Shown in pieces: positions 1 to 64,000 of a stretch of 64,000 bases of DNA (the stretch's first letter is position 1; each line of letters begins with the position of its first letter). The notes under the pieces were generated by a model. That model saw nothing but the letters and a program-made list of their open reading frames with translations, did no database searches and was not told the origin of the DNA. The translations under genes were made by a program, and so were the position numbers. Source of the DNA: a virus. The DNA is taken from positions 38,229 through 102,228 of IMG/VR virus record IMGVR_UViG_3300036770_001972, one strand, 5' to 3'.

Positions 1-333
1 TTCCTCCACAGGATATTTAGCCTTTATGTCGGGTTCAGGCATGGACTCTTTCTTGGCTGCTTCTACATCAGCCGCCACCTGTTGATTCTCCTTGGTGACT
101 TCGACAAGCAGTCTGAAGAAATCGTCTATGCGGGAGAGATATCTTTCCCCATCTTCCCACACTCCGACTACAGTCCAAGAGTTGTTCTCGGTTCTGTAGT
201 GTCTGCGCTTTCCATCGTAAAACATCACAATCAGACCATTTGGATGCTGATAGGCGGGTTCCAAACGCTTGAACAGTTCAAGGGGAACCTTGAGACCGTT
301 CAGATAGATGTTGTCTTTGTCGTGCTTGAACAT
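1..333 (-). CDS. hypothetical protein (3' end runs off the window); possible fibre assembly chaperone
   Basis: Absent from the ORF track because no stop lies in the window. ATG at 333 is 3 nt after the stop of the 337-3561 fibre gene, and the frame is open to position 1 (MFKHDKDNIYLNGLKVPLELFKRLEPAY...KYPVEE). Confidence 0.7.
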   Translation of the reverse strand, partial: MFKHDKDNIYLNGLKVPLELFKRLEPAYQHPNGLIVMFYDGKRRHYRTENNSWTVVGVWEDGERYLSRIDDFFRLLVEVTKENQQVAADVEAAKKESMPEPDIKAKYPVEE

Positions 334-336
334 CGA

Positions 337-3300
337 TTAGAACGGAAGTTGTTCCGAATCTCCCTTGATTACTTCATGGATTGTGGCTGTATCGACCATC
401 GCGCTCAAATCCGTCTGACTGACTGTCATGACGATCTTGGAGTTGATTCCCTGAACACGACCTGTACCGATGAAGCGGGGTGTTTGGACTCCTGTCACAA
501 AGTCGGTGCCCGTCTTGCCCTTTGAAAGTCCTGTGGTGGAAAGCAAGTCGGGGCTTGAAACATTCGAATTGATTGCAAGTACCGCAAACTTGTTTTCCTC
601 CGTTCCCTGCCCAATTCCAGTTGTCTCACCGCCCTTGCTAGTACCCACATCCGAAAGAATGCGGACGAAATCCTTGATTCTCACATTTGCATTGACTGCA
701 AGAATACCAGGCCCGATGATATCGGCATCACCAACAACAACATTTCCATTCAACACCGTAGTTGGGGCACGATTGCCTTTGATGTGCGTCTTGCCGATCT
801 TGTCCAAATCACGGGTGATGTTGATTGTGCCGCCATTATCGGTGATCACGGGGAACGAATTGCGAGAGAAGATTGCACCCGCTGCCTCTGCATTAGACCC
901 GCTATCGGCAGCAAGACCATAGTAAGAATCCGACACCGTGCAATGCTTCAGAACGATGGTTCCACCATTCGTGGCATGCGCGGCAACTGGATAGTTCAGG
1001 AACATGGAGTCCCTAGCCTTGATGGTTCCACCATCAGTCTGCAAACCGATTGCGTTGCTGTATGCCCCACCCGTAATGAATGATGCCAAGGAAGCATCGG
1101 TCATCGCTGCTGTGGTGGAGTGATTGATAAACGCAATACCATCACCATCTGTTCCACCAACCGCCCAATCGCCAATGTATGTCCGTGTGTTTCTTCCTGA
1201 GAACACAGCACCATTTGAAGATGTTGTATGGATGGTAACACCGTATACATCAACCGAATTGATGTAGTTGGTGAATGTCTGATTCAGCAGATTGCCGAAT
1301 GTCATCGAACCCTCGTTCTTGACATGCAGCGTGAAATACTGTCCGCTGATTCCAACGACTTCGTGTCCACCGACGATCATGTTCATCAGACCGCCCGTGC
1401 CGCTTGTGACTCCGTCGAATCCTGAAGAGATGCCGTTGGAATTTGTCATACCACCGACAAGGGCTAGTGGTGGAAGGAAGCGAACTGCACTTCCCGTTGC
1501 CGCAATCATGCTTTGTGCCGTGCCGATGTTTACCTGAAGTGCAAACCGCGTGGTGTCTGTTGCTCCAAGTGCTGTATACAGAGGTAGGAATGTGATTCCC
1601 TGAACGGTCTGTGTAACAAGGCTTCCTTGTTCTGCACGGATGTACAAGTCGCGGTCAATGTAGTTGAACCACGGCTGATTCAATGTGTACACACCGCGAG
1701 TCAGGATGATGTCAAAAGGTGTTGCAAATGCAGATGCAGAGTCGTTGATCACCGATAGGTTGTACACGGAGGATCGATTGATCTTGACATTTGGATTCGG
1801 GGAAACCGTAAGTGGCTTCGTGAATCTCCCGTATGGGAAGGTGCTTTCATTCACAGAGTCGGTCGGATCTCTGTAATAGAAAGGTGCCTCTGTTGTCGGT
1901 GCGATGTTGCTTGCAGAGAATACCGACATCGCATAAGAGAAGTCTGTTGGATACAGAGGATCCATGGATAGATTCTGCGACAAGAAAGTCCTCGCGGGAT
2001 TGCCGACGATGCCGTTCTTGTACACGGATTCGGGTGCCAACCAAATAGATTTTGGCAGATCACCGCCTACAAATTGACAGACGCAATCCGCACCATCTGC
2101 TCCCGCAGGGCCTTGCGGGCCTGCTGGGCCTTGCGGGCCCTGACTGCCGTCTTGTCCGTCTTGTCCATCCGCTCCATCATTACCCGCAGGGCCTTGAGGG
2201 CCTTGAGGGCCTGTCTCGCCAGTTGCGCCAGTTGCGCCAGTATGACCGCGAGGGCCAATTTCAATCCCAGGTCCTTGGAATTGGCGATGTCGAATGATCC
2301 AGTTCGTAGCCACATACGGCGGCATCAAAGAGATTGGCTCATTGTCTGCCGTGAATCCTGCTTCATATGATGTCGTTTGAGCAACATCTACTGTTCTCTG
2401 AGAGGCAGCAATTGCCACACGATTGGTCGCACCTGAAGAGGAAGACTCTGTAGTGTAGAGATAGTTTCCGTGATCGGGAATCTCGTTCGATGCCAACAGG
2501 TGGGTATCATCACCACCAATCTCTCCCCGCTTCAACTCAGTCAGACCTGACGAGTATCCCACGCCGAATGCAGTTCTAGCCCGCATGTCGGGAATAAAGA
2601 ACCGCTCCGATGTTGCACCAGTTGCCTCTCCCACCTCAAGCGACTGAATCGTCACTTGAGAACTTGCGACTGCTCCGCTGAAATCAACGGGAGTGCAGCC
2701 AGGGTAATTTCTTGCATATTGGAAGCGAACTTCGGTTGTGTTTGCCGCAGTCAGCGTTCCGATTGCAAAGTCATTCGTTCCACCCCAACCAATCTTATAC
2801 TCAAGATATGTGTCATTGTCATATGCATCAACCAATCCATGTGCGGTTGTGCCTGGATAGTCTTCATGTCCCTCCGTTGAGAAAGAAATGATGACATCCC
2901 GAGCCGTGTTACCCATCGGGCCTGTTGTGCTTGAGACGAGACCCGTTACCTTGTACTTGTCCCCGATGATCTCATACAGATGGCTATAGATTTCGCCATC
3001 CATGGGATTCTCTCCGACCTTACGGACGGCAGCACCATCACAGATTCTCCAAGTGGAGGGTACTGTTTGGAAACTTCCTGCCCATGGGATCATCGATCCA
3101 ACGGGAGAGTACAGCGATGCACTTGATGTCTGTGGGAGTGCATTGATCACGAATCCCTTGTCGGTATCCGTGGCGACGATCATTCCTTGAATGTATGACG
3201 CACCATCGAAAGGACGAATCGGGGTCAGATACCCCGCATTTGTCGGTGACAGATAGTAGACATTTCCTGCGGTGAGGCTTGTTGCACCGTCATCAATGTC

Positions 3301-3561
3301 CAAGGCGGCTCCTTCGAAATCGATTTCGCCTTGGTAGACTACTGTGATCGATTCCGTCGAAGCCGCCTCGACAACACCCACCGTCTGAGATGTCTCCAAA
3401 TCATCGGCAAGACCTAGAGCGAATCCTGTAACGCCGCCCGTATAGACTACGACATTACCCGCTGCGAAACCGTGCCCTGAGGGGACAGTCCAAGTGTTGA
3501 GGATTCTGCGGCCATCACTACCGCCGCCGCCGCCGATGATTGGGATTGCACTATATGCCAT
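337..3561 (-). CDS. tail fibre protein with split tail-collar domain, collagen-like linker and C-terminal beta-helix-like region
   Basis: Collar motifs PVGSMIPWAG...WRICDG and FFIPDMRARTAFG...MPPYVATNWIIR, a (G-X-Y)n stretch, and C-terminal repeats resembling a parallel beta-helix. Confidence 0.8.
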   Translation of the reverse strand: MAYSAIPIIGGGGGSDGRRILNTWTVPSGHGFAAGNVVVYTGGVTGFALGLADDLETSQTVGVVEAASTESITVVYQGEIDFEGAALDIDDGATSLTAGNVYYLSPTNAGYLTPIRPFDGASYIQGMIVATDTDKGFVINALPQTSSASLYSPVGSMIPWAGSFQTVPSTWRICDGAAVRKVGENPMDGEIYSHLYEIIGDKYKVTGLVSSTTGPMGNTARDVIISFSTEGHEDYPGTTAHGLVDAYDNDTYLEYKIGWGGTNDFAIGTLTAANTTEVRFQYARNYPGCTPVDFSGAVASSQVTIQSLEVGEATGATSERFFIPDMRARTAFGVGYSSGLTELKRGEIGGDDTHLLASNEIPDHGNYLYTTESSSSGATNRVAIAASQRTVDVAQTTSYEAGFTADNEPISLMPPYVATNWIIRHRQFQGPGIEIGPRGHTGATGATGETGPQGPQGPAGNDGADGQDGQDGSQGPQGPAGPQGPAGADGADCVCQFVGGDLPKSIWLAPESVYKNGIVGNPARTFLSQNLSMDPLYPTDFSYAMSVFSASNIAPTTEAPFYYRDPTDSVNESTFPYGRFTKPLTVSPNPNVKINRSSVYNLSVINDSASAFATPFDIILTRGVYTLNQPWFNYIDRDLYIRAEQGSLVTQTVQGITFLPLYTALGATDTTRFALQVNIGTAQSMIAATGSAVRFLPPLALVGGMTNSNGISSGFDGVTSGTGGLMNMIVGGHEVVGISGQYFTLHVKNEGSMTFGNLLNQTFTNYINSVDVYGVTIHTTSSNGAVFSGRNTRTYIGDWAVGGTDGDGIAFINHSTTAAMTDASLASFITGGAYSNAIGLQTDGGTIKARDSMFLNYPVAAHATNGGTIVLKHCTVSDSYYGLAADSGSNAEAAGAIFSRNSFPVITDNGGTINITRDLDKIGKTHIKGNRAPTTVLNGNVVVGDADIIGPGILAVNANVRIKDFVRILSDVGTSKGGETTGIGQGTEENKFAVLAINSNVSSPDLLSTTGLSKGKTGTDFVTGVQTPRFIGTGRVQGINSKIVMTVSQTDLSAMVDTATIHEVIKGDSEQLPF
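2085..2270 (-). repeat. collagen-like G-X-Y repeat inside the fibre gene
   Basis: [57 protein letters not shown], with 9-nt periodicity in the DNA. Confidence 0.9.
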
Positions 3562-3597
3562 TAGTGGAGTTCCTACCTTTAATAGTCAGACTGCCAC

Positions 3598-3604
3598 TAT
3601 TTAG
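3598..3604 (-). promoter_or_regulatory. T4-type late promoter CTAAATA
   Basis: Intergenic, upstream of the fibre gene. The same motif precedes many genes in the window and resembles the T4 gp55 -10 box TATAAATA. Confidence 0.75.
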
Positions 3605-3613
3605 CGACAATCT

Positions 3614-4840
3614 TTACCCCTGATCGCCCTCGTTCAGGATGGCATCGGTAGCGAACTTGAGATTCGCCTCAATGCGCTCCTTCTGATCGGGCGGGAACTT
3701 GCCCTGTTGGAGCAACTGAATGCTTGCAATACGGGATTCGCGGTAGTGTCCCGTCCAAAACGCCGCGATTGCAAACTCATCCAACATTGCCCAATCGTAG
3801 ATTCCCTGCCCGACGAAAAGGGCACCTTCGGGGTATCTAACCTTTAGACCCTGCTTGGCGAACCGATAGCCCTGATCGAACCGTGAGAATGCACGGCAGA
3901 GACGGGCAGCAGCCCAAAGGCTTTCTGCTCTCCAAGGAGCGACCTGATATGCCTTGAAGTAGACCTGAATGATGTTGTCAACAGGCTTCTCCAAGATTTC
4001 CATGATACGACCCGCCTGATAGAGGCTGTAGAAGACCTCTTCATTCCAACCACCGAGATCTGCTCTCTTGAGATATGCCGCCAAAGCGGGTTCCCATTGC
4101 TGCGAGTCACGGTACGACTGAGCAAGATAGAAGTGATAACGATTGAAGTCCTTCTCTTCGACCTTGCCTGTGGCGAGAGCCGCTTCGAACTTCTCAGCAT
4201 CCTTCTTGTACTTCTCAGGATCCGAGGAACGGGCACCGTCCTGAATCGGGGTGTTCATGAATCCACGGGCAAAGTCGCGGGTGCCGATTGGATCATGGCA
4301 GTCCACATACTCATGGAGAACACCACGGTAGTAGAACCGCTTCTTGTTGCTTGTCATCTGCGGACGGTGATATCGAGTCTGTCCGAAGTGGGCGAAGATG
4401 TTGTATAGATCGGCATTCAGGGTTTCCTTGAACTTCATCGGATCGAAGCCTGGCTCATACACCAAGATCTCATCCGCATCAATCATGTATGCATAGTCGG
4501 TGTCGGTCTTCTGACACAGTTCAAGAGCCTCGCTGCGGTTGTGACCGAAGTCAACCCACGGACGCTCATGGAGTTCTCCCTTGATGCCGTTGCGCTCAAA
4601 GAAGTCCTTGATCTTTTGCTGTGTGCCGTCTGTCGATCCTGTGTCAACGATGACCCAGTAATCGATGATCGGAAGTACAGAAGAGAGGCACCGCTCAATG
4701 ACATGAGCCTCGTTCTTGACGATCATGCAAAGGCTGATCGTCTTGTGCTTCTTGTCGTTCGTGGTTGCTGTTGTGACCGCGTCTGTGGGGGAGGTCGAAA
4801 CAACATTCGTCGGTGCGTCAATCGTCATAGTCTCGCTCAT
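3614..4840 (-). CDS. family 2 glycosyltransferase with C-terminal TPR repeats
   Basis: ISLCMIVKNEAHVIERCL, IVDTGSTDGT, DFGHNRSEAL, DxD motif IDADE and YRGVLHE, followed by TPR-like helices (YHFYLAQSYRD, FYSLYQAGRI). Start set at ATG 4840 because GGAG lies just upstream; the alternative is 4852. Confidence 0.9.
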   Translation of the reverse strand: MSETMTIDAPTNVVSTSPTDAVTTATTNDKKHKTISLCMIVKNEAHVIERCLSSVLPIIDYWVIVDTGSTDGTQQKIKDFFERNGIKGELHERPWVDFGHNRSEALELCQKTDTDYAYMIDADEILVYEPGFDPMKFKETLNADLYNIFAHFGQTRYHRPQMTSNKKRFYYRGVLHEYVDCHDPIGTRDFARGFMNTPIQDGARSSDPEKYKKDAEKFEAALATGKVEEKDFNRYHFYLAQSYRDSQQWEPALAAYLKRADLGGWNEEVFYSLYQAGRIMEILEKPVDNIIQVYFKAYQVAPWRAESLWAAARLCRAFSRFDQGYRFAKQGLKVRYPEGALFVGQGIYDWAMLDEFAIAAFWTGHYRESRIASIQLLQQGKFPPDQKERIEANLKFATDAILNEGDQG

Positions 4841-4873
4841 TACAATCTCCATGATGAAAGGGGGTGTGTCAGA

Positions 4874-4880
4874 TATTTAG
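4874..4880 (-). promoter_or_regulatory. late promoter CTAAATA for the glycosyltransferase
   Basis: Intergenic motif, with a small inverted repeat CAAGGTC/GACCTTG just upstream. Confidence 0.7.
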
Positions 4881-4917
4881 TGCGCCCAAGGTCAATGCTC
4901 AAAAGACCTTGTTGAGA

Positions 4918-5259
4918 TTACGGAATTTTCGTAACTTCGGGATAGACCGTAATCATGCCCTGCACAACTCTTTGGACAGTCGCGCTTCCGTTTGAGTGCA
5001 ATTCGACATCATAAAACCAAACTCCTGCTTTGGCATTCGCAGATGCGGTAGGCCCCAAAGAAACCGTGATGTTTCCTGTTGCTCCTGTGATTGATGCCGT
5101 GAAGTTTATGCCTGTTGTCGATGAATAGAACCTACGCATCTGTGCGTATGCCGTGTATCCCGAGGCAATATCCAATGGAAGACCGTCATCCCCCTTCACC
5201 ACATAAGAGAAGGAGAAATTTGATCCCTGATCCATGTCTCTATTGATCGTTTGTGCCAT
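4918..5259 (-). CDS. small virion structural beta-sandwich protein
   Basis: The DQGSNF...LDIASGYTAYAQMRR...WFYDVEL...RVVQGMITVYPEVTK pattern is typical of small structural proteins in large T4-like phages. Confidence 0.65.
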   Translation of the reverse strand: MAQTINRDMDQGSNFSFSYVVKGDDGLPLDIASGYTAYAQMRRFYSSTTGINFTASITGATGNITVSLGPTASANAKAGVWFYDVELHSNGSATVQRVVQGMITVYPEVTKIP

Positions 5260-5273
5260 AAGTGATTAGCCTA

Positions 5274-8200
5274 TTAGGGTTTCTTGCCGATTGCCATCCA
5301 CGACGCACCGATCAGATAGTTAAGATTTCCCTCACTTGCCTTGCCCAACACAATCACACCGCCGTTTGCAGTCATTGCTGCAATTTGACCGTATGAATCT
5401 CCTGCCCCATTGAATTGAGAATATCGCGGGGTAACATTGCAAGACCATGCAACAGTTGCGAACGGAGTTGGCCAAGTTATGCTCTTGTAAAGATTGCCGC
5501 TTGAATTCGTAAGTTCTGCGCGGGGGACAAATCCCCATTGAATAAGAATTCCACCTGGTAGTTCTGTATATCCATTCTCTTGATCAGAATATGCAGATGA
5601 CTGTGAGCCACCAGTTCCCGTTTGATACCAAACAAAGCCTTCGGGATATCCTGCGGTACTTGTTGGTGGTGCAGCAGAACTGACATTATGCATCGGGCGA
5701 CAGGAAACTTCACCTGTCTTGTAGTCGATGACAAGATTGCGGGAATCTGCATCTCTCTGATTCTGATCGTAGAATGCAGTTGGGCCTGTAAGACCAAAAT
5801 TGAGGGCAGGGTACATACGCACATTGCATGTACTGCCACCCGTGATCATCAGAGAATTGCTGCCCGAAAGCGAGATACGAGCAGACTCATTGATGAAGAG
5901 TCTGTTGCCGACATAGTAATCTGCACTTACACCACCCGCCACAATCGCATCGACGCTGTCTGCGCCACCCAATCCTTGGATATTGATGTTGCCCGTAACG
6001 GTCAATGTACCATGGAAGGTATCGTCTGCATCGCGGCGAAGAACTCTAGCATTCGTGCGGAACTGCACCCTATCGGCTTCGGTAAGAGTACGAGCCGCAC
6101 CACCCTCTACCGTGTGGTTGATGTCGTAGCGAATGTAGTAGTTGTCGTGATTGTGACCCGTTAGGATCGTCGCCTGTAGACCTTTCTTGGAGCGAATGAT
6201 CCAATGCAAGCCGACATATGGGGGATAGATGCTGAACGGCGAAGGTTCAACACCAGTTCCTTGTAGACCGCCAGTTTCCGCAGTAGAAGATCCATACGAA
6301 GTGCTGAACTGATCCGTCTGCACCACGCTATTAAGTGAGTGCGTGTGTGGGGGGATGTTGTTCTCAAGCAGGATGACCTCTTCTTCGCCACCCACGGTTC
6401 CCAAGGAGATCGCGGGGGAGATCACACCGCTGCCGCTCAAGCCCGTGCCATTCGATACACCAAATGCAGTCCGTCTCCGCATGTCGGGAAGGAAGAACAC
6501 AGATCTGCCAACGGTCGATCCAACAGAGCGACCATAGACCTTGATTTCTGTATCTTCAACAACTTCGGTGAAAGGAGAGGATGCGAAAGAGACTCTGCGA
6601 GTGGCTTCGGTGACTGTGGCGACAATTACCGATGCGCTACCAGTTGTCCATACGAGCCGCAACGCATCTCCAACCGCCAAACCGCGAGTATCGCCGTCGA
6701 TGGTAATGGTACTTGCATCATAGACCGTTGCATCTGCATAATGGTTTTGACCAATTGCGGAATATAGATCATTCCACTCGTTCTGAGACTTTGCCTTGCC
6801 ATCGCAAAGCAACCAACCATCGGGAATCTGATCTATAGCACCCGCAAATGGCTGAACTGCGCCGATTGGAGCAACCGAACGAAGATAAACCAAATCACTT
6901 GGTGTATCACCAACAATGACACCCGTATAGTTGATGACATATCCCGAGTCGTATCCTGTTGCGAGGAAGATAGCCTTGCGTACTTCCCCCGCCTGTACTT
7001 CATATGCACCACCATCGGGATCGCTGATGAGGCGACCACCAACATCGGGGTGCAGATAGTATGCCTGACCAGTAGCAAGAGGATAAAGACCCGTCAAGCC
7101 ACCGCTGCCTGTCAATCCCTTGATGAATCCCTTCGTGACGAGACTGAAACAATCGCCGCTGACACTTTCAACCATGCCGATTGCTTCTGCATTGGGAACT
7201 GTGTTTGCCTGAGCGAATGTAAGAGTGCCGTCAAGATCGAATCGCAGAACATGCCCGACTTGGAACGCATGTCCTGTTTGGCAGAAACGCTTGCGAATAG
7301 CGTCTGCGCGAATCCAATCTTCATGCAAGCGACCGTCATCCAACGAAACTGGAATAGACCATGGAGTTGCTGTCGTGAGTGCATGGGCACCGTCGAGTTG
7401 ATCTGCATTGAACCACTTGACCCAATTTGTCACGGGGATATTGGGGTAAACAGCAGGCCCTGTGCTGCCCGAGTAAACTACTCCGAATGTGATTCCCGCT
7501 TCGCCCGTGGCACTATGCCACATGGTAAGTTGCTGACCTACTTGATATTTGGTAAATGGTGTTTCAGTTCCATTGAAACCAAGGTAGGTATAGGTATTGT
7601 CCGCAGCCCCATATCCATAAGAAGCAAACTTGGAGGAAACGACATGTGCGTCTGCACCAGTTACACCAATGTTTGTGTTGCTGAAGAAGCCGTACCAATC
7701 TACGCTTCCGATGGGGGCACTCTTTAGCCATACCCAATCTTTGTCACCCTGCAAGCCCTTTACGCGGATTCCAGCGGGCTGAAGCAGAGTATCGCTATAG
7801 AAGTCAGTTCCATCTACAACATCGCCCGATACTGTTACGGTTTGTTGATAGGCGGTTCCAGTAACAACCAATTTACCAGTTGCAATGATGTCGCCAACTC
7901 CACCTTCGCTAAAAGCCCCCAATCGAATAGTTCCTGTCGTGCCTGAGGGGGAGACAGACCAATTCGAAACTTGCCCAATTGTTGTTGCGTTGGCTTCTGT
8001 CGGTGGATTGATAGTATCGTGATAAAAGGCTGTGCTTCCAACATCGAACGATGTTCCAGTAAGGCTTGATCCCGAAATCGTGAACTGGACATACCGAGCG
8101 TATGCCAATTCAATCAGTTTATCTTCAATACGCAGATCATTCGAATCGATGTAAGAAATGTCATCTTGAACATTCAAGTTGCCGATGATGTTGACATTGC

Positions 8201-8669
8201 CCTGAATTGTAAAATCGCCGTTGCCGCTGTCACCGAACACAACCGTATTCGGAAGCATACGATTTGCAGTTGTTCTCTTTGGCGTTCCCGCAGGCCCCTG
8301 TCTTTGGTCGCTGAAATCGCTGAAGATCACATAATCATCGATGGCAGGATTGGCAGAAGCACCAGTACCAAGATCCTCTAGCCGAATGGCATCGATGATT
8401 ACCTTGTTATAGTTGTTCGTAAACGCAGGAACACCAATGCCGATACCCGCACCAGGGTTGACTGAAATTGTGACAACGCCGTTGTAATAGCCACCCGAAC
8501 AGCCCGTTTCTCTGATCAAACCGCCATTGGTCGGGCCTACAGCAACATCGTAGACATTGATTGCGCTTGCGGCTTCAATGATCTCATTCGTTCTGTCGAA
8601 CCATGTGTTGAAGGTATCGGACAGGACGAGTGGCTGAATGTTAATCAGGTCTGCTGCTGTACAGGACAT
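5274..8669 (-). CDS. tail fibre protein with tail-collar domain and C-terminal lectin-like tip
   Basis: N-terminal LSDTFNTWFDRTNEI, IEDKLIELA motif, collar PIGAVQPFAG..WLLCDG..FFLPDMRRR, and C-terminal NGYTELPGGILIQWG fibre-tip motif. Confidence 0.8.
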   Translation of the reverse strand: MSCTAADLINIQPLVLSDTFNTWFDRTNEIIEAASAINVYDVAVGPTNGGLIRETGCSGGYYNGVVTISVNPGAGIGIGVPAFTNNYNKVIIDAIRLEDLGTGASANPAIDDYVIFSDFSDQRQGPAGTPKRTTANRMLPNTVVFGDSGNGDFTIQGNVNIIGNLNVQDDISYIDSNDLRIEDKLIELAYARYVQFTISGSSLTGTSFDVGSTAFYHDTINPPTEANATTIGQVSNWSVSPSGTTGTIRLGAFSEGGVGDIIATGKLVVTGTAYQQTVTVSGDVVDGTDFYSDTLLQPAGIRVKGLQGDKDWVWLKSAPIGSVDWYGFFSNTNIGVTGADAHVVSSKFASYGYGAADNTYTYLGFNGTETPFTKYQVGQQLTMWHSATGEAGITFGVVYSGSTGPAVYPNIPVTNWVKWFNADQLDGAHALTTATPWSIPVSLDDGRLHEDWIRADAIRKRFCQTGHAFQVGHVLRFDLDGTLTFAQANTVPNAEAIGMVESVSGDCFSLVTKGFIKGLTGSGGLTGLYPLATGQAYYLHPDVGGRLISDPDGGAYEVQAGEVRKAIFLATGYDSGYVINYTGVIVGDTPSDLVYLRSVAPIGAVQPFAGAIDQIPDGWLLCDGKAKSQNEWNDLYSAIGQNHYADATVYDASTITIDGDTRGLAVGDALRLVWTTGSASVIVATVTEATRRVSFASSPFTEVVEDTEIKVYGRSVGSTVGRSVFFLPDMRRRTAFGVSNGTGLSGSGVISPAISLGTVGGEEEVILLENNIPPHTHSLNSVVQTDQFSTSYGSSTAETGGLQGTGVEPSPFSIYPPYVGLHWIIRSKKGLQATILTGHNHDNYYIRYDINHTVEGGAARTLTEADRVQFRTNARVLRRDADDTFHGTLTVTGNINIQGLGGADSVDAIVAGGVSADYYVGNRLFINESARISLSGSNSLMITGGSTCNVRMYPALNFGLTGPTAFYDQNQRDADSRNLVIDYKTGEVSCRPMHNVSSAAPPTSTAGYPEGFVWYQTGTGGSQSSAYSDQENGYTELPGGILIQWGFVPRAELTNSSGNLYKSITWPTPFATVAWSCNVTPRYSQFNGAGDSYGQIAAMTANGGVIVLGKASEGNLNYLIGASWMAIGKKP

Positions 8670-8676
8670 TTGCTAT

Positions 8677-8880
8677 TCACCGTTCCTCAATGAGTTTTGA
8701 CATGAGTGCCTTTAGTTCAGACAGTTCATGTTCCAACCTATTTATCCGATCCTTCTGAGCCTTGGCTTCTTGCTTTCGTCTCTCATATGCCTTTATCGAA
8801 TCCTTATCCGTGGAAAGCAACGCCCCCGAGCGCATGTCTCTTACCAATTTTTCATTCTGCACAGGGATCTTGTGTGTCAT
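8677..8880 (-). CDS. small coiled-coil hypothetical protein
   Basis: LVRDMRSGALLSTD..AYERRK..RINRLEHELSELKALMSKL; ATGA overlap with the upstream gene. Confidence 0.7.
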   Translation of the reverse strand: MTHKIPVQNEKLVRDMRSGALLSTDKDSIKAYERRKQEAKAQKDRINRLEHELSELKALMSKLIEER

Positions 8881-11800
8881 GTTGCGATCATCCGTAGATT
8901 GCGGATCTTTGGAACTGCGGCACCGTTGTCATCTCCGAACATCACTACCTTGATTGAGAATGTCTTGAACTTCTGAAGAGTCGTGTATCCAATGTTTGTG
9001 AAAGTGACCTCGCGGAAATCCGAGTCGGAGGACGAAACCCCTGTATCTGTGGATGTCAGTTCGACATAGTTCACATTGTCATAGTCGGGTTCACCAACAG
9101 GAACTGGACGGACGAACACCTTGACGGACGAGGCATTTGTGTTGCCCTTCTTCGGATTGCACAGCGACATCGAAACCGTAATGTTTTCGGCTTCCATACC
9201 ACTCTCCAAGGTGACCTTCTTGCTGATGTAACGGGCGGCTGTGCGGTAACCCGAAGCAACCCCCTCGTTTGTCGGCTCCAATTCTCCGTTGTACGATCCA
9301 CTTGAACTGTCTGTTACTGTTTGATTGTTGATCGTGTTGCTTACGGTGATGAAACTGGACTTCTGTAGATCAAAGATCGGAGACACATACCCGTTCGAAC
9401 TTGCGGACAGGGTGGCTACAATCTCCGATACATTGCCTTCGCCCGTAGACGAGGAAACTGTGTGATAACCACTCGCAGGAATGGTATTCTTGTTTGGAGT
9501 AAGGCTTGCGTAGTTCACGGGTGGAGAAGCCTGAACCTCAACTGCATATGCAATTCCCGTATCTTCGGGAGTCGAATCGACTGCATTCAATCTGAACTCG
9601 TTGATGTTCAGATTTGCAGAGCCGCTTGAGATTGCAGAATTCTGCACCGTTACGGTACCGCTGCTGCTGAACTTACAGACCTTTAGGCGCAATGCAAGAG
9701 TTTCGTTTTCGCTCTTTGCATACTTGCCTGAGTTCTGTGGCTTGAACAGCGACCGCATCATCGGCTGCTTGATCACACCGATCTTTGGATCCTCTTCGGA
9801 TGCTCTGATGATTGTGGATCCAATCGATCCCTTCAGAAGGGCATAATTCGAAGAGTTTGTTGAAACGCAGACCGCATACTCCTTCGCGGGAAGAAGATAG
9901 ACGGGAGTGCTGAACGGGAAGTTCGTTGCATCTGCATCACCGTCTTCGATTAGATCCACCGTAGAAATGCTTCCATCGTTGTACTTGACAGATGTGGCAA
10001 ACGGCAGCACCTTCGATGGGTGTGGGTATCCCGAAACGGTGGGTCGAATCTGCACAGTCACGGGGATCGTGCTAAGTGCATCAACACTCTCAAAGTAGAG
10101 ATCGACCGACTTTAGGAAGATACCTTGGGGATACTTGACGGGATCGACATAGAATGTCTGCGACAGCGGCTCAGAATAGCCACGAATCTCACCCGAACTT
10201 GTAAGCATTTCTGATAGGTTCGAAACTACCTTTTCAGTCTTGACTGACTTTCTTCGGGTTTCGGCAATACGGGTTGCCAACAGACCATCCTCTGACAGAG
10301 AATCATATGCACCTTCGACTGCATATGTGGCTTCTGCTGCCATCGTGGAGGAGGCGACAGAATCCGCAGAGGCAACATCCGTGATGCGAATGTTGTGCCG
10401 TCCGACCAAGAAGTTCTGTTCATATACGCCTGTCGAAGCGTTTGGATAGTTGAACAGATACTTGATCGATGCTTCACCATTTTCAGTAGTAACTTGACTT
10501 CCACCCGTGCAGTATGGGGTGACATTCATGTCATCGCAGAAGACATAGAATGTGGTGCTTGGCTTGAGTCCCTTGGCGGTGAGGGTGATTTCCTGCTGAC
10601 GAGCAACGGGCAGAACATCACGGGCTACCGTCTTGTTTGCCACAATCTTCTTCATGCTCTCAGGAGCAACAGAAGAGTTAACGCTGTTCAAAGACAATCC
10701 TTCAGCCTTGGCAGACAGCAACTTGTTTCGGACTAGATTGGGGCGATTGTTCTTGGAGTTCTGATTCTCCTTGCCGAACCAAATCGATTCCCAATCATTG
10801 AACCGAGTGCCGAATCCATAGTTGGAGTTGACTTCCCAGTTGTCATTCTCGCCCTCTACATTGACACGAACCTTTGGCTGCTTCGTGGTGTCGTACCATG
10901 TATCCGCTGCGGGGCTGATCGACAGATGCCCCATGTAGTTGATTACATTGAACGGATTGATCTGAATCGACTCGCTTGCCAACAGATGGGAGATTTCAGG
11001 AGACTGTGTGAAGGAGAGGGTATAGACACCATCGGTGGCATTGCCAGTAACCGAGGATACAACTGCTCCCGTCAGTCCATATGAGCGAGTAGAGAACGGT
11101 GGACGCAGTTCGTTGTTTTCATAATCAACGCTTGCGGCAAACATCGGATCTGCATTGTCAGCGACTGCGTGTCCCTTGAACTGATCGACCAAGATGCCGC
11201 GCTTTGGCATCTCATCTCCGTTTTCATCACGGATGCTCTTTGCCTTTGCTTCTTGCTCTAGAAGGCTAAGTGTTGTGTAGTACTCAACAGCCTCAATGCG
11301 CTTCTCAAGATCACCAATATCCCGCATCGTGTATCGCTTGTTCTCAACATAACGAATCGATGCGTCATTGCTGTTGAATGTGTACGGATTGACCTGTACG
11401 GTGTACAAAGTCATCGCATTCGGATCGTCCGCAGGAATGTCGGCGTTGAGAGACGGCGTTCCCGAGATGACTGCAAAATTGCGATCCCGAGTCAAGACGA
11501 TCTTGTCTGTTCTTGGGAGATAATGCGTATAGGTGAAGTCGTTATCGTTTGCTGCCGAATTCGTGGGAATCCACGGCGTAGCCATGATATCTCCACTCAG
11601 GCTTCTGTCGGGACGGAAGTCAATGCAGTCGCGCAACTTGTACTGTGTGCCCGTGGACTTGCTCGTATAGGTCGGGATGTTCTCATAATCGGGATACGAA
11701 GCAACCGTATATGCACCATATACATTTTCGTGAGAGTAGTACTTGAAGGTTGCGTAGAAAGGCCCAGTAACGCCTGTAACCCCTGCGCCGAGAGTCAGGC

Positions 11801-13829
11801 GAGACCAATCATAGAACGAGTCGCGCTGACCGTTGTCTAGAGTGAAATACGAGTTCAGGCTGATCCCCGAACTTGCACCCTTTGTTCCCGTGATTGACAG
11901 AAGTTCGATGACATCCGTGTATCCGTTCAGGAAGAGAGTATCAGATGTGCTGCCTCTCTCGTCACCTGTCAACGAAGACCCCCACGCGCCCGTGAGCGTG
12001 AGGCTTACTGTCTGTTCTGTCTTGTCGCGGATGTAGTTCACCATAGCCGTGGAATCATTGCCTGGTTCCTGTGTGGCGTATGTGAATACCTTTGTTCCTG
12101 CCGCAGCATTTGTAACAGTAACGGATAGTTCCGTGACATTTGCACCACGGGCGGCAGTTCCTGCAAGAACCTTGCCAGTTCCGTCGAAAACCAACACATC
12201 CGAGTCGGGAAGGCTTACAGTCGTATTGATCGGGAACTGAAGACCAGGGTCATATGAGTTGATCGTGTATGTGAATGACGATGTCGGTGCTGTTCTTGAA
12301 TCATATCCAACGATTGCATAGTCACCCGAAGAGAACGAGGTGACTCCCGAACCTTCAGGAACCTGATACAGAAGAATGTCTTGACTCTCGTTTTCCAATC
12401 CCGCACTTCCCGTGAGGGTAAACATGTGCGCCGTCAAACTGGGAAGGTGAATACGAACTGTTTCTTCGAATGATGCCGTACCCGACATCTTGATGTCATA
12501 CAACGACAAGTTGTAGACACTAGCCGAATATGGCTCCACCCAACGCATTCTTGCAGAGCCGATGACATCAAGAGCCGAACCGCTTGCACCGCGAGACAGG
12601 TTGATTGTTGGGTGTTTGGTGGGATCTTCAATTGGGTTAAACGATCCCGTGATGCCCGAGAATTCAACCTTTGTGTATGGGCCAATCGATCTGTTGAAAT
12701 CGCGGGTGACTGTTCTTTCGTGGGACTCCCCACGGGCACATGGGATGTTCAATTTTGTCTTTGCCTGAGTTTCAAACTCATATCCAAAGACATATGCTTT
12801 GCCCGAGGACAATTCCGCCTTCAGTACGGTGTTTCCGCCGCTAGAAGTTGGGCCGTTCAAAGTGAGTTCGAACGGATTGACTGTGTAGTTGCCCGATTCG
12901 TCGTATGTCCGTCTTGCAAGGGTATCCTCAAGGACTGCATAATCGGGGTACTTTTCGATCTTAACGATGTCGCCATCGACAACTCGCATGAACTCAATGA
13001 ATCCAACGCGAGAGAAGTTGTCAACGGAACTCGTATCTGATGCTGTGAATCCATTCTGAGCGACATTGAGTTCGATCTTGAATCGATCCGAGCCTGGTGC
13101 GGCATAGTTGTAAAAGCCGAAAGCGGGATCGTTCAATGATGTATCGTCAGTCGCGGTGACGAAACTCTTGTCAACAGAGAAGCCAATACGGGTCGTTGGG
13201 TTGTTGTAGTTACGGATTAGGCTACCCGCGCTGCCCGTGAGGGTATATGCACCAATCGACTGTGAATCATTCAGTACGAAATAGCCTTCGACAAATCGAA
13301 CGCCTCGTTCAACTGAGGCAACCAACGCATCACCAATGAAGCAGCAAGAAGGCCCCGTGATCGATGCTGTGATCCCAACACCGTTTGATGCTGTTGCGGC
13401 GATGACATCGTTTGCATCGAAAGTCGCCCCGCCCTCCATGTACTCAAAGAAAAGAACAGGTCTGTTTTCCTCCAAAGTGCTTCCCGAAAGACCCACTTCG
13501 GCATGAACCACACGCGCCCGAGCCTTGCCCGAAGAACTAATGACAGCACCAATGAAGTCGGCAGGATCCTCTGTCGATCCTCCCAATTCAACCTTTGCGT
13601 ACTTGACGCGATTTTCGCTGATCTGACCATCAAGAACGATGCTTCCCTCTTCGAAAACATGGGATCCCATTCTTTCGATTTGGTTCTGAAGGAGCGTCTG
13701 AATCTGCGTCAGTTCTCTTGCCTGAACACCGTAGCCAGGGCGGAACATCAACCGAAGGAACTTCTTGTCCTCCGAGAAGTCATCGTAATAGGGGTCTACA
13801 TTGAATAGGCTTGGGTCGTATGACGGCAT
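8877..13829 (-). CDS. large virion structural protein, DUF4815/VrlC-like
   Basis: N-terminal FNVDPYYDDF..FRPGYGVQARELTQIQTLLQNQIE, plus LARRTYDESGNY, NKRYTMRDIGDLEKRIEAVEYYTTLSLLE and C-terminal PKIRNLRMIAT. Confidence 0.85.
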   Translation of the reverse strand: MPSYDPSLFNVDPYYDDFSEDKKFLRLMFRPGYGVQARELTQIQTLLQNQIERMGSHVFEEGSIVLDGQISENRVKYAKVELGGSTEDPADFIGAVISSSGKARARVVHAEVGLSGSTLEENRPVLFFEYMEGGATFDANDVIAATASNGVGITASITGPSCCFIGDALVASVERGVRFVEGYFVLNDSQSIGAYTLTGSAGSLIRNYNNPTTRIGFSVDKSFVTATDDTSLNDPAFGFYNYAAPGSDRFKIELNVAQNGFTASDTSSVDNFSRVGFIEFMRVVDGDIVKIEKYPDYAVLEDTLARRTYDESGNYTVNPFELTLNGPTSSGGNTVLKAELSSGKAYVFGYEFETQAKTKLNIPCARGESHERTVTRDFNRSIGPYTKVEFSGITGSFNPIEDPTKHPTINLSRGASGSALDVIGSARMRWVEPYSASVYNLSLYDIKMSGTASFEETVRIHLPSLTAHMFTLTGSAGLENESQDILLYQVPEGSGVTSFSSGDYAIVGYDSRTAPTSSFTYTINSYDPGLQFPINTTVSLPDSDVLVFDGTGKVLAGTAARGANVTELSVTVTNAAAGTKVFTYATQEPGNDSTAMVNYIRDKTEQTVSLTLTGAWGSSLTGDERGSTSDTLFLNGYTDVIELLSITGTKGASSGISLNSYFTLDNGQRDSFYDWSRLTLGAGVTGVTGPFYATFKYYSHENVYGAYTVASYPDYENIPTYTSKSTGTQYKLRDCIDFRPDRSLSGDIMATPWIPTNSAANDNDFTYTHYLPRTDKIVLTRDRNFAVISGTPSLNADIPADDPNAMTLYTVQVNPYTFNSNDASIRYVENKRYTMRDIGDLEKRIEAVEYYTTLSLLEQEAKAKSIRDENGDEMPKRGILVDQFKGHAVADNADPMFAASVDYENNELRPPFSTRSYGLTGAVVSSVTGNATDGVYTLSFTQSPEISHLLASESIQINPFNVINYMGHLSISPAADTWYDTTKQPKVRVNVEGENDNWEVNSNYGFGTRFNDWESIWFGKENQNSKNNRPNLVRNKLLSAKAEGLSLNSVNSSVAPESMKKIVANKTVARDVLPVARQQEITLTAKGLKPSTTFYVFCDDMNVTPYCTGGSQVTTENGEASIKYLFNYPNASTGVYEQNFLVGRHNIRITDVASADSVASSTMAAEATYAVEGAYDSLSEDGLLATRIAETRRKSVKTEKVVSNLSEMLTSSGEIRGYSEPLSQTFYVDPVKYPQGIFLKSVDLYFESVDALSTIPVTVQIRPTVSGYPHPSKVLPFATSVKYNDGSISTVDLIEDGDADATNFPFSTPVYLLPAKEYAVCVSTNSSNYALLKGSIGSTIIRASEEDPKIGVIKQPMMRSLFKPQNSGKYAKSENETLALRLKVCKFSSSGTVTVQNSAISSGSANLNINEFRLNAVDSTPEDTGIAYAVEVQASPPVNYASLTPNKNTIPASGYHTVSSSTGEGNVSEIVATLSASSNGYVSPIFDLQKSSFITVSNTINNQTVTDSSSGSYNGELEPTNEGVASGYRTAARYISKKVTLESGMEAENITVSMSLCNPKKGNTNASSVKVFVRPVPVGEPDYDNVNYVELTSTDTGVSSSDSDFREVTFTNIGYTTLQKFKTFSIKVVMFGDDNGAAVPKIRNLRMIAT

Positions 13830-13841
13830 TTGCTTACCTCA

Positions 13842-16241
13842 TCAGAAGTCGATGACTATCTTTATCTCTTCCTTTTGTTCAAAACCGCGTTGAATCGGCT
13901 TCATATTCTGTATGTATAGGGTCTCTCCCGAACGATACTTGAGTTCCCCTGTGTGTACTATTTGTTGGACTTGAGCGGACGCGGTGGTTGACTCATCCAC
14001 GAAGTAGGGCGTTGTCATGCCAACATAGAACTTACCCTGCGTTCCAGTTACGCGAAGGGTGCCTGTTGTGCCTGATGCCCCCGCCGACCAATCCATTACA
14101 TATCCATTTGCCGATCCCGTGTTTCCGTAAGCAAACGCGGTATAGTCATCTTCTCTGAATGACTGTGAATCGAATTGATTATTTCCGTCATACAACATGA
14201 CTAGTGATGTTGTCTGATCGTAGACGCTGCTTCCATCCGTTGATGTTGGAACTCCACTCTTGCAGCAATCTGAATGTGCCTCAAGAATACGAATGACGCT
14301 ATCAACCGCTACAATCTCTGCCACGCCACTAAGCCCCGTTCCCACGAACCCGCTATACAGAGGATCTACCTGAGTGAGCCGTTCTCCCTGCTTGAATGTG
14401 CCCTGTGGTTCTTCCAAGTAGAGATATCCCGATTTATTCGACCCCAAAGACGGTTCCCATGCATAGACCTCTCCCGTTGCGCGGGAGGGGGGAGCAGATG
14501 TTTCGTAGTTTCCGACACCGATGGCGATGTATCCGCGAGTGAAATCTGTGCCGTTTCCGAGGAATGCAGCATCCGTTGGTGCCACTCTGAGTCGAAGAAG
14601 GCGGCGACCTTCGGTTCCCGCTACTGTCTTTTCACGAACATTCATGATGGTCAAGCCGTTTACGGTTCCACCAAACTTGAACTCACCATCTCTGATGTTC
14701 GTAAGCACCAATTCACTTGTTCCGCTGTGTCCTGAAGCACCGCTGCGCCAAGAGACGATTTCTCCATATGCTCCGCTATATCCTGCTCCAGTTGCCTGTT
14801 GTGCTGTTGCTCCTGCGATAAAAGATCCCGACACCCCGCTATCGTAGAAGTTGATTCGGACATGCTTTTCCTCTAGCAGAGGATTGAGGATCAAGCCAAA
14901 CTGACGGTATTCGTTTTCCGTGCTTACCTTCTCATTCTCGCTGCGGAAATAGTCCTTGACGATCATGATGGAGGATGCGCCAAGTTCCTTCACGGGATCC
15001 GAACCATGTCCATTTGGGGGAGACATAACAGGTTCGGCCAAGTCCTGCAAGAAGACCTTTTCTGTAGGAACATCCAACCCCTTGACGAATTCCAAGGATG
15101 CAAATGTGTAGTTCTTGCCGCCATCAACCAACTCAATCGAATCGATCAATCGGATAGTCTCAAAGAACTCCGTGCAAGCGGTAACGCCGTTTGCACCAAG
15201 AACATCGGATCCCGCAGTCAGACCAAAGCGAACAGAGACTTCTGCGCTTGTACTGTATGGGTTCGATGTGTTTACATTTGCCTCACCATCACCAACTACC
15301 TTGATGTAAGGAACGATAGAGAATGTGCTTGGACTTCCACCACCCGAAACACTTGCTGAGAACGGGTCTGCAACCGTGACAAATGCGGAACTGCCGTCTG
15401 TTGGGGTAAACGATGTAATGACCCGCCGCTGACCCAATCCCTGACCGTTGTCAATCGATAGAACCATGTCCTCATAGTATCCCTCTTGGAGGAATAGGAA
15501 CTTGGATGCCAAGGTAATTCCAGTTGCTCCCAACGCAACATCCGCAACTACCGTATTGCTTGCGGATGGGAATACGCAATTTGTGGAGACAACGAAGGGC
15601 TGAACATCGGTGTTCATCTTGATGAAGGCGATTTCGCCGTCAACAGCATCCTCCTGAACTCTCCATTGCAAGATTCTCTCGTCGTTGCTGCGGAGATATT
15701 CAACAAACTCCACGGGCATGTAGCCGATGGAATCTCCCTGTGTCTTGGTAAGGAACTTTCTCTTAGACTCAGGAATCTGATAAAGGAACTTCCAACGATA
15801 GCCGTCTGAAAGCCGCCTGATCCGCGAGTCTGTGTGCATCGGTGCCACAAGAGACGGTGAGTTGTTTGCATTGTCAATGCACTTGTATACTCTCTCCTCG
15901 TCAACCAATGCATAAAATGGTGCGGGGTTGAGGTCATCGAACAGGTCGATGTTGTCGCGGTAGGCGGTGTATACAGCCCCTGGAGTCCAATCATAGCGAC
16001 GAACGACCAAGGAAACATCCGAGCGATCAATTCTCTTGTGGGCGAAGATGCCTCTCCAAAAGTCCGTATCGTCTCTTACCGAATCAACACTTCGGGGGGG
16101 ATTCTCATCGTCTGTCCACGCAACAACCTTGCCGATTGAGAGAAACAGATTGTTTTCATCAACATCGCCATAGATGTCAAGAAGAGAACGAGCGGCAATC
16201 CGCTTGTGGTTTTGACGAAATGGGTCGCAGGATCCAGCCAT
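13842..16241 (-). CDS. gp8: baseplate wedge subunit gp8
   Basis: VVRRYDWTPG, VYKCIDNANN, SDGYRWKFLYQI, SPPNGHGSDPVKELGA, EYRQFGLI and C-terminal QKEEIKIVIDF; synteny gp6-gp7-gp8. Confidence 0.85.
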   Translation of the reverse strand: MAGSCDPFRQNHKRIAARSLLDIYGDVDENNLFLSIGKVVAWTDDENPPRSVDSVRDDTDFWRGIFAHKRIDRSDVSLVVRRYDWTPGAVYTAYRDNIDLFDDLNPAPFYALVDEERVYKCIDNANNSPSLVAPMHTDSRIRRLSDGYRWKFLYQIPESKRKFLTKTQGDSIGYMPVEFVEYLRSNDERILQWRVQEDAVDGEIAFIKMNTDVQPFVVSTNCVFPSASNTVVADVALGATGITLASKFLFLQEGYYEDMVLSIDNGQGLGQRRVITSFTPTDGSSAFVTVADPFSASVSGGGSPSTFSIVPYIKVVGDGEANVNTSNPYSTSAEVSVRFGLTAGSDVLGANGVTACTEFFETIRLIDSIELVDGGKNYTFASLEFVKGLDVPTEKVFLQDLAEPVMSPPNGHGSDPVKELGASSIMIVKDYFRSENEKVSTENEYRQFGLILNPLLEEKHVRINFYDSGVSGSFIAGATAQQATGAGYSGAYGEIVSWRSGASGHSGTSELVLTNIRDGEFKFGGTVNGLTIMNVREKTVAGTEGRRLLRLRVAPTDAAFLGNGTDFTRGYIAIGVGNYETSAPPSRATGEVYAWEPSLGSNKSGYLYLEEPQGTFKQGERLTQVDPLYSGFVGTGLSGVAEIVAVDSVIRILEAHSDCCKSGVPTSTDGSSVYDQTTSLVMLYDGNNQFDSQSFREDDYTAFAYGNTGSANGYVMDWSAGASGTTGTLRVTGTQGKFYVGMTTPYFVDESTTASAQVQQIVHTGELKYRSGETLYIQNMKPIQRGFEQKEEIKIVIDF

Positions 16242-16248
16242 TGCTTTG

Positions 16249-16255
16249 TATTTAG
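16249..16255 (-). promoter_or_regulatory. late promoter CTAAATA for gp8
   Basis: Overlaps the gp7 stop and lies 7 nt before the gp8 ATG. Confidence 0.7.
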
Positions 16256-18480
16256 AGTGCTTCCTCTACACTATCAGAAACTGTTATTTCGGGTGTTGGT
16301 GGCGGTACGAATTCATACGCAAAGAGGTGGATCTTCCTTGTGCCAGGGATCAATCTGTCCTGTTCATCCAAGATATCCATTCGAAGGGTGTGTCTTCCAT
16401 CCTTGACCAACTTCAAAACTGTTTGACGGCTGTTGATCGAAAGTGTGCTTCGGAGTTTGTTGTCCAAGTAGACTTTGATGCTCTTTGCCTTGTAGTAGGA
16501 AAGATTCCCTTCATTTTCGATTGTAAACTTCACAAGAAGTGTCCTGAAGAAGTTGTAATCGCTTTCTGATGTACCAACTGGGACTTTGGGATTGTTGGCG
16601 ATCAATCCCTCTGCGGGTGTGTTGATTGCAATCTTTGGCACGGCGACATTCACGAAGTTTTCGTTTCGGCAATCAAACTCTTGTCCCTGTGGCATGTTGA
16701 AGAATGCTCGGGCGGTGATCTTTCGGAACTCGCTGTTTTCATCGTACTCAAGCAATGCATACTTGAAGTCATAAGGCTCGGTGTAGTAAAGCCCATTTGG
16801 GCAACGATTGATTTCCCCGTTGCAAGGCTCTGAGACATCTGCCGTGATATTGAGCGGCGTAACTGTGGATAGAAGATCTCCTGCCCATTTGCCAATATCC
16901 TCTATTCTCCATCCCTCTTTGCGATATGACCACTCTGACCACCCGCCGTTTTGGGACAGGAAGTCATTGATTTGTGTATTCCAAATCTTTGCAATGTGGT
17001 AGCCACGGGAGACCATCTTGTTGGGGTGAGGATACACAATCCAAAACGGATCGGCATTTGGGAAATCATCCTCGTATAGGATTCCACTCGTTGCACCGAC
17101 AAATGCAATGTTGTTTGTCATCGGATTGCCTTGCAAAGCCAATCCATTTCCAGTTCCACGAATCAAAATATCGTGTGTATCGGGGGAGTATCCCGCAGCA
17201 GTCAGACCGCCCCCCGTCACGCCTGTGAGAAACCACAGGGAAAGGTCATCGAAGGTTTGGAATGTGTATGGCACATAGTGTCCAATGATCGGCACATGAT
17301 ATGACATGAGAGCGGATGCATTCTGTAAGTCTGCCTCCGCGCACCGCTTGATGAGAACAGACCCAAACATGGCTGTTCCAATTGGGTGTACCAATCTACG
17401 AATGATCTCTCTGTATTTGTCAACTACCACCTCAGTCTTCAGAACATACGACCAGTTTTGGTAGAAGTGATTATCCTGAAGAACTTTGTTTGTGCTGAGT
17501 CTGCCGTCATTGTTGGCGTAATATCCCGCAGACTGACAAAGGGCACCGACAGTTACCGTTCCGCTGAATCCCGAACCACGAACTGTATCGATGGCAATCG
17601 TGGGCGCGACCTTGTAGTTGATTCCGAAGTCATTGATGTCGATCTTTCGAATCGATCCCGACCCATCGACTTCGACAACTGTTCCAACAGCCTGTTGACC
17701 GCTGTCTCCGCTTGCCGCAACAAATCTGACTCTGTCGCCAATTTCATAGTCGCTGCCGCCATTAGAAATCGACAACGACGAGATAACGCTATAGACAGAA
17801 ACCTCATGGAATGACTCTTCGCCATCCGTAAAATCAATACCTAGGTTTCCCGCAGTAAAAGTTCCGTTACGACCCGAAATCAAGAGTTCTGCTACTGGAA
17901 AGTTGTCGATCTGATAGACATTGACATCGACAACACGGGCGGTTGCCAAGATAGCCCCGCTTGCACTCTTCTGTGTGATGTTATTTCCTGCTGCGCGATA
18001 GATCGTGTCGCCCAATGCATTCGATATTCTAAGGTAGTTGTTCTGCGTCCATCTTCCCGAAGAAGACCGCAAGATGTCCGTCTTGGGATAGTAGAACTCT
18101 ACCGATGTGTCGTACAGAATACGAAACAAGAACTCGTATGACTTTTCGGTTCCCTTGGCAAGATAGAACTGCTTGATGTTCTTCATCAGCCGCCGTGGAT
18201 CAACTGGCTGATTGGTGGTCTTGCTGATTGCAAGGCTCTCGGGGAAGTTCAGTAGGTACTGGGTGCGAAACTCCTCAACAAACTGATCCAAAGTGGTATC
18301 GATGTCGGGGATGTCGTGCATCGCCATGGGCGAAAGCACCTTGCCATCGTTTCGCTTCAATCCCAACCATTCATAGTATGCAGACAGAAATGCCACAAGC
18401 GTAGGATGATCCACCCGTACAAACTCAGGGAGTCTGTCGGAAACCAAGTGGGAAAGGTTGCGATCACCGTCAATGCTCAT
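16252..18480 (-). CDS. gp7: baseplate wedge initiator gp7-like
   Basis: LPEFVRVDHPTLVAFLSAYYEW, KNIKQFYLAKGTEKSYEFLFRILY, LQDNHFYQNWSYVLK and LVHPIGTAMFG; lies between gp6 and gp8. Confidence 0.8.
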   Translation of the reverse strand: MSIDGDRNLSHLVSDRLPEFVRVDHPTLVAFLSAYYEWLGLKRNDGKVLSPMAMHDIPDIDTTLDQFVEEFRTQYLLNFPESLAISKTTNQPVDPRRLMKNIKQFYLAKGTEKSYEFLFRILYDTSVEFYYPKTDILRSSSGRWTQNNYLRISNALGDTIYRAAGNNITQKSASGAILATARVVDVNVYQIDNFPVAELLISGRNGTFTAGNLGIDFTDGEESFHEVSVYSVISSLSISNGGSDYEIGDRVRFVAASGDSGQQAVGTVVEVDGSGSIRKIDINDFGINYKVAPTIAIDTVRGSGFSGTVTVGALCQSAGYYANNDGRLSTNKVLQDNHFYQNWSYVLKTEVVVDKYREIIRRLVHPIGTAMFGSVLIKRCAEADLQNASALMSYHVPIIGHYVPYTFQTFDDLSLWFLTGVTGGGLTAAGYSPDTHDILIRGTGNGLALQGNPMTNNIAFVGATSGILYEDDFPNADPFWIVYPHPNKMVSRGYHIAKIWNTQINDFLSQNGGWSEWSYRKEGWRIEDIGKWAGDLLSTVTPLNITADVSEPCNGEINRCPNGLYYTEPYDFKYALLEYDENSEFRKITARAFFNMPQGQEFDCRNENFVNVAVPKIAINTPAEGLIANNPKVPVGTSESDYNFFRTLLVKFTIENEGNLSYYKAKSIKVYLDNKLRSTLSINSRQTVLKLVKDGRHTLRMDILDEQDRLIPGTRKIHLFAYEFVPPPTPEITVSDSVEEAL

Positions 18481-18486
18481 GCTTGA

Positions 18487-20412
18487 TTACCGTGTAAATG
18501 GAGAATCACTTGCACTTCTATCTATTGTGGTCTTTTCGGGCACCGCGTTGATTGAGATTCCTAGATCATCGATGATGATGATCTGATTTCTCCTTGCAAA
18601 GATGTCTTTCTTCTCGGGAGTTACTGTGACCTTTAGCGATGTTTGTCCGTCATCCAAGTACTCGGGGATGAAGTTTCGAAGTGAGATTGTTCCCGTCGAA
18701 TAGTCGATGCTGCCGATGTTCTTCAGAACAACTACTTTAGAAGATCCGACTTGCTTGTAGACGCGGACATTTCCGTAGCCATCGTCATCCAAGAAGCAAT
18801 CCACGATTGGCTTGACAACTGCCGTCGATGTTGCATCTCTGTATCCAAATAAAGTGCTAGAAAGAATCGGGGTATAGCCGTCTACTGGGTGTAGAAGTGG
18901 GTTGTCAAAACGGATGGTATATGGAGCAGCCCGACCCAAGTTTGGCTCAAACTGCTTCGAAAGAGTGATTTCAGTTGAGTTTGAGTTGATCGCGGGTGCA
19001 GAACCATCGATGATGGACGAGAACTTGGAGAGTCTGAAGTTGCGTTGGAAGAGTCCCAAGTAGTTGGTGCTGTATGCCTTGATAAGAGACGAGATGCGAG
19101 TTTCGACACCCGACTTGTTCAAGGTGGTCTTTGATTCGTCGTAGTAGACGGTCACCGCTGGATTGATGTAAAGAATGTCGGGATCGACAACCTCGGGCGT
19201 GATGGTCACAAGGTTTCTCTGCCCCAAAATGGTTCGCTCAATTGCTTGCTTCTCGGTACTGGAAAGGCGTGTTCCTACTTTTGGCTTGATGCTGATGAAC
19301 ACCTTTCCGTACTGAGGCGGATCATTCTCTTCTCCACCCCAAATGAAGAACGAGTCTGCTCGGCTTGCGTACTCGCGCCCAAGGATTGCCTTGTAGTCAT
19401 CTGCCGTTACCGCACGGTCTTGCGCTTGATAGTTTCTCGGGGCGTAATAGCGGATCGACTCAATGTCCTCGCTGTCTTCTCCTCCGAAAGAAACCTGAAC
19501 CTTGTCATCATCGTCCGTCTTGATTCGGACTTCATCGACGCGGCTATCGTTAGAGGTAATTGCCCTCTTCACGCTAGTCTCGTCGTATCCAATCCCATTC
19601 CCAGCCGAACCATTCGTAACCAAGTAGCGAAGTGTAACGACATTTCCGTTTTCGATTGCCTTGCCGATCACACCATCACCAAAATAGACTTCCCAAAACC
19701 CATCGCGGCTCTCCTGAATGAAGAACACATTCGATGAGGAGTCCAACTTGTTGATGTCAATTGCCCTCTTCCAAAGTTGTGCAGAACCCGTGGTATCTGT
19801 TTGGGATCGTTGTACCAATACCACCAAGGTATCGATATCGACATTCAGATCGGGGATCGCAAACTTCGCTTCCGACCCCCCCTGCGTGTTGGCGACATAC
19901 GCAACTTGCTTGAGATAGCCCTGATACAGGGTGACATCCTGAACAATGTTTTCCCCACCACGACGAACTGCTTTGTAGGTCTCTAGGTTGACAAAATTGA
20001 CTGCCTTCCCATCGACATCCTTGCCACGAAACACGGTTCCCTGCTCCACAAACTCTCTGCCCTGAATGACTCTTTGGGTGAAGGGGGAAGTAACATCGTC
20101 CGTGCCCATCGAAATATCAACCACCAATTGGGCTGCTTTCTTCGATCTTGGCGTGTAGTTGAGATGCTTCGCCAAGGACACAACAGAGGGTCGCATGACA
20201 GCCGAATCGATGAACGACTCGTTCGCTGCCATGTTTGCATAGAACGCCTGATAGTGCGTGTTGTATGCCAACAGATCCAAGACGATTGACAGCGCAGAGC
20301 CTTCAAAGTTGTAGTCCTTAAATTGCTCTTGACCCTGAAGATACGCCTTGAGGTTGTTCTTGATTTCGTCAAACTCAAGCGACTGAATTGGTGTATTGGA
20401 ACTGTTGTTCAT
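18487..20412 (-). CDS. gp6: baseplate wedge subunit gp6
   Basis: LEFDEIKNNLKAYL..FKDYNFEGSALS..LDLLAYNTHY, YFGDGVIGK, QDRAVTADDY and WGGEENDPPQYGKVFISIKP. Confidence 0.95.
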   Translation of the reverse strand: MNNSSNTPIQSLEFDEIKNNLKAYLQGQEQFKDYNFEGSALSIVLDLLAYNTHYQAFYANMAANESFIDSAVMRPSVVSLAKHLNYTPRSKKAAQLVVDISMGTDDVTSPFTQRVIQGREFVEQGTVFRGKDVDGKAVNFVNLETYKAVRRGGENIVQDVTLYQGYLKQVAYVANTQGGSEAKFAIPDLNVDIDTLVVLVQRSQTDTTGSAQLWKRAIDINKLDSSSNVFFIQESRDGFWEVYFGDGVIGKAIENGNVVTLRYLVTNGSAGNGIGYDETSVKRAITSNDSRVDEVRIKTDDDDKVQVSFGGEDSEDIESIRYYAPRNYQAQDRAVTADDYKAILGREYASRADSFFIWGGEENDPPQYGKVFISIKPKVGTRLSSTEKQAIERTILGQRNLVTITPEVVDPDILYINPAVTVYYDESKTTLNKSGVETRISSLIKAYSTNYLGLFQRNFRLSKFSSIIDGSAPAINSNSTEITLSKQFEPNLGRAAPYTIRFDNPLLHPVDGYTPILSSTLFGYRDATSTAVVKPIVDCFLDDDGYGNVRVYKQVGSSKVVVLKNIGSIDYSTGTISLRNFIPEYLDDGQTSLKVTVTPEKKDIFARRNQIIIIDDLGISINAVPEKTTIDRSASDSPFTR

Positions 20413-20801
20413 CTTAGCCTCTGTAGAGCGACTGTTGTAGAGAAGACTTTCTGCACATTCTTAATGGTGAAGTGAATCGTGATTCGGATCTCATTCCTAT
20501 CTATTACATCAACCACATCAACGATGGCGTTGCTGACTCGCGGCTCGTACCGCTGAATTGTGTCTCCGATTCTTCTCTTAAGTTCGATTAGCATGATCGG
20601 ATCAACCAGTTCAAACAGCAGATCCTGAATGCCTGAACTAATCTCGGGGTGAAATGGCTTCTCTCCACGGCGATACAGCAGAAGGTTGCGGAGTGACCGC
20701 TTGATGGCTTCCTCATCCTTACGCAAAGAGACATCGCCCGACAGCGGATTGCGGTCAAAGTTGATGTCTAGGTCTATGGATGTGTTCTGTGCTTTTGCCA
20801 T
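20409..20801 (-). CDS. gp25: baseplate wedge subunit gp25
   Basis: DLDINFDRNPLSGD..AIKRSLRNLL..GEKPFHPEISSGI..YEPRV. Confidence 0.93.
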   Translation of the reverse strand: MAKAQNTSIDLDINFDRNPLSGDVSLRKDEEAIKRSLRNLLLYRRGEKPFHPEISSGIQDLLFELVDPIMLIELKRRIGDTIQRYEPRVSNAIVDVVDVIDRNEIRITIHFTIKNVQKVFSTTVALQRLR

Positions 20802-20803
20802 TG

Positions 20804-21448
20804 TTACCTTAGAGCCAGTTCAAGTTCTGTGTAATCTCGGGATTGTTCGAATGTTGAAGACAGTTCCTTTACTTCATCCATCGTGGGTAGTTTGTTTGCC
20901 TCAAACCATTCCAGTTCGATGAATCCAACATACAGGTCTTCTTTCATGATCGGAAGAATCGCATATGCAACGATGCCGTTTGACTTGTTGTACGAGCGGA
21001 AATAGCCTTCCCGCATCGACTCTGTCATGTGTAGTCTTGGATTGTTCTCCCGCATCGTCTCCACCAAATCCCAAAACATGGTGACAAGGATGTTCTGTAG
21101 ATTGGCACCATCGTATGGAACTCCTCGCTCACATGATTCATGTGTGATTGAGAACTTCTTCATCGGTGTGCCATCTAGGAACTTACCTCCATTGTGAAAG
21201 TGACCGATTCGCGCCCTGCATGCATTTGCCTTTACACGAAGACCTGTGAGTGTTTCGTGAATGATCGTATGCTTTGCTTGGAAACTGGAACTTCTGCTTC
21301 CTCCAATAGAAGCCTCCTCCATTTCCCTCCGCTTCTCTACATGAAAGCGTCTCTTTGCATAGAACACTCCTGCAATAAGACCGCTTATGATTCCCGATGC
21401 GGCGATACCTACTTCAAACCAAGTCTGTAGCGATGTGAACATCTCCAT
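20804..21448 (-). CDS. single-TM membrane protein with a probable GAF-like soluble domain (holin T-like architecture)
   Basis: Hydrophobic segment at about aa 12-30, then LRVKANACRARIGHFHNGG..FSITHE..AYAILPI..YVGFIELEW, which fits a GAF-type strand order; 214 aa. Confidence 0.5.
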   Translation of the reverse strand: MEMFTSLQTWFEVGIAASGIISGLIAGVFYAKRRFHVEKRREMEEASIGGSRSSSFQAKHTIIHETLTGLRVKANACRARIGHFHNGGKFLDGTPMKKFSITHESCERGVPYDGANLQNILVTMFWDLVETMRENNPRLHMTESMREGYFRSYNKSNGIVAYAILPIMKEDLYVGFIELEWFEANKLPTMDEVKELSSTFEQSRDYTELELALR

Positions 21449-21451
21449 CTC

Positions 21452-21739
21452 TCATCCCCCGCAGTAGACATTTTTGCTTCCCCGCGCACATGCGGATCCA
21501 CAATGGACAGGATCAGCCACCCTAGCAGCGGGTCGGCTATTGATAAAGACGGAAGAGGATCCCTCTGCCGTTTTGCTAGTATGGCATGAATCGCCACAGC
21601 AATGCGTTGCCCAACCGTCACCCTTGCGATGCCAACCAAGACTATTCACGAATACATTCTTAGAACCCTCGACATTACGACGAGGGGGGAAGCATCCATG
21701 TCCTGAGCAGATATCGGTGTGTCTGTGAGCGGCTGGCAT
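21452..21739 (-). CDS. gp5.4: PAAR-repeat spike-tip protein (gp5.4)
   Basis: MPAAHR..CSGHGCFPP..GSKNVFVN..GSSSVFINSRPAARVAD, with Cys/His metal ligands. Confidence 0.93.
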   Translation of the reverse strand: MPAAHRHTDICSGHGCFPPRRNVEGSKNVFVNSLGWHRKGDGWATHCCGDSCHTSKTAEGSSSVFINSRPAARVADPVHCGSACARGSKNVYCGG

Positions 21740-21748
21740 CTATTCTCC

Positions 21749-22531
21749 TTAGCAATTTGGAAAGTACCCCCGCTCCTTCATGGTGGCGAGATACTGTTTG
21801 TTCGTCACGGGATTTCCATCTATGAACATCTGATTCCTGATATTTAGGATGAACTCATCCCTGTCAGATGACCAATTGTTGCTCGTATCGATTACGAACT
21901 CACCATCGATGTATCTGCTCGTCAGAGAAGAATCAAATGCCCGTGCGATGAAGATGATTCCCTTTGGTATCGGGAATCCTGCCCTATACAGAGAAGCCGA
22001 ACCACGAACCGCGTAGTTGTCCTCTGTGAACTTTCTCGGGCCCTGTTCTCCAAAATTGAAGTTGAATGTCTGTGCTGCCCGAACATCTCTAGGATCTTCG
22101 GGTATCCCCTGTGGATTGGTAAGTCCAAATTCCTCGGGAAAGATATCGTCCAAGTCATCGATCTTCCCGAACATGTATCCTGTGTCGATGTCTAGCGTCA
22201 GGCTAGGGGGAAACACACCGCTAACGATTGCAAACTTCAGATCGCCACCAGTTGTTGGCGGTGCGCCCACATAGGACACATAGGATGCTCTCAATTGGAT
22301 CGTAGTTCTGCATCCGACATCAGGGTCTTGCGGTCGAATCACCTTCTGCTGTTCATAGATCGGGCGAGACGGGGAGGTCTCGTTGTATGACTTGTTCAGG
22401 ATAGCGGGACTCAACCATTGGATATCTCCCGTAACGGAGGAAAGCGACTCGTCCTGTTCAACGATGTTCAGTTCTCCAAATCCTGCGGGATAGTAGTATT
22501 CGATAGGCTGTGCGCCCGTCATACTAGCCAT
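21749..22531 (-). CDS. hypothetical baseplate-associated protein with putative Ig-like repeat
   Basis: FAIVSGVFPPSLTLDIDTGYMFG resembles the He_PIG/putative Ig motif; lies in the gp5-gp5.4 interval. Confidence 0.55.
   Translation of the reverse strand: MASMTGAQPIEYYYPAGFGELNIVEQDESLSSVTGDIQWLSPAILNKSYNETSPSRPIYEQQKVIRPQDPDVGCRTTIQLRASYVSYVGAPPTTGGDLKFAIVSGVFPPSLTLDIDTGYMFGKIDDLDDIFPEEFGLTNPQGIPEDPRDVRAAQTFNFNFGEQGPRKFTEDNYAVRGSASLYRAGFPIPKGIIFIARAFDSSLTSRYIDGEFVIDTSNNWSSDRDEFILNIRNQMFIDGNPVTNKQYLATMKERGYFPNC
21841..21847 (-). promoter_or_regulatory. possible internal late promoter CTAAATA upstream of PAAR/gp25
   Basis: Exact motif about 100 nt upstream of the PAAR start, but inside a coding region. 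Confidence 0.4.
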
Positions 22532-23250
22532 CAGAACTCTCCTAGGTCGATTTCATCATCCAAACTCTTGACTGTCACATCGGGAGATTCAATTACGATG
22601 TTTGGATTAGTACCGTATGGAACGGGTTCTGCAATGAAAGCATCCACGGGTTCTTCCGCAGGCTGTGACAATGCAGATCCAAGTTGTGGCTGCGACTGTG
22701 GTGTTGGTATCGCTTCGGGTTTGCCGCAGGATATGGTTGGGATGTTGCTCTGAATCGCTGCGCCGATATCTGCAATAGTGTCGTTGATCTTGCCAACAAC
22801 ACCCACAATAGCCTCGGATGCGATCTGTAGTGTTGGGAGGGTGATTCCGTTGATTCCCGCCATGATGTCGTTCAGCGATGGCAAGCCACCAATGCTTGCA
22901 TTCGGGATGTCCAAATCCAAAGACGGCACCTTCCCCAAGAATCCGCAAATGTCGATATCGGGAACTTGGGACATGTCTCCTCTCTCGGTAGTCAGTTCGT
23001 TGATCGACTTCTTCGATTCGTTGAAATCAGTCGCCACGGGGACATTCACCATCCCACGGATACTCACCGCCTCGCTTGTCTTCACCGATGACTTCTGTGC
23101 TGCGTCCAATGCTGCGTAGGTCTTCAGTTGATTCTGCTGATCGAATTGATAGGTTTCGATGTCTTCCGAAGAATACACAGAACCCTGCGTACTCCTAGAT
23201 GGAGTTGCGCTTGCGATTGGAATAGACAAGTTTGGTCTTGAAAAAGACAT
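22531..23250 (-). CDS. hypothetical protein
   Basis: 239-aa ORF with 1-nt overlaps to both neighbours; ends in EIDLGEF. Confidence 0.7.
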   Translation of the reverse strand: MSFSRPNLSIPIASATPSRSTQGSVYSSEDIETYQFDQQNQLKTYAALDAAQKSSVKTSEAVSIRGMVNVPVATDFNESKKSINELTTERGDMSQVPDIDICGFLGKVPSLDLDIPNASIGGLPSLNDIMAGINGITLPTLQIASEAIVGVVGKINDTIADIGAAIQSNIPTISCGKPEAIPTPQSQPQLGSALSQPAEEPVDAFIAEPVPYGTNPNIVIESPDVTVKSLDDEIDLGEF

Positions 23251-24485
23251 TAGTCCTTATTCCTCACTTGCAAATCGGATGGGCTGAGTTTTTCGATTAG
23301 TCCATTGACCAATCCACGCAACTTGTCCATGAGAGTTTGTACATTTGACGAGTTCTCACCCTCGGGATTCAAGTCGATTCTCGGAGCCATGATGACCATG
23401 TTTCCTTCGCTAGAGAGCGTATAGGTTCCCTTGACCTTCTGAAGGAAGTTGCCGCCGACATCTACCGTCATGTTTCCTCGGGCGTACATCTTCGTGTCTC
23501 CCTGAACCTCAATCTCCAAGTCCTTGCCCATCATGATCTTCATCGTCTTGTCCGCATTGAACGAGCAGTTTCCCTTTACAAGAATCATCTTGTCATTCAG
23601 GGTGATGTCCCATGCGTTTCCGACAACCTTGTGTACCTCGCTGCCTCTCGGGTGAATCTCCGTAAAGGTGCCTGAGCAATGGTACCAATGCATTCTCTCT
23701 GCCCCTGGGGTATCGTCATACTCGACAATGTGTCCCGCCTGAGACTCATAGACATTGTTGAAGGGATACTGGGCTGCATATGGTGTCTCGGGTTCTGCCC
23801 AAAATCCATAGAGTGCCGACACGCAGAATTCGATGCTGTCTTTCTTCTTTTTGACAATCGTGTTCTCAATCTGCTCGTTTCTTGCCAACCTGTTCGTGTC
23901 TGCTTCTCCCATTCGTGAGATAAGCGGATACATCCCCTGCGGATCAGCAAACCCGCGACCTGTATCGATGGTCGGATTCTTGGGCAACTGATACGACTTG
24001 AGTCCGACATCGTTCTTTGCCTCGTCCAACGACGAGATGATCTCTGCCTTCTTGCTTTCGATCTGATTGATGTAGATCTGCTTGACATCCTCGGGATCCA
24101 CAAACGGCAGATTTGGCAGATTCGACAGTTCGTTTGGAACTGGAATGTTTACGGTGTTGATCCCGCCGATTGTGCCAAACACAACTGGCTCTTGCGAATT
24201 CATTCCATCTCGGAAGAACCCCACCACCCATGTTCCTTGAAGCAGACCCGTAGGAGACCACCCTTTGCCCGAAACGCTTGCGCTCGTCACGGGCATGATC
24301 ACATGCGCCCAAGGAAGATTGTCGGTGGGAATCTGAGTCTTGTCATCCGTGTGCCACCCAAGTACGCGCACACGGACGCGACCCAACTTGAGTGGATCGT
24401 AGATGTCTTCCACGACACCTTGCCACCACACGAAGCCGTTCTTGCCCATGTAGTCCGCTCTCATTGGTTCTTGGTTGCTGCTCAT
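23250..24485 (-). CDS. gp5: baseplate central spike gp5 (OB fold plus beta-helix; no lysozyme domain evident)
   Basis: FVWWQGVVEDIYDPLKLGRVRVR..LPWA..GTWVVGFFRDG and YPFNNVYESQAGHIVEYDDTPGAER..H.SGTF.EI. Confidence 0.93.
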   Translation of the reverse strand: MSSNQEPMRADYMGKNGFVWWQGVVEDIYDPLKLGRVRVRVLGWHTDDKTQIPTDNLPWAHVIMPVTSASVSGKGWSPTGLLQGTWVVGFFRDGMNSQEPVVFGTIGGINTVNIPVPNELSNLPNLPFVDPEDVKQIYINQIESKKAEIISSLDEAKNDVGLKSYQLPKNPTIDTGRGFADPQGMYPLISRMGEADTNRLARNEQIENTIVKKKKDSIEFCVSALYGFWAEPETPYAAQYPFNNVYESQAGHIVEYDDTPGAERMHWYHCSGTFTEIHPRGSEVHKVVGNAWDITLNDKMILVKGNCSFNADKTMKIMMGKDLEIEVQGDTKMYARGNMTVDVGGNFLQKVKGTYTLSSEGNMVIMAPRIDLNPEGENSSNVQTLMDKLRGLVNGLIEKLSPSDLQVRNKD

Positions 24486-25960
24486 GATGTCTCCAAATTC
24501 AACTCTGCCTTCTTGTAGTCGGCAATCGGTTCTGCGAACGAATCACGCGACAATGTCATCGTCATAGTATGTTCACGATCTGTTACGAGATGCTTTACGG
24601 TGGTGACCAAGTAGCGACCCTTGAGGTAGTCATCTTCGTAGTTGTCTTGATTCTTCGTTGCTTCCTTTGCAATCGTCCTGAAGTTGATCACCTGACCCGC
24701 CTTGACATTCGTATCGCCGTAACAGGAAACTATGAGATTGATCGAATTCAGTTGGTTGAGTAGAGACTGCCTGAGCAATACCGTTTCATCGGGATCGTGA
24801 ACCTGTGCAAGTCCCGCCATCGAATAAGATGACTTTGGATAGAATCGAATGTGCGATTCCACGGAGTCTGTGTAATCGATCTTCTGCATCGGAATGAGAG
24901 GGTTCTTCTCAAGATGTGCAGCATCATTCATAAACGACTTGTCATACTTGAACTGCGAGGTAGACCATGTCTTGGTTGTCATGTCATGGGTCATGATCGC
25001 TGACGCAAGCATTCCCAAGTTCTGTTGCTTGATCTTGTCCGTCATGTCTTCCACGACCAACGAGTGAATGTTGCGAAGTTCAGACTCAAGCATTCTTGCC
25101 CCATCGTCGCTACGGAACCCATCGGGATAGTTTGTGTATGTAAACGCGGCATCGGCTGTCTTTAGACCCGACAGGGGGACGAAATGGTGCCCGTCTGAGT
25201 TTTGAAACAGCACATAATCACACATGGAGGTGTCGGCTCTCGCTCTAGCCCTATGTGCAAGCCAATTGATTGCATACAGGGGCGACCAATAGGGAATCAC
25301 ATACGAGCGATTGTCGAAGGTCTCTGTAACCGTCTTGAGATGGATCTTGTCATCATCGAAGGCTTCCCGTGCAAGCCCGATTGCGCCGCCTACGATAGCC
25401 CCAGCCACGCTCCCTGCAATCGGGATGGGGATCATACTGCCAACCAAGCCCCCTGCTGCCGCGCCTCCTGCGAGGGCTGAAATGAGACCGTTGTTTTCGC
25501 CGTTATCGACCGCCAAAAACTCGTCAAAGATGTTCTCCACCATCTTGGACACGGGCATGTTTCGATATGATTTCGAAACCTTTGTTTGCATGCTTTTGAT
25601 CGCCTGTTGAGCGACAAACTCAATGCGAACCATCTGTGTTGATTCCTGTGCAGTCTCGGTCAGCACCGAAATTTTGTATGTTCGAAACACCATCTTCACG
25701 GGCTGACTGCCGCCCATGGGCGTTCGATAGATGATTGTCAGAGTCTCGGCACCGATGATCGGAAAGTTCTTTACGAGGTTCATCGAATCGATCAGCGTGA
25801 TGCTTCCCGACATGCAGTTGCTGAAGATGTCCTCGTATACAATGAAGTTCTGAAAGATGCCCTTCAGGCTCATCGTAAAGCCAGTATACGACTTGAGGGT
25901 GATCTCATCGATCACCACATCGCCTGGTTTCACCATCGTGTCGCTACTGACCTCTGTCAC
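24482..25960 (-). CDS. baseplate hub protein (gp27-like)
   Basis: VYEDIFSNCMSGSITLIDS..PIIGAE, YVIPYWSPLYAINWLA, GDTNVKAGQVINF and GRYLVTTVKH; directly upstream of gp5; GTG start with GAGGTG SD. Confidence 0.75.
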   Translation of the reverse strand: MTEVSSDTMVKPGDVVIDEITLKSYTGFTMSLKGIFQNFIVYEDIFSNCMSGSITLIDSMNLVKNFPIIGAETLTIIYRTPMGGSQPVKMVFRTYKISVLTETAQESTQMVRIEFVAQQAIKSMQTKVSKSYRNMPVSKMVENIFDEFLAVDNGENNGLISALAGGAAAGGLVGSMIPIPIAGSVAGAIVGGAIGLAREAFDDDKIHLKTVTETFDNRSYVIPYWSPLYAINWLAHRARARADTSMCDYVLFQNSDGHHFVPLSGLKTADAAFTYTNYPDGFRSDDGARMLESELRNIHSLVVEDMTDKIKQQNLGMLASAIMTHDMTTKTWSTSQFKYDKSFMNDAAHLEKNPLIPMQKIDYTDSVESHIRFYPKSSYSMAGLAQVHDPDETVLLRQSLLNQLNSINLIVSCYGDTNVKAGQVINFRTIAKEATKNQDNYEDDYLKGRYLVTTVKHLVTDREHTMTMTLSRDSFAEPIADYKKAELNLETS

Positions 25961-25968
25961 GATTCACC

Positions 25969-26937
25969 TCATGTATTGATTTGGAATAGCCGCCTGAAAT
26001 CTCTCAGGATTGGGTCGATGTACTCGGGACGCATCAACTTGATGTTGCGCTTGTCATCGTTGACCTTCGACTCATGAACTATGTTCGTCACCGCCGTGGC
26101 GTAACCAAGATCATCATCGTTACCGTCGATGCCCAATGGAATCAACTCCGTATTTCCAACAACGAATCTGTCGATCATTGCCGATGGACTCTCGCTTCTT
26201 TCACTATCAACCAATGTAACTGGCTTGTACAGGGGAGATATGACTTCACCATCCTCTGATTCAAAGTGATGAAGTGCATACACGCTGCTGTCAACTACGC
26301 GGAAGACCTGTGCGGCGATTTCCCTGCCCGTTCTATTGACCGTGAACAGATCGTATGCAATGTCCTGTGGACGGGCGATTGCCTGACCACCAAGCCGAAC
26401 AAGTTCTTCCTGAATGCGGAAAGTTCCTACTGTGTTTTCGATTTCGATCTTGTACAGAGTTGGATCCCAAGACTTGACTGTGCCTCTTCCGACCTCGTTC
26501 CCAAGTCTATCCTTCTGCACGACCAAATCGCCAACCTCATAGTGCGGGAGACGGCGGTCAAACGGCACGATTCTTCCGTCTTCCTGTCTGCCGCTCTTGT
26601 AATCCCAAAGCAGCGGGGGATAGATGAACAGACTCTTTCCTGTGTATGTTTTCTCCATCTGTGATTCGAACTCATTGACGCTCAGGGGCCAACTGAAGTA
26701 TGGATCCAAGATCTCATTGAACATAAGAACGAGCCAATGGTAGTCCGACCGACCGTAGATTCTGTGGGCAATCGTCTCGGGTCTCTCCTCGTCCTTGATC
26801 GTGTAATCCAAGGCAGTAGATTGCGTTTCCTTGATGATGTCAAGGATCTTCGCCCGTGTGAGGATGTTCTTGGCGAGAACAAGATTTCCCGCGTCATCCC
26901 GATAGCCAACATTAGGTAGAAAGTTGAAATAGCCCAT
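25969..26937 (-). CDS. gp53: baseplate wedge protein gp53
   Basis: MGYFNFLPNVGY..KNILTR..YTIKDEERPETIAHRIYG..YHWLVLMFNEILDPYFSWPLS..NDDKRNIKLMRPEY. Confidence 0.9.
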   Translation of the reverse strand: MGYFNFLPNVGYRDDAGNLVLAKNILTRAKILDIIKETQSTALDYTIKDEERPETIAHRIYGRSDYHWLVLMFNEILDPYFSWPLSVNEFESQMEKTYTGKSLFIYPPLLWDYKSGRQEDGRIVPFDRRLPHYEVGDLVVQKDRLGNEVGRGTVKSWDPTLYKIEIENTVGTFRIQEELVRLGGQAIARPQDIAYDLFTVNRTGREIAAQVFRVVDSSVYALHHFESEDGEVISPLYKPVTLVDSERSESPSAMIDRFVVGNTELIPLGIDGNDDDLGYATAVTNIVHESKVNDDKRNIKLMRPEYIDPILRDFRRLFQINT

Positions 26938-26945
26938 GGATTATC

Positions 26946-28142
26946 TCAGGGTGAGGGGATGTTCCCCAACTCCCAACCAAAGCGGTCGCGGGTGAGGATT
27001 TCAAGTTCGCTGAACGATAGTTCCATAGTGATCTTGGTAGGTGCGGAGCCATACCCATCGTTTTGGAATGTGGTGAATGTGGTCTCTTCACCGTACTTGA
27101 CCTTGACTCCCTTGAGGGCACACTTCAGGATGCGTGGAAGGTATGCATTCTCGCGTCCATCGGCGGTAAGGAATCTGATTTGGAACTCTGCGGGGTAGTC
27201 CAAGAATCTTCCCGAACCTTCCGACCTCTTGGGGTGGGAGAAGAACTTCAGAAGACCGATGATCTCATGGCAAGTCTCCACTTCTTCTCTGTTGCGCGGC
27301 AAGAAGGTATATGCAAAGTTGAATTCTCTGCGCTTGACTTCCTTGAACAGGTGGAGTTGCATTGGGTTGACTACCTGACGCTGCTGTGCGGATGCAAACT
27401 TGGCAAAGGTTCCCGCCTCTGCCCCGACCAGTTCGCCCAACGAATCAAGCACCTTCAGGTTTGCCATGCCGATCTTCTTGCCGATGTCTCTCGCGGCTGC
27501 GGGATCATCGGTCTGTCCAATCGCCTTGGGCAACTTCAGGGCATCCAATCCTGCCATACTTGCGTCTTCGTAATCCATGGCATATCCAACTTCCAAGCCA
27601 GTTGGCATGTACAGATAGATTCGCTGAAGGATCGGTGCCGTGCCCCCCGCGATGCCAGTTTGCTCCTCTGTATAAGAGTCACGCCCCAATCCCTGACCTT
27701 TCAGATTGCCATCCGCGAATACCTGTTTTGCCGTATCCAAGATTACACCGCCACCCGAAACGACCGCGCTCAGGGTGTTTGCAACCATGCCAACGACATC
27801 CGTCTTCTGTTCAGCGGAAGCATCTTGCTCTGCGGCATTTTGTGCCGTTCGCATCTTGTCAATCAGACTTTCGCCAAACCGCGCAAATGCCTCTCTCTTG
27901 GTTGACAGGTATTGGGGATTATTGTCCCATATCTCAATGCACATGATGCTTTGGTGGGAGGGATCGGTCAGCAAGTCATATGGATACTTGTAGTATCCCG
28001 CAGGACGAGACGCTTGCGATCTATTGACATTCCCCCAACCATCGTTGAACACCTTATCTTCGAACGCGGTGGATTTGCGCCGAAGGATGCCGTCAATGGC
28101 TCGGATTTCCCCGTATGTCTTGATGCTGCTGAATTCTGCCAT
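26946..28142 (-). CDS. gp48: baseplate tail-tube cap gp48
   Basis: IYLYMP, VVNPMQLHLFKEVKRREFNFAYTFLPRNREE, YPAEFQI and MELSFSELEILTR. Confidence 0.88.
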   Translation of the reverse strand: MAEFSSIKTYGEIRAIDGILRRKSTAFEDKVFNDGWGNVNRSQASRPAGYYKYPYDLLTDPSHQSIMCIEIWDNNPQYLSTKREAFARFGESLIDKMRTAQNAAEQDASAEQKTDVVGMVANTLSAVVSGGGVILDTAKQVFADGNLKGQGLGRDSYTEEQTGIAGGTAPILQRIYLYMPTGLEVGYAMDYEDASMAGLDALKLPKAIGQTDDPAAARDIGKKIGMANLKVLDSLGELVGAEAGTFAKFASAQQRQVVNPMQLHLFKEVKRREFNFAYTFLPRNREEVETCHEIIGLLKFFSHPKRSEGSGRFLDYPAEFQIRFLTADGRENAYLPRILKCALKGVKVKYGEETTFTTFQNDGYGSAPTKITMELSFSELEILTRDRFGWELGNIPSP

Positions 28143-28148
28143 ATGGTG

Positions 28149-28172
28149 TATTTAGATGACATCTCATAAATA
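28149..28172. promoter_or_regulatory. back-to-back divergent late promoters (CTAAATA on minus at 28149-28155; ATAAATA on plus at 28166-28172)
   Basis: Both motifs lie in the short intergenic gap between the divergent gp48 and gp4 genes. Confidence 0.8.
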
Positions 28173-28193
28173 GCAGATACGGGAGACACCGCT

Positions 28194-28658
28194 ATCGCTA
28201 CTGGAAGTTCATACAAGGGAAAGTACACCCCGAAGCGTCCGCAGAAGTACAAAGGCGATCCCAACATGTGCTTCTATCGCTCATCTTGGGAAAGGCGATT
28301 CATGACTTTCTGCGACGAGAACGACTCCGTGATCGAATGGTCTTCGGAAGAGGTTGTCATTCCCTACATTTCCCCCATCGACGGTAGGCGGCACCGCTAC
28401 TTCGTTGACTTTTGGGTGCGGCTGCGAAAGCCCGATGGGACAACCGAAGAATGCCTGATAGAAGTCAAGCCCAAGAAGCAGACACAGAAGCCCGAACAGC
28501 CAAAGTCAAAGCGGATCTCCAAATCCAAATTGTTTGAGATACGAAATTGGATGGTGAACTCGGCAAAGTGGGCAGCAGCAGAGGACTACTGCGAGGATCG
28601 TGGATGGAAGTTTCGACTCCTAACTGAAGAGAACATCTTCGGAAAGACAGCCAAATGA
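28194..28658 (+). CDS. gp4: head completion nuclease gp4 (TnsA-like), probable ATC start
   Basis: YKGKYTPKRPQKYKGDP (upstream of the first ATG at 28266), YRSSWERRFM, WSSEEVVIPY, HRYFVDF, IEVKPKKQT and NSAKWAAA. Confidence 0.9.
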   Translation: MATGSSYKGKYTPKRPQKYKGDPNMCFYRSSWERRFMTFCDENDSVIEWSSEEVVIPYISPIDGRRHRYFVDFWVRLRKPDGTTEECLIEVKPKKQTQKPEQPKSKRISKSKLFEIRNWMVNSAKWAAAEDYCEDRGWKFRLLTEENIFGKTAK

Positions 28659-29248
28659 CAAAGCAACAGGTAACAAAGGTAGTAAACCAGTTCGCTCGTA
28701 CCACAAATCTGAACCTAGGTGACGAACGCGCCACTCGTTGGTTGGCGACGAACCTTTCCAAGATCAAGACCACGATGCGACAGGATCACTACATCAACCA
28801 AAGCAGGACTTTGGTGAGAAAGCAGATGACACCTGGTACGATGCTCTTCTTTGGATACATGCCGAAGACCAAGGACGAACTCATGTTTTGGGACGAGTTC
28901 CCCGTCACCATTGTCCTCCATCCACAAAAGGGAGGATTCCTAGGACTCAATCTCCACTATCTGCCACCTTCGGCACGGGCAGACTTCCTGAACAAACTGC
29001 TCAAGTATGTCTCCGACCCAAACTGGATCAAGCACAACAACACCTCGGTTGAGTTTCGGGTGACCTACGGGCTGTTGAAGAACAATGCCAAACTAAAGGC
29101 ATTCAAGCCCTGTATCAAGCGATACTACTACAATCACATCGTCTCAAAGGTAGCGTTCATCGATCCGATGCAATGGAAGATGGTTCCCTTCTTCCCTCTT
29201 GACAAGTTCAAGGGTGCAAGTCGCGCGGATGTGTGGGCGTTGGCGTAA
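28655..29248 (+). CDS. gp2: DNA end protector protein gp2
   Basis: FGYMPKTKDELMFWDEFP..GFLGLNLHYLPP..PCIKRYYYNHI. Confidence 0.88.
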   Translation: MTKQQVTKVVNQFARTTNLNLGDERATRWLATNLSKIKTTMRQDHYINQSRTLVRKQMTPGTMLFFGYMPKTKDELMFWDEFPVTIVLHPQKGGFLGLNLHYLPPSARADFLNKLLKYVSDPNWIKHNNTSVEFRVTYGLLKNNAKLKAFKPCIKRYYYNHIVSKVAFIDPMQWKMVPFFPLDKFKGASRADVWALA

Positions 29249-29266
29249 TAGATACCTTATAGAACC

Positions 29267-30313
29267 ATGGATATCCAAGCAAACCTACAAGCAGCGAGGG
29301 CACGGGCGGCATACCAATCGTATGTCCAAAATCCCGATCCATCCTTCCAAGACTCCGTGTACGGGCGGGCGCGTGAGACGGGGTGGGCGGCGGGTAATCG
29401 TTGGCTTGTGATGGTCTTCCCGAATCAGGCGGTGCGTGATGGTATCGGTATGAACTTTGTTCCCGATGTCGCTCGGTTGGCTACCACATGCAAGTCGATC
29501 AACCTGAACGAGCAGACTTGGTACAGCACCGAACAGAACTACATCAACGCAGGCCCAAACCGCGTCTTCCCATACAAGAGAAACACCAACAACGCTTCGG
29601 GCATCAAAGTCCAATACAATGTCGGAACGGACATGTTTGAGAAGGAGTTCTTTGAGGCGTGGCTGCGCTACATTCAGAACCCATACACCCGCCAATGGCG
29701 TTTCTACGATGACTACGCCAAGGACAGTTTCATCTACCTGTTGCTTCTGCCCAACCATGTTCAGAACTTTGCACAGGCGATGGAGGCGATGTATCAAGGC
29801 AAGGTTGTCGGCTATAAGTTCACCGAAGTCTATCCGTTCTCCATGAACATGAACGGCGGCAACCTGAACTACAACAATGTGCAGGAGCCGCTGTTCTCCG
29901 ACATCGGATTCATGTATCACGACATGATCCCGCTTCAGGAAGAGAACATCAGATACGACAACATCATTCCGACCGTCACCGATACGGGATATCCTGTCAT
30001 CGAAAAGGATCGATACAAGGACATCCTCACGGCAAGCCAAGCGGGAATCGACAAGGCTGTCAACGGATTTGCCTTGGGAACGATTGCAGAACGCGCAGCA
30101 TTCAATGCACAGCGTCAGCAGCAGCGCAGCGTGTTGCAGGCGTATGTCAAGCAACTAGAGGAATACAAGGTAAACGACCTACCGCGTGGCGTGGATGGAA
30201 GAGTGGTCTACTCTACCCCGCGACAAGGTGGACTCGACTTGGGTCTGACCCTCCTGTCACAGACTCAGGGCTTCTTCGGCGCAGGATTCTTTGGAAACGG
30301 ATTCTATCCCTAA
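29267..30313 (+). CDS. tail-tube initiator (gp54/gp19-like)
   Basis: NRWLV..CKSINL..FPY..EKEFFEAW..FYDDY..YKFTEVYP tube-fold pattern; synteny gp2-x-gp26. Confidence 0.65.
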   Translation: MDIQANLQAARARAAYQSYVQNPDPSFQDSVYGRARETGWAAGNRWLVMVFPNQAVRDGIGMNFVPDVARLATTCKSINLNEQTWYSTEQNYINAGPNRVFPYKRNTNNASGIKVQYNVGTDMFEKEFFEAWLRYIQNPYTRQWRFYDDYAKDSFIYLLLLPNHVQNFAQAMEAMYQGKVVGYKFTEVYPFSMNMNGGNLNYNNVQEPLFSDIGFMYHDMIPLQEENIRYDNIIPTVTDTGYPVIEKDRYKDILTASQAGIDKAVNGFALGTIAERAAFNAQRQQQRSVLQAYVKQLEEYKVNDLPRGVDGRVVYSTPRQGGLDLGLTLLSQTQGFFGAGFFGNGFYP

Positions 30314-30335
30314 CTCTTCATTATAGGAGATCGTC

Positions 30336-31043
30336 ATGTCACTTGCAGGAATTATTGCTTCAACACCCAAGCATCACACAACTCTTCCCGTCAGCGGAAA
30401 GAAGATCGAATACCGACCCTTCATCGTCAAAGAGGAAAAGATCCTTCTCATGGCGGCAGAAAGCAAGGACGAGAAGACGATCAACGCGGCTATCCGCGAA
30501 GTCATCTCCGCTTGCACAAACGGTGCTGTTGATGTCTTCAAGTTGCCGTTGGTGGACATGGAATACCTGTTCCTGCAACTGCGTAGCCAATCTGTCGGTG
30601 AGACCGCAAAGCCGAATGTCAAGTGTTCGAAGTGCGAGTTGCCGAATGAGGTCGAAATCAACCTGAAGGAAATCCACCCCACGAACGATCCGAATCACAA
30701 GAAGATCATCCCCATCGTGGGCGACATCAGCGTGGTTATGAAGTATCCCACCGTCGATGACCTGAAGGACATCGATTCGCAAAGTGACATAGACAAGGCA
30801 CTCACCCTGTTAGTGAAGTCTATCGACAAGGTCTATCAGGGTGAGAAGATCTTCAATGCATCCGAAATGGATCCAAAGGAAGTCCGTGGATTCATCGAAG
30901 AGATGACACAAGAACAGTTCAAGAAACTCTTCTCCTTCGTGGAAACGATGCCAAAGTTGGAGAAGCAAATTCAATTCAAGTGCAAGCATTGTGGTCATGA
31001 GAACAACTCAACTCTGAAGGGGATCACAAGTTTTTTCTCCTAG
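30336..31043 (+). CDS. gp26: baseplate hub assembly chaperone gp26
   Basis: LPVSGKKIEYRPFIVKEEKILLMA, DMEYLFLQLRSQSVGE, two CxxC motifs, MKYP, FVETMPKL and C-terminal LKGITSFFS. Confidence 0.92.
   Translation: MSLAGIIASTPKHHTTLPVSGKKIEYRPFIVKEEKILLMAAESKDEKTINAAIREVISACTNGAVDVFKLPLVDMEYLFLQLRSQSVGETAKPNVKCSKCELPNEVEINLKEIHPTNDPNHKKIIPIVGDISVVMKYPTVDDLKDIDSQSDIDKALTLLVKSIDKVYQGEKIFNASEMDPKEVRGFIEEMTQEQFKKLFSFVETMPKLEKQIQFKCKHCGHENNSTLKGITSFFS
31031..31037 (+). other. putative -1 ribosomal frameshift heptamer T TTT TTC
   Basis: X XXY YYZ heptamer in the correct phase at the end of gp26; the -1 frame is open into gp51. Confidence 0.65.
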
Positions 31044-31069
31044 CCTCCACCCATGACAACTTGTTCAAC

Positions 31070-31231
31070 ATGCTCTCCGTGAACTTTGCGATGATGCAGA
31101 ACTTCAACTATACGCTAGTTGATTTAGAGAGCATGATGCCATGGGAGCGGAGGGTCTACATCGATTTGTTGATGCAACACTTGAAGGAAGAGAAGGAGAG
31201 AATGGAGTCTTTGAAGAGCCAAAGACAGTAA
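31070..31231 (+). CDS. gp51: baseplate hub assembly protein gp51-like (possibly made as a gp26-gp51 fusion)
   Basis: Below the ORF-track length cutoff: MLSVNFAMMQNFNYTLVDLESMMPWERRVYIDLLMQHLKEEKER. The NFAMMQ..Y.L..LE.M.PWER.Y motif is characteristic of gp51. Confidence 0.85.
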   Translation: MLSVNFAMMQNFNYTLVDLESMMPWERRVYIDLLMQHLKEEKERMESLKSQRQ

Positions 31232-31242
31232 AGGGCAGATAG

Positions 31243-33993
31243 ATGGCAGAACCAACACAGGGCAATCCAACACCACCGAACAACCAAGATGGTATTGTGG
31301 CACCATCAGCCGATGCTAACAAGGCATTGGATCAGTTCTTTGCTGAGATGGAAGCCCTGAAGAAGTTGGTCGAAAAGTCCAACGACACTCTGGCCAAGAG
31401 AAAAGATCTTGAAGAAAAACTCTTGGATGTCTCTGTAAAACTTCATAAAGCAGACGAGCAGAAGAAAAAGGACTCGGATGCTCTATACAAAGCCCACAAG
31501 AAGTACATTGATGAGCAGGGCAACTGGGTAAAGGGTTCTGAGGCAATCCGCGAAAAGTATGAAAACGATCTACTCAAGATCAACGCGGGGTATGTCGCGG
31601 CAGTTGAAGAAATCAATGCCGTAACTTCTGCTTTGGAGGACAACAAGAAGGCAATGGATGACGAGAAGGATGCCCGAATGTCGGCTCTTTTCTCTCTTCG
31701 TGATTTCCGAGACACGGTGAAAGAAACCGATGCATCGATTGGTGCTGAGATGTCCAAGTCTTTGGGCGAGGCAACCAAGATGGTTGTAGCCACCAATGCT
31801 GCTATTGAGATCGAAGCAAAGAAGATTTCAAGTGAACTTCAAAGCAAGACAAACGCAGTATTTGGAGAAATGGCACAGTCACTCAAGGAGGCAAACCTGA
31901 CCAAAGCCGCAGAAGAAGCGGCAAGTGCGTTGGAGGAAGCCGCAGAAAAGGCTAAAGAGGCTGCTGAAAAAGAAAAGAAGGCATCCGAAGAAGCAGCAAA
32001 GGCTGCTGCCGAAGAACTTGCTGAGAAGAAAAAACTCAGAGCGTCAATCAAAGAGTACGAAAGAACCCAAACTGCCGAAGACTTTGGAAAGAGTCTAGAG
32101 GCACAGGGCGGTCTTGTCGGTCTCGGGACAATCAAAGATCAGATCGATGAGATCGCTAAGGCCGAGGATGATCGATTCAAGGCATACAATCCCAATGCGA
32201 CGAAAGAAGAGATTGCGACGAATCGTGAGAAATTCTTGATGACGCAGAAGGATGTCATTCTCAAGAGGATCGAAATCCAACAGCAAAAAGACTTGGAGAA
32301 GGTGCGCCAAGAGAGAATCAAGAAGATCATCGAAGAGAAGAAGGTATCTGAGGCGACCGCTGCAAAACTAGCAGACACAAAAGAAAACAGAGAAGCCGAT
32401 GCAAAGATGATCGATGGTCAGGAAAAGGTCATTCAATCATTGCAGCGATTGGAAGGTCATGAGATCCGAATGATCGATAGGATGGATAGAGACTCCATCA
32501 AAGATGCCGAGCGAGAAGCAGAAGCATACAACAAAACCCCACCATGGGCACAAAATTTCGTTGATGGAATTGAGAGTCTTAAGGGAGCCATGGGAGACAT
32601 GTTCAAGAAAGAAGACGGTTGGTTCAAAACCATTCTTCTTATCTTGACTGTTGCTGTCGGCGCAGTTCTTGGTTACATTTGGACGAAGATCCAATTCATC
32701 GTTTCTCTTCTCACCATGCTTCCGTTTGGAATCGGAAAGGCTCTTGGTTCCGTCTTTGGTGGTATTGGCAAGGGCGCAGCGGGTCTGTTTGGCGGTGTGG
32801 CAAAAATCTTTGAGCCATTCACAAGAGGATTGGGTTCCATTCTCAAGATGTTCCCTGGAGTTTCGGGAAGCCTCGGTCAATTTGGTAAGGCTTTCAGTTT
32901 TGGATTCAAGGTACTTGGCAAGTTCTTCTTCTATATCCAGTTGGCAATCGATGCCATTTGGGGTGCATATAAGGGATTCCAACAGTTGGGCAACATCAAG
33001 GGTCTCATCATGGGTGCCCTTGCTCAAATCATCAGCGGTCTCACCTTTGGCTTGCTCGACTTCCAAAGCATCTTCGACTTCTTCAACACCACGATGGGCG
33101 GTGTGTTTGATGGAATCGCGGGTGTGTTTGAACCATTGATCGAATACTTCTCCACCGTCTATAAGAACTTCACAGATGCGTTCTCTCGTATATTTGCGAT
33201 ATTCCAAGGAGAGGGATCAATCTTCAGCAAGATCTTCAAGGTAATTCAGGTGGGAGTAACTACGATGGTCAAGAATGCCATCGCCTCTGTTACGGCCTTA
33301 ATCAAAACTGCTGCTAATCTGTTCATTGTTCTTCCCTTTAAGATCGGTGAATTCATTGGCAATATGCTCGTCAAGTTGGCAGAATTGACATATGACGCTT
33401 TCATGTCTCTATGGGATTGGATTGCAAGCGGTCAGATACTTGCGGATGTTGTGAACTTTGGTTCATGGCTTTATGACGAACTGATTGGTTTCTTTGCGGG
33501 AATCATCAATGCTATTGCCGATGGGTTGGGCGAAATACCAATCGTTGGCGGTTATATCAAGGAAGCATTGGGTGGTGGATCGGGTGGTGACGGACTGCAA
33601 GTTGCGGTCGAAAAGAGTGCCGAAGTTGTAAAGGAAGCACAAGAAAGTACAACTGCTGTGGCATCGACCGCAAACAGCATGGCACAATCGGGTGCCGTCC
33701 AATTTGCACAAACTCCTGTTACTCCGATTGCCACCCCTAGTGGGAAGGTACAGTTCGCGCCCATGGCGGCACCTTCCTACAATGCGAATGTGGTCAATAC
33801 GGCGACCAACAACACATCCACCGCAAAGATGAATGCGATGAACAATGGTGGAACCGCAGTCGTGAACACACCGACCACGAACAACATCGTCAATGGTGGT
33901 GGTGGCGAAAGCAATGTGTTGATGCCAACGAACAACAGGAACACAGAACCAACGCTCCGTGCCCTGCTATTCCAAGAGTGTCCTGCCCTATAA
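31243..33993 (+). CDS. tape measure protein (gp29-like)
   Basis: 916 aa with a long coiled-coil N half, hydrophobic/TM and G/F-rich amphipathic repeats, and an N/T-rich C-terminus; follows gp26/gp51. Confidence 0.8.
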   Translation: MAEPTQGNPTPPNNQDGIVAPSADANKALDQFFAEMEALKKLVEKSNDTLAKRKDLEEKLLDVSVKLHKADEQKKKDSDALYKAHKKYIDEQGNWVKGSEAIREKYENDLLKINAGYVAAVEEINAVTSALEDNKKAMDDEKDARMSALFSLRDFRDTVKETDASIGAEMSKSLGEATKMVVATNAAIEIEAKKISSELQSKTNAVFGEMAQSLKEANLTKAAEEAASALEEAAEKAKEAAEKEKKASEEAAKAAAEELAEKKKLRASIKEYERTQTAEDFGKSLEAQGGLVGLGTIKDQIDEIAKAEDDRFKAYNPNATKEEIATNREKFLMTQKDVILKRIEIQQQKDLEKVRQERIKKIIEEKKVSEATAAKLADTKENREADAKMIDGQEKVIQSLQRLEGHEIRMIDRMDRDSIKDAEREAEAYNKTPPWAQNFVDGIESLKGAMGDMFKKEDGWFKTILLILTVAVGAVLGYIWTKIQFIVSLLTMLPFGIGKALGSVFGGIGKGAAGLFGGVAKIFEPFTRGLGSILKMFPGVSGSLGQFGKAFSFGFKVLGKFFFYIQLAIDAIWGAYKGFQQLGNIKGLIMGALAQIISGLTFGLLDFQSIFDFFNTTMGGVFDGIAGVFEPLIEYFSTVYKNFTDAFSRIFAIFQGEGSIFSKIFKVIQVGVTTMVKNAIASVTALIKTAANLFIVLPFKIGEFIGNMLVKLAELTYDAFMSLWDWIASGQILADVVNFGSWLYDELIGFFAGIINAIADGLGEIPIVGGYIKEALGGGSGGDGLQVAVEKSAEVVKEAQESTTAVASTANSMAQSGAVQFAQTPVTPIATPSGKVQFAPMAAPSYNANVVNTATNNTSTAKMNAMNNGGTAVVNTPTTNNIVNGGGGESNVLMPTNNRNTEPTLRALLFQECPAL

Positions 33994-34020
33994 CACAACA
34001 GCCGCCCATTTCTGAGCGGC
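33992..34020 (-). terminator. intrinsic terminator downstream of gp32
   Basis: Minus strand GCCGCTCA-GAAA-TGGGCGGC-TGTTGTGTT, between convergent genes. Confidence 0.75.
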
Positions 34021-34050
34021 AGTCGTGCGCCTCCACGGCATGGTCAGGAT

Positions 34051-34980
34051 TTACTCATCGTCATCTGCCAACTTCTTGAAGTAGGCAAACGCATCCTCAT
34101 CATCGTCCTCGGTCTTCGCAGCCTTGGCGGGAGCCTTCTTTGCAGGCTTCTCCTCGGACACGGCAGCAGCAGTCGTTGCCTTCATCTTGCTGCGGAAATC
34201 CTCAGGCTCGGCTTCCTCGGCACGGGTGGCGGAACCCTCATTGCCACCCTTGAGAACCTGATCCATGCGGCTCTTCAGTTCCTCGTAGGACTTGAACTGA
34301 TCGGGAGCGACGAACGGAAGGAGGGCATGCTGTGACTTCCACAGAGCCTCAAGCCGCTTGTCATCACCATCAAACACCTCGGACGGCGTTTGGAACGCGG
34401 ACTTCTCGTATGAGACATAGCCCGATTCAAGGTGCGCCTTCAACTTGAAGTTGGCACCCTGCCAAAAGTCGAACGGATTGATCTTCGTCTCGTCAGGTGC
34501 GGTGGGGTTCATTGCCTCCTGCAACTTATCGAAGATCTTCTTACCGAACTTGAAGAGGAACACCTTGCCCTCGTTCTCGCGGTTCGACGGGTCGCTGACA
34601 ACAAGGATGTTGGCGATGTACGACAACTTGCGCTTGCGGTCACGGGCGATGCCCTTGTTGGACTCAAGTCCGCTGTTCCAAAGTTCGTTGTTTGCCTCGC
34701 AGATCGGGCACTTCTTCCCAATCGTAGTCGGGCAGTTGTCGATGAGCCAACCACCCTTGCCTTGGAAGCCGTGGCTGAAGAGCCGCACCCAAGGAATGTC
34801 CTCGCCTTCGACGGGCGGCAGGAAGCGGATCACCGCGTAGCCATTACCCGCCTTGTCGCGCTCAAGCGTCCAAAAGCGATCATCATCGTAGTTCTTCTTC
34901 TCGCTGACCTTGCTCATCTCCTTCGACAACTTGTCGATTGCGGACTGAGCGTTCTTCTTCATGCTTGCAAATCCTGACAT
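34051..34980 (-). CDS. gp32: single-stranded DNA-binding protein gp32
   Basis: DDRFW..DKAGNGYAVIRFLP..HGFQGKGGWLIDNCPTTIGKKCPICE, FKFGKKIFDK, NPFDFWQGANFKLK and an acidic tail. Confidence 0.97.
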   Translation of the reverse strand: MSGFASMKKNAQSAIDKLSKEMSKVSEKKNYDDDRFWTLERDKAGNGYAVIRFLPPVEGEDIPWVRLFSHGFQGKGGWLIDNCPTTIGKKCPICEANNELWNSGLESNKGIARDRKRKLSYIANILVVSDPSNRENEGKVFLFKFGKKIFDKLQEAMNPTAPDETKINPFDFWQGANFKLKAHLESGYVSYEKSAFQTPSEVFDGDDKRLEALWKSQHALLPFVAPDQFKSYEELKSRMDQVLKGGNEGSATRAEEAEPEDFRSKMKATTAAAVSEEKPAKKAPAKAAKTEDDDEDAFAYFKKLADDDE

Positions 34981-35026
34981 GTGTGTATCTCCTGTGTGTT
35001 GCGTGTTGTGTGAAACGATTGTGACA

Positions 35027-35054
35027 AGTATAGCGTGTGTTGTATGTCAGTCAA
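35027..35054 (-). promoter_or_regulatory. sigma70-type promoter for gp32
   Basis: TTGACT-N16-TATACT followed by TGTCACAATCGT. Confidence 0.7.
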
Positions 35055-35286
35055 GGGGCAACTTAGACGATTTCTTTGTTCCCCTCAACATGTTTCGATC
35101 CTCAAACTCTGCCTTCAGTTTCTCCCGAATCGGCTTGGTAACCAACTTGGCTACCGACTCGGGTTCGATTCCATGCTTATCACAGAGTTCAAGAATCGCA
35201 TCGATGTATTTTCCCTCCTTGCGGTTCTTGCATAGTTCTTCGATCTCTTTGCTGAAAGTGTCTTCGATGTTGATGATTGATCCCAT
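35047..35286 (-). CDS. gp33: late transcription coactivator gp33
   Basis: FSKEIEE..YIDAILELCDKHGIEPESVAKLVTKPIREKLKAE..NML..KLPL. Confidence 0.9.
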   Translation of the reverse strand: MGSIINIEDTFSKEIEELCKNRKEGKYIDAILELCDKHGIEPESVAKLVTKPIREKLKAEFEDRNMLRGTKKSSKLPLD

Positions 35287-35534
35287 TACGGAACCCTTTC
35301 GTCTTCTGCGGGGCTTGCCGTATCGATTGGCATCTCTTCAATCGTGTCCACCCAACGACGAATGCCCGTTTCGAACTCTTCGCTCGTCAGAAGGATTCCG
35401 ATCTGTTCCCCTCGGTCTGTCATGAAACGAATGCAATGATATCGCTCCTCTTTTGGAGGTACGACGATCTCATTTGATCGGGCAAGTGTCCACCCGAAGT
35501 ATTCAAGCAGTCTTTTGAGCCATCCCATTGGCAA
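35286..35534 (-). CDS. hypothetical protein
   Basis: 82-aa ORF filling the exonuclease-gp33 gap and overlapping both genes. Confidence 0.55.
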   Translation of the reverse strand: MPMGWLKRLLEYFGWTLARSNEIVVPPKEERYHCIRFMTDRGEQIGILLTSEEFETGIRRWVDTIEEMPIDTASPAEDERVP

Positions 35535-36189
35535 TCTCCTGTACCCGCTTGAAGTTGTTCTTTACCCAATAGGAGCGGATGACATTCGCCAACCCCTCCC
35601 TGAAGTCGTTGCGGTGTTCCACGAACTCCTGAGCGGTGCCTTCGTCGTTGACGATCAGTACAACAAGCCGTTCGACTCGCTTGCCTGTGCGCTCTTCCCA
35701 CATGTAGGAATACGCAGCAGCCTGATGGAAGTAGTTCGTGATCCACGAACGCTTCTTCTCCTTGGATGCGGTCTTGAAGTCGATGATTGCGGGTTCGCCG
35801 CAGTACTCACCGATGCAGTCCGTTCGTCCTGCAAGCATGAGCGTATCAGACCACAATCCCGTTTCGATGGCATCGATCTTTCCGATGTTCTCCAACAGCG
35901 GGAGAATCGGATCAAAATGCCAACGATCACCGATCTCCGTAGGGGCGACCTTGTTGATCAAGTACTCTTCCACCAAGGAGTGCAACTTGTTTCCGCGATT
36001 GATAGCCATCTGAGACTTCTTCGCGTTCTCGGGATCCTCACGCCACTTCTTCCACTTCTCGGCATCCTCATGGTTTACAACGGTAGTAACCGATGGATAC
36101 CACTTGCCGTTGGTTGGCGATTGATAGTAGCGTCCCATGCCTTCCGCTTCCACGGAAACGAGTTTCACTTCATTGGTGTTCATGTTCAA
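35503..36189 (-). CDS. PD-(D/E)XK exonuclease
   Basis: YPSVTTV, RGNKLH..E, AGRTDC, IIDFKT and YFHQAAAY. Confidence 0.88.
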   Translation of the reverse strand: MNMNTNEVKLVSVEAEGMGRYYQSPTNGKWYPSVTTVVNHEDAEKWKKWREDPENAKKSQMAINRGNKLHSLVEEYLINKVAPTEIGDRWHFDPILPLLENIGKIDAIETGLWSDTLMLAGRTDCIGEYCGEPAIIDFKTASKEKKRSWITNYFHQAAAYSYMWEERTGKRVERLVVLIVNDEGTAQEFVEHRNDFREGLANVIRSYWVKNNFKRVQEIANGMAQKTA

Positions 36190-36440
36190 TAGTCTCTCAT
36201 TCCGTGTCTAGGGTGTGCGGATTTGATCTTGGAAATGACTTCCTTGAATCCGCTGTCGGGTCTACGAATTCCCAATCGAACTGGGTCGATGATCGGTGGA
36301 GCAGACGCGATGTACTGTTCCACCTTCTTCTTGCCGCAGTTTGGGCAAGGCTTCTTGCATGGCTTAGATCGATCCTTTATGAGATGAAACTCTTCGAATC
36401 GATGGTCACATGCACGGCATAGGTAATCGTAGTTTGGCAT
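36186..36440 (-). CDS. FmdB-family zinc-ribbon protein
   Basis: MPNYDYLCRACDHRFE..CPNCG; late promoter ATAAATA at 36452-36458. Confidence 0.85.
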   Translation of the reverse strand: MPNYDYLCRACDHRFEEFHLIKDRSKPCKKPCPNCGKKKVEQYIASAPPIIDPVRLGIRRPDSGFKEVISKIKSAHPRHGMRDY

Positions 36441-36470
36441 AGCGAGTCTTGTATTTATGCGATTCGCAGA

Positions 36471-37004
36471 TCAAAACCACGAAGGTGTTGGAGTCTTTGC
36501 CCACTTAGCAAACCGCTTCTTTTCTCCGATGTAGTAGTTGCGATATGCGGTTACTGCATCTGAACAACGGTACTGCTCGGGCATTGCCTGTGCAAACGGT
36601 GTCTGCTTGTCCACCGAAATGTTCATCGGATGGTCAATCAGATAGTTTGTGTAAAGCGTCTGCATCGAATGTACCTTGTCGTACCGCAGCGTGTACTGGC
36701 GCAGCAATTCGATCCCGTGGTCGTACAGCCACCCATAGTTATCGGATGACTGCATAACCCACTTGGTGCATGGGTGATTGACCATCGTGGGAAGGCACAG
36801 CATCCGATCCATTTCGGAGTTGGGGTGCTTCCAATGCTTGATGTTTCGCCCCTTCGGAGATACCCGAATGGTTGGCGATCCGTCAAGGACACGATGTGCC
36901 GTTGACAGCATCTGTGCCGACTCCACGATCATCTTGACAACATGCTTGTCGCACATGTCACGCGCAGCCGCAGCAGGACTAGGTTGTAGTACGAAGATGT
37001 TCAA
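36471..37004 (-). CDS. pyrimidine-dimer DNA glycosylase (DenV-like) family protein
   Basis: MNIFVL..DKHVVKMIVESAQMLST, NHPCTKW, EYTLRY-like segment and FAQAMP..DAVTAYRNYY; TTG start. Confidence 0.75.
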   Translation of the reverse strand: MNIFVLQPSPAAAARDMCDKHVVKMIVESAQMLSTAHRVLDGSPTIRVSPKGRNIKHWKHPNSEMDRMLCLPTMVNHPCTKWVMQSSDNYGWLYDHGIELLRQYTLRYDKVHSMQTLYTNYLIDHPMNISVDKQTPFAQAMPEQYRCSDAVTAYRNYYIGEKKRFAKWAKTPTPSWF

Positions 37005-37007
37005 GTA

Positions 37008-37256
37008 TCAGTCCATAAAAGAGCCATCGTTCCAAAGATGCCACAGACGGTGCTTGAAGATTGCCCATCCAAGTCCAAGCCAAGAGTCAGATTCATACTG
37101 ACCCGCCTGACAGACCATGACATAGATGGTCGGGATCTTCTTCTCTTCCTTGACGGGAAGTGCGATTGGAATTGCATCGGGTGCCACTTCAGGTTGCTCC
37201 ATTGTGGGTTTTGTCTTGACCGTCTTGACGGTACGCTTGCGGACAGACTTAGCCAT
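37008..37256 (-). CDS. hypothetical protein
   Basis: Likely start MAKSVRKR at 37256, overlapping the upstream stop; the longer ORF-track version overlaps another gene. Confidence 0.6.
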   Translation of the reverse strand: MAKSVRKRTVKTVKTKPTMEQPEVAPDAIPIALPVKEEKKIPTIYVMVCQAGQYESDSWLGLGWAIFKHRLWHLWNDGSFMD

Positions 37257-37461
37257 TACGATGCGCCCCCATCGGCTCGACATTCTCTTCCTTGACCCAG
37301 TAGGTCTCGGGGCCCCACTCATTGCTATGGGTGGTGACGAGGTACTGCTTGCCCCAGTTGGGGTGGAGTTCGACCCGCCGAACAACGGCGGTCTTCTGCT
37401 CGTCTCGGAGCCAAACCTTCTGCTGAGGTGTCTTCTGCTGCTTTGTATCGTTGCTTTCCAT
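37249..37461 (-). CDS. hypothetical protein
   Basis: 70 aa with TAAGGA SD, directly downstream of a consensus-like sigma70 promoter. Confidence 0.7.
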   Translation of the reverse strand: MESNDTKQQKTPQQKVWLRDEQKTAVVRRVELHPNWGKQYLVTTHSNEWGPETYWVKEENVEPMGAHRNG

Positions 37462-37499
37462 GTGTTTGTAATCCTTATGTTTGGGTTACGATTGTGACA

Positions 37500-37528
37500 A
37501 GTATAGACCACGATCCCTGCCGTGTCAA
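37500..37528 (-). promoter_or_regulatory. sigma70-type early promoter
   Basis: TTGACA-N17-TATACT followed by TGTCACAATCGT. Confidence 0.85.
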
Positions 37529-37563
37529 GTCCTGAGTGCTAAATAAGGGTGAGGTACAACATC

Positions 37564-38001
37564 ATGCCAACCACCCTGACCATTCCCGAAGTACTGAAGA
37601 AAATCTCGCAAAACTCTAAGAGCCGTGAAGACACGATCCGTCTTCTTCGTGAGAACGGAACCCACACGCTGAAGCAGTTGCTTCACTATGCGTTCTTTGA
37701 TAACGCAAAGTGGTACCGATCCGATCTCCCTCCGTACACGCCCGATCAGGCACCCGAAGGCTTGACCATGTCGAGCCTGTTTCAGGAAGCCAAGCGGATG
37801 TACATCTTCAAAGAGTCCTATAACCTCCCCAAGGAGCGGAAGGACATCCTGCTCATTCAGATCCTTGAGTCTGTTCACCCCGATGAGGCAAAACTGATCA
37901 AGGAACTGTTGGGCGGCACCTTTGGGTACGGATACGGATTGTCCAAGCCGATGGTTCAAGAGGCGTTCCCCGACATTGCTAATGTTGTGGTTGCTTCCTG
38001 A
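37564..38001 (+). CDS. conserved T4-like phage protein (DUF6433-like)
   Basis: IPEVLKK..LKQLLHYAF..PPY..LFQEAKRMYIF..LIQILESVHPDEAKLI; late promoter CTAAATA at 37539-37545 and GAGG SD. Confidence 0.7.
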   Translation: MPTTLTIPEVLKKISQNSKSREDTIRLLRENGTHTLKQLLHYAFFDNAKWYRSDLPPYTPDQAPEGLTMSSLFQEAKRMYIFKESYNLPKERKDILLIQILESVHPDEAKLIKELLGGTFGYGYGLSKPMVQEAFPDIANVVVAS

Positions 38002-38527
38002 GAGCATACCGCGCAAGGAAGTACGAGTCAACTATGTCTGAGACAGGACTTCCACAGTCCTTGCTCTCCTTATCCATGGACTTCATGAGATCGATTCCCG
38101 TCTGATCCCTGAAAGCCGCATGCATGATGCACTTGTCTGCGTTGCCCTTTCCTGCCGCGAACTTCTTCAAGGCTGTCGGTGCAACGGTTTCAAATCGAAT
38201 CCCGCTCTTCCATAACTTGTGCTTGAGCATCCCGCAGTTCTCTCCGATATGAAAGACCTTTCCCTTAGCCCCCATTGCATAGTCCTCTATGACGAGAGCG
38301 TCAGCATCGACTCTGCACTTGGAGACAGCCCATTCAGAAATGAGATCGTATCTTTGCTCGGGACAGAGGTAGTCGGGGTAGACATCCCCGACACATGTCA
38401 GCATTCCAAAAGTATGCATGACCTGATTGCGCTTGACCGATGTGAGAAACCAACAAGTGGCTGTCTCTCCGTCAATCAGAGTGATTGCGGGTGAGGTCAT
38501 GGAGTAGTCAATACCTAAGACTTTCAC
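37979..38527 (-). CDS. RuvC-like Holliday junction resolvase
   Basis: VLGIDYSMTSP, VIEDY, PTALKKFAAGKGNADK and DIVDSY; probable GTG start at 38527 (alternative ATG 38548). Confidence 0.8.
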   Translation of the reverse strand: MKVLGIDYSMTSPAITLIDGETATCWFLTSVKRNQVMHTFGMLTCVGDVYPDYLCPEQRYDLISEWAVSKCRVDADALVIEDYAMGAKGKVFHIGENCGMLKHKLWKSGIRFETVAPTALKKFAAGKGNADKCIMHAAFRDQTGIDLMKSMDKESKDCGSPVSDIVDSYFLARYALRKQPQH

Positions 38528-38538
38528 ACAAGTATCTA

Positions 38539-38566
38539 TTGCTTCCATTCAATCCTGTGCTAGAAT
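38539..38566 (+). promoter_or_regulatory. sigma70-type promoter for uvsY (extended -10)
   Basis: TTGCTT-N16-TAGAAT with TGn; the ATG follows 7 nt later with no SD. Confidence 0.6.
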
Positions 38567-38573
38567 TCCCGCA

Positions 38574-39011
38574 ATGAACATCGAACGAATCAAGGAAATG
38601 GTCGAAACTGACCTGAAGATCGACGGAACCGAACTCGGTGACGAATCGATCCGTATCCCGCAACTGCACGGCAAGTACCTCAACATCTACCACGATGAGT
38701 GCTTGGTGCTTCGAAAGTTGGATGCCGACTACAACCTACTTCGAAAGAAGAAGTGGGAGTACTACAACGGCAAGTTGTCGCAGCAGGAACTGGATCAACT
38801 TGGATGGGAGCCGTTTGGTCATCGCATTCTGCGACAGGACATGGACACCTACATGGATGCCGATGAAGACTTGGTTCGCGTTCGCTCCAAGATCGACCTA
38901 CAGAAGGCAAAGGTTGAGTACTTGGACAGCATCATCAAGGGCATCAACAACCGCCAATGGGTGATCCGCAACGCGATTGAGTGGCGAAAGTTCATGAGCG
39001 GGGTGACCTAA
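38574..39011 (+). CDS. uvsY: recombination mediator UvsY
   Basis: DLKID..ESIRIPQLHGKYL..KWEYYNGK..YMDADED..INNRQWVIRNAIEWRKF. Confidence 0.92.
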   Translation: MNIERIKEMVETDLKIDGTELGDESIRIPQLHGKYLNIYHDECLVLRKLDADYNLLRKKKWEYYNGKLSQQELDQLGWEPFGHRILRQDMDTYMDADEDLVRVRSKIDLQKAKVEYLDSIIKGINNRQWVIRNAIEWRKFMSGVT

Positions 39012-39020
39012 ATACCTTGA

Positions 39021-40562
39021 ATGAGCGTGATTGAAGTTCGTAGCATGAATACCGCCTATCTTCGTATCATTGCGGAGAACGGCGTTGCATACGAACTTCA
39101 AGACTACTTCACATTCGAAGTCCCAGGGGCAAAGTACACACCCGCGTACAAGCGGCGTGTATGGGACGGCAAGATACGGCTATTCAACGCATACTCGGGT
39201 CTCCTTCCCTCGGGACTCATGGACTATCTTGCGACCTTTGCCAAGGATCGCGGTTATGAGTTGCGGGTCGATTCTTCAGTAGCCCAACCCGAAATAAAGT
39301 TCGATTGCGACAAGGTTCGGGAGTTCATCAAGGCTCTGAATCCCACCGCCGATGGAAAGCCGCTGGAACCCCACGACCACCAAGTCGATGCGGTCTGTCA
39401 TGCTCTTAACCAATCGCGGTGTGTCTTGCTTTCTCCTACGGCTAGCGGAAAGAGTCTTGCCATCTATTCCATGGTGCGCTATTACCAAAACGCCATCGCA
39501 CCAAATAAGAAGATACTGATCATCGTTCCTACCATTTCGTTGGTCGCCCAGTTGTATTCCGACTTCAAGGATTACTCGGGAACCACGAATTGGAATGCCG
39601 ACAAGAACTGCCACCGTATCGTTGGCGGCGAGGCAAAGTTGACCGATAAGCAGATCGTCATCTCCACATGGCAGAGCATCTACAAGTTGCCTCGCGCATG
39701 GTTCGATAACTTTGAGGTGGTCATCGGGGATGAGGCACACCTGTTCAAGGCGCAGAGTCTGAACACGATCATGAACAAGTTGATCGACTGCCCATATCGA
39801 ATCGCACTCACGGGAACCTTGGACGGCAGCAAGATTCACAAGTTGGCTATCGAAGGTCTTTTCGGCCCAGTTCACCGCGTCATCACGACCAAGGAACTGA
39901 TGGAGAGAAACCTCCTGACCAATCTACGAATTGAATGCCTAATGCTCCGATACCCACCTGAGATCCGAAAGGGTGTCTGTGGATTGGACTATCACAGCGA
40001 GATTGAGTGGTTGGTCAACTGTGAGAAGAGAAACGAGTTCATCGCTTTCTTGGCTTCTGCTACCCGTGGCAATACACTTGTCCTGTTCAACTATGTCGAG
40101 AAGCATGGAAAGCCTTTGTATGAGTTGATCAAGAAGACGGCAACGACTGTCATTGAAGGCAGAAAGGTCTTCTTTGTTGCAGGAGAGACCGAACTTGAGC
40201 AGCGAGAGGGAATTAGATCCATCGTTGAGAAGGAAGAGAATGCAATCATCGTTGCCTCATATGGAACCTTCTCAACTGGAATTAACATTCGAAGCCTGAA
40301 GAATGTGATCTTCGCTAGCCCATCCAAGAGCCGTATTCGTATTCTTCAAAGCATCGGTCGCCAACTCCGCAAGTGTGAAGGAAAGCACATCGCAAAGTTG
40401 TATGACATTGCCGACGATCTTCACCACGGAGACAACTTGAACTACACGCTACAGCACTTCCTGAAGCGCGTGAAGATCTACGAGTCGGAACAGTTCCGAT
40501 ACAAGTTGGTCAAACTTCCAATTGAGATGAAGATACAGAGACCAAAGGAGGGATCCAAATGA
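39021..40562 (+). CDS. uvsW: DNA helicase UvsW
   Basis: FTFEVPGAKY..WDGKIRLF, SPTASGKS, GDEAH, ASYGTFSTGINI and LQSIGRQLR; late promoter CTAAATA at 39008-39014. Confidence 0.96.
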   Translation: MSVIEVRSMNTAYLRIIAENGVAYELQDYFTFEVPGAKYTPAYKRRVWDGKIRLFNAYSGLLPSGLMDYLATFAKDRGYELRVDSSVAQPEIKFDCDKVREFIKALNPTADGKPLEPHDHQVDAVCHALNQSRCVLLSPTASGKSLAIYSMVRYYQNAIAPNKKILIIVPTISLVAQLYSDFKDYSGTTNWNADKNCHRIVGGEAKLTDKQIVISTWQSIYKLPRAWFDNFEVVIGDEAHLFKAQSLNTIMNKLIDCPYRIALTGTLDGSKIHKLAIEGLFGPVHRVITTKELMERNLLTNLRIECLMLRYPPEIRKGVCGLDYHSEIEWLVNCEKRNEFIAFLASATRGNTLVLFNYVEKHGKPLYELIKKTATTVIEGRKVFFVAGETELEQREGIRSIVEKEENAIIVASYGTFSTGINIRSLKNVIFASPSKSRIRILQSIGRQLRKCEGKHIAKLYDIADDLHHGDNLNYTLQHFLKRVKIYESEQFRYKLVKLPIEMKIQRPKEGSK

Positions 40563-41008
40563 CTCAGTATTACCCGATCAAACTGATCAGAATGATGTCG
40601 GGGGAAGTGATCGTTGCGGGGATCGCCAATGGAGGGAACGATTCCTACATCTTTGAGAAGCCGATGGTACTGGTGGCTGTTGCTCTCCCGAATCAAAAGC
40701 CAAACATGCCGCAGGAAGTCACAGTCATGCTGAGGGATTGGATGGAGTTCAGCGACGATGTGTACTACATCATTCCAAAGAAGGCTGTCATGTGCATCAT
40801 GAAGCCCAACAAGGACATAGTGGCTGACTACACTCAGGCGAAGATTCAGTCTGACATCATGAGCGACATGATTGAGAACGGCATGGTCGGTGGCAACAAG
40901 ACCGTTGAGGATCTAGAGAAAGAATCTGATGACGATGAGGATGATGCTGAGTTCGAAGAGGGGCACGACGAGTTCCCTGGTTGGGGCGGCGATCCTCGGC
41001 TCGGCTAG
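40559..41008 (+). CDS. conserved phage protein with Sm-like N-terminus and acidic tail
   Basis: IKLIRMMSGEVIVA..PMVL..LRDWM; the usual uvsW-gp55 intervening gene. Confidence 0.7.
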   Translation: MTQYYPIKLIRMMSGEVIVAGIANGGNDSYIFEKPMVLVAVALPNQKPNMPQEVTVMLRDWMEFSDDVYYIIPKKAVMCIMKPNKDIVADYTQAKIQSDIMSDMIENGMVGGNKTVEDLEKESDDDEDDAEFEEGHDEFPGWGGDPRLG

Positions 41009-41079
41009 GTACTTTAGGGTACTAGAAGTACTCTATGTACTCTCTAAAGAGGTTACTTAAGTAGTACTCTATAGGTACT
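41009..41079. repeat. degenerate tandem array with GTACT core
   Basis: GTACT at 41009, 41019, 41028, 41037, 41064 and 41075, plus GTTACT at 41052, in non-coding DNA. Confidence 0.8.
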
Positions 41080-41173
41080 ATTGTCCTCTTGAACCTCAAG
41101 AGTATCTAGTAGCGGGAACGAGTAAATTGCCTTTGATTCCGTGAAGTGAGTAAAGATTCTGCTGACAATGTTC

Positions 41174-41202
41174 TTTACTCCAACAGAAGTCGGTGTTATA
41201 GT
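41174..41202 (+). promoter_or_regulatory. sigma70-type promoter for gp55
   Basis: TTTACT-N17-TATAGT with TGn extended -10; GGAG SD before the ATG. Confidence 0.65.
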
Positions 41203-41225
41203 TCTCCCAACAACATGGAGAGAGA

Positions 41226-41804
41226 ATGACCAAGAAAAGAGCAGGAAACCATTACATTGATAACGAACGGTTCCTAGAGGAACTGGTTACACACAAGAAG
41301 GCTGTTGCCAAGGCGAAGAAGGCAGGGACAAAGCCACCTGGTGTGAGCAACTACATCGGACAATGCTTTCTCGACATCGCAAACAACTTGGCGAAGAAGC
41401 CGAACTTTGCGAACTACACCTACAAGGACGAGATGGTATCGGATTCGGTTGAGAACTGCATCATGTATGCAACCAACTTCGATCCGAACAAGTCTCGCAA
41501 TCCGTTCGCTTTCTTCACGCAGATCATCTACTACGCCTTCCTCAGGCGCATTCAGAAAGAGAAGAAGCAACTCTACATCAAGATGAAGTGCTTTGAGGAG
41601 AACGATCCGACAGGTCGTTTCCGAAACTGGATGGAAGAAGAGCATTCGAAGTTTGAGGATGGGAATCAAAGCCCATACGCCGAATTCATCAGCGACAGCA
41701 GCCTCTCATCCGAATCCCTGAAGCCCAAGAAAAAGAAGAAGCGCAAGCGCAAGGTATCCAAGGAGCCAAAGCACACGCTAGATGATGTGATGGAAGATCT
41801 ATGA
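41226..41804 (+). CDS. gp55: late-transcription sigma factor gp55
   Basis: HYIDNERFL..NYIGQCFLDIANNL..PNFANYTYKDEMVSDSVENC..NFDPNKSRNPFAFFTQIIYYAFLRRIQKEKKQ. Confidence 0.97.
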   Translation: MTKKRAGNHYIDNERFLEELVTHKKAVAKAKKAGTKPPGVSNYIGQCFLDIANNLAKKPNFANYTYKDEMVSDSVENCIMYATNFDPNKSRNPFAFFTQIIYYAFLRRIQKEKKQLYIKMKCFEENDPTGRFRNWMEEEHSKFEDGNQSPYAEFISDSSLSSESLKPKKKKKRKRKVSKEPKHTLDDVMEDL

Positions 41805-42844
41805 TTGCAATCATCAACGACACTCACTTTGGTGCCCGAAACGACAGCCCGATCTTCCTTGAACACTTCATGGAGTTTTGGGAGAAGGTCTTCTTCCCGA
41901 CCCTAGAAGATCGGGGAATCAAGCGGATCATTCACTTGGGCGACTTTCTTGATCGCCGCAAGTTTGTGAACTTCCATACACTCCATCAGGTTCGAACTCG
42001 GTTCTTGGAGCCGCTGAAGAACATGGGCGTTGAGATGGACATCACATTGGGCAACCATGATGTCTTCTTCAAGAACACCAATCGACTGAACTCGGTCATT
42101 GAACTGTTCCGCAACTACCCGAACATTCGCATCCATGAGCAACCCACGGTGCTTGACTTGGGTGAAACAAAGATTGGATTGGTACCATGGATCACCAAGG
42201 ACAACTCAGAGGAGTGCCTGAAGTTCATCGCGTCCGCGCCCGTGCGCGTACTCATGGGACACTTTGAAGTGAGCGGCTACGAGGTTCTTCGCGGTGTCGA
42301 ACATCACGATGGCATGGATCCCGCCCTGTTCAAGAGTTATGAGGCGGTATACAGCGGTCACTTTCATTGCCGTCACAGCAGGGCAAACATTCACTACTTG
42401 GGCACCCAGTATCAGATGACATTTGCCGACCTGAACGAGCGAAAGGGGTTCAGCGTCTTCCACCCGCGCACGGGCGAGATGGAGTTCATTGAGAACCCCA
42501 TTCAGATCTTCCAACAGTTGGAGTATGACGATACCAAGGAAGACTACAACATCCTGAACTGCAAGCCCTATCGCAATACATTCGTTCGAATCTTGGTCAA
42601 GAACAAGACTCGTCCGATCATGTTCGACAACCTGTTGGATCGGCTGAATGATGCCCCGACTCATTCGATCAGCATCACCGATCAGACCGAAAAGGAAATA
42701 AACAACAAGACGGATGTGGTGGACATGTCCAAAGATACCCTGAGTTTGATCTGCGACGAGATCGACACCATTCAGGGGGTTCAGGATCCTGTTCGTCTGA
42801 AGACCCTGATTCGGGAGATTTACAGCGAGTCGCTGCAAGGCTAA
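41801..42844 (+). CDS. gp47: recombination endonuclease subunit gp47 (Mre11/SbcD-like)
   Basis: DTHFGAR, HLGDFLDRRK, GNHD, MGHFE and SGHFH phosphoesterase motifs. Confidence 0.95.
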   Translation: MIAIINDTHFGARNDSPIFLEHFMEFWEKVFFPTLEDRGIKRIIHLGDFLDRRKFVNFHTLHQVRTRFLEPLKNMGVEMDITLGNHDVFFKNTNRLNSVIELFRNYPNIRIHEQPTVLDLGETKIGLVPWITKDNSEECLKFIASAPVRVLMGHFEVSGYEVLRGVEHHDGMDPALFKSYEAVYSGHFHCRHSRANIHYLGTQYQMTFADLNERKGFSVFHPRTGEMEFIENPIQIFQQLEYDDTKEDYNILNCKPYRNTFVRILVKNKTRPIMFDNLLDRLNDAPTHSISITDQTEKEINNKTDVVDMSKDTLSLICDEIDTIQGVQDPVRLKTLIREIYSESLQG

Positions 42845-42854
42845 ATATGATGAA

Positions 42855-43073
42855 ATGCCTAAGCACTACGACACGCTGATTCGGGACATCAAGGAGTGGA
42901 GTACCGTTCCTACAAGCGGTAGTGGAGACACTACCCATGTGATGTCTCTTAGAACAGGGAAGGCAGACAAGGCGAAGAAGCCCTCTGTCAGGCAACTCAA
43001 GAACAAGTCCCCCACGCGAGTCGAAATAGGCAAACTAAAGAACGCAAACTGGAGTTCGGGGGGTATCACATGA
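42855..43073 (+). CDS. small basic hypothetical protein
   Basis: 72 aa; late promoter CTAAATA at 42841-42847; ATGA overlap with the next gene. Confidence 0.6.
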   Translation: MPKHYDTLIRDIKEWSTVPTSGSGDTTHVMSLRTGKADKAKKPSVRQLKNKSPTRVEIGKLKNANWSSGGIT

Positions 43074-44794
43074 TCTTCGGCAACGATTGCAAGGCAACCG
43101 TGATTGCAGCGGGGAACATGATGGGGTATGACATTTTCACAGGGAGTGATTTTGTCAAGCCATTCGTTGAGGGTGAGCAACTGCAACTTCTCTATCCACC
43201 CGATCATGGAAACAGCGGATCCAACTATCTGTTCGACTCTCACTTAGGCGCAACAGTTTTTGGAATCTTCTCGGGTGAGCGCGGTAGGCTCACTCTCTAC
43301 TATCCCGAAACAAAAGACATCGTAATCAATCCCGATGCTGTCTTCCCATATCAAAGCGAAATTGACATCATCACTCTACCGACATTCAATACAGGTCTTC
43401 GACCTTTCACGGATAGAGATATGACGAGTGACAATGGGGTCGATGCATTTCCATTGAAGGGGTCGATCATCGTTGGATCTCAAAGTGGAGCAAAGCGTTT
43501 CTATGCAGGCCCCTTCAAGGGGTTTACCAAGGAACTGGAGTGTATTTGTGAGGGTGGAACGGCAGTCAATGATTTGGACGGTATGGACTGCAAGGGAAAC
43601 CTAAAGGGATCTTACTACGAAAGCGGGTACTCCCCACAACTACACGATTTGTTCAATTATGCAGATCAGCCAAGAACAATAGTAGACATCAACACGCCGT
43701 TCAATACATTGTTCATGGCGAATACGCCATATCAAGGATTGGACTACACATCGATCAATGTGAGAAACAGGTTCAAGCGACCTGTGCCATACAGCATGTT
43801 CAGCGATAGTGGAAAGGGCGTATCAGCGGTAGTGATCTCCGATATGCATGCGATTGTTTCGGCAGAGGCAGATATAGACAATGAAAACCTTCGTTTCTAT
43901 TCGGGGGCAAGTGGATTCATCACTCCTACCGTTTCTTCTAGTGCGACAACCTTTAAGCAAATGTGGGACGCGATAGGGTTTGTTGACGAGAACAGCAGCG
44001 CAGAAACACTCGCCAAGTTCAATGAGATGAAATCATACTTCGATGACATCAAGATCATCAAGTTCAGTTCATCTTTGCCGAGCGACATCGGTCGAATGGA
44101 ACTAATCGACATCTATCAGAGCGATCCTGTTTTCTATGCATTGGCTATCGGTCAAGAAGGAAGAGGGCATCACGGCACATTCTGTCCACCGATCAGCAAC
44201 ACATTTGATCCTTCCATACTTCCCACTTTGCTTTTCAAGGGATCGGATGCATGCGTCCAAATGCCATCCATGTCATTGCATGAAATGGGAAATACGATAA
44301 GAACTACTGCTGTTGTAAGAGGTGATGTGGGTTCTCCTGTAATGACTTATTACCGTGACAAAGGTATTTTCTTGGGCTTTGTAACTGGTGCGGGATACAC
44401 ATACTACTCAGATACAAATAAAAGAACAGCATTTGCATCTATTCGTGGAATGGGTATTGGTTCGACAAAACCAATCACATTCCCATGGGGGACAACATGG
44501 ACTCCGTTTGCATTCTTGAATCAGTACCTTTCTAGTTCGGGTGTAAGCGCAAAGAATAGAGTGCTACAGAGAGAGTCCTCTGATACAAGCACAACATATC
44601 CATATCCATCCATTCCTTTTGGCACGGTTGTGCCGACAAGCACTTCGCGCCGAGCAAGCCTAGTCAACACAGATCCCCGTATTGGTGTCAAGTTCAGCGA
44701 AAGTGGAATCGAAAGATTTACAAACAGACCGTATTTGATACCTGAGAGAAACGATGAGATCGGAACGACTGTGTCTATAGACTTCACCGCGTGA
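43070..44794 (+). CDS. hypothetical protein containing a degenerate trypsin-like protease domain
   Basis: SAVVISDMHAIVSAEA / DIKIIKFSSSLP / RGDVGSPV..FLGF occur in trypsin motif order. Confidence 0.55.
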   Translation: MIFGNDCKATVIAAGNMMGYDIFTGSDFVKPFVEGEQLQLLYPPDHGNSGSNYLFDSHLGATVFGIFSGERGRLTLYYPETKDIVINPDAVFPYQSEIDIITLPTFNTGLRPFTDRDMTSDNGVDAFPLKGSIIVGSQSGAKRFYAGPFKGFTKELECICEGGTAVNDLDGMDCKGNLKGSYYESGYSPQLHDLFNYADQPRTIVDINTPFNTLFMANTPYQGLDYTSINVRNRFKRPVPYSMFSDSGKGVSAVVISDMHAIVSAEADIDNENLRFYSGASGFITPTVSSSATTFKQMWDAIGFVDENSSAETLAKFNEMKSYFDDIKIIKFSSSLPSDIGRMELIDIYQSDPVFYALAIGQEGRGHHGTFCPPISNTFDPSILPTLLFKGSDACVQMPSMSLHEMGNTIRTTAVVRGDVGSPVMTYYRDKGIFLGFVTGAGYTYYSDTNKRTAFASIRGMGIGSTKPITFPWGTTWTPFAFLNQYLSSSGVSAKNRVLQRESSDTSTTYPYPSIPFGTVVPTSTSRRASLVNTDPRIGVKFSESGIERFTNRPYLIPERNDEIGTTVSIDFTA

Positions 44795-44827
44795 AGCCTA
44801 CATACATGACACAAGGAGACTCACATC

Positions 44828-45154
44828 ATGAGCGAAGTGAAACTGTTTAGATTGAATTCGGGTGAAGAAGTAATCAGCAAGGTGTTGGAAAATCCGCAGA
44901 CTCACACTAAGTCTGCAACTTGGCTGATCAAGTCCCCCGCCATCATTCTTCCTGTCGGAAACGGCAAGTTGGGAATGGCACCGTGGCTTCCCTACTGCGA
45001 AACCGATAGCATGGAATTGCCCGAGAAGGCGGTTGCATTCGTTGCAACTCCAAAGACCCAGTTGGTCAATGACTATAACGAGAACTTCGGATCGGGTCTC
45101 GTCGTTCCCGACAAGACCGTGGAAGCACCGCCTCTTCGTCTGATTACCGAGTGA
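44828..45154 (+). CDS. conserved phage protein (Sm-like)
   Basis: VKLFRLNSGEEVIS..PAII..GMAPWLPY..LVNDYNENFGSGLVVP; AAGGAG SD. Confidence 0.75.
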   Translation: MSEVKLFRLNSGEEVISKVLENPQTHTKSATWLIKSPAIILPVGNGKLGMAPWLPYCETDSMELPEKAVAFVATPKTQLVNDYNENFGSGLVVPDKTVEAPPLRLITE

Positions 45155-46852
45155 TCAGAACGCCCTGCTGAAGTTGCCGCGCTTGGCAAACTGAATGCAG
45201 CGGTCGAACTTATCCTGAAGAACTTCCTTAGGCTTATGGCTAATCACGAAGGTGTTCGTACCGCCCTTCGAATTAGCCATAATGTCTAGGAAGGCTTCGA
45301 TTGCAGAGTCATCCAAACTACCATCCAAGACCTCGTCCAATACGAGAAGATTGGTGGTGATAGAGTTCTTCATCGAAGCAATCGACCGCCATGCAAACAG
45401 CAGGGCTAGGTCGATCTTCTTCTTTTCACCCTCGCTGAATGATGCATAGGTGAAGACATCGCGGTGACGCGACTTGATGGTTTCGTTGAACTCCTCGTCT
45501 AGGTGGAAGTTCACGAAGAAGTTCATCTGACCGAGATACTTGTTGATCGTGTCGTTGATCACAGGGACATAGTTCTTGATGATTCGACTCTTGATTCCCG
45601 AGTCTTTCAAGAGCGTTCCCGCAAGCGACAAATAGTGCTGCTCTTCGATCAGATCCTTCTTGTTCTCAATCGCCTCTTCCTCCGATGACAAAGCAGCAGA
45701 CAGATCCTCTAAGATGTTGCCAACTTTTGTGGGCTTCTTGGCGGTGATTGTCTTGATGTGCTTCTCCGTGGATTCGACCTCGTTCGTCTTCTTGACGATC
45801 ATGGAATTCAAGTCGCTGATTTCCATCATAACAACTTGAATGTTTTCGATCCTCGCTTCGGCAATATCAATCTCCTTTGAGAGATCGGCAATCGCCTTGT
45901 CCATCTCAGAGACCTTTGTTTTGCCCTTGTCGATTGCCTCCTGCTTGAACTCCTCAGCAATCTTCTGAGAGCATGTGGGGCAACTGTCGTTCTTTTCGTA
46001 GAACGATACCTCTTTGGTCAGAGATTGGATCTTCTTCTGTATCTGTGATTTCAACTGGCAGTACTTGCCGTGATTGGTAGATACCTTGTCGCTATCGGTG
46101 ATGGTGGAGGACAGTTCTTCGATACGATCATGACACTTCTTGATGATCTCTTTGGCTTCATCAATGGTCTTGTTCGCGGCTTCGACTTGCTCCGTTTCCC
46201 AAGCCTCATCCATCTCGCTGCGCTTCTTCTCATCCTCGCGCATGCGCTTGAGTACGCTCACGCGCTCACGCGCGACCGCGAGTGCGGAGTCCGCATGCTG
46301 CAACTCTTCCTTGTTCGCGCTGACTCGTTCCTTGAGGTGTGCATTCATGGATGAGAAGACACCGATGTCAAGGATACTTTCAACCACAGCCCTGCGCTCT
46401 GCCGCAGTAAGTCGCATGAACGGAATGTAGTTTGCAGAGCCAAGAATGACCACCTGACAGAATGACTTGTAATTCATTCCGAGGACGGTTTCCTCAAGCA
46501 TCTTCTGTCCGTCCCGAGACTTGGAGTCTTGGTCAAGTTGCTTGCCATCCTTCCAAATCTCAAAGACCTTGGGTGCCTGACCGCGAACTACCTTGTAATC
46601 CGCCTTACCGTCCGAGAACTCAATCTCAACCAACGACTCCTTCTCGTTCACCGAGGAGACCAGTTGCGGAAGATTGATGTTCCGATAAGGCTTGTTAAAC
46701 AGGACAAAGGTAAGAGCATCTAAAAGAGTACTCTTACCCGCCCCGTTTTCGCCCAAGATGAGGGTAGTGTCAGTCTTGTCGAACTGGATCTCCGTGAAGT
46801 TGTTTCCCGTGCTGAGAAAGTTCTTCCAACGGATCTTCTTGAACTTGATCAT
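45155..46852 (-). CDS. gp46: recombination endonuclease ATPase subunit gp46 (Rad50/SbcC-like)
   Basis: WKNFLSTGN, Walker A GENGAGKST, Zn hook CPTC, signature FSEGEKKK, Walker B LLVLDE and FVISH. Confidence 0.96.
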   Translation of the reverse strand: MIKFKKIRWKNFLSTGNNFTEIQFDKTDTTLILGENGAGKSTLLDALTFVLFNKPYRNINLPQLVSSVNEKESLVEIEFSDGKADYKVVRGQAPKVFEIWKDGKQLDQDSKSRDGQKMLEETVLGMNYKSFCQVVILGSANYIPFMRLTAAERRAVVESILDIGVFSSMNAHLKERVSANKEELQHADSALAVARERVSVLKRMREDEKKRSEMDEAWETEQVEAANKTIDEAKEIIKKCHDRIEELSSTITDSDKVSTNHGKYCQLKSQIQKKIQSLTKEVSFYEKNDSCPTCSQKIAEEFKQEAIDKGKTKVSEMDKAIADLSKEIDIAEARIENIQVVMMEISDLNSMIVKKTNEVESTEKHIKTITAKKPTKVGNILEDLSAALSSEEEAIENKKDLIEEQHYLSLAGTLLKDSGIKSRIIKNYVPVINDTINKYLGQMNFFVNFHLDEEFNETIKSRHRDVFTYASFSEGEKKKIDLALLFAWRSIASMKNSITTNLLVLDEVLDGSLDDSAIEAFLDIMANSKGGTNTFVISHKPKEVLQDKFDRCIQFAKRGNFSRAF

Positions 46853-46884
46853 CGTGGTGCATTCACTCCGATTAGCATTCCGAA

Positions 46885-46913
46885 ATTGTACACCACAAAC
46901 GATGTGATGTCAA
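46885..46913 (-). promoter_or_regulatory. sigma70-type promoter for gp46
   Basis: TTGACA-N17-TACAAT. Confidence 0.8.
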
Positions 46914-46914
46914 G

Positions 46915-47028
46915 TCACTTGTTCCATGGCATCTTTGCAGAAAGCCACTTCCACAGAGGCGCACCGATCAGCGCACCCGCGACGAACATGAGGACGCTCC
47001 ACCACGCAGTACCTAGAATGTGTTCCAT
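46915..47028 (-). CDS. 37-aa single-pass membrane microprotein
   Basis: MEHILGTAWWSVLMFVAGALIGAPLWKWLSAKMPWNK; AAGGAG SD and late promoter CTAAATA at 47050-47056; not in the ORF track. Confidence 0.8.
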   Translation of the reverse strand: MEHILGTAWWSVLMFVAGALIGAPLWKWLSAKMPWNK

Positions 47029-47052
47029 TTGTGTTCTCCTTTCTACCTGTAT

Positions 47053-49278
47053 TTAGGTTGTGAAGTACTGGTTCGGCAAATGCCGTAGCACTTCCTTGTT
47101 CAAATGTGTTCGAAGCGCATCAACTGACACAGATGGCTTTAGTATTGTTTTCCCTGCCTGAAAAAAGATGGCGTATTGGCTGTTTTCGATAGTTCCCTGA
47201 TATACCGACTTCCAATCCGATATCTTTCCACCAATTGGACGGGTCATGATGAATGTCTTTTGGTTTGGTGATGATCGTTTGTAATTTCTCATGTCCAAAA
47301 TTAGAGAGTAGTCCATTTTCTCACCAATAGGAGCCGAACCTTCACTTTGCATCATTTCAAGTTGATTGCATCCCTGAACTAGAGTGGGCACTTCCGCCAA
47401 CGCACAGAAACAAGTGATGCAACCACCAAGTCCACAGGTGTTTAAACCACCTGGTGGATTTACTACCTCAACACATTGACATGAAGCACTAATATCCACC
47501 ACTCTTTTGCAAGAATCTTCCGCACAATCATCCATCATGTTCGAAACATCGATTGTATGGGTTGTTTCGCATGGACATTCGGCATATTCTTCGCATGCAG
47601 GGGTGCTTCTAGGTGTTCCTGTAATTCTCAAATTTCGGCATGGACATGTATTGCCTGGGACAGGTTCATATCGATAAACTTCTATGCAACAACAAGAGGC
47701 TGCTCCACCTTGAGTGCTATATGGATTTTCCGAATCTTCACAATCAACAGGACACTCACAATTACTTCCACCTAAAACTCTCTGTGTCCAATACTGCTCA
47801 CCATAAGCCGAATCACTACTAGACCTATTGGATGATTCTCTAACATCATAGGAAACTTCCATTTGATTCGGATCACGGGCACCGCGTATCCATCCATTCA
47901 AGTTTCCGCTATCCTGCACACCATTTCCCGCCAAATTCACGCTTTCGCGGATATCGTCAAGATAGCCAACGGTTCTCTTCGATGCGAACCTCAGCAACTC
48001 AGACTTCACGCACGGATCTGCAAATCCACTACCCGATGGTGCATATCCATCTTCGTAAGTGCCGCCGTACATCATGGTGGAGATCGCGTTTCGCGCACGA
48101 ATCTGCGAGTCATATCCAGTTTCTCCTGCGGATATGTCGCCTGTGCAAGCAATCTCAATCAATGATGGGGCGGGATCGAAGAAGACAAATCCATCTGAAG
48201 TACCATTAATCGCCGCTTGAATCATGTCATATCGATATGTCAGCGATGGATAGTAACCATCAGATGCATTTGCGGTTGTGCCTTCGTAAGATTCACCATC
48301 AATGTCCACATACTCCCCTGGTATACTTTCAGAGATCGTGTATTGAGATTCAGGATCGTCATATCTCGTCAGGGGGCGAGACGGATACATGGTAGAGATC
48401 ATTGGATAACTCTTCACCAACAAACTCTTTGCCTTTTCGGATGACAACTGACATAGCGTCTTGTTTCTCTGATAGTTTGCTTCGGGGTCATATCCAAATT
48501 CATAGAACGGAAGAGAATCTGCATACGGAACACGAATGTCGGGACATAGCCAGTTCACGGCACAGTTGTCAAAGACCATCTCCTGAATGCCGTCCGTGAC
48601 AAGTTGCTCATAGAACGAGCGCAATTCTTGTGGGGCATTCAGCCAGTTGTAGTAATCCGACCCGCTGCTTCCTGTTGGATGTTCGGGATCCCACCATGCA
48701 GGAGCCGTATAACCACCCGTGTTGGTCAGAGAGGGATCCCATGTGGGCGACTCACCTACGGGCGGGGCATACGCCATGACATAGGGAATGTGGGGCAACC
48801 CTGCGATAGCCCAATCGATGTTCGGGTATTGATTCTTTAGGAGTCCAAAGACTGCTTTGATGCTATTGACATACTGAGTCGAATCGGTTGCATCAACAGA
48901 TGCGGTTGACCCTCTTGTTGGGCCAGCAATTCCATCTCCAACAATCTTGATCCAATCAGGGGAGCCTCTGAGGTCGATTAGACCGAGTCCTTCTGAGGAG
49001 GCGGTGATCGGGAAGCGGCTCTGTACATAGCCTGTAATCGCCGCTGTAGCCCCTAGAGAGTGGGTGTAGTAAGTCAGCCCCTTGTCCGAGACAAACCACA
49101 CAGCGAGGTTCCCCGTGGCTCCTGCGCTGCGGCTAATGGTGTTGAAGAAGGCATCGACATGCTGACCGTAGATGCCATAGTCATTCTGTGGGAGCGAATA
49201 GGTAACGCCGCCCGAATTCACTTCGCTAGAGGCGAACGAATAGGCATGATTGTAAAGTTGATAGTAGTCGTTTGCCAT
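47053..49278 (-). CDS. hypothetical late protein: GH56/hyaluronidase-like barrel plus Cys-rich C-terminal region
   Basis: GLGLIDLR, LLKNQYPNIDWAIAGLP, NWLCPDI and AAINGTSDGFVFFD in GH56-like order, then a dense Cys cluster; late promoter at 49305-49311. Confidence 0.5.
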   Translation of the reverse strand: MANDYYQLYNHAYSFASSEVNSGGVTYSLPQNDYGIYGQHVDAFFNTISRSAGATGNLAVWFVSDKGLTYYTHSLGATAAITGYVQSRFPITASSEGLGLIDLRGSPDWIKIVGDGIAGPTRGSTASVDATDSTQYVNSIKAVFGLLKNQYPNIDWAIAGLPHIPYVMAYAPPVGESPTWDPSLTNTGGYTAPAWWDPEHPTGSSGSDYYNWLNAPQELRSFYEQLVTDGIQEMVFDNCAVNWLCPDIRVPYADSLPFYEFGYDPEANYQRNKTLCQLSSEKAKSLLVKSYPMISTMYPSRPLTRYDDPESQYTISESIPGEYVDIDGESYEGTTANASDGYYPSLTYRYDMIQAAINGTSDGFVFFDPAPSLIEIACTGDISAGETGYDSQIRARNAISTMMYGGTYEDGYAPSGSGFADPCVKSELLRFASKRTVGYLDDIRESVNLAGNGVQDSGNLNGWIRGARDPNQMEVSYDVRESSNRSSSDSAYGEQYWTQRVLGGSNCECPVDCEDSENPYSTQGGAASCCCIEVYRYEPVPGNTCPCRNLRITGTPRSTPACEEYAECPCETTHTIDVSNMMDDCAEDSCKRVVDISASCQCVEVVNPPGGLNTCGLGGCITCFCALAEVPTLVQGCNQLEMMQSEGSAPIGEKMDYSLILDMRNYKRSSPNQKTFIMTRPIGGKISDWKSVYQGTIENSQYAIFFQAGKTILKPSVSVDALRTHLNKEVLRHLPNQYFTT

Positions 49279-49326
49279 GGTACAGGTCTTGGAAAGGTTA
49301 CCTGTATTTAGCCCGACTGCTATTGT

Positions 49327-49797
49327 TCACTTTTTCTTGGATGTTCGGTTCTTGGAGTCCTCAACCAAGAGTTGTCCGAAGTTGATTACCTTTTCGACCG
49401 AGTTCCCGACACATTGACTGTTATAGATGATTTCAGCCAGTTCGCGCTCCTTGGCGTGTTCGTGCTTGTATCTCATCATCTCTTTCTTTGTGACGGGCTT
49501 TTCGTCATGCTTGAAGGTAATGTTCTTCAGGCTGACCAAGTCCTCAAGGTCATCGACTTCCTCCACATCCTTGTTGACGAACTCATCGTAGTCTAGGATC
49601 GGCTTCGTGAATGCCTCAGCCATCTGAGACCAACTCAGGAGGATTTCCGTGGCGTTTTCCCCATACGGCTCCACAGGTCTTTCCGTGATTCCGTTGGGTT
49701 CACCTTTTTGGTTGTAATAGGTTTCGTGGATGCCATAGGTGACAAAGTCTTGCAAACCTACGCGCTGAACACGCTTTACGAGGCGGTAATTCCACAT
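49327..49797 (-). CDS. conserved phage hypothetical protein
   Basis: MWNYRLV..YGIHETYY..GEP..P.GE..M.EAF.KPIL; AGGAGG SD before ATG 49797. Confidence 0.75.
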   Translation of the reverse strand: MWNYRLVKRVQRVGLQDFVTYGIHETYYNQKGEPNGITERPVEPYGENATEILLSWSQMAEAFTKPILDYDEFVNKDVEEVDDLEDLVSLKNITFKHDEKPVTKKEMMRYKHEHAKERELAEIIYNSQCVGNSVEKVINFGQLLVEDSKNRTSKKK

Positions 49798-49878
49798 GCC
49801 ACACCTCCTGTTGCCATCGGGATTGATGCACGGAAGCATCGCAGAAACAAGCCGATGACGGAAGTATTTAGACTATGG

Positions 49879-50481
49879 TCACACGCACTTCGAAAAGATC
49901 TCTTCCACCTTTTTGGGTAGGGTGGAATGGCTCTGCTGTCTGAATGAAGACGGCATCTTTCGAATGTAATAGGGGATCATCGGATCCTTTTTGAACTTGT
50001 CTAGTTCCTTCCGATGGATCTCCATGAGATGGTGGATATAGACATAGCAGTTTGCTTCCTGCTTGTAGCGTTCGATGTCTATGCCCAGTTGGTATTCCTT
50101 CATGACCTCCACGGCAATCATCTCACACTCGCGCTCCATGGCACGAACGGCATCAAACGCCTTGTGAACCCGCCGTGCTTCGTACTTCTTTCCGCGAAGC
50201 CAATCCTCTTGTATTGTCGCATAGTCGCCCATAGGGCCAAAGCAAAGGGAATACAGTCTGCTTCCCGAAAGCCATTGAATGAAATGGGAGTACTCATGCG
50301 CGAGGACTTCTATCCAACGAGGATTGCCCTTCGCTACACGGATTTGCTTCTCATCGAAGAAGCCGAAACATTTCACTCCGTCTGCGCGTACAAACCTACC
50401 GCGACTGAATACGAGTCTCATTCCGTATTCATTCAAGTCGTGTCTCACCGCCTTGACAAAATCCCTCTCGGCGGTTGACAT
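49879..50481 (-). CDS. HExxH metallopeptidase-like protein
   Basis: CFGFF..IEVLAHEYSHFIQW..MERECE zincin-type motif. Confidence 0.6.
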   Translation of the reverse strand: MSTAERDFVKAVRHDLNEYGMRLVFSRGRFVRADGVKCFGFFDEKQIRVAKGNPRWIEVLAHEYSHFIQWLSGSRLYSLCFGPMGDYATIQEDWLRGKKYEARRVHKAFDAVRAMERECEMIAVEVMKEYQLGIDIERYKQEANCYVYIHHLMEIHRKELDKFKKDPMIPYYIRKMPSSFRQQSHSTLPKKVEEIFSKCV

Positions 50482-50483
50482 CG

Positions 50484-50777
50484 TTAGAACCTCACGATTT
50501 CAGTTCCGTTTTCTTTGACAATGACTGTCTTGTTGTCGAACATCGACTTGCAGTTGGCTAGCACATCTCCCGTCATCCCTGAGAATGCCCGACATGCTGT
50601 CATGATGTTGTTGAGAGCATTCTTCCCCTTCTTACAGGAGCAAGTGTTGGGATTGGTATACACACTCATCAATGCGAAGAATGTTCCCATGGCACCGTGC
50701 GATGCGGGGGCTGCCCCACCCCTAGATTGAATGTGTCTATACAAAGCCTCCATGCTTTCAAATGTGATCTCATTCAT
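50484..50777 (-). CDS. hypothetical protein
   Basis: 97 aa with a CxC motif; overlaps the upstream gene. Confidence 0.65.
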   Translation of the reverse strand: MNEITFESMEALYRHIQSRGGAAPASHGAMGTFFALMSVYTNPNTCSCKKGKNALNNIMTACRAFSGMTGDVLANCKSMFDNKTVIVKENGTEIVRF

Positions 50778-51144
50778 CGGAGTCTTCTCCTATGCGCGAA
50801 AGGTATTTCTCTAAAGCCCTGAATCCCGAGTACTCAAGTTGGGATGCCATGTAAACCAACGGCGTGTATTCGAAGCCGCAGAAATAGGATGCGCCTATTG
50901 CTGCCCATGCACCCAAGCAGTATCTACAGGTAAGGAGATCAATCAAGAATCCTTCCCGCATGAACTGCATGAATGATGAGTAAGACCCCGTCCAGTTCCC
51001 CATTTTGAGATCGTGGTCATATTCCTTGATCAGGGTGATGAAGTTCAGGAATGGAAGTCTCTTCAGATATGAGTACACCACGCTTGTCTCGTAGAGCAAG
51101 AACAGAACCGTGGCAACCCAAAGTGATGCTAGAAAGACTTCCAT
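50770..51144 (-). CDS. membrane protein with CxxC (DUF1360-like)
   Basis: N-terminal hydrophobic helix and LLTCRYCLGAW motif; late promoter at 51158-51164. Confidence 0.6.
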   Translation of the reverse strand: MEVFLASLWVATVLFLLYETSVVYSYLKRLPFLNFITLIKEYDHDLKMGNWTGSYSSFMQFMREGFLIDLLTCRYCLGAWAAIGASYFCGFEYTPLVYMASQLEYSGFRALEKYLSRIGEDSDE

Positions 51145-51160
51145 AACGAACCCACTCTAT

Positions 51161-53125
51161 TTAGCCTGTCCGAGTCAGGTCAACAACCTCACACTTGTCG
51201 CCCGAGCAAGCAAATGTTTGATTCCCAACCGTGTTGTCTTCCTTTTCATAATTGGAAAGGAGACTCCAATCGGCATCCTTTGGCATCTTGGCGAGAAGGG
51301 TTTCATACTCTTCCTTTGTGCAGTCCTGATACGGAGCCTGACGGTAGGAGTGATCTGCATAGGGAAGGAACGAGATGCCCGACACCTCATCGAAGTGGGC
51401 ATACACCCACGCACCGACATCCATCCACTCGCTCTCCTTGACCGTTACCGTGATCGACGGCTTGTGTTCACACCAGTTGCGCTGATAGACAAGCCACAGG
51501 TTCAGGTGTTCGATGGCGGTCATGTCCTTGCGGAACACGGAACCATCGGGAGACTTCATCGGGAAGGAGAACACCGTGGTGTGTTCAGGCTTCATGACAT
51601 CGGCTTCATTGGGGAATCCCATCTCCTTCATCATCTGACACAGCGGATCCTTGTTATCGGCACGGACGGTGCGGACATAGTAAGGCGCATGACGGGCGTG
51701 AATGCCCGATGCGGCATCCGTCAACTGCGACACCGTTCCCGATGGCTTGACACAGGTAATCGCGGCAGACTGTTCAATGCCGATCCGATCTGCCCAATCC
51801 TTATTGGTATCGATTGCCAATTGACGCATTTCGGAAAGCAGCAGAGAAAGACCGAGTTCGTCATTCACCCCGCTGCCTGATCGTCCATTGGTCAACTTGC
51901 AGTCAAGGATGCCCGTCAGCGAAACGCCAAGAAGGGCTTCCTCGCGGCAGTTCTTTGCCCATTCCGAGGAGATGTATTGGAAGTTGGTCAAGGAGGCTTG
52001 CATCGTGCCGAGGATCGTGGCAAGGCGAACCTTGCGCTTCAGGCTTTCCTCTGTGTCATTCTCACGAACCACAACCTCAGTCAGATTGCAGAACTCGCGG
52101 TCGCGGAGGATGATCTCGCTGCATGGATTGGTTCCGAATGCATGATTTGCATCACGGCGATCCCCCAACTTGGCAACGGTCTTCTGCGCCGCAGCACGGT
52201 TGAAGATGCCACGCTCACCGCTCTTGGACTTGTAGAGCGACAGCCACTCTTCCATGAAGGTGCCGATCTCAGGCTTCTCCTTGTAGGCAACGCTGTTGTT
52301 TGCAAGTGCCCGTTGCGGGTTTGCTTCCCACCATGCACCACTCTTCGCATCGCGCATGCGCTCGTCCGTGAGATTGGAGAGGCTAATGAGTGCCGAGCGA
52401 CGAACGCCACCGACAACCACGATCTCAGCGATCTTGCAGACGATGTCGTGACATTCGATTGATGTCAACTTGCGCCCCGCAGCCTTCTTGAAGGTCTCCA
52501 CCGTGAACTGGAAAAGATCATTGAGGGGACGAGGGCCGCTAGCACGACCGCCGAATACCTTCAGTCGCGCACCCGCAGGACGAACCTTGGAGGTATCCCA
52601 CTTGGGGATCTGTCCGACGATCAGGAGAGAAACCAGTTCGCGGTATGCCTTTGCCCAACCCTGCTTAGAATCGGCAACGATGATCGTTGTATCTGTGTCG
52701 GAGAAATCCTCAGCAATCGTCGGCAACTTGTCAACGAACTCTCGCTCCACCGAGAAGCCAACTCCCGTACCACACATGAGGACATACAGAATTTCATCGA
52801 ATGCACGGACGCGGTTCACATGTGCATACGAGCAGTTGTATCCCGCGATGTTGTCGCGCTCAAGGGCTTCTCCTGCGGTCATGAGACAACGCATGGACGG
52901 AAGCACCTCAAGGTTGAGGACGGCGGCACGAAGTTCTTCGCGGGTCTCCTTGGGCAACTTGAAGTTCTGATTGTCCTTCAGATGCTTGTCGAAGAAGTTG
53001 AAGTAGCGATCAACAGTCTCCGTCCAAGTCTCGCGGCGACCAACATCGGGAAGCCACCGACTGTATCTGCTGAGGTGAATGAATTGCTGATACGCGGTCG
53101 GAAGGCTGTGCGGGTCGTTGCTCAT
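51161..53125 (-). CDS. nrdJ: class II (adenosylcobalamin-dependent) ribonucleotide reductase
   Basis: SRYSRW..RRETWTETVDRY, YNCSY, GTGVGFSVE, VVGGVRRSA, GTNPCSEI, TCVKPSGTVSQL, WCEHKPSIT and C-terminal CSGDKC. Confidence 0.93.
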   Translation of the reverse strand: MSNDPHSLPTAYQQFIHLSRYSRWLPDVGRRETWTETVDRYFNFFDKHLKDNQNFKLPKETREELRAAVLNLEVLPSMRCLMTAGEALERDNIAGYNCSYAHVNRVRAFDEILYVLMCGTGVGFSVEREFVDKLPTIAEDFSDTDTTIIVADSKQGWAKAYRELVSLLIVGQIPKWDTSKVRPAGARLKVFGGRASGPRPLNDLFQFTVETFKKAAGRKLTSIECHDIVCKIAEIVVVGGVRRSALISLSNLTDERMRDAKSGAWWEANPQRALANNSVAYKEKPEIGTFMEEWLSLYKSKSGERGIFNRAAAQKTVAKLGDRRDANHAFGTNPCSEIILRDREFCNLTEVVVRENDTEESLKRKVRLATILGTMQASLTNFQYISSEWAKNCREEALLGVSLTGILDCKLTNGRSGSGVNDELGLSLLLSEMRQLAIDTNKDWADRIGIEQSAAITCVKPSGTVSQLTDAASGIHARHAPYYVRTVRADNKDPLCQMMKEMGFPNEADVMKPEHTTVFSFPMKSPDGSVFRKDMTAIEHLNLWLVYQRNWCEHKPSITVTVKESEWMDVGAWVYAHFDEVSGISFLPYADHSYRQAPYQDCTKEEYETLLAKMPKDADWSLLSNYEKEDNTVGNQTFACSGDKCEVVDLTRTG

Positions 53126-53163
53126 TGTGTACTCCTGATGTTGAGATGCGAGGGTATTTAGAG

Positions 53164-53192
53164 GAACACCCGCTTGTTCAGGGCGGGTGTTC
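53164..53192. terminator. 10-bp stem-loop in the nrdJ leader (terminator or regulatory hairpin)
   Basis: GAACACCCGC-N9-GCGGGTGTTC, lying between a sigma70 promoter and a late promoter (53155-53161). Confidence 0.55.
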
Positions 53193-53220
53193 TTGTCAGT
53201 CGAACAGATTTATTGAGTGA

Positions 53221-53249
53221 ACTTTACACAAATGTGTCGTAAATGTCAA
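53221..53249 (-). promoter_or_regulatory. sigma70-type promoter for nrdJ
   Basis: TTGACA-N17-TAAAGT. Confidence 0.65.
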
Positions 53250-54772
53250 GGCCCTTCAAAAAGCCAATCGATCAAACAGGATGGGCGATAACCAAAATAC
53301 TGGCAATACGGCAACTGATCTACATCAGTAGAGCCTTGCGAGTCTTCGTTTTGACAAATCGAACAGAAAGTGGCTATACCACCCTTAGGGTTTGTAGGCA
53401 CACAATCCAATATAGTAACTCCCAACTCGGCAATAGAACCGCCGTTGTTTTCGTTGGATGGGTTGCAACCGAACCATTGAATGATTCTTGCATTTCCCGT
53501 GCTGCCATATTCAACATCATGGGAAACTTCATCCAAGTGAAACACAAAACCAAACCTTGAGATATCCGCGCCGCTTCCGCGATTGGTACATTGCGTGTCA
53601 AAAATCACATTTGCATTTCCGACAACATAGATGTGTTTCCATTTGTCGGTATTATTTCCCGCAGAAAGGAACGCATCTCTGTCCCAAAGAAACACATTTG
53701 GAATGATGAAAGTATATCCTGCTTGAGAAAGTAGAGCATCCGCAAGGGTCTCAAGGTAGTATCTAACATTCTGTTTATTGGTTCCAAGTTGATTTTCACT
53801 CGGATCCGCCGCAAACAAAGAGTCGATAGCACTTTTGACACTTGGGAAAAAATCGATGTAACTTGCCTCATCGCCGCCGTGCAAGTTGTACCAAACAGCA
53901 TGCACCAATGACCAAACAGAACAAGTTGGAACGGGGACAAATCCACCACCATTGTTAACATACGATTGTGGGTTAAAGCATTGAAAGGAGTAATATCCCG
54001 TTCCATTTGCACTAGAAGTGCTTGGTGGAGCGTAGTGCCCGATTCCGTCGTTTAATCGTGGAGAAAAGCAAGATTGATCGGTGCATGTGCCATTTGCACA
54101 GGGATAGGTTGACACGGGGTTTAAAGAAGACTGTCCACCAAATAGAGGAAGATCCAATACACTATTTGCGGCAGGCCAACTTCTTCCTGATATCGACAGT
54201 TCGTTTTGCTTGATACCACTTCCACCCGCGCTATCCCAAAATGCGGGAATAGTACCATCGCAAGATGGATCTGCTCCCCATCCAAAGTATTTGTATCTGT
54301 TTCTTCCGCTGATGACCATTGCTCTATCGGGAACGGAGAATGCATTGTACTTCATGCAAAATGCAGATCCCGTAATTTGCGCGGGGGATGCAGATGGGCT
54401 ATTTGGCGTTCTGTAATAATAGTTGTGTTTTACACCAGTTCGCTCTTCGAAATCGCAAATTCCGATGTTTTCGGGAGTTGAGTTGCTAACAACATAACAG
54501 TACATTGGAGAATTGATTCTCAATTCAACAGGTTCCAATGGATTTGATTGAATGCCCGATCCCAAAACGACCCCACCACCACACGGAGGCCCACCAATCA
54601 CGACATCTTCACAGAAATTGCTACAAATCTGCGTTCCTCCCACATTTGGATAGCATGTGCTAACACAAATCGTTGCGGTTTCATCGGGATCTGTGCAAGG
54701 AGGAGGTGGTGGTGGACAATCAGTAGTTCCTGAAAGTCTACGCGGAATAAGTTTGTGCCATGCGAATCCCAT
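53246..54772 (-). CDS. Cys-rich hypothetical protein (probably virion-associated)
   Basis: 508 aa, CPPPPPPC and many Cys at both ends; last gene of the fibre cluster. Confidence 0.7.
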   Translation of the reverse strand: MGFAWHKLIPRRLSGTTDCPPPPPPCTDPDETATICVSTCYPNVGGTQICSNFCEDVVIGGPPCGGGVVLGSGIQSNPLEPVELRINSPMYCYVVSNSTPENIGICDFEERTGVKHNYYYRTPNSPSASPAQITGSAFCMKYNAFSVPDRAMVISGRNRYKYFGWGADPSCDGTIPAFWDSAGGSGIKQNELSISGRSWPAANSVLDLPLFGGQSSLNPVSTYPCANGTCTDQSCFSPRLNDGIGHYAPPSTSSANGTGYYSFQCFNPQSYVNNGGGFVPVPTCSVWSLVHAVWYNLHGGDEASYIDFFPSVKSAIDSLFAADPSENQLGTNKQNVRYYLETLADALLSQAGYTFIIPNVFLWDRDAFLSAGNNTDKWKHIYVVGNANVIFDTQCTNRGSGADISRFGFVFHLDEVSHDVEYGSTGNARIIQWFGCNPSNENNGGSIAELGVTILDCVPTNPKGGIATFCSICQNEDSQGSTDVDQLPYCQYFGYRPSCLIDWLFEGP

Positions 54773-54787
54773 TACGATTCCTCTTTC

Positions 54788-56068
54788 TCAACTGATTTCG
54801 ATACCAGACCCAGTAATTCCCGAAGCGATGACAAAACCCATGGTTAGACCCCCAGCGGTCTTCTGTACGCGCATCAGGGTAACCATAGCAACAGATCCAG
54901 TAATTGCAGCATTGGTTACTGTGTCGGGAGAGAACAAAATGGGTCGTGTCAGTCCATCGGTTAGTATGCTTGAATCGAATTGCCCTGTATAGCCGCTACC
55001 GCTGTTTTGTTTGATGATTACAGCAATGGTTTCTACAGTCGTTGAAAGACTGTGCCATCCAGATCCCGCTTTGATCGTTACGGTTCCATTGGGGGAAATG
55101 TTGTATCTCTGAATGGTTCCCGATGCACCGTTGACAACAACATCATTGACACCCGATGCCAAGGTGTACACAGGCGCGGCTTCGGCGGGATTTCTGAAGA
55201 TGCCGCCCGTGATTGACATGTTTGCACCAAGCACCATTCCCGTACCAGTTATGGTGATTCTGCTTCCAGCCGCTGTGCCGAAAGTCAAAGAGGTGCCGTT
55301 GAACAACAAGTTCGATGTTGCTGTCAAGCCACCTTGTGCGCGGAAAGAGGTGTTGATGTATGGAATACCATGCTGACTTCCTGTGATGGTCATCGCACCC
55401 GTTGCACCGTTGAATGATGTCACGCCGATGTTGTTGATGACCTTACCAGTTCCGATGTTGATCGCAGATCCTGCTTGAATGGTGTCGCCTGTGGCTCCAT
55501 AAGCAGCGGCAAGTTGGACATTTCCTGTTGTTGATACTGTAAAGTATGTCGAGTTGAAAGACGCAAGACCTATCTTTGCGTTGGTTGCCGTCAACCCAAC
55601 AATCGAATACTCGCCTTTGGTTGTCTTATTAAAGGCAAGTCCTGTTGTTCCCGAAATGTCAATTACATCACCCCATCCGTAGGTGTCTACATTTTTTCCC
55701 TGATCGCTAATGCTGATGCCACCAAGAGTTCCACCGATTTTGATGTGAGCAGACGCGCCCAAATCGAAATAGCGAGGATCGAATGACGCAACTCCAGTTG
55801 CTGCTATTGTGGCGCGGCGTACTGTACCCACTTCACCACTAACGATGAAGGCATGCCCATCTCCCGCTGCCCCCGCACCAGTTGCGCCAGTATTGCCAGT
55901 ATTTCCTTGGGCACCTGGTTCGCCTGGGTCTCCTTGAGGGCCCTGCGACCCAATGACAGAACCATCAACAATGTTCCACACACCGCTGCTTGCATCGAAC
56001 TCCCATACGATGTTTCCGTATGTGTATTGTGCGCCGTTTGTTACACCACTTGGGGGATTGAAAGACAT
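54788..56068 (-). CDS. tail fibre-like protein
   Basis: Short collagen segment and an ASFNSTYFTVS..LAAAY.ATGDT..NIGVTSFNG repeat shared with the 62328 gene; late promoter ATAAATA at 56094-56100. Confidence 0.7.
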   Translation of the reverse strand: MSFNPPSGVTNGAQYTYGNIVWEFDASSGVWNIVDGSVIGSQGPQGDPGEPGAQGNTGNTGATGAGAAGDGHAFIVSGEVGTVRRATIAATGVASFDPRYFDLGASAHIKIGGTLGGISISDQGKNVDTYGWGDVIDISGTTGLAFNKTTKGEYSIVGLTATNAKIGLASFNSTYFTVSTTGNVQLAAAYGATGDTIQAGSAINIGTGKVINNIGVTSFNGATGAMTITGSQHGIPYINTSFRAQGGLTATSNLLFNGTSLTFGTAAGSRITITGTGMVLGANMSITGGIFRNPAEAAPVYTLASGVNDVVVNGASGTIQRYNISPNGTVTIKAGSGWHSLSTTVETIAVIIKQNSGSGYTGQFDSSILTDGLTRPILFSPDTVTNAAITGSVAMVTLMRVQKTAGGLTMGFVIASGITGSGIEIS

Positions 56069-56096
56069 TTGGGTTCGTTCCTTTGCTTTCTGCTAT

Positions 56097-56492
56097 TTAT
56101 GAGAAGGTTCCACCATCGATCTTGCCGCTGCGAAGAAGTGGTTTCCATCCGTTTGTTGAGTCATACTGATAGAACAATTGAGTTCTTTTGTCGTAGACAA
56201 TACCGTAGTTTGTCTCAGAATTTCCAACACTTTTGAAGATTTGCCACTCAGTTCCGTTGTGTCGCACCACATCATTGTCTGCTAAGTTTGCTAGAGATAT
56301 CGGAGATGAGGAAACGGTTCTCACGATGTACTTTGTATTGACTGTCGCGCTTATCGATTCTCCCGAGTTCTCAAGTATCTTTTCCACGGCAAAGTTGATG
56401 TCCGATCCATCAACGACATAGAAGTAATCGGATGTCAGTACCGTATTTTCACGGTTGGCTGGTTCTAATGTATCTCCAATTCTAATCGCCAT
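56097..56492 (-). CDS. fibre-associated protein, paralogue of the N-terminal domain of the upstream gene
   Basis: MAIRIGDTLEPANRE versus [15 protein letters not shown], shared TKYIV; ends IDGGTFS. Confidence 0.75.
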   Translation of the reverse strand: MAIRIGDTLEPANRENTVLTSDYFYVVDGSDINFAVEKILENSGESISATVNTKYIVRTVSSSPISLANLADNDVVRHNGTEWQIFKSVGNSETNYGIVYDKRTQLFYQYDSTNGWKPLLRSGKIDGGTFS

Positions 56493-56498
56493 GGTTTA

Positions 56499-59009
<2,511 letters not shown>

Positions 59010-59014
59010 CTATC

Positions 59015-59989
59015 TTATGTTGCGACCGTTCTCAGTTCCACCGATGTGCCCAAGTTTGGGTTGCGGCTCCTAGTCACATAGAAAGATTCCGTGAAGCCCA
59101 AAGTATTGGAACTTGTCACAGACGCATCACCTGGGATGTCCAACTGTCCCTGCAAATACATCCCCCCATATGGACTATTATTTATGCTTTGCTTGATGGA
59201 GCCAAATCTTGTAGGAAACGCATAGTACATGTACTCGTCATATTGTGTACTTATGTTGACGGTGTGTGGTAAAGAAGCGGAAACCTCAGAGGTGAGGAGC
59301 GCGTTCGTCAGAATCGATTGTATTTCTTCTCCATTAAGACTAGAGAGAGTACTCTTTCCCCATCGCACCTCGTTCCCGATGGCGACTGTGAACTCATGGG
59401 TGTCTCCGACCGAAGCACTACCCGTCACAACCAATCGAAGTGTGACTGTATCTCCAATTCCAGCCGTAATTGTCTGTGCGCTGAATGTGATCGAATCCAT
59501 CGCTGAAGTTGGAAAGTAGACGGGGAATCCAGTTCCTTGCGTTGGATCGGTCAAATAGATTGCACCCGTGGCAGGAACAACACCCCCCGCATATGTCACG
59601 CTTATGCTCTCCCCCGCCAAACTATGCGCTGTGTTTCCTTTCATCACGATGTCATCGATGGTTGTGGTGAAAGTATCGATGAGAAGAAGCGTTGTTCCGT
59701 CCGCACCCGTTGATCCTGTCGGGCCTTGAGGGCCGAGACCGCTCGGCGTGAAAAGAACCCAATCGGAATTGGATGTTCCACCGACGAGTGCATAGTAGGA
59801 ATCCGCGTCCTGCACATAGACCATCATGCCCTCTTCGCGGCGTTCCTGCGCGATGGCATCTCTTTGTGCAGTCGTTCCTACTGATCGTAGACCACCCAAA
59901 CCAAACTGCGGGTCTGTCACAGGATAGGTGTCGAGTTCGCTCGTTGGAGCGATCTTACCTGTTAGTGGAACTGTTCCCGTGATAGGCAT
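59015..59989 (-). CDS. fibre/virion structural protein
   Basis: GGLRSV..QRDAI..RREEGMMVYV..YYAL..W N-terminal module, short collagen segment, and a C-terminal domain paralogous to its neighbours. Confidence 0.7.
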   Translation of the reverse strand: MPITGTVPLTGKIAPTSELDTYPVTDPQFGLGGLRSVGTTAQRDAIAQERREEGMMVYVQDADSYYALVGGTSNSDWVLFTPSGLGPQGPTGSTGADGTTLLLIDTFTTTIDDIVMKGNTAHSLAGESISVTYAGGVVPATGAIYLTDPTQGTGFPVYFPTSAMDSITFSAQTITAGIGDTVTLRLVVTGSASVGDTHEFTVAIGNEVRWGKSTLSSLNGEEIQSILTNALLTSEVSASLPHTVNISTQYDEYMYYAFPTRFGSIKQSINNSPYGGMYLQGQLDIPGDASVTSSNTLGFTESFYVTRSRNPNLGTSVELRTVAT

Positions 59990-59995
59990 GATGTA

Positions 59996-60931
59996 TTAGT
60001 ACGAGTATGTCACGATGACGGACAGATCACCGTTGAGTTGGTTTGTGCTTCGATAGATCTTGTATGTCGTTGAGAACCCATATGAGTTCATCACCGAAGC
60101 CGTGGTTGTGGTTGCCAACGAGACATCGAATCCTGCAAGCGTCATCTTGCTGATGTCGTAGTCATCGTGTATGAACACATAGAAGTATCCCGATCCTGCC
60201 GAAGCCGTGAGTGTGGTCGTTTGGCTTGATGTGGATTTATTGGTGATGAGTGATGTGCTTCCCAACGAAAGACTTGATGGATCCGTGAGGGATGCATCGG
60301 TTGACTTGCCCCAATAGAGCCGAGACCACCAAGACCTCGTCGCGGAGATTGAAGGATTGCTTCCTTCTTCCTGTGCGCCCGTAAGGCTGATCGTTACTGA
60401 GTTGGAGCCGAGCGTGGTCGCCCTGAACGGAGGGTATGTAACGCTTGCCGAGTTTGCTGTGGGGCTTCCTGCGGTGAGCGCGATGCCTGATGCCAATCCG
60501 CTATATGAGATGTATGCGCTGTTGGCAAGCCAGTTGCCCGTTGGCCCGCTCCGAGTCCACGAAACGGTTGCCGCACCATTTCCACCCGTCTGTCCCAGTT
60601 CATAAGACGAAGCAAGACCAGTTGTGATGCCCGTGAACGCTACGCTCTGATATGGGTACAGTATCTGTTCCAAGATTTCAATTGCCGTTGACCCAACATC
60701 AATGGTCGTTCCTTGAGGTATTCCTGCAATGTCGGTTGCAGTCGTGGGTTCGGCTGAAGTCCAAGTGCTTTCGGCAGAGCCACCCCCGCCGCCTAGGATC
60801 TCAATCGAATTGTTTGCTGTACCACCGACATACAGTTTCCTGTCGGTGAGGTTGACTGCCATCTCCCCGTAGGTAAGCCCTGCGGGAATTACGCCTGGTT
60901 TGATGGTTCGTCTGACCTTGAATAGTGCCAT
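59996..60931 (-). CDS. fibre/virion structural protein
   Basis: KVRR..P..LTYGEMAVNLTDRKLYVG fibre N-terminal motif; late promoter at 60938-60944. Confidence 0.7.
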   Translation of the reverse strand: MALFKVRRTIKPGVIPAGLTYGEMAVNLTDRKLYVGGTANNSIEILGGGGGSAESTWTSAEPTTATDIAGIPQGTTIDVGSTAIEILEQILYPYQSVAFTGITTGLASSYELGQTGGNGAATVSWTRSGPTGNWLANSAYISYSGLASGIALTAGSPTANSASVTYPPFRATTLGSNSVTISLTGAQEEGSNPSISATRSWWSRLYWGKSTDASLTDPSSLSLGSTSLITNKSTSSQTTTLTASAGSGYFYVFIHDDYDISKMTLAGFDVSLATTTTASVMNSYGFSTTYKIYRSTNQLNGDLSVIVTYSY

Positions 60932-60982
60932 ACAGCATATTTAGTGAGGGGTTTTCCAAACGAATAAACATCCCGACCCCGT

Positions 60983-61549
60983 TCAGGCGGGAAGGCTCCA
61001 ACTCCAAACACCGATCTCGTCGCAGTATGCGGAGTACCTATTGCGAATGAATTGATCGTATTCAGGCAGATCCATTGGATTTCCTCCTATCCAAGTGTCA
61101 AACCATGCATAGTGCCAATGGGATCCTTGCGGTGGATTCCAAGTTTCGATATCCGCATGGACAAGAGAGAAGCGAGAATCCTTGGGGCAATGCTGCCACA
61201 CCAAGTCGATGACTTCCTGATTCTTCTCTACGATGGTGACAGATGTGATATGTGGATTGTCGAGCAGTTTCTGATTGACGAATCCGATTCCCAAACCACC
61301 GATCAGAACATCGCCAGTTGCACCCTGCCACAGAGGTTCATGCTGCGCGTATTCGGAATGGGTGTCCTGCATAATTGGGCCAATCGGCGCGTAAACCAAG
61401 AAAGTGTACCTGTCATATGGCTCCTCCCACATAGAAGTCATGTCGAAGCCAGTTGCCAAGGTAAAGACCGTTGATGAGTCGCCTGTGGCAACCTTGACAG
61501 ACCAATCGCCAATGGTTCCTTCGGGAATGTTTACTTGTATTCTTGTCAT
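60983..61549 (-). CDS. class I SAM-dependent transferase (spermidine synthase-like)
   Basis: IMQDT..E, DVLIGGLGIG, VTIVEKNQEVIDLV, LVHADI and WFDTW. Confidence 0.8.
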   Translation of the reverse strand: MTRIQVNIPEGTIGDWSVKVATGDSSTVFTLATGFDMTSMWEEPYDRYTFLVYAPIGPIMQDTHSEYAQHEPLWQGATGDVLIGGLGIGFVNQKLLDNPHITSVTIVEKNQEVIDLVWQHCPKDSRFSLVHADIETWNPPQGSHWHYAWFDTWIGGNPMDLPEYDQFIRNRYSAYCDEIGVWSWSLPA

Positions 61550-62331
61550 CCGTATGCCCTGATTCGAATGCCACCAGTACCGCCCGTTGCGCCTTTGTAT
61601 GCATCCGCAACAGTTAGTAATTTCCGATATCCACCACCACCACCACCCGCGCCCTTCAAATCGGTGATTCCCCCACCGCCTGCCTCTGCCCGTGTGTCGG
61701 ATGAGTAAAGACCACCATTACCGCCATTGGCAATGATTATGAACTCTGCTGCATTGGCATCATTCTCTCCACCATATCCACCATTTCCGCCGTTTGAGCC
61801 TGCGGTTGCTGTTGCACCACCATTATTTCCATTTCCCCCTGCGCGGTTGCTGATGTTTCCATTCAGCGCGTTTCCGCCCGTTCCCCCACGGGGTGTCATA
61901 CCGATGGTCGTTGCTCTTTCGCCGCCGAATCCACCATAGGCAACGACTCCTGAGAAAGAGATTATCGTATCTCCGTTTCTCGTCAGAGATGTGAGTGTTG
62001 TGTTTCCACCCGATGCGCCTCTATTCGCAGCATCGCCCGCCCCGCCGCTGCCAATCGTGAAGTTCAGTACATCGCCGCCGAATGCACCCGTATATCCATA
62101 GCGCACATATCCACCACCGCCGCCACCGCCGCCACCGACATAGTAAACGGTTCTGCCTACTGAGACTGAGTTTGCCGCACCACCACCACCACCGCCACCA
62201 TAAAGTTCGACATCGATGTACTGCGCCCCTGCGGGAATGGTATAAGACTGCGCTCCCGCTGTGGTTCCGATTCTAGCGTCAGCGAGGAGTTGCAGTTGTC
62301 TGTTCTGTGCTGCTCGTACTACGCCGATCAT
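61546..62331 (-). CDS. glycine-rich domain fibre protein
   Basis: YTIPAGA..DVELYGGGGGGG..GGGGGGGGY..FTIGSGG..GGTGGIRIRAY. Confidence 0.8.
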   Translation of the reverse strand: MIGVVRAAQNRQLQLLADARIGTTAGAQSYTIPAGAQYIDVELYGGGGGGGAANSVSVGRTVYYVGGGGGGGGGYVRYGYTGAFGGDVLNFTIGSGGAGDAANRGASGGNTTLTSLTRNGDTIISFSGVVAYGGFGGERATTIGMTPRGGTGGNALNGNISNRAGGNGNNGGATATAGSNGGNGGYGGENDANAAEFIIIANGGNGGLYSSDTRAEAGGGGITDLKGAGGGGGGYRKLLTVADAYKGATGGTGGIRIRAYG

Positions 62332-64000
62332 GTGAAGTTCAAGCCCCCGACGAATCCATAAATCGTAGTTCCCGCGTCAGGAGTGACAAACGAAACGACA
62401 TCGATTCCGCTGCTCGACAGCACGGGCTTGATGCCACCAGGCCACTTGATGTTTCCACCCCATGCGGTCATGCCCGTGCCCGACATGAGACCGCCGTTGG
62501 TCACAATCAGGGTCACGGATGCAGCACCCGAGGAAGGTGCATCCGTGAAGTATATTGCCGTGGTTCCTGTCGCGCCCGTGCCCACGCCCGTGAGCGTCTG
62601 CACCTGACCGTTGGCGAAACTGATGTTTGCTGTGCGGAGAGAGCCATTTGCATAGACACCCTCGTTGACGATCTTGGTACCATAGATGGTTGTTGTATCG
62701 GATGCGGCATTGCCAAGAGTCGTGTTTCCATTGACTACAACATTGCTATTGAATGTTGCGCCCGACGAGACAAACAAAGCACTAGCCGAAAGACCATAAC
62801 CTATGGTCGCTGCTGCATCACAATTGAACTGCGTTGCATAAAGGGAGATCGTGCTGTTACCGTCATATACTTCAAGATAAGTATTGTTTCCACCATAGTT
62901 TCCATCAAAGTCACCGATGGTGATTGCATTGCCCGCATTTTGAGTGAGTCTAAGATTTGAAGAAGCAAGAGCAGAGACGAAGTTGTCAATTCCTGGTGTA
63001 ATCTGAATGCGTCTACTGCCACTTCCGATTGTCAGAGTTTCTGTCGCCGTGGTATAGTACAATCCATTGTCTGCTGAGAGAGATCCCGATGCATTGAATT
63101 GAATTTGGGTATCTGCACCCGCAGCACCTGTGGTTTGATACGCAGATGCAAGACTTACCGCACCATTAGATACCGTAAAGTAAGTGGAGTTGAAAGACGC
63201 AACGCCAGTTACAGAGGTTGTTGCCAAGCGATTGGTTACTACCGTGTTTCCGAGAACTAGGCTAGAGCCACCATCACCCGTGAGTGATACATTTCCTGTC
63301 AAACCATTGAACGAAGTGACACCGATGTTGTACAGGGTATCTGTCTTGCCTGATGTGGCAATACCGATTCCTGATCCCGCAACGGTAATGACTGTGTCGC
63401 CTGTGGCTTGATATGCAGCAGCAAGACTTACAGCACCATTCGACACCGTAAAGTAAGTGGAGTTGAAAGATGCCACACCAGTTGCGGCAGTAGTCGCAAT
63501 ACGATTAGTTACTACCGTGTTTCCGAGAACTAGGCTAGAGCCACCATCACCCGTAAAAGATATGTTCCCAGTTAGACTGTTGAACGAGGTGACACCAATG
63601 TTGTACAGAGTATCTGTCTTGCCTGATGTGGCGATGCCGATCCCCGATCCCGCGACTGTGATGACTGTATCTCCTGTAGCCTGATAGGCAGCAGCAAGAT
63701 CAATATGTCCCGTTGTCGTTGCCGTGAAGCGGACATTGTTGAACGAAGCGACACCTGTAACAGCCGTGGTTGCAAGTCTTGCACCTAAAGTAGTTGTGGT
63801 TCCCGAGACGGTGTGGAGGATTGCTCCTGAACCAGTTAGGGAGACATTTCCAGTAAATCCGTTGAAACTTGTAACACCGATATTGTATAGGGTATCAGTC
63901 TTACCCGATGTGGCAATACCGATTCCTGATCCCGCAACGGTAATGACTGTGTCGCCTGTGGCTTGATATGCAGCAAGGAGATCTACATTGCCAGTAGCAG
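62328..64000 (-). CDS. long repeat-containing tail fibre (5' end outside the window)
   Basis: The frame is open from 63998 to the stop at 62328, so the ORF-track start at 63476 is internal. It has 91-94 aa tandem repeats and a C-terminal WGGNIKWPGG..P.LSS.G.DVVSF tip motif. Confidence 0.85.
   Translation of the reverse strand, partial: ATGNVDLLAAYQATGDTVITVAGSGIGIATSGKTDTLYNIGVTSFNGFTGNVSLTGSGAILHTVSGTTTTLGARLATTAVTGVASFNNVRFTATTTGHIDLAAAYQATGDTVITVAGSGIGIATSGKTDTLYNIGVTSFNSLTGNISFTGDGGSSLVLGNTVVTNRIATTAATGVASFNSTYFTVSNGAVSLAAAYQATGDTVITVAGSGIGIATSGKTDTLYNIGVTSFNGLTGNVSLTGDGGSSLVLGNTVVTNRLATTSVTGVASFNSTYFTVSNGAVSLASAYQTTGAAGADTQIQFNASGSLSADNGLYYTTATETLTIGSGSRRIQITPGIDNFVSALASSNLRLTQNAGNAITIGDFDGNYGGNNTYLEVYDGNSTISLYATQFNCDAAATIGYGLSASALFVSSGATFNSNVVVNGNTTLGNAASDTTTIYGTKIVNEGVYANGSLRTANISFANGQVQTLTGVGTGATGTTAIYFTDAPSSGAASVTLIVTNGGLMSGTGMTAWGGNIKWPGGIKPVLSSSGIDVVSFVTPDAGTTIYGFVGGLNFT
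63130..64000 (-). repeat. 273-282 bp tandem coding repeats
   Basis: The AAYQATGDTVITVAGSGIGIATSGKTDTLYNIGVTSFN unit recurs at about 63961, 63679 and 63406, with a partial unit at about 63133. Confidence 0.9.

Follow-up and report, generated by a model that had tools for sequence, protein, structure and literature searches.

In the 64,000-nucleotide stretch of DNA analysed here, which comes from an uncultured T4-like phage and is referred to throughout as the window, a gene within the fibre module encodes a candidate protein threonine O-glycosyltransferase, P0001, and the motif G-x-T-[GA] occurs in particle proteins at about three times the frequency expected by chance, which confirms the observation made in the initial annotation. 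We put at roughly 0.6 the probability that P0001 is a cytoplasmic protein O-glycosyltransferase for the threonine of G-x-T units in virion proteins, with sites scattered outside the collagen-like tracts as extra acceptors. Since an enzyme of the G-x-T type is encoded together with particle proteins in which the motif is so enriched, the particle is probably sugar-coated, and we refer to a candidate glycan coat.

P0001 is predicted to be a soluble protein-glycosylating enzyme

The gene encoding P0001 (positions 3614-4852, minus strand; 412 aa) had been annotated initially as a GT2-TPR gene at 3614-4840. The end at 3614 and the GT2 assignment stand, but 4840 marks the second ATG of an open reading frame that reaches 4852, and the TPR character is recognised at fold level only, since a Pfam search of P0001 gave no match to a TPR model. 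P0001 matches Pfam PF00535 over residues 40-131 (2.6e-10) and phrog_13126 in a PHROG search. Alignment of 37 family members shows that D70, the DxD motif D125-A-D127 and H180-E181 are invariant. In the AF2 model (pLDDT 91.8), a Rossmann-like GT-A domain at residues 39-202 is followed by 10 helices at 214-410 with pLDDT above 90. The best fold matches are SunS and ThuS (PDB 7msn, 7msk), which align over the full length, including both the GT-A domain and the helical repeat (E about 1e-15, TM 0.58), and the helical domain of P0001 superposes on theirs. Glycan and teichoic-acid GT2 enzymes recovered in the fold search match the GT-A part only (E about 1e-7). The nearest sequences of solved structure are GmaR (4e-9), ThuS (2.9e-6) and SunS (1e-4), all within the GT domain only; the sequence search also gave a weak match to a designed TPR (E 0.5), and PF13428 was found in one close relative of P0001. 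A hydropathy scan detected no membrane-spanning segment (maximum KD(19) 1.47). By sequence and model, P0001 is a soluble protein that combines GT2 and helical-repeat domains in the manner of protein-glycosylating enzymes, with a predicted activity. Membership of the SunS family of peptide S-glycosyltransferases (TIGR04195) was rejected, as its score of 32.2 bits with the NCBIfam model falls far below the curated threshold of 350; the fold of P0001 is similar but it is not a member. In the source annotations, relatives of P0001 are named 'glycosyltransferase involved in cell wall biosynthesis' or 'beta-1,4-glycosyltransferase'.

Characterised enzymes provide several points of comparison. SgtA of C. 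difficile (358 aa, GT-A plus TPR) adds beta-O-GlcNAc to threonine of the collagen-like exosporium glycoprotein BclA3 in GATG and GPTG peptides, glycosylates single-site peptides too, accepts serine in vitro (Table 2 of the study) and is encoded by a gene that adjoins bclA3 (PMC7157674), so that the precedent invoked in the initial annotation for GT2-TPR enzymes acting on G-x-T collagen-like proteins is borne out. Likened by description, SgtA and P0001 are of similar size, both have a soluble GT-A domain followed by a C-terminal helical or TPR-type domain, and both genes adjoin one for a (G-x-T)n collagen-like surface protein. Unlike SgtA, P0001 is the product of a phage gene within the fibre module of a T4-like genome, serine is unenriched in the phage motif, and the phage adds to the BclA3 pattern scattered G-[L/A/I/V/S]-T-[A/G] sites, often A-ending, over many non-collagen virion proteins. 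In Listeria monocytogenes GmaR, a GT domain precedes a TPR domain for which a role in substrate protein recognition has been proposed (PMC9638930). This flagellin O-GlcNAc transferase is the best solved-structure sequence match to the GT domain of P0001, but the similarity spans about 120 residues, and GmaR has 637 aa, additional linker and antirepressor domains, a regulatory role and, in flagellin, a substrate other than G-x-T repeats. SunS and ThuS, for all their resemblance in fold, are 15-17% identical to P0001, and SunS modifies cysteine of a small secreted peptide, no gene for which was seen here. Mycobacteriophage virions are reportedly glycosylated as well (Freeman et al. 2023, Cell Host Microbe, cited in PMC12801897). 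The likeness is one of phage-encoded glycosyltransferases near structural genes acting on the phage's own virion proteins, here as a candidate only, whereas host phylum, phage type and enzymes all differ. In mycobacteriophages the modification is said to lie on C-terminal regions of capsid and tail-tube proteins, and a short dispersed G-x-T sequon is not known to be involved.

The glycosyltransferase gene lies among genes for motif-bearing particle proteins

As the initial annotation stated, the GT gene is located between fibre genes; these and the further window genes given with coordinates below are on the minus strand. Directly upstream is a gene for a 113-aa LtfC-like beta-sandwich or fibre-assembly-like protein (4918-5259; phrog_1084, phrog_3304, weak Pfam LtfC), which has 3 motif sites against 0.4 expected for G.[TS][GA], and beyond it a gene for a 1131-aa fibre with a Collar domain and a gp53-like C-terminus (5274-8669; Pfam, PHROG), with 8 G-x-T-[GA] sites and 13 matches to G.[TS][GA] against 5.0 expected. 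Directly downstream, a 1074-aa fibre (337-3561) combines a collagen tract with a Collar domain (Pfam Collagen and Collar, tail fibre PHROGs) and has 9 G-x-T-[GA] sites. The order 113-aa gene, GT gene, collagen fibre gene is kept in a sister lineage (L038-L041).

Further upstream are genes for a 1650-aa DUF4815 virion protein (8877-13829; Pfam DUF4815 2e-58, phrog_358; 6 sites), a gp8-like baseplate wedge protein of 799 aa that carries a long extension (13842-16241; Pfam Phage-Gp8, phrog_438) and a 742-aa gp7-like baseplate wedge subunit (16252-18480; Pfam Baseplate_wedge, phrog_17744). The gp8-like protein contains 6 G-x-T-[GA] sites and 13 matches to G.[TS][GA] against 2.1 expected (z 7.8), and the gp7-like protein has 2 sites, GVTG and GLTA, at 420-428. 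A 741-aa protein with neither a family nor a PHROG match (47053-49278) has 6 sites, and 7 matches to G.[TS][GA] compared with 1.6 expected. The peptides quoted in the initial annotation are all present: LGATG, FGLTAG, NGVTA, AGATA and GTTG in gp8, LTGVTGGG in gp7, GITASITG, SGITGS, AGVTGVTG and YGLTG in the DUF4815 protein, SITGATG in the 113-aa protein, and AGATG and LGATA in the 741-aa protein.

Towards the far end of the window, a fibre-like protein of 426 aa, rich in G and T and containing a short collagen tract of G-x-T type (54788-56068; 10 sites, no PHROG match) is followed by an 831-aa collagen-like tail fibre (56499-58994; tail fibre and collagen-like PHROGs) with 30 G-x-T-G sites, about 37 G-x-T triplets (GAT, GFT, GNT and GVT) and 102-111 collagen residues. 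The 831-aa fibre has a long uninterrupted G-X-Y tract with threonine at Y and is the most BclA-like candidate substrate; threonine occupies 49% of Y positions in the collagen tracts of genome G000. Additional fibre-like genes (324, 311, 188 and 261 aa; 59015-62331) encode 4, 4, fewer than 2 and 6 G-x-T-[GA] sites, respectively.

A candidate promoter element, CTAAATA, lies at 4874-4880 on the minus strand, 22-28 nt upstream of the GT start. The window contains 15 copies against 2.6 expected, a number reached in 0 shuffles, and most are just upstream of same-strand gene starts. The GT gene had initially been credited with its own late promoter. An upstream element is indeed present, but the label 'late' is not supported because CTAAATA also precedes the gene for ribonucleotide reductase, which is non-structural, and the canonical T4 late promoter TATAAATA is absent from the whole 64-kb window.

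The motif excess is specific to threonine and to structural proteins

Expected counts were obtained from whole-protein shuffles and from local shuffles of 12-30 residues. The pattern G-x-[TS]-[GA] occurs 152 times in the structural set compared with 56-64 expected (z about 12), and 17 times in non-structural open reading frames compared with 14-15 expected, in agreement with the contrast drawn in the initial annotation. With collagen tracts masked, G-x-T-[GA] is found 70 times in structural-module reading frames (23-27 expected, z about 9) and 9 times in the others (6-7 expected); the excess is restricted to the structural module. Within positions 337-18480 there are 25 such sites against 7.9-9.4 expected (z 5.3-5.6), the maximum among 200 shuffles being 16. 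Serine, which had been included in the motif as G-x-T/S, must be dropped from it: after masking, G.S[GA] is found 28 times against 22-25 expected, and threonine alone is enriched at position 3, with ratios of 1.04 for valine and 0.97 for isoleucine. Position 1 is restricted to glycine, position 2 prefers L over A, I, V and S (GLT[GA] occurs 41 times, 5.5 expected), and position 4 accepts A or G and excludes V, D and E. G-x-T-A is the most enriched scattered form (108 versus 35.5 expected). All glycine and threonine codons are in use, mirror-image and frame-shifted versions of the motif occur at chance frequency, and the flanks of 65 of 73 sites are unrelated to those of every other site.

Between genomes G000 and G002, 24 sites are kept, 25 lost and 23 gained, so the sites change position while their density is maintained. 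Motif threonines are slightly more conserved than other threonines (67% versus 58%). In the gp8 alignment, sites 340 and 477 keep G, T and A/G across the clade while x varies, and site 724 is unchanged as GTTG. In a low-confidence gp8 model (pLDDT 57), the sites fall at strand and loop boundaries. The 6 sites of the sheath protein all fall between residues 96 and 314; the conserved core, which is the part alignable with T4 gp18, has none.

The excess is found in the GT-carrying clade and its sister lineage

Enrichment relative to phages lacking the enzyme was observed: the excess is 2.2-2.8x in three GT-carrying genomes and 0.9-1.6x in three complete genomes of GT-less T4-like phages, defined as having no family member by profile search. 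For strict isolated sites the values are 2.2-2.5x in the clade and 0.97, 1.58 and 0.91 in the GT-less complete genomes, where the mild excess of 1.58x belongs to G006. Clade loci contain 945 sites against 312 expected (3.0x), compared with 306 against 280 (1.09x) in 58 distant T4-like baseplate loci. GT-carrying members of the clade and of its sister lineage show the excess, and GT-less T4-like phages lack it. Co-occurrence of enzyme and motif at the phage level is essentially one evolutionary event, a single gain, since it concerns one clade plus a sister lineage in which the gene order is conserved. The proposed spread of the motif into conserved baseplate subunits holds for gp8 (7.1 sites per 1000 aa in clade orthologues, 1.5 in distant ones) and weakly for gp7, but not for gp6, which has zero sites in the core orthogroup comparison. 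Nor does it extend to the conserved core, as 20 core orthogroups hold 10 sites in the clade and 7, 12 and 5 in the GT-less phages.

Homologues of P0001 are common in bacteria, and some, 40-48% identical, adjoin (G-x-T)n collagen-like genes. A reading frame with (G-x-T)>=3 is located within 3 kb at 19 of 65 bacterial GT loci from many phyla, and the share of such frames falls from 10% within 1 kb to 4% at 1-3 kb and 1/324 at 3-8 kb; 16 of 24 are on the same strand as the GT. At position 4 these collagen partners have G 903 times and A 17 times. In the cultured jumbo phage Tunturi_5, 3.7 kb separate a GT homologue from the gene for a (GAT/GPT)n tail fibre, and a giant-virus-like contig has a G-x-T-rich reading frame beside a fused GT. 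Genes of this family recur next to those for (G-x-T)n collagen-like proteins in bacteria, a jumbo phage and the sister T4-like lineage. Tunturi_5, with both GT and G-x-T collagen fibre, has no excess of scattered sites (0.82x).

A model for glycosylation of the particle

That the motif excess is an artefact of G/T/S/A-rich composition, collagen tracts or DNA-level bias was tested and is not supported, and we consider it highly improbable. The proteins are rich in these residues and many G-x-T-G matches do come from collagen tracts, yet the excess persists after collagen masking, local shuffling and the strict isolated-site definition, and mirror and frame-shifted motifs show none. A bias in the DNA is also at odds with the use of all synonymous codons and with position 4, where V, D and E are excluded although their codons also start with G. 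It is improbable, too, that P0001 acts on the host and alters the infected cell, its target being, for example, a surface glycan, flagellin, pilin or one of the host's own collagen-like proteins, and that the virion motif has no connection with it. In the cyanophage literature, phage GTs are usually interpreted as modifiers of host surface or DNA (PMC12801897), and the naming of relatives as cell wall or beta-1,4-glycosyltransferases, the abundance of bacterial homologues and the CTAAATA copy before a non-structural gene would fit such a role. Set against this are the solubility of P0001 and its lack of a membrane segment, a fold and nearest characterised relatives that are those of protein or peptide rather than polysaccharide GTs, the fixed position of its gene in the fibre module in two lineages and the abundant phage-encoded G-x-T substrates adjoining it.

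More weight attaches to the proposal, which we nevertheless regard as rather unlikely, that P0001 acts only on collagen-like fibre tracts and that the scattered sites are an unglycosylated structural habit of the lineage, such as a beta-turn or strand-end motif. A structural motif would be expected in the outer proteins of GT-less T4-like phages, yet the 58 distant loci are near chance; other beta-branched residues are unenriched at position 3, the sites arise in unrelated contexts, and gp8 keeps G, T and A/G around a variable x. Consistent with a restriction to collagen, every GT partner outside the clade is of collagen type and has G at position 4, Tunturi_5 encodes the enzyme without an excess of scattered sites, and G-x-T-A is not among known acceptors. 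The same may be said of the strand and loop boundaries at which sites fall in the gp8 model, the turnover of sites, the barely greater conservation of motif threonines and the mild excess in G006.

Under our preferred reading, a protein O-glycosyltransferase for virion threonines, P0001 would be made together with the fibre genes, its helical-repeat domain probably binding the substrate, and would move sugar from a host nucleotide-sugar to threonine of G-x-T units before or during assembly. We consider it likely that collagen tracts of virion proteins are glycosylated by P0001, the surest substrates being the (G-x-T)n tracts of the 831-aa, 426-aa and 1074-aa fibres. The scattered G-[L/A/I/V/S]-T-[A/G] sites, on outer sheath domains, neck proteins, gp8, gp7, the DUF4815 protein, fibres and orphan proteins, would on the simplest reading be extra acceptors created by selection many times in unrelated contexts. 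Use of most of them is a more tentative proposal, to which we give slightly less than even odds; acceptance of G-x-T-A by P0001 is an assumption, because the bacterial collagen partners are almost without A at position 4. The interpretation in the initial annotation is accordingly retained in part, with the enzyme type, collagen neighbours, precedent and clade contrast in its favour, and without serine or the spread into core proteins. If the scattered sites serve as acceptors, the particle would gain a glycan coat.

Results

The IMG/VR contig is 102 kb long, has an estimated completeness of 57% and contributes its right-hand 64 kb as the window. The contigs studied appear to be assemblies of freshwater metagenomes. 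The phage is an uncultured myovirus of a distantly T4-like type. For gp6, identity to cultured relatives (Pelagibacter phage HTVC008M, Methylophilales phage Melnitz and cyanophages) does not exceed 38%, and a megablast search of the region against phage records gave no match. The gp6-like gene lies on the minus strand just outside the interval 337-18480, which contains, also on the minus strand, genes for gp7-like (742 aa) and gp8-like (799 aa) proteins, a 1650-aa DUF4815 protein (8877-13829, lying between the gp8 gene and the fibre genes), a fibre of 1131 aa that has a Collar domain and a gp53-like C-terminal domain, an LtfC-like protein of 113 aa with three G-x-T-[G/A] sites (4918-5259), the glycosyltransferase P0001 (3614-4852) and a 1074-aa fibre with collagen and Collar domains. 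The 1650-aa protein, of which DUF4815 covers only part, matches phrog_358 at 1e-273 and is a large virion protein conserved across the phage group. Fibre-like genes occupy 53-64 kb of the window, one of them encoding, at 56499-58994, an 831-aa protein with approximately 37 G-x-T triplets, and the major head protein, scaffold, sheath, sheath stabiliser and neck proteins are encoded on the contig upstream of the window. Also upstream, between the prohead protease and portal genes, are two small paralogous Thr-rich proteins of 150 and 128 aa (15-19% Thr; L170:8609-9061 and L170:9061-9447, both minus strand, within 26837-27675 of G000, the genome of the window's contig). These carry two and four G-x-T-[G/A] sites (GLTG, GLTA, GVTG, GITA and GATA) and match no PHROG; they possibly decorate the capsid or associate with it.

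The glycosyltransferase gene was initially thought to have its own late promoter. The canonical T4 late promoter, TATAAATA, is absent from the 64-kb window. The heptamer CTAAATA occurs 15 times versus 2.6 expected (14-20, 3598-3604, 4874-4880, 16249-16255, 28149-28155, 39008-39014, 42841-42847, 49305-49311, 49865-49871, 51158-51164, 53155-53161, 60938-60944 and others), most copies preceding a same-strand gene start by between a few and roughly 40 nt. The copy at 4874-4880 is 22-28 nt upstream of the glycosyltransferase start, and others precede a fibre gene, gp8, the 741-aa gene and also ribonucleotide reductase, hence both structural and non-structural genes. CTAAATA is a candidate promoter element of this phage group, and the glycosyltransferase gene probably has its own copy of an element shared with the neighbouring structural genes.

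The predicted structure of P0001 (pLDDT 91.8) combines a GT-A domain (residues 39-202) with ten helices that come after it (214-410). Residues 1-30 form a disordered segment rich in Thr and Ser, and no membrane segment was detected. Across 37 relatives, no variation is seen in the catalytic residues D70, D125-A-D127 and H180-E181. By sequence, the nearest solved proteins are the protein or peptide glycosyltransferases GmaR (4e-9), ThuS (2.9e-6) and SunS (1e-4). Fold matches to SunS and ThuS span the full length of P0001 (E ~1e-15, TM 0.58), whereas RmlT, TarP, TarS and other glycan GT2 enzymes match the GT-A part only (E ~1e-7). Membership of the SunS family was ruled out by a score of 32 bits against a cut-off of 350. 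GmaR carries a TPR domain after its glycosyltransferase domain, and binding of the protein substrate has been proposed as the role of this TPR domain (PMC9638930). SgtA of C. difficile, a 358-aa GT-A plus TPR protein whose gene adjoins bclA3, adds beta-O-GlcNAc to Thr in GATG and GPTG peptides, and one of the peptides modified contains just one GATG site (PMC7157674). We infer that P0001 is active and transfers a sugar to Thr.

Every peptide quoted as an example in the initial annotation was found in the predicted proteins. In the structural set, shuffling of whole proteins or of local 12-30-residue stretches predicted 56-64 occurrences of G-x-[TS]-[GA], and 152 were observed (z ~12); the non-structural ORFs have 17 versus 14-15. 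When collagen tracts of three or more G-X-Y were masked, G.T[GA] numbered 70 versus 23-27 expected in the structural-module ORFs (z 8-10) as against 9 versus 6-7 in all other ORFs, which bears out the proposed restriction of the enrichment to structural proteins; the interval 337-18480 alone contains 25 versus 7.9-9.4 (z 5.3-5.6). The motif had been proposed to accept either Thr or Ser. Only the Thr form stands, since G.S[GA] is near expectation (28 versus 22-25), and at position 3 none of the 18 other residues is enriched after masking. A position scan of two genomes refined the motif to G-[L/A/I/V/S]-T-[A/G], with L the most favoured second residue (GLT[GA], 41 versus 5.5 expected), G as the sole residue at position 1 (2.5x, z 13) and either A (G.TA, 108 versus 35.5) or G (G.TG, 88 versus 42.6) at position 4.

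Several trivial sources of this excess were considered. Amino acid composition is ruled out because the excess persists against both whole-protein and local shuffles and because the mirror motif, like a frame-shifted version, is at chance level in the structural set. Collagen tracts contribute to the raw counts and yet are not the whole cause, since the excess survives masking and also a strict count of isolated sites (no G at -3 and no G..G after), which gave 73 versus 29.5 expected. The flanks of 65 of these 73 sites have no similarity to any other site, so the motif arose in many unrelated contexts and amplification of a paralogous domain can be dismissed. A bias at the DNA level would also favour other residues with codons that start with G, but in the two-genome scan V, D and E are at chance at position 4. 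Moreover, all four Gly codons and all four Thr codons occur at motif sites, which places the constraint at the protein level.

To place the motif in a wider context, scans of viral contigs yielded approximately 60 loci of the clade carrying the enzyme (glycosyltransferase identity 57-99%, gp8 66-95%) and 58 loci of more distant T4-like phages with equivalent kinds of baseplate and fibre genes. Pooled G.T[GA] counts were 945 versus 312 expected in the clade (3.03x; mirror motif 1.05) compared with 306 versus 280 (1.09x) in the GT-less or distant loci, with per-locus median ratios of 3.08 and 1.07, and gp8 orthologues carry 7.1 and 1.5 sites per 1000 aa, respectively. At the whole-genome level, ratios were 2.84x, 2.37x and 2.3x in G000 and its relatives G001 and G002, and 0.90x, 1.44x and 1.05x in G005, G006 and G008, which are complete or nearly complete genomes in which neither protein nor profile searches detected a member of the glycosyltransferase family; strict isolated sites gave 2.47x, 2.38x and 2.18x in the clade genomes and 0.97x, 1.58x and 0.91x in the GT-less genomes. 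G006 (L152-L160) shows a mild excess of isolated sites (51 versus 32 expected, z 3.2), and a weak 271-aa GT2-like match is its sole GT2-type signal. A sister lineage (L038-L041), with a glycosyltransferase 57% identical and core proteins 36-56% identical, retains both the motif excess and the gene order LtfC-like gene, glycosyltransferase, collagen fibre. More distant GT-bearing viral loci (L044-L050) have G/T-poor neighbours and do not inform the comparison. The motif excess is thus a clade trait accompanying the enzyme, and the correlation between the two amounts to one gain event.

Site density is maintained within the clade but site positions are not: between G000 and G002, 24 sites are shared, 25 lost and 23 gained, leaving totals of 49 and 47. 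Motif Thr residues are conserved at 67% versus 58% for other Thr, which is a weak test at the level of position. At several gp8 sites, G, T and A/G are kept across the clade and x varies, for example RFG[L/I/G/A]TA at residue 340 and G[A/G/S/L]TAQ at 477; GTTG at 724 is unchanged. The idea that the motif has spread into conserved baseplate subunits was upheld for gp8 and, weakly, for gp7 only; 20 core orthogroups in five genomes showed no difference between the clade (10 sites) and GT-less phages (7, 12 and 5). In this comparison gp6 has no sites, and the major capsid protein has one after collagen masking versus 2, 3 and 1 in GT-less orthologues. The excess is located instead in lineage-specific or outer parts, namely sheath residues 96-314, the gp8 extension, the DUF4815 protein, the fibres, the neck proteins, two small unknown proteins and orphans. 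The sheath segment falls outside the part that can be aligned with the conserved core of T4 gp18, and presumably corresponds to the outward-facing domains of gp18. In a low-confidence gp8 model (pLDDT 57), the sites are predicted to fall at strand and loop boundaries.

The enzyme family is large, comprising 3,035 clusters at 50% identity (E<=1e-30, full-length match), and many members are fused to further glycosyltransferase, sulfotransferase, methyltransferase or TPR domains. Many fused cellular relatives (among P0121-P0269) are 500-1900 aa long, with partners that include a second copy of the module, GT25, Anp1-like and GT32-like domains, sulfotransferases, FkbM methyltransferases, a GDSL esterase and canonical TPRs; in such proteins a single chain apparently serves as an assembly line for glycans. 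We sampled 80 bacterial loci with homologues 40-48% identical, from taxa that include Alpha-, Beta- and Gammaproteobacteria, Streptomyces, Chlamydiota, Polyangia, Bacteroidota and Cyanobacteriota, in many of which a BclA-like (GAT/GPT)n gene directly adjoins the glycosyltransferase gene. Using distance from the glycosyltransferase as an internal control, ORFs with (G-x-T)>=3 made up 18/177 within 1 kb, 6/151 at 1-3 kb and 1/324 at 3-8 kb. Such an ORF is present in 19 of 65 bacterial loci, with 16/24 on the same strand and 19/24 upstream. In Tunturi_5, a cultured Acidobacteria jumbo phage, 3.7 kb separate the homologue gp35 from tail fibre gp29, in which G-x-T-G occurs 66 times versus 8.8 expected. 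A giant-virus-like contig (GVMAG; L051 and L053) encodes a 388-aa homologue and a fused 1424-aa homologue (16238-20512, minus strand), beside which a partial ORF (20582-21082, plus strand) has 23 G-x-T-[GA] sites in 167 aa. These bacterial, Tunturi_5 and giant-virus-like neighbourhoods thus give good support, without recourse to the window's phage, for a link of the enzyme family with collagen-like proteins of the G-x-T type.

A sugar island in G001 (L140:490-7291, 120.5-127.3 kb), with a counterpart at approximately 42-54 kb in G002, encodes an NAD-dependent epimerase/dehydratase, a weak GT47-like protein, two GT2 proteins and a polysaccharide deacetylase. It adjoins RecA-like and DNA polymerase genes, differs in content between the two genomes and could extend a glycan; the corresponding genome region falls outside the window's contig. 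Near the DNA polymerase gene, G001 also encodes a Mom-family protein (L140:10121-11044, minus strand; PF25680, 1e-12), which suggests DNA base modification in the clade.

Discussion

The observation behind the virion-glycosylation reading was confirmed and sharpened, and its interpretation is supported in part. We consider it likely, with a probability of roughly 0.7, that the phage encodes, in P0001, an SgtA-like protein glycosyltransferase whose substrates are G-x-T tracts in the virion fibres. That the scattered G-x-T-[A/G] sites are also real sequons, forming a particle-wide glycan coat, is possible but falls short of even odds. Against the use of scattered sites, the bacterial and Tunturi_5 partners are of the collagen type, with 903 G versus 17 A at position 4, the whole Tunturi_5 genome has no scattered-site excess (0.82x), and the GT-less G006 has a mild motif excess.

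A more elaborate proposal, which we regard as tentative and rather doubtful, is an evolved phage glycan shield. One soluble SgtA-like enzyme would recognise the minimal, portable sequon G-[L/A/I/V/S]-T-[A/G]. Selection would have produced this sequon by convergence at dozens of surface positions that have no relation to one another, on sheath, neck, baseplate, fibres and orphan proteins. Individual sites would come and go at a maintained density, as they do in glycan shields on enveloped animal viruses, and the clade's variable sugar-building island could diversify the glycan.

T4-like phages have the best-studied virion architecture. To our knowledge, virion self-glycosylation is documented in only a few phages (mycobacteriophages) and is not known for T4-like phages, for which our literature search found no paper describing it. 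Should the scattered motif prove to be a genuine sequon, it would be among the shortest defined for bacterial-type O-glycosylation and, being served by a single soluble enzyme, of use for glyco-engineering. Phages would then be able to evolve a glycan coat by multiplying acceptor sites, and such a coat would affect host recognition, resistance to proteases and grazers, aggregation and the recognition of phage particles. More widely, the family-wide pairing of the glycosyltransferase with G-x-T collagen-like proteins predicts that many collagen-like surface proteins of bacteria outside the Firmicutes are glycoproteins.
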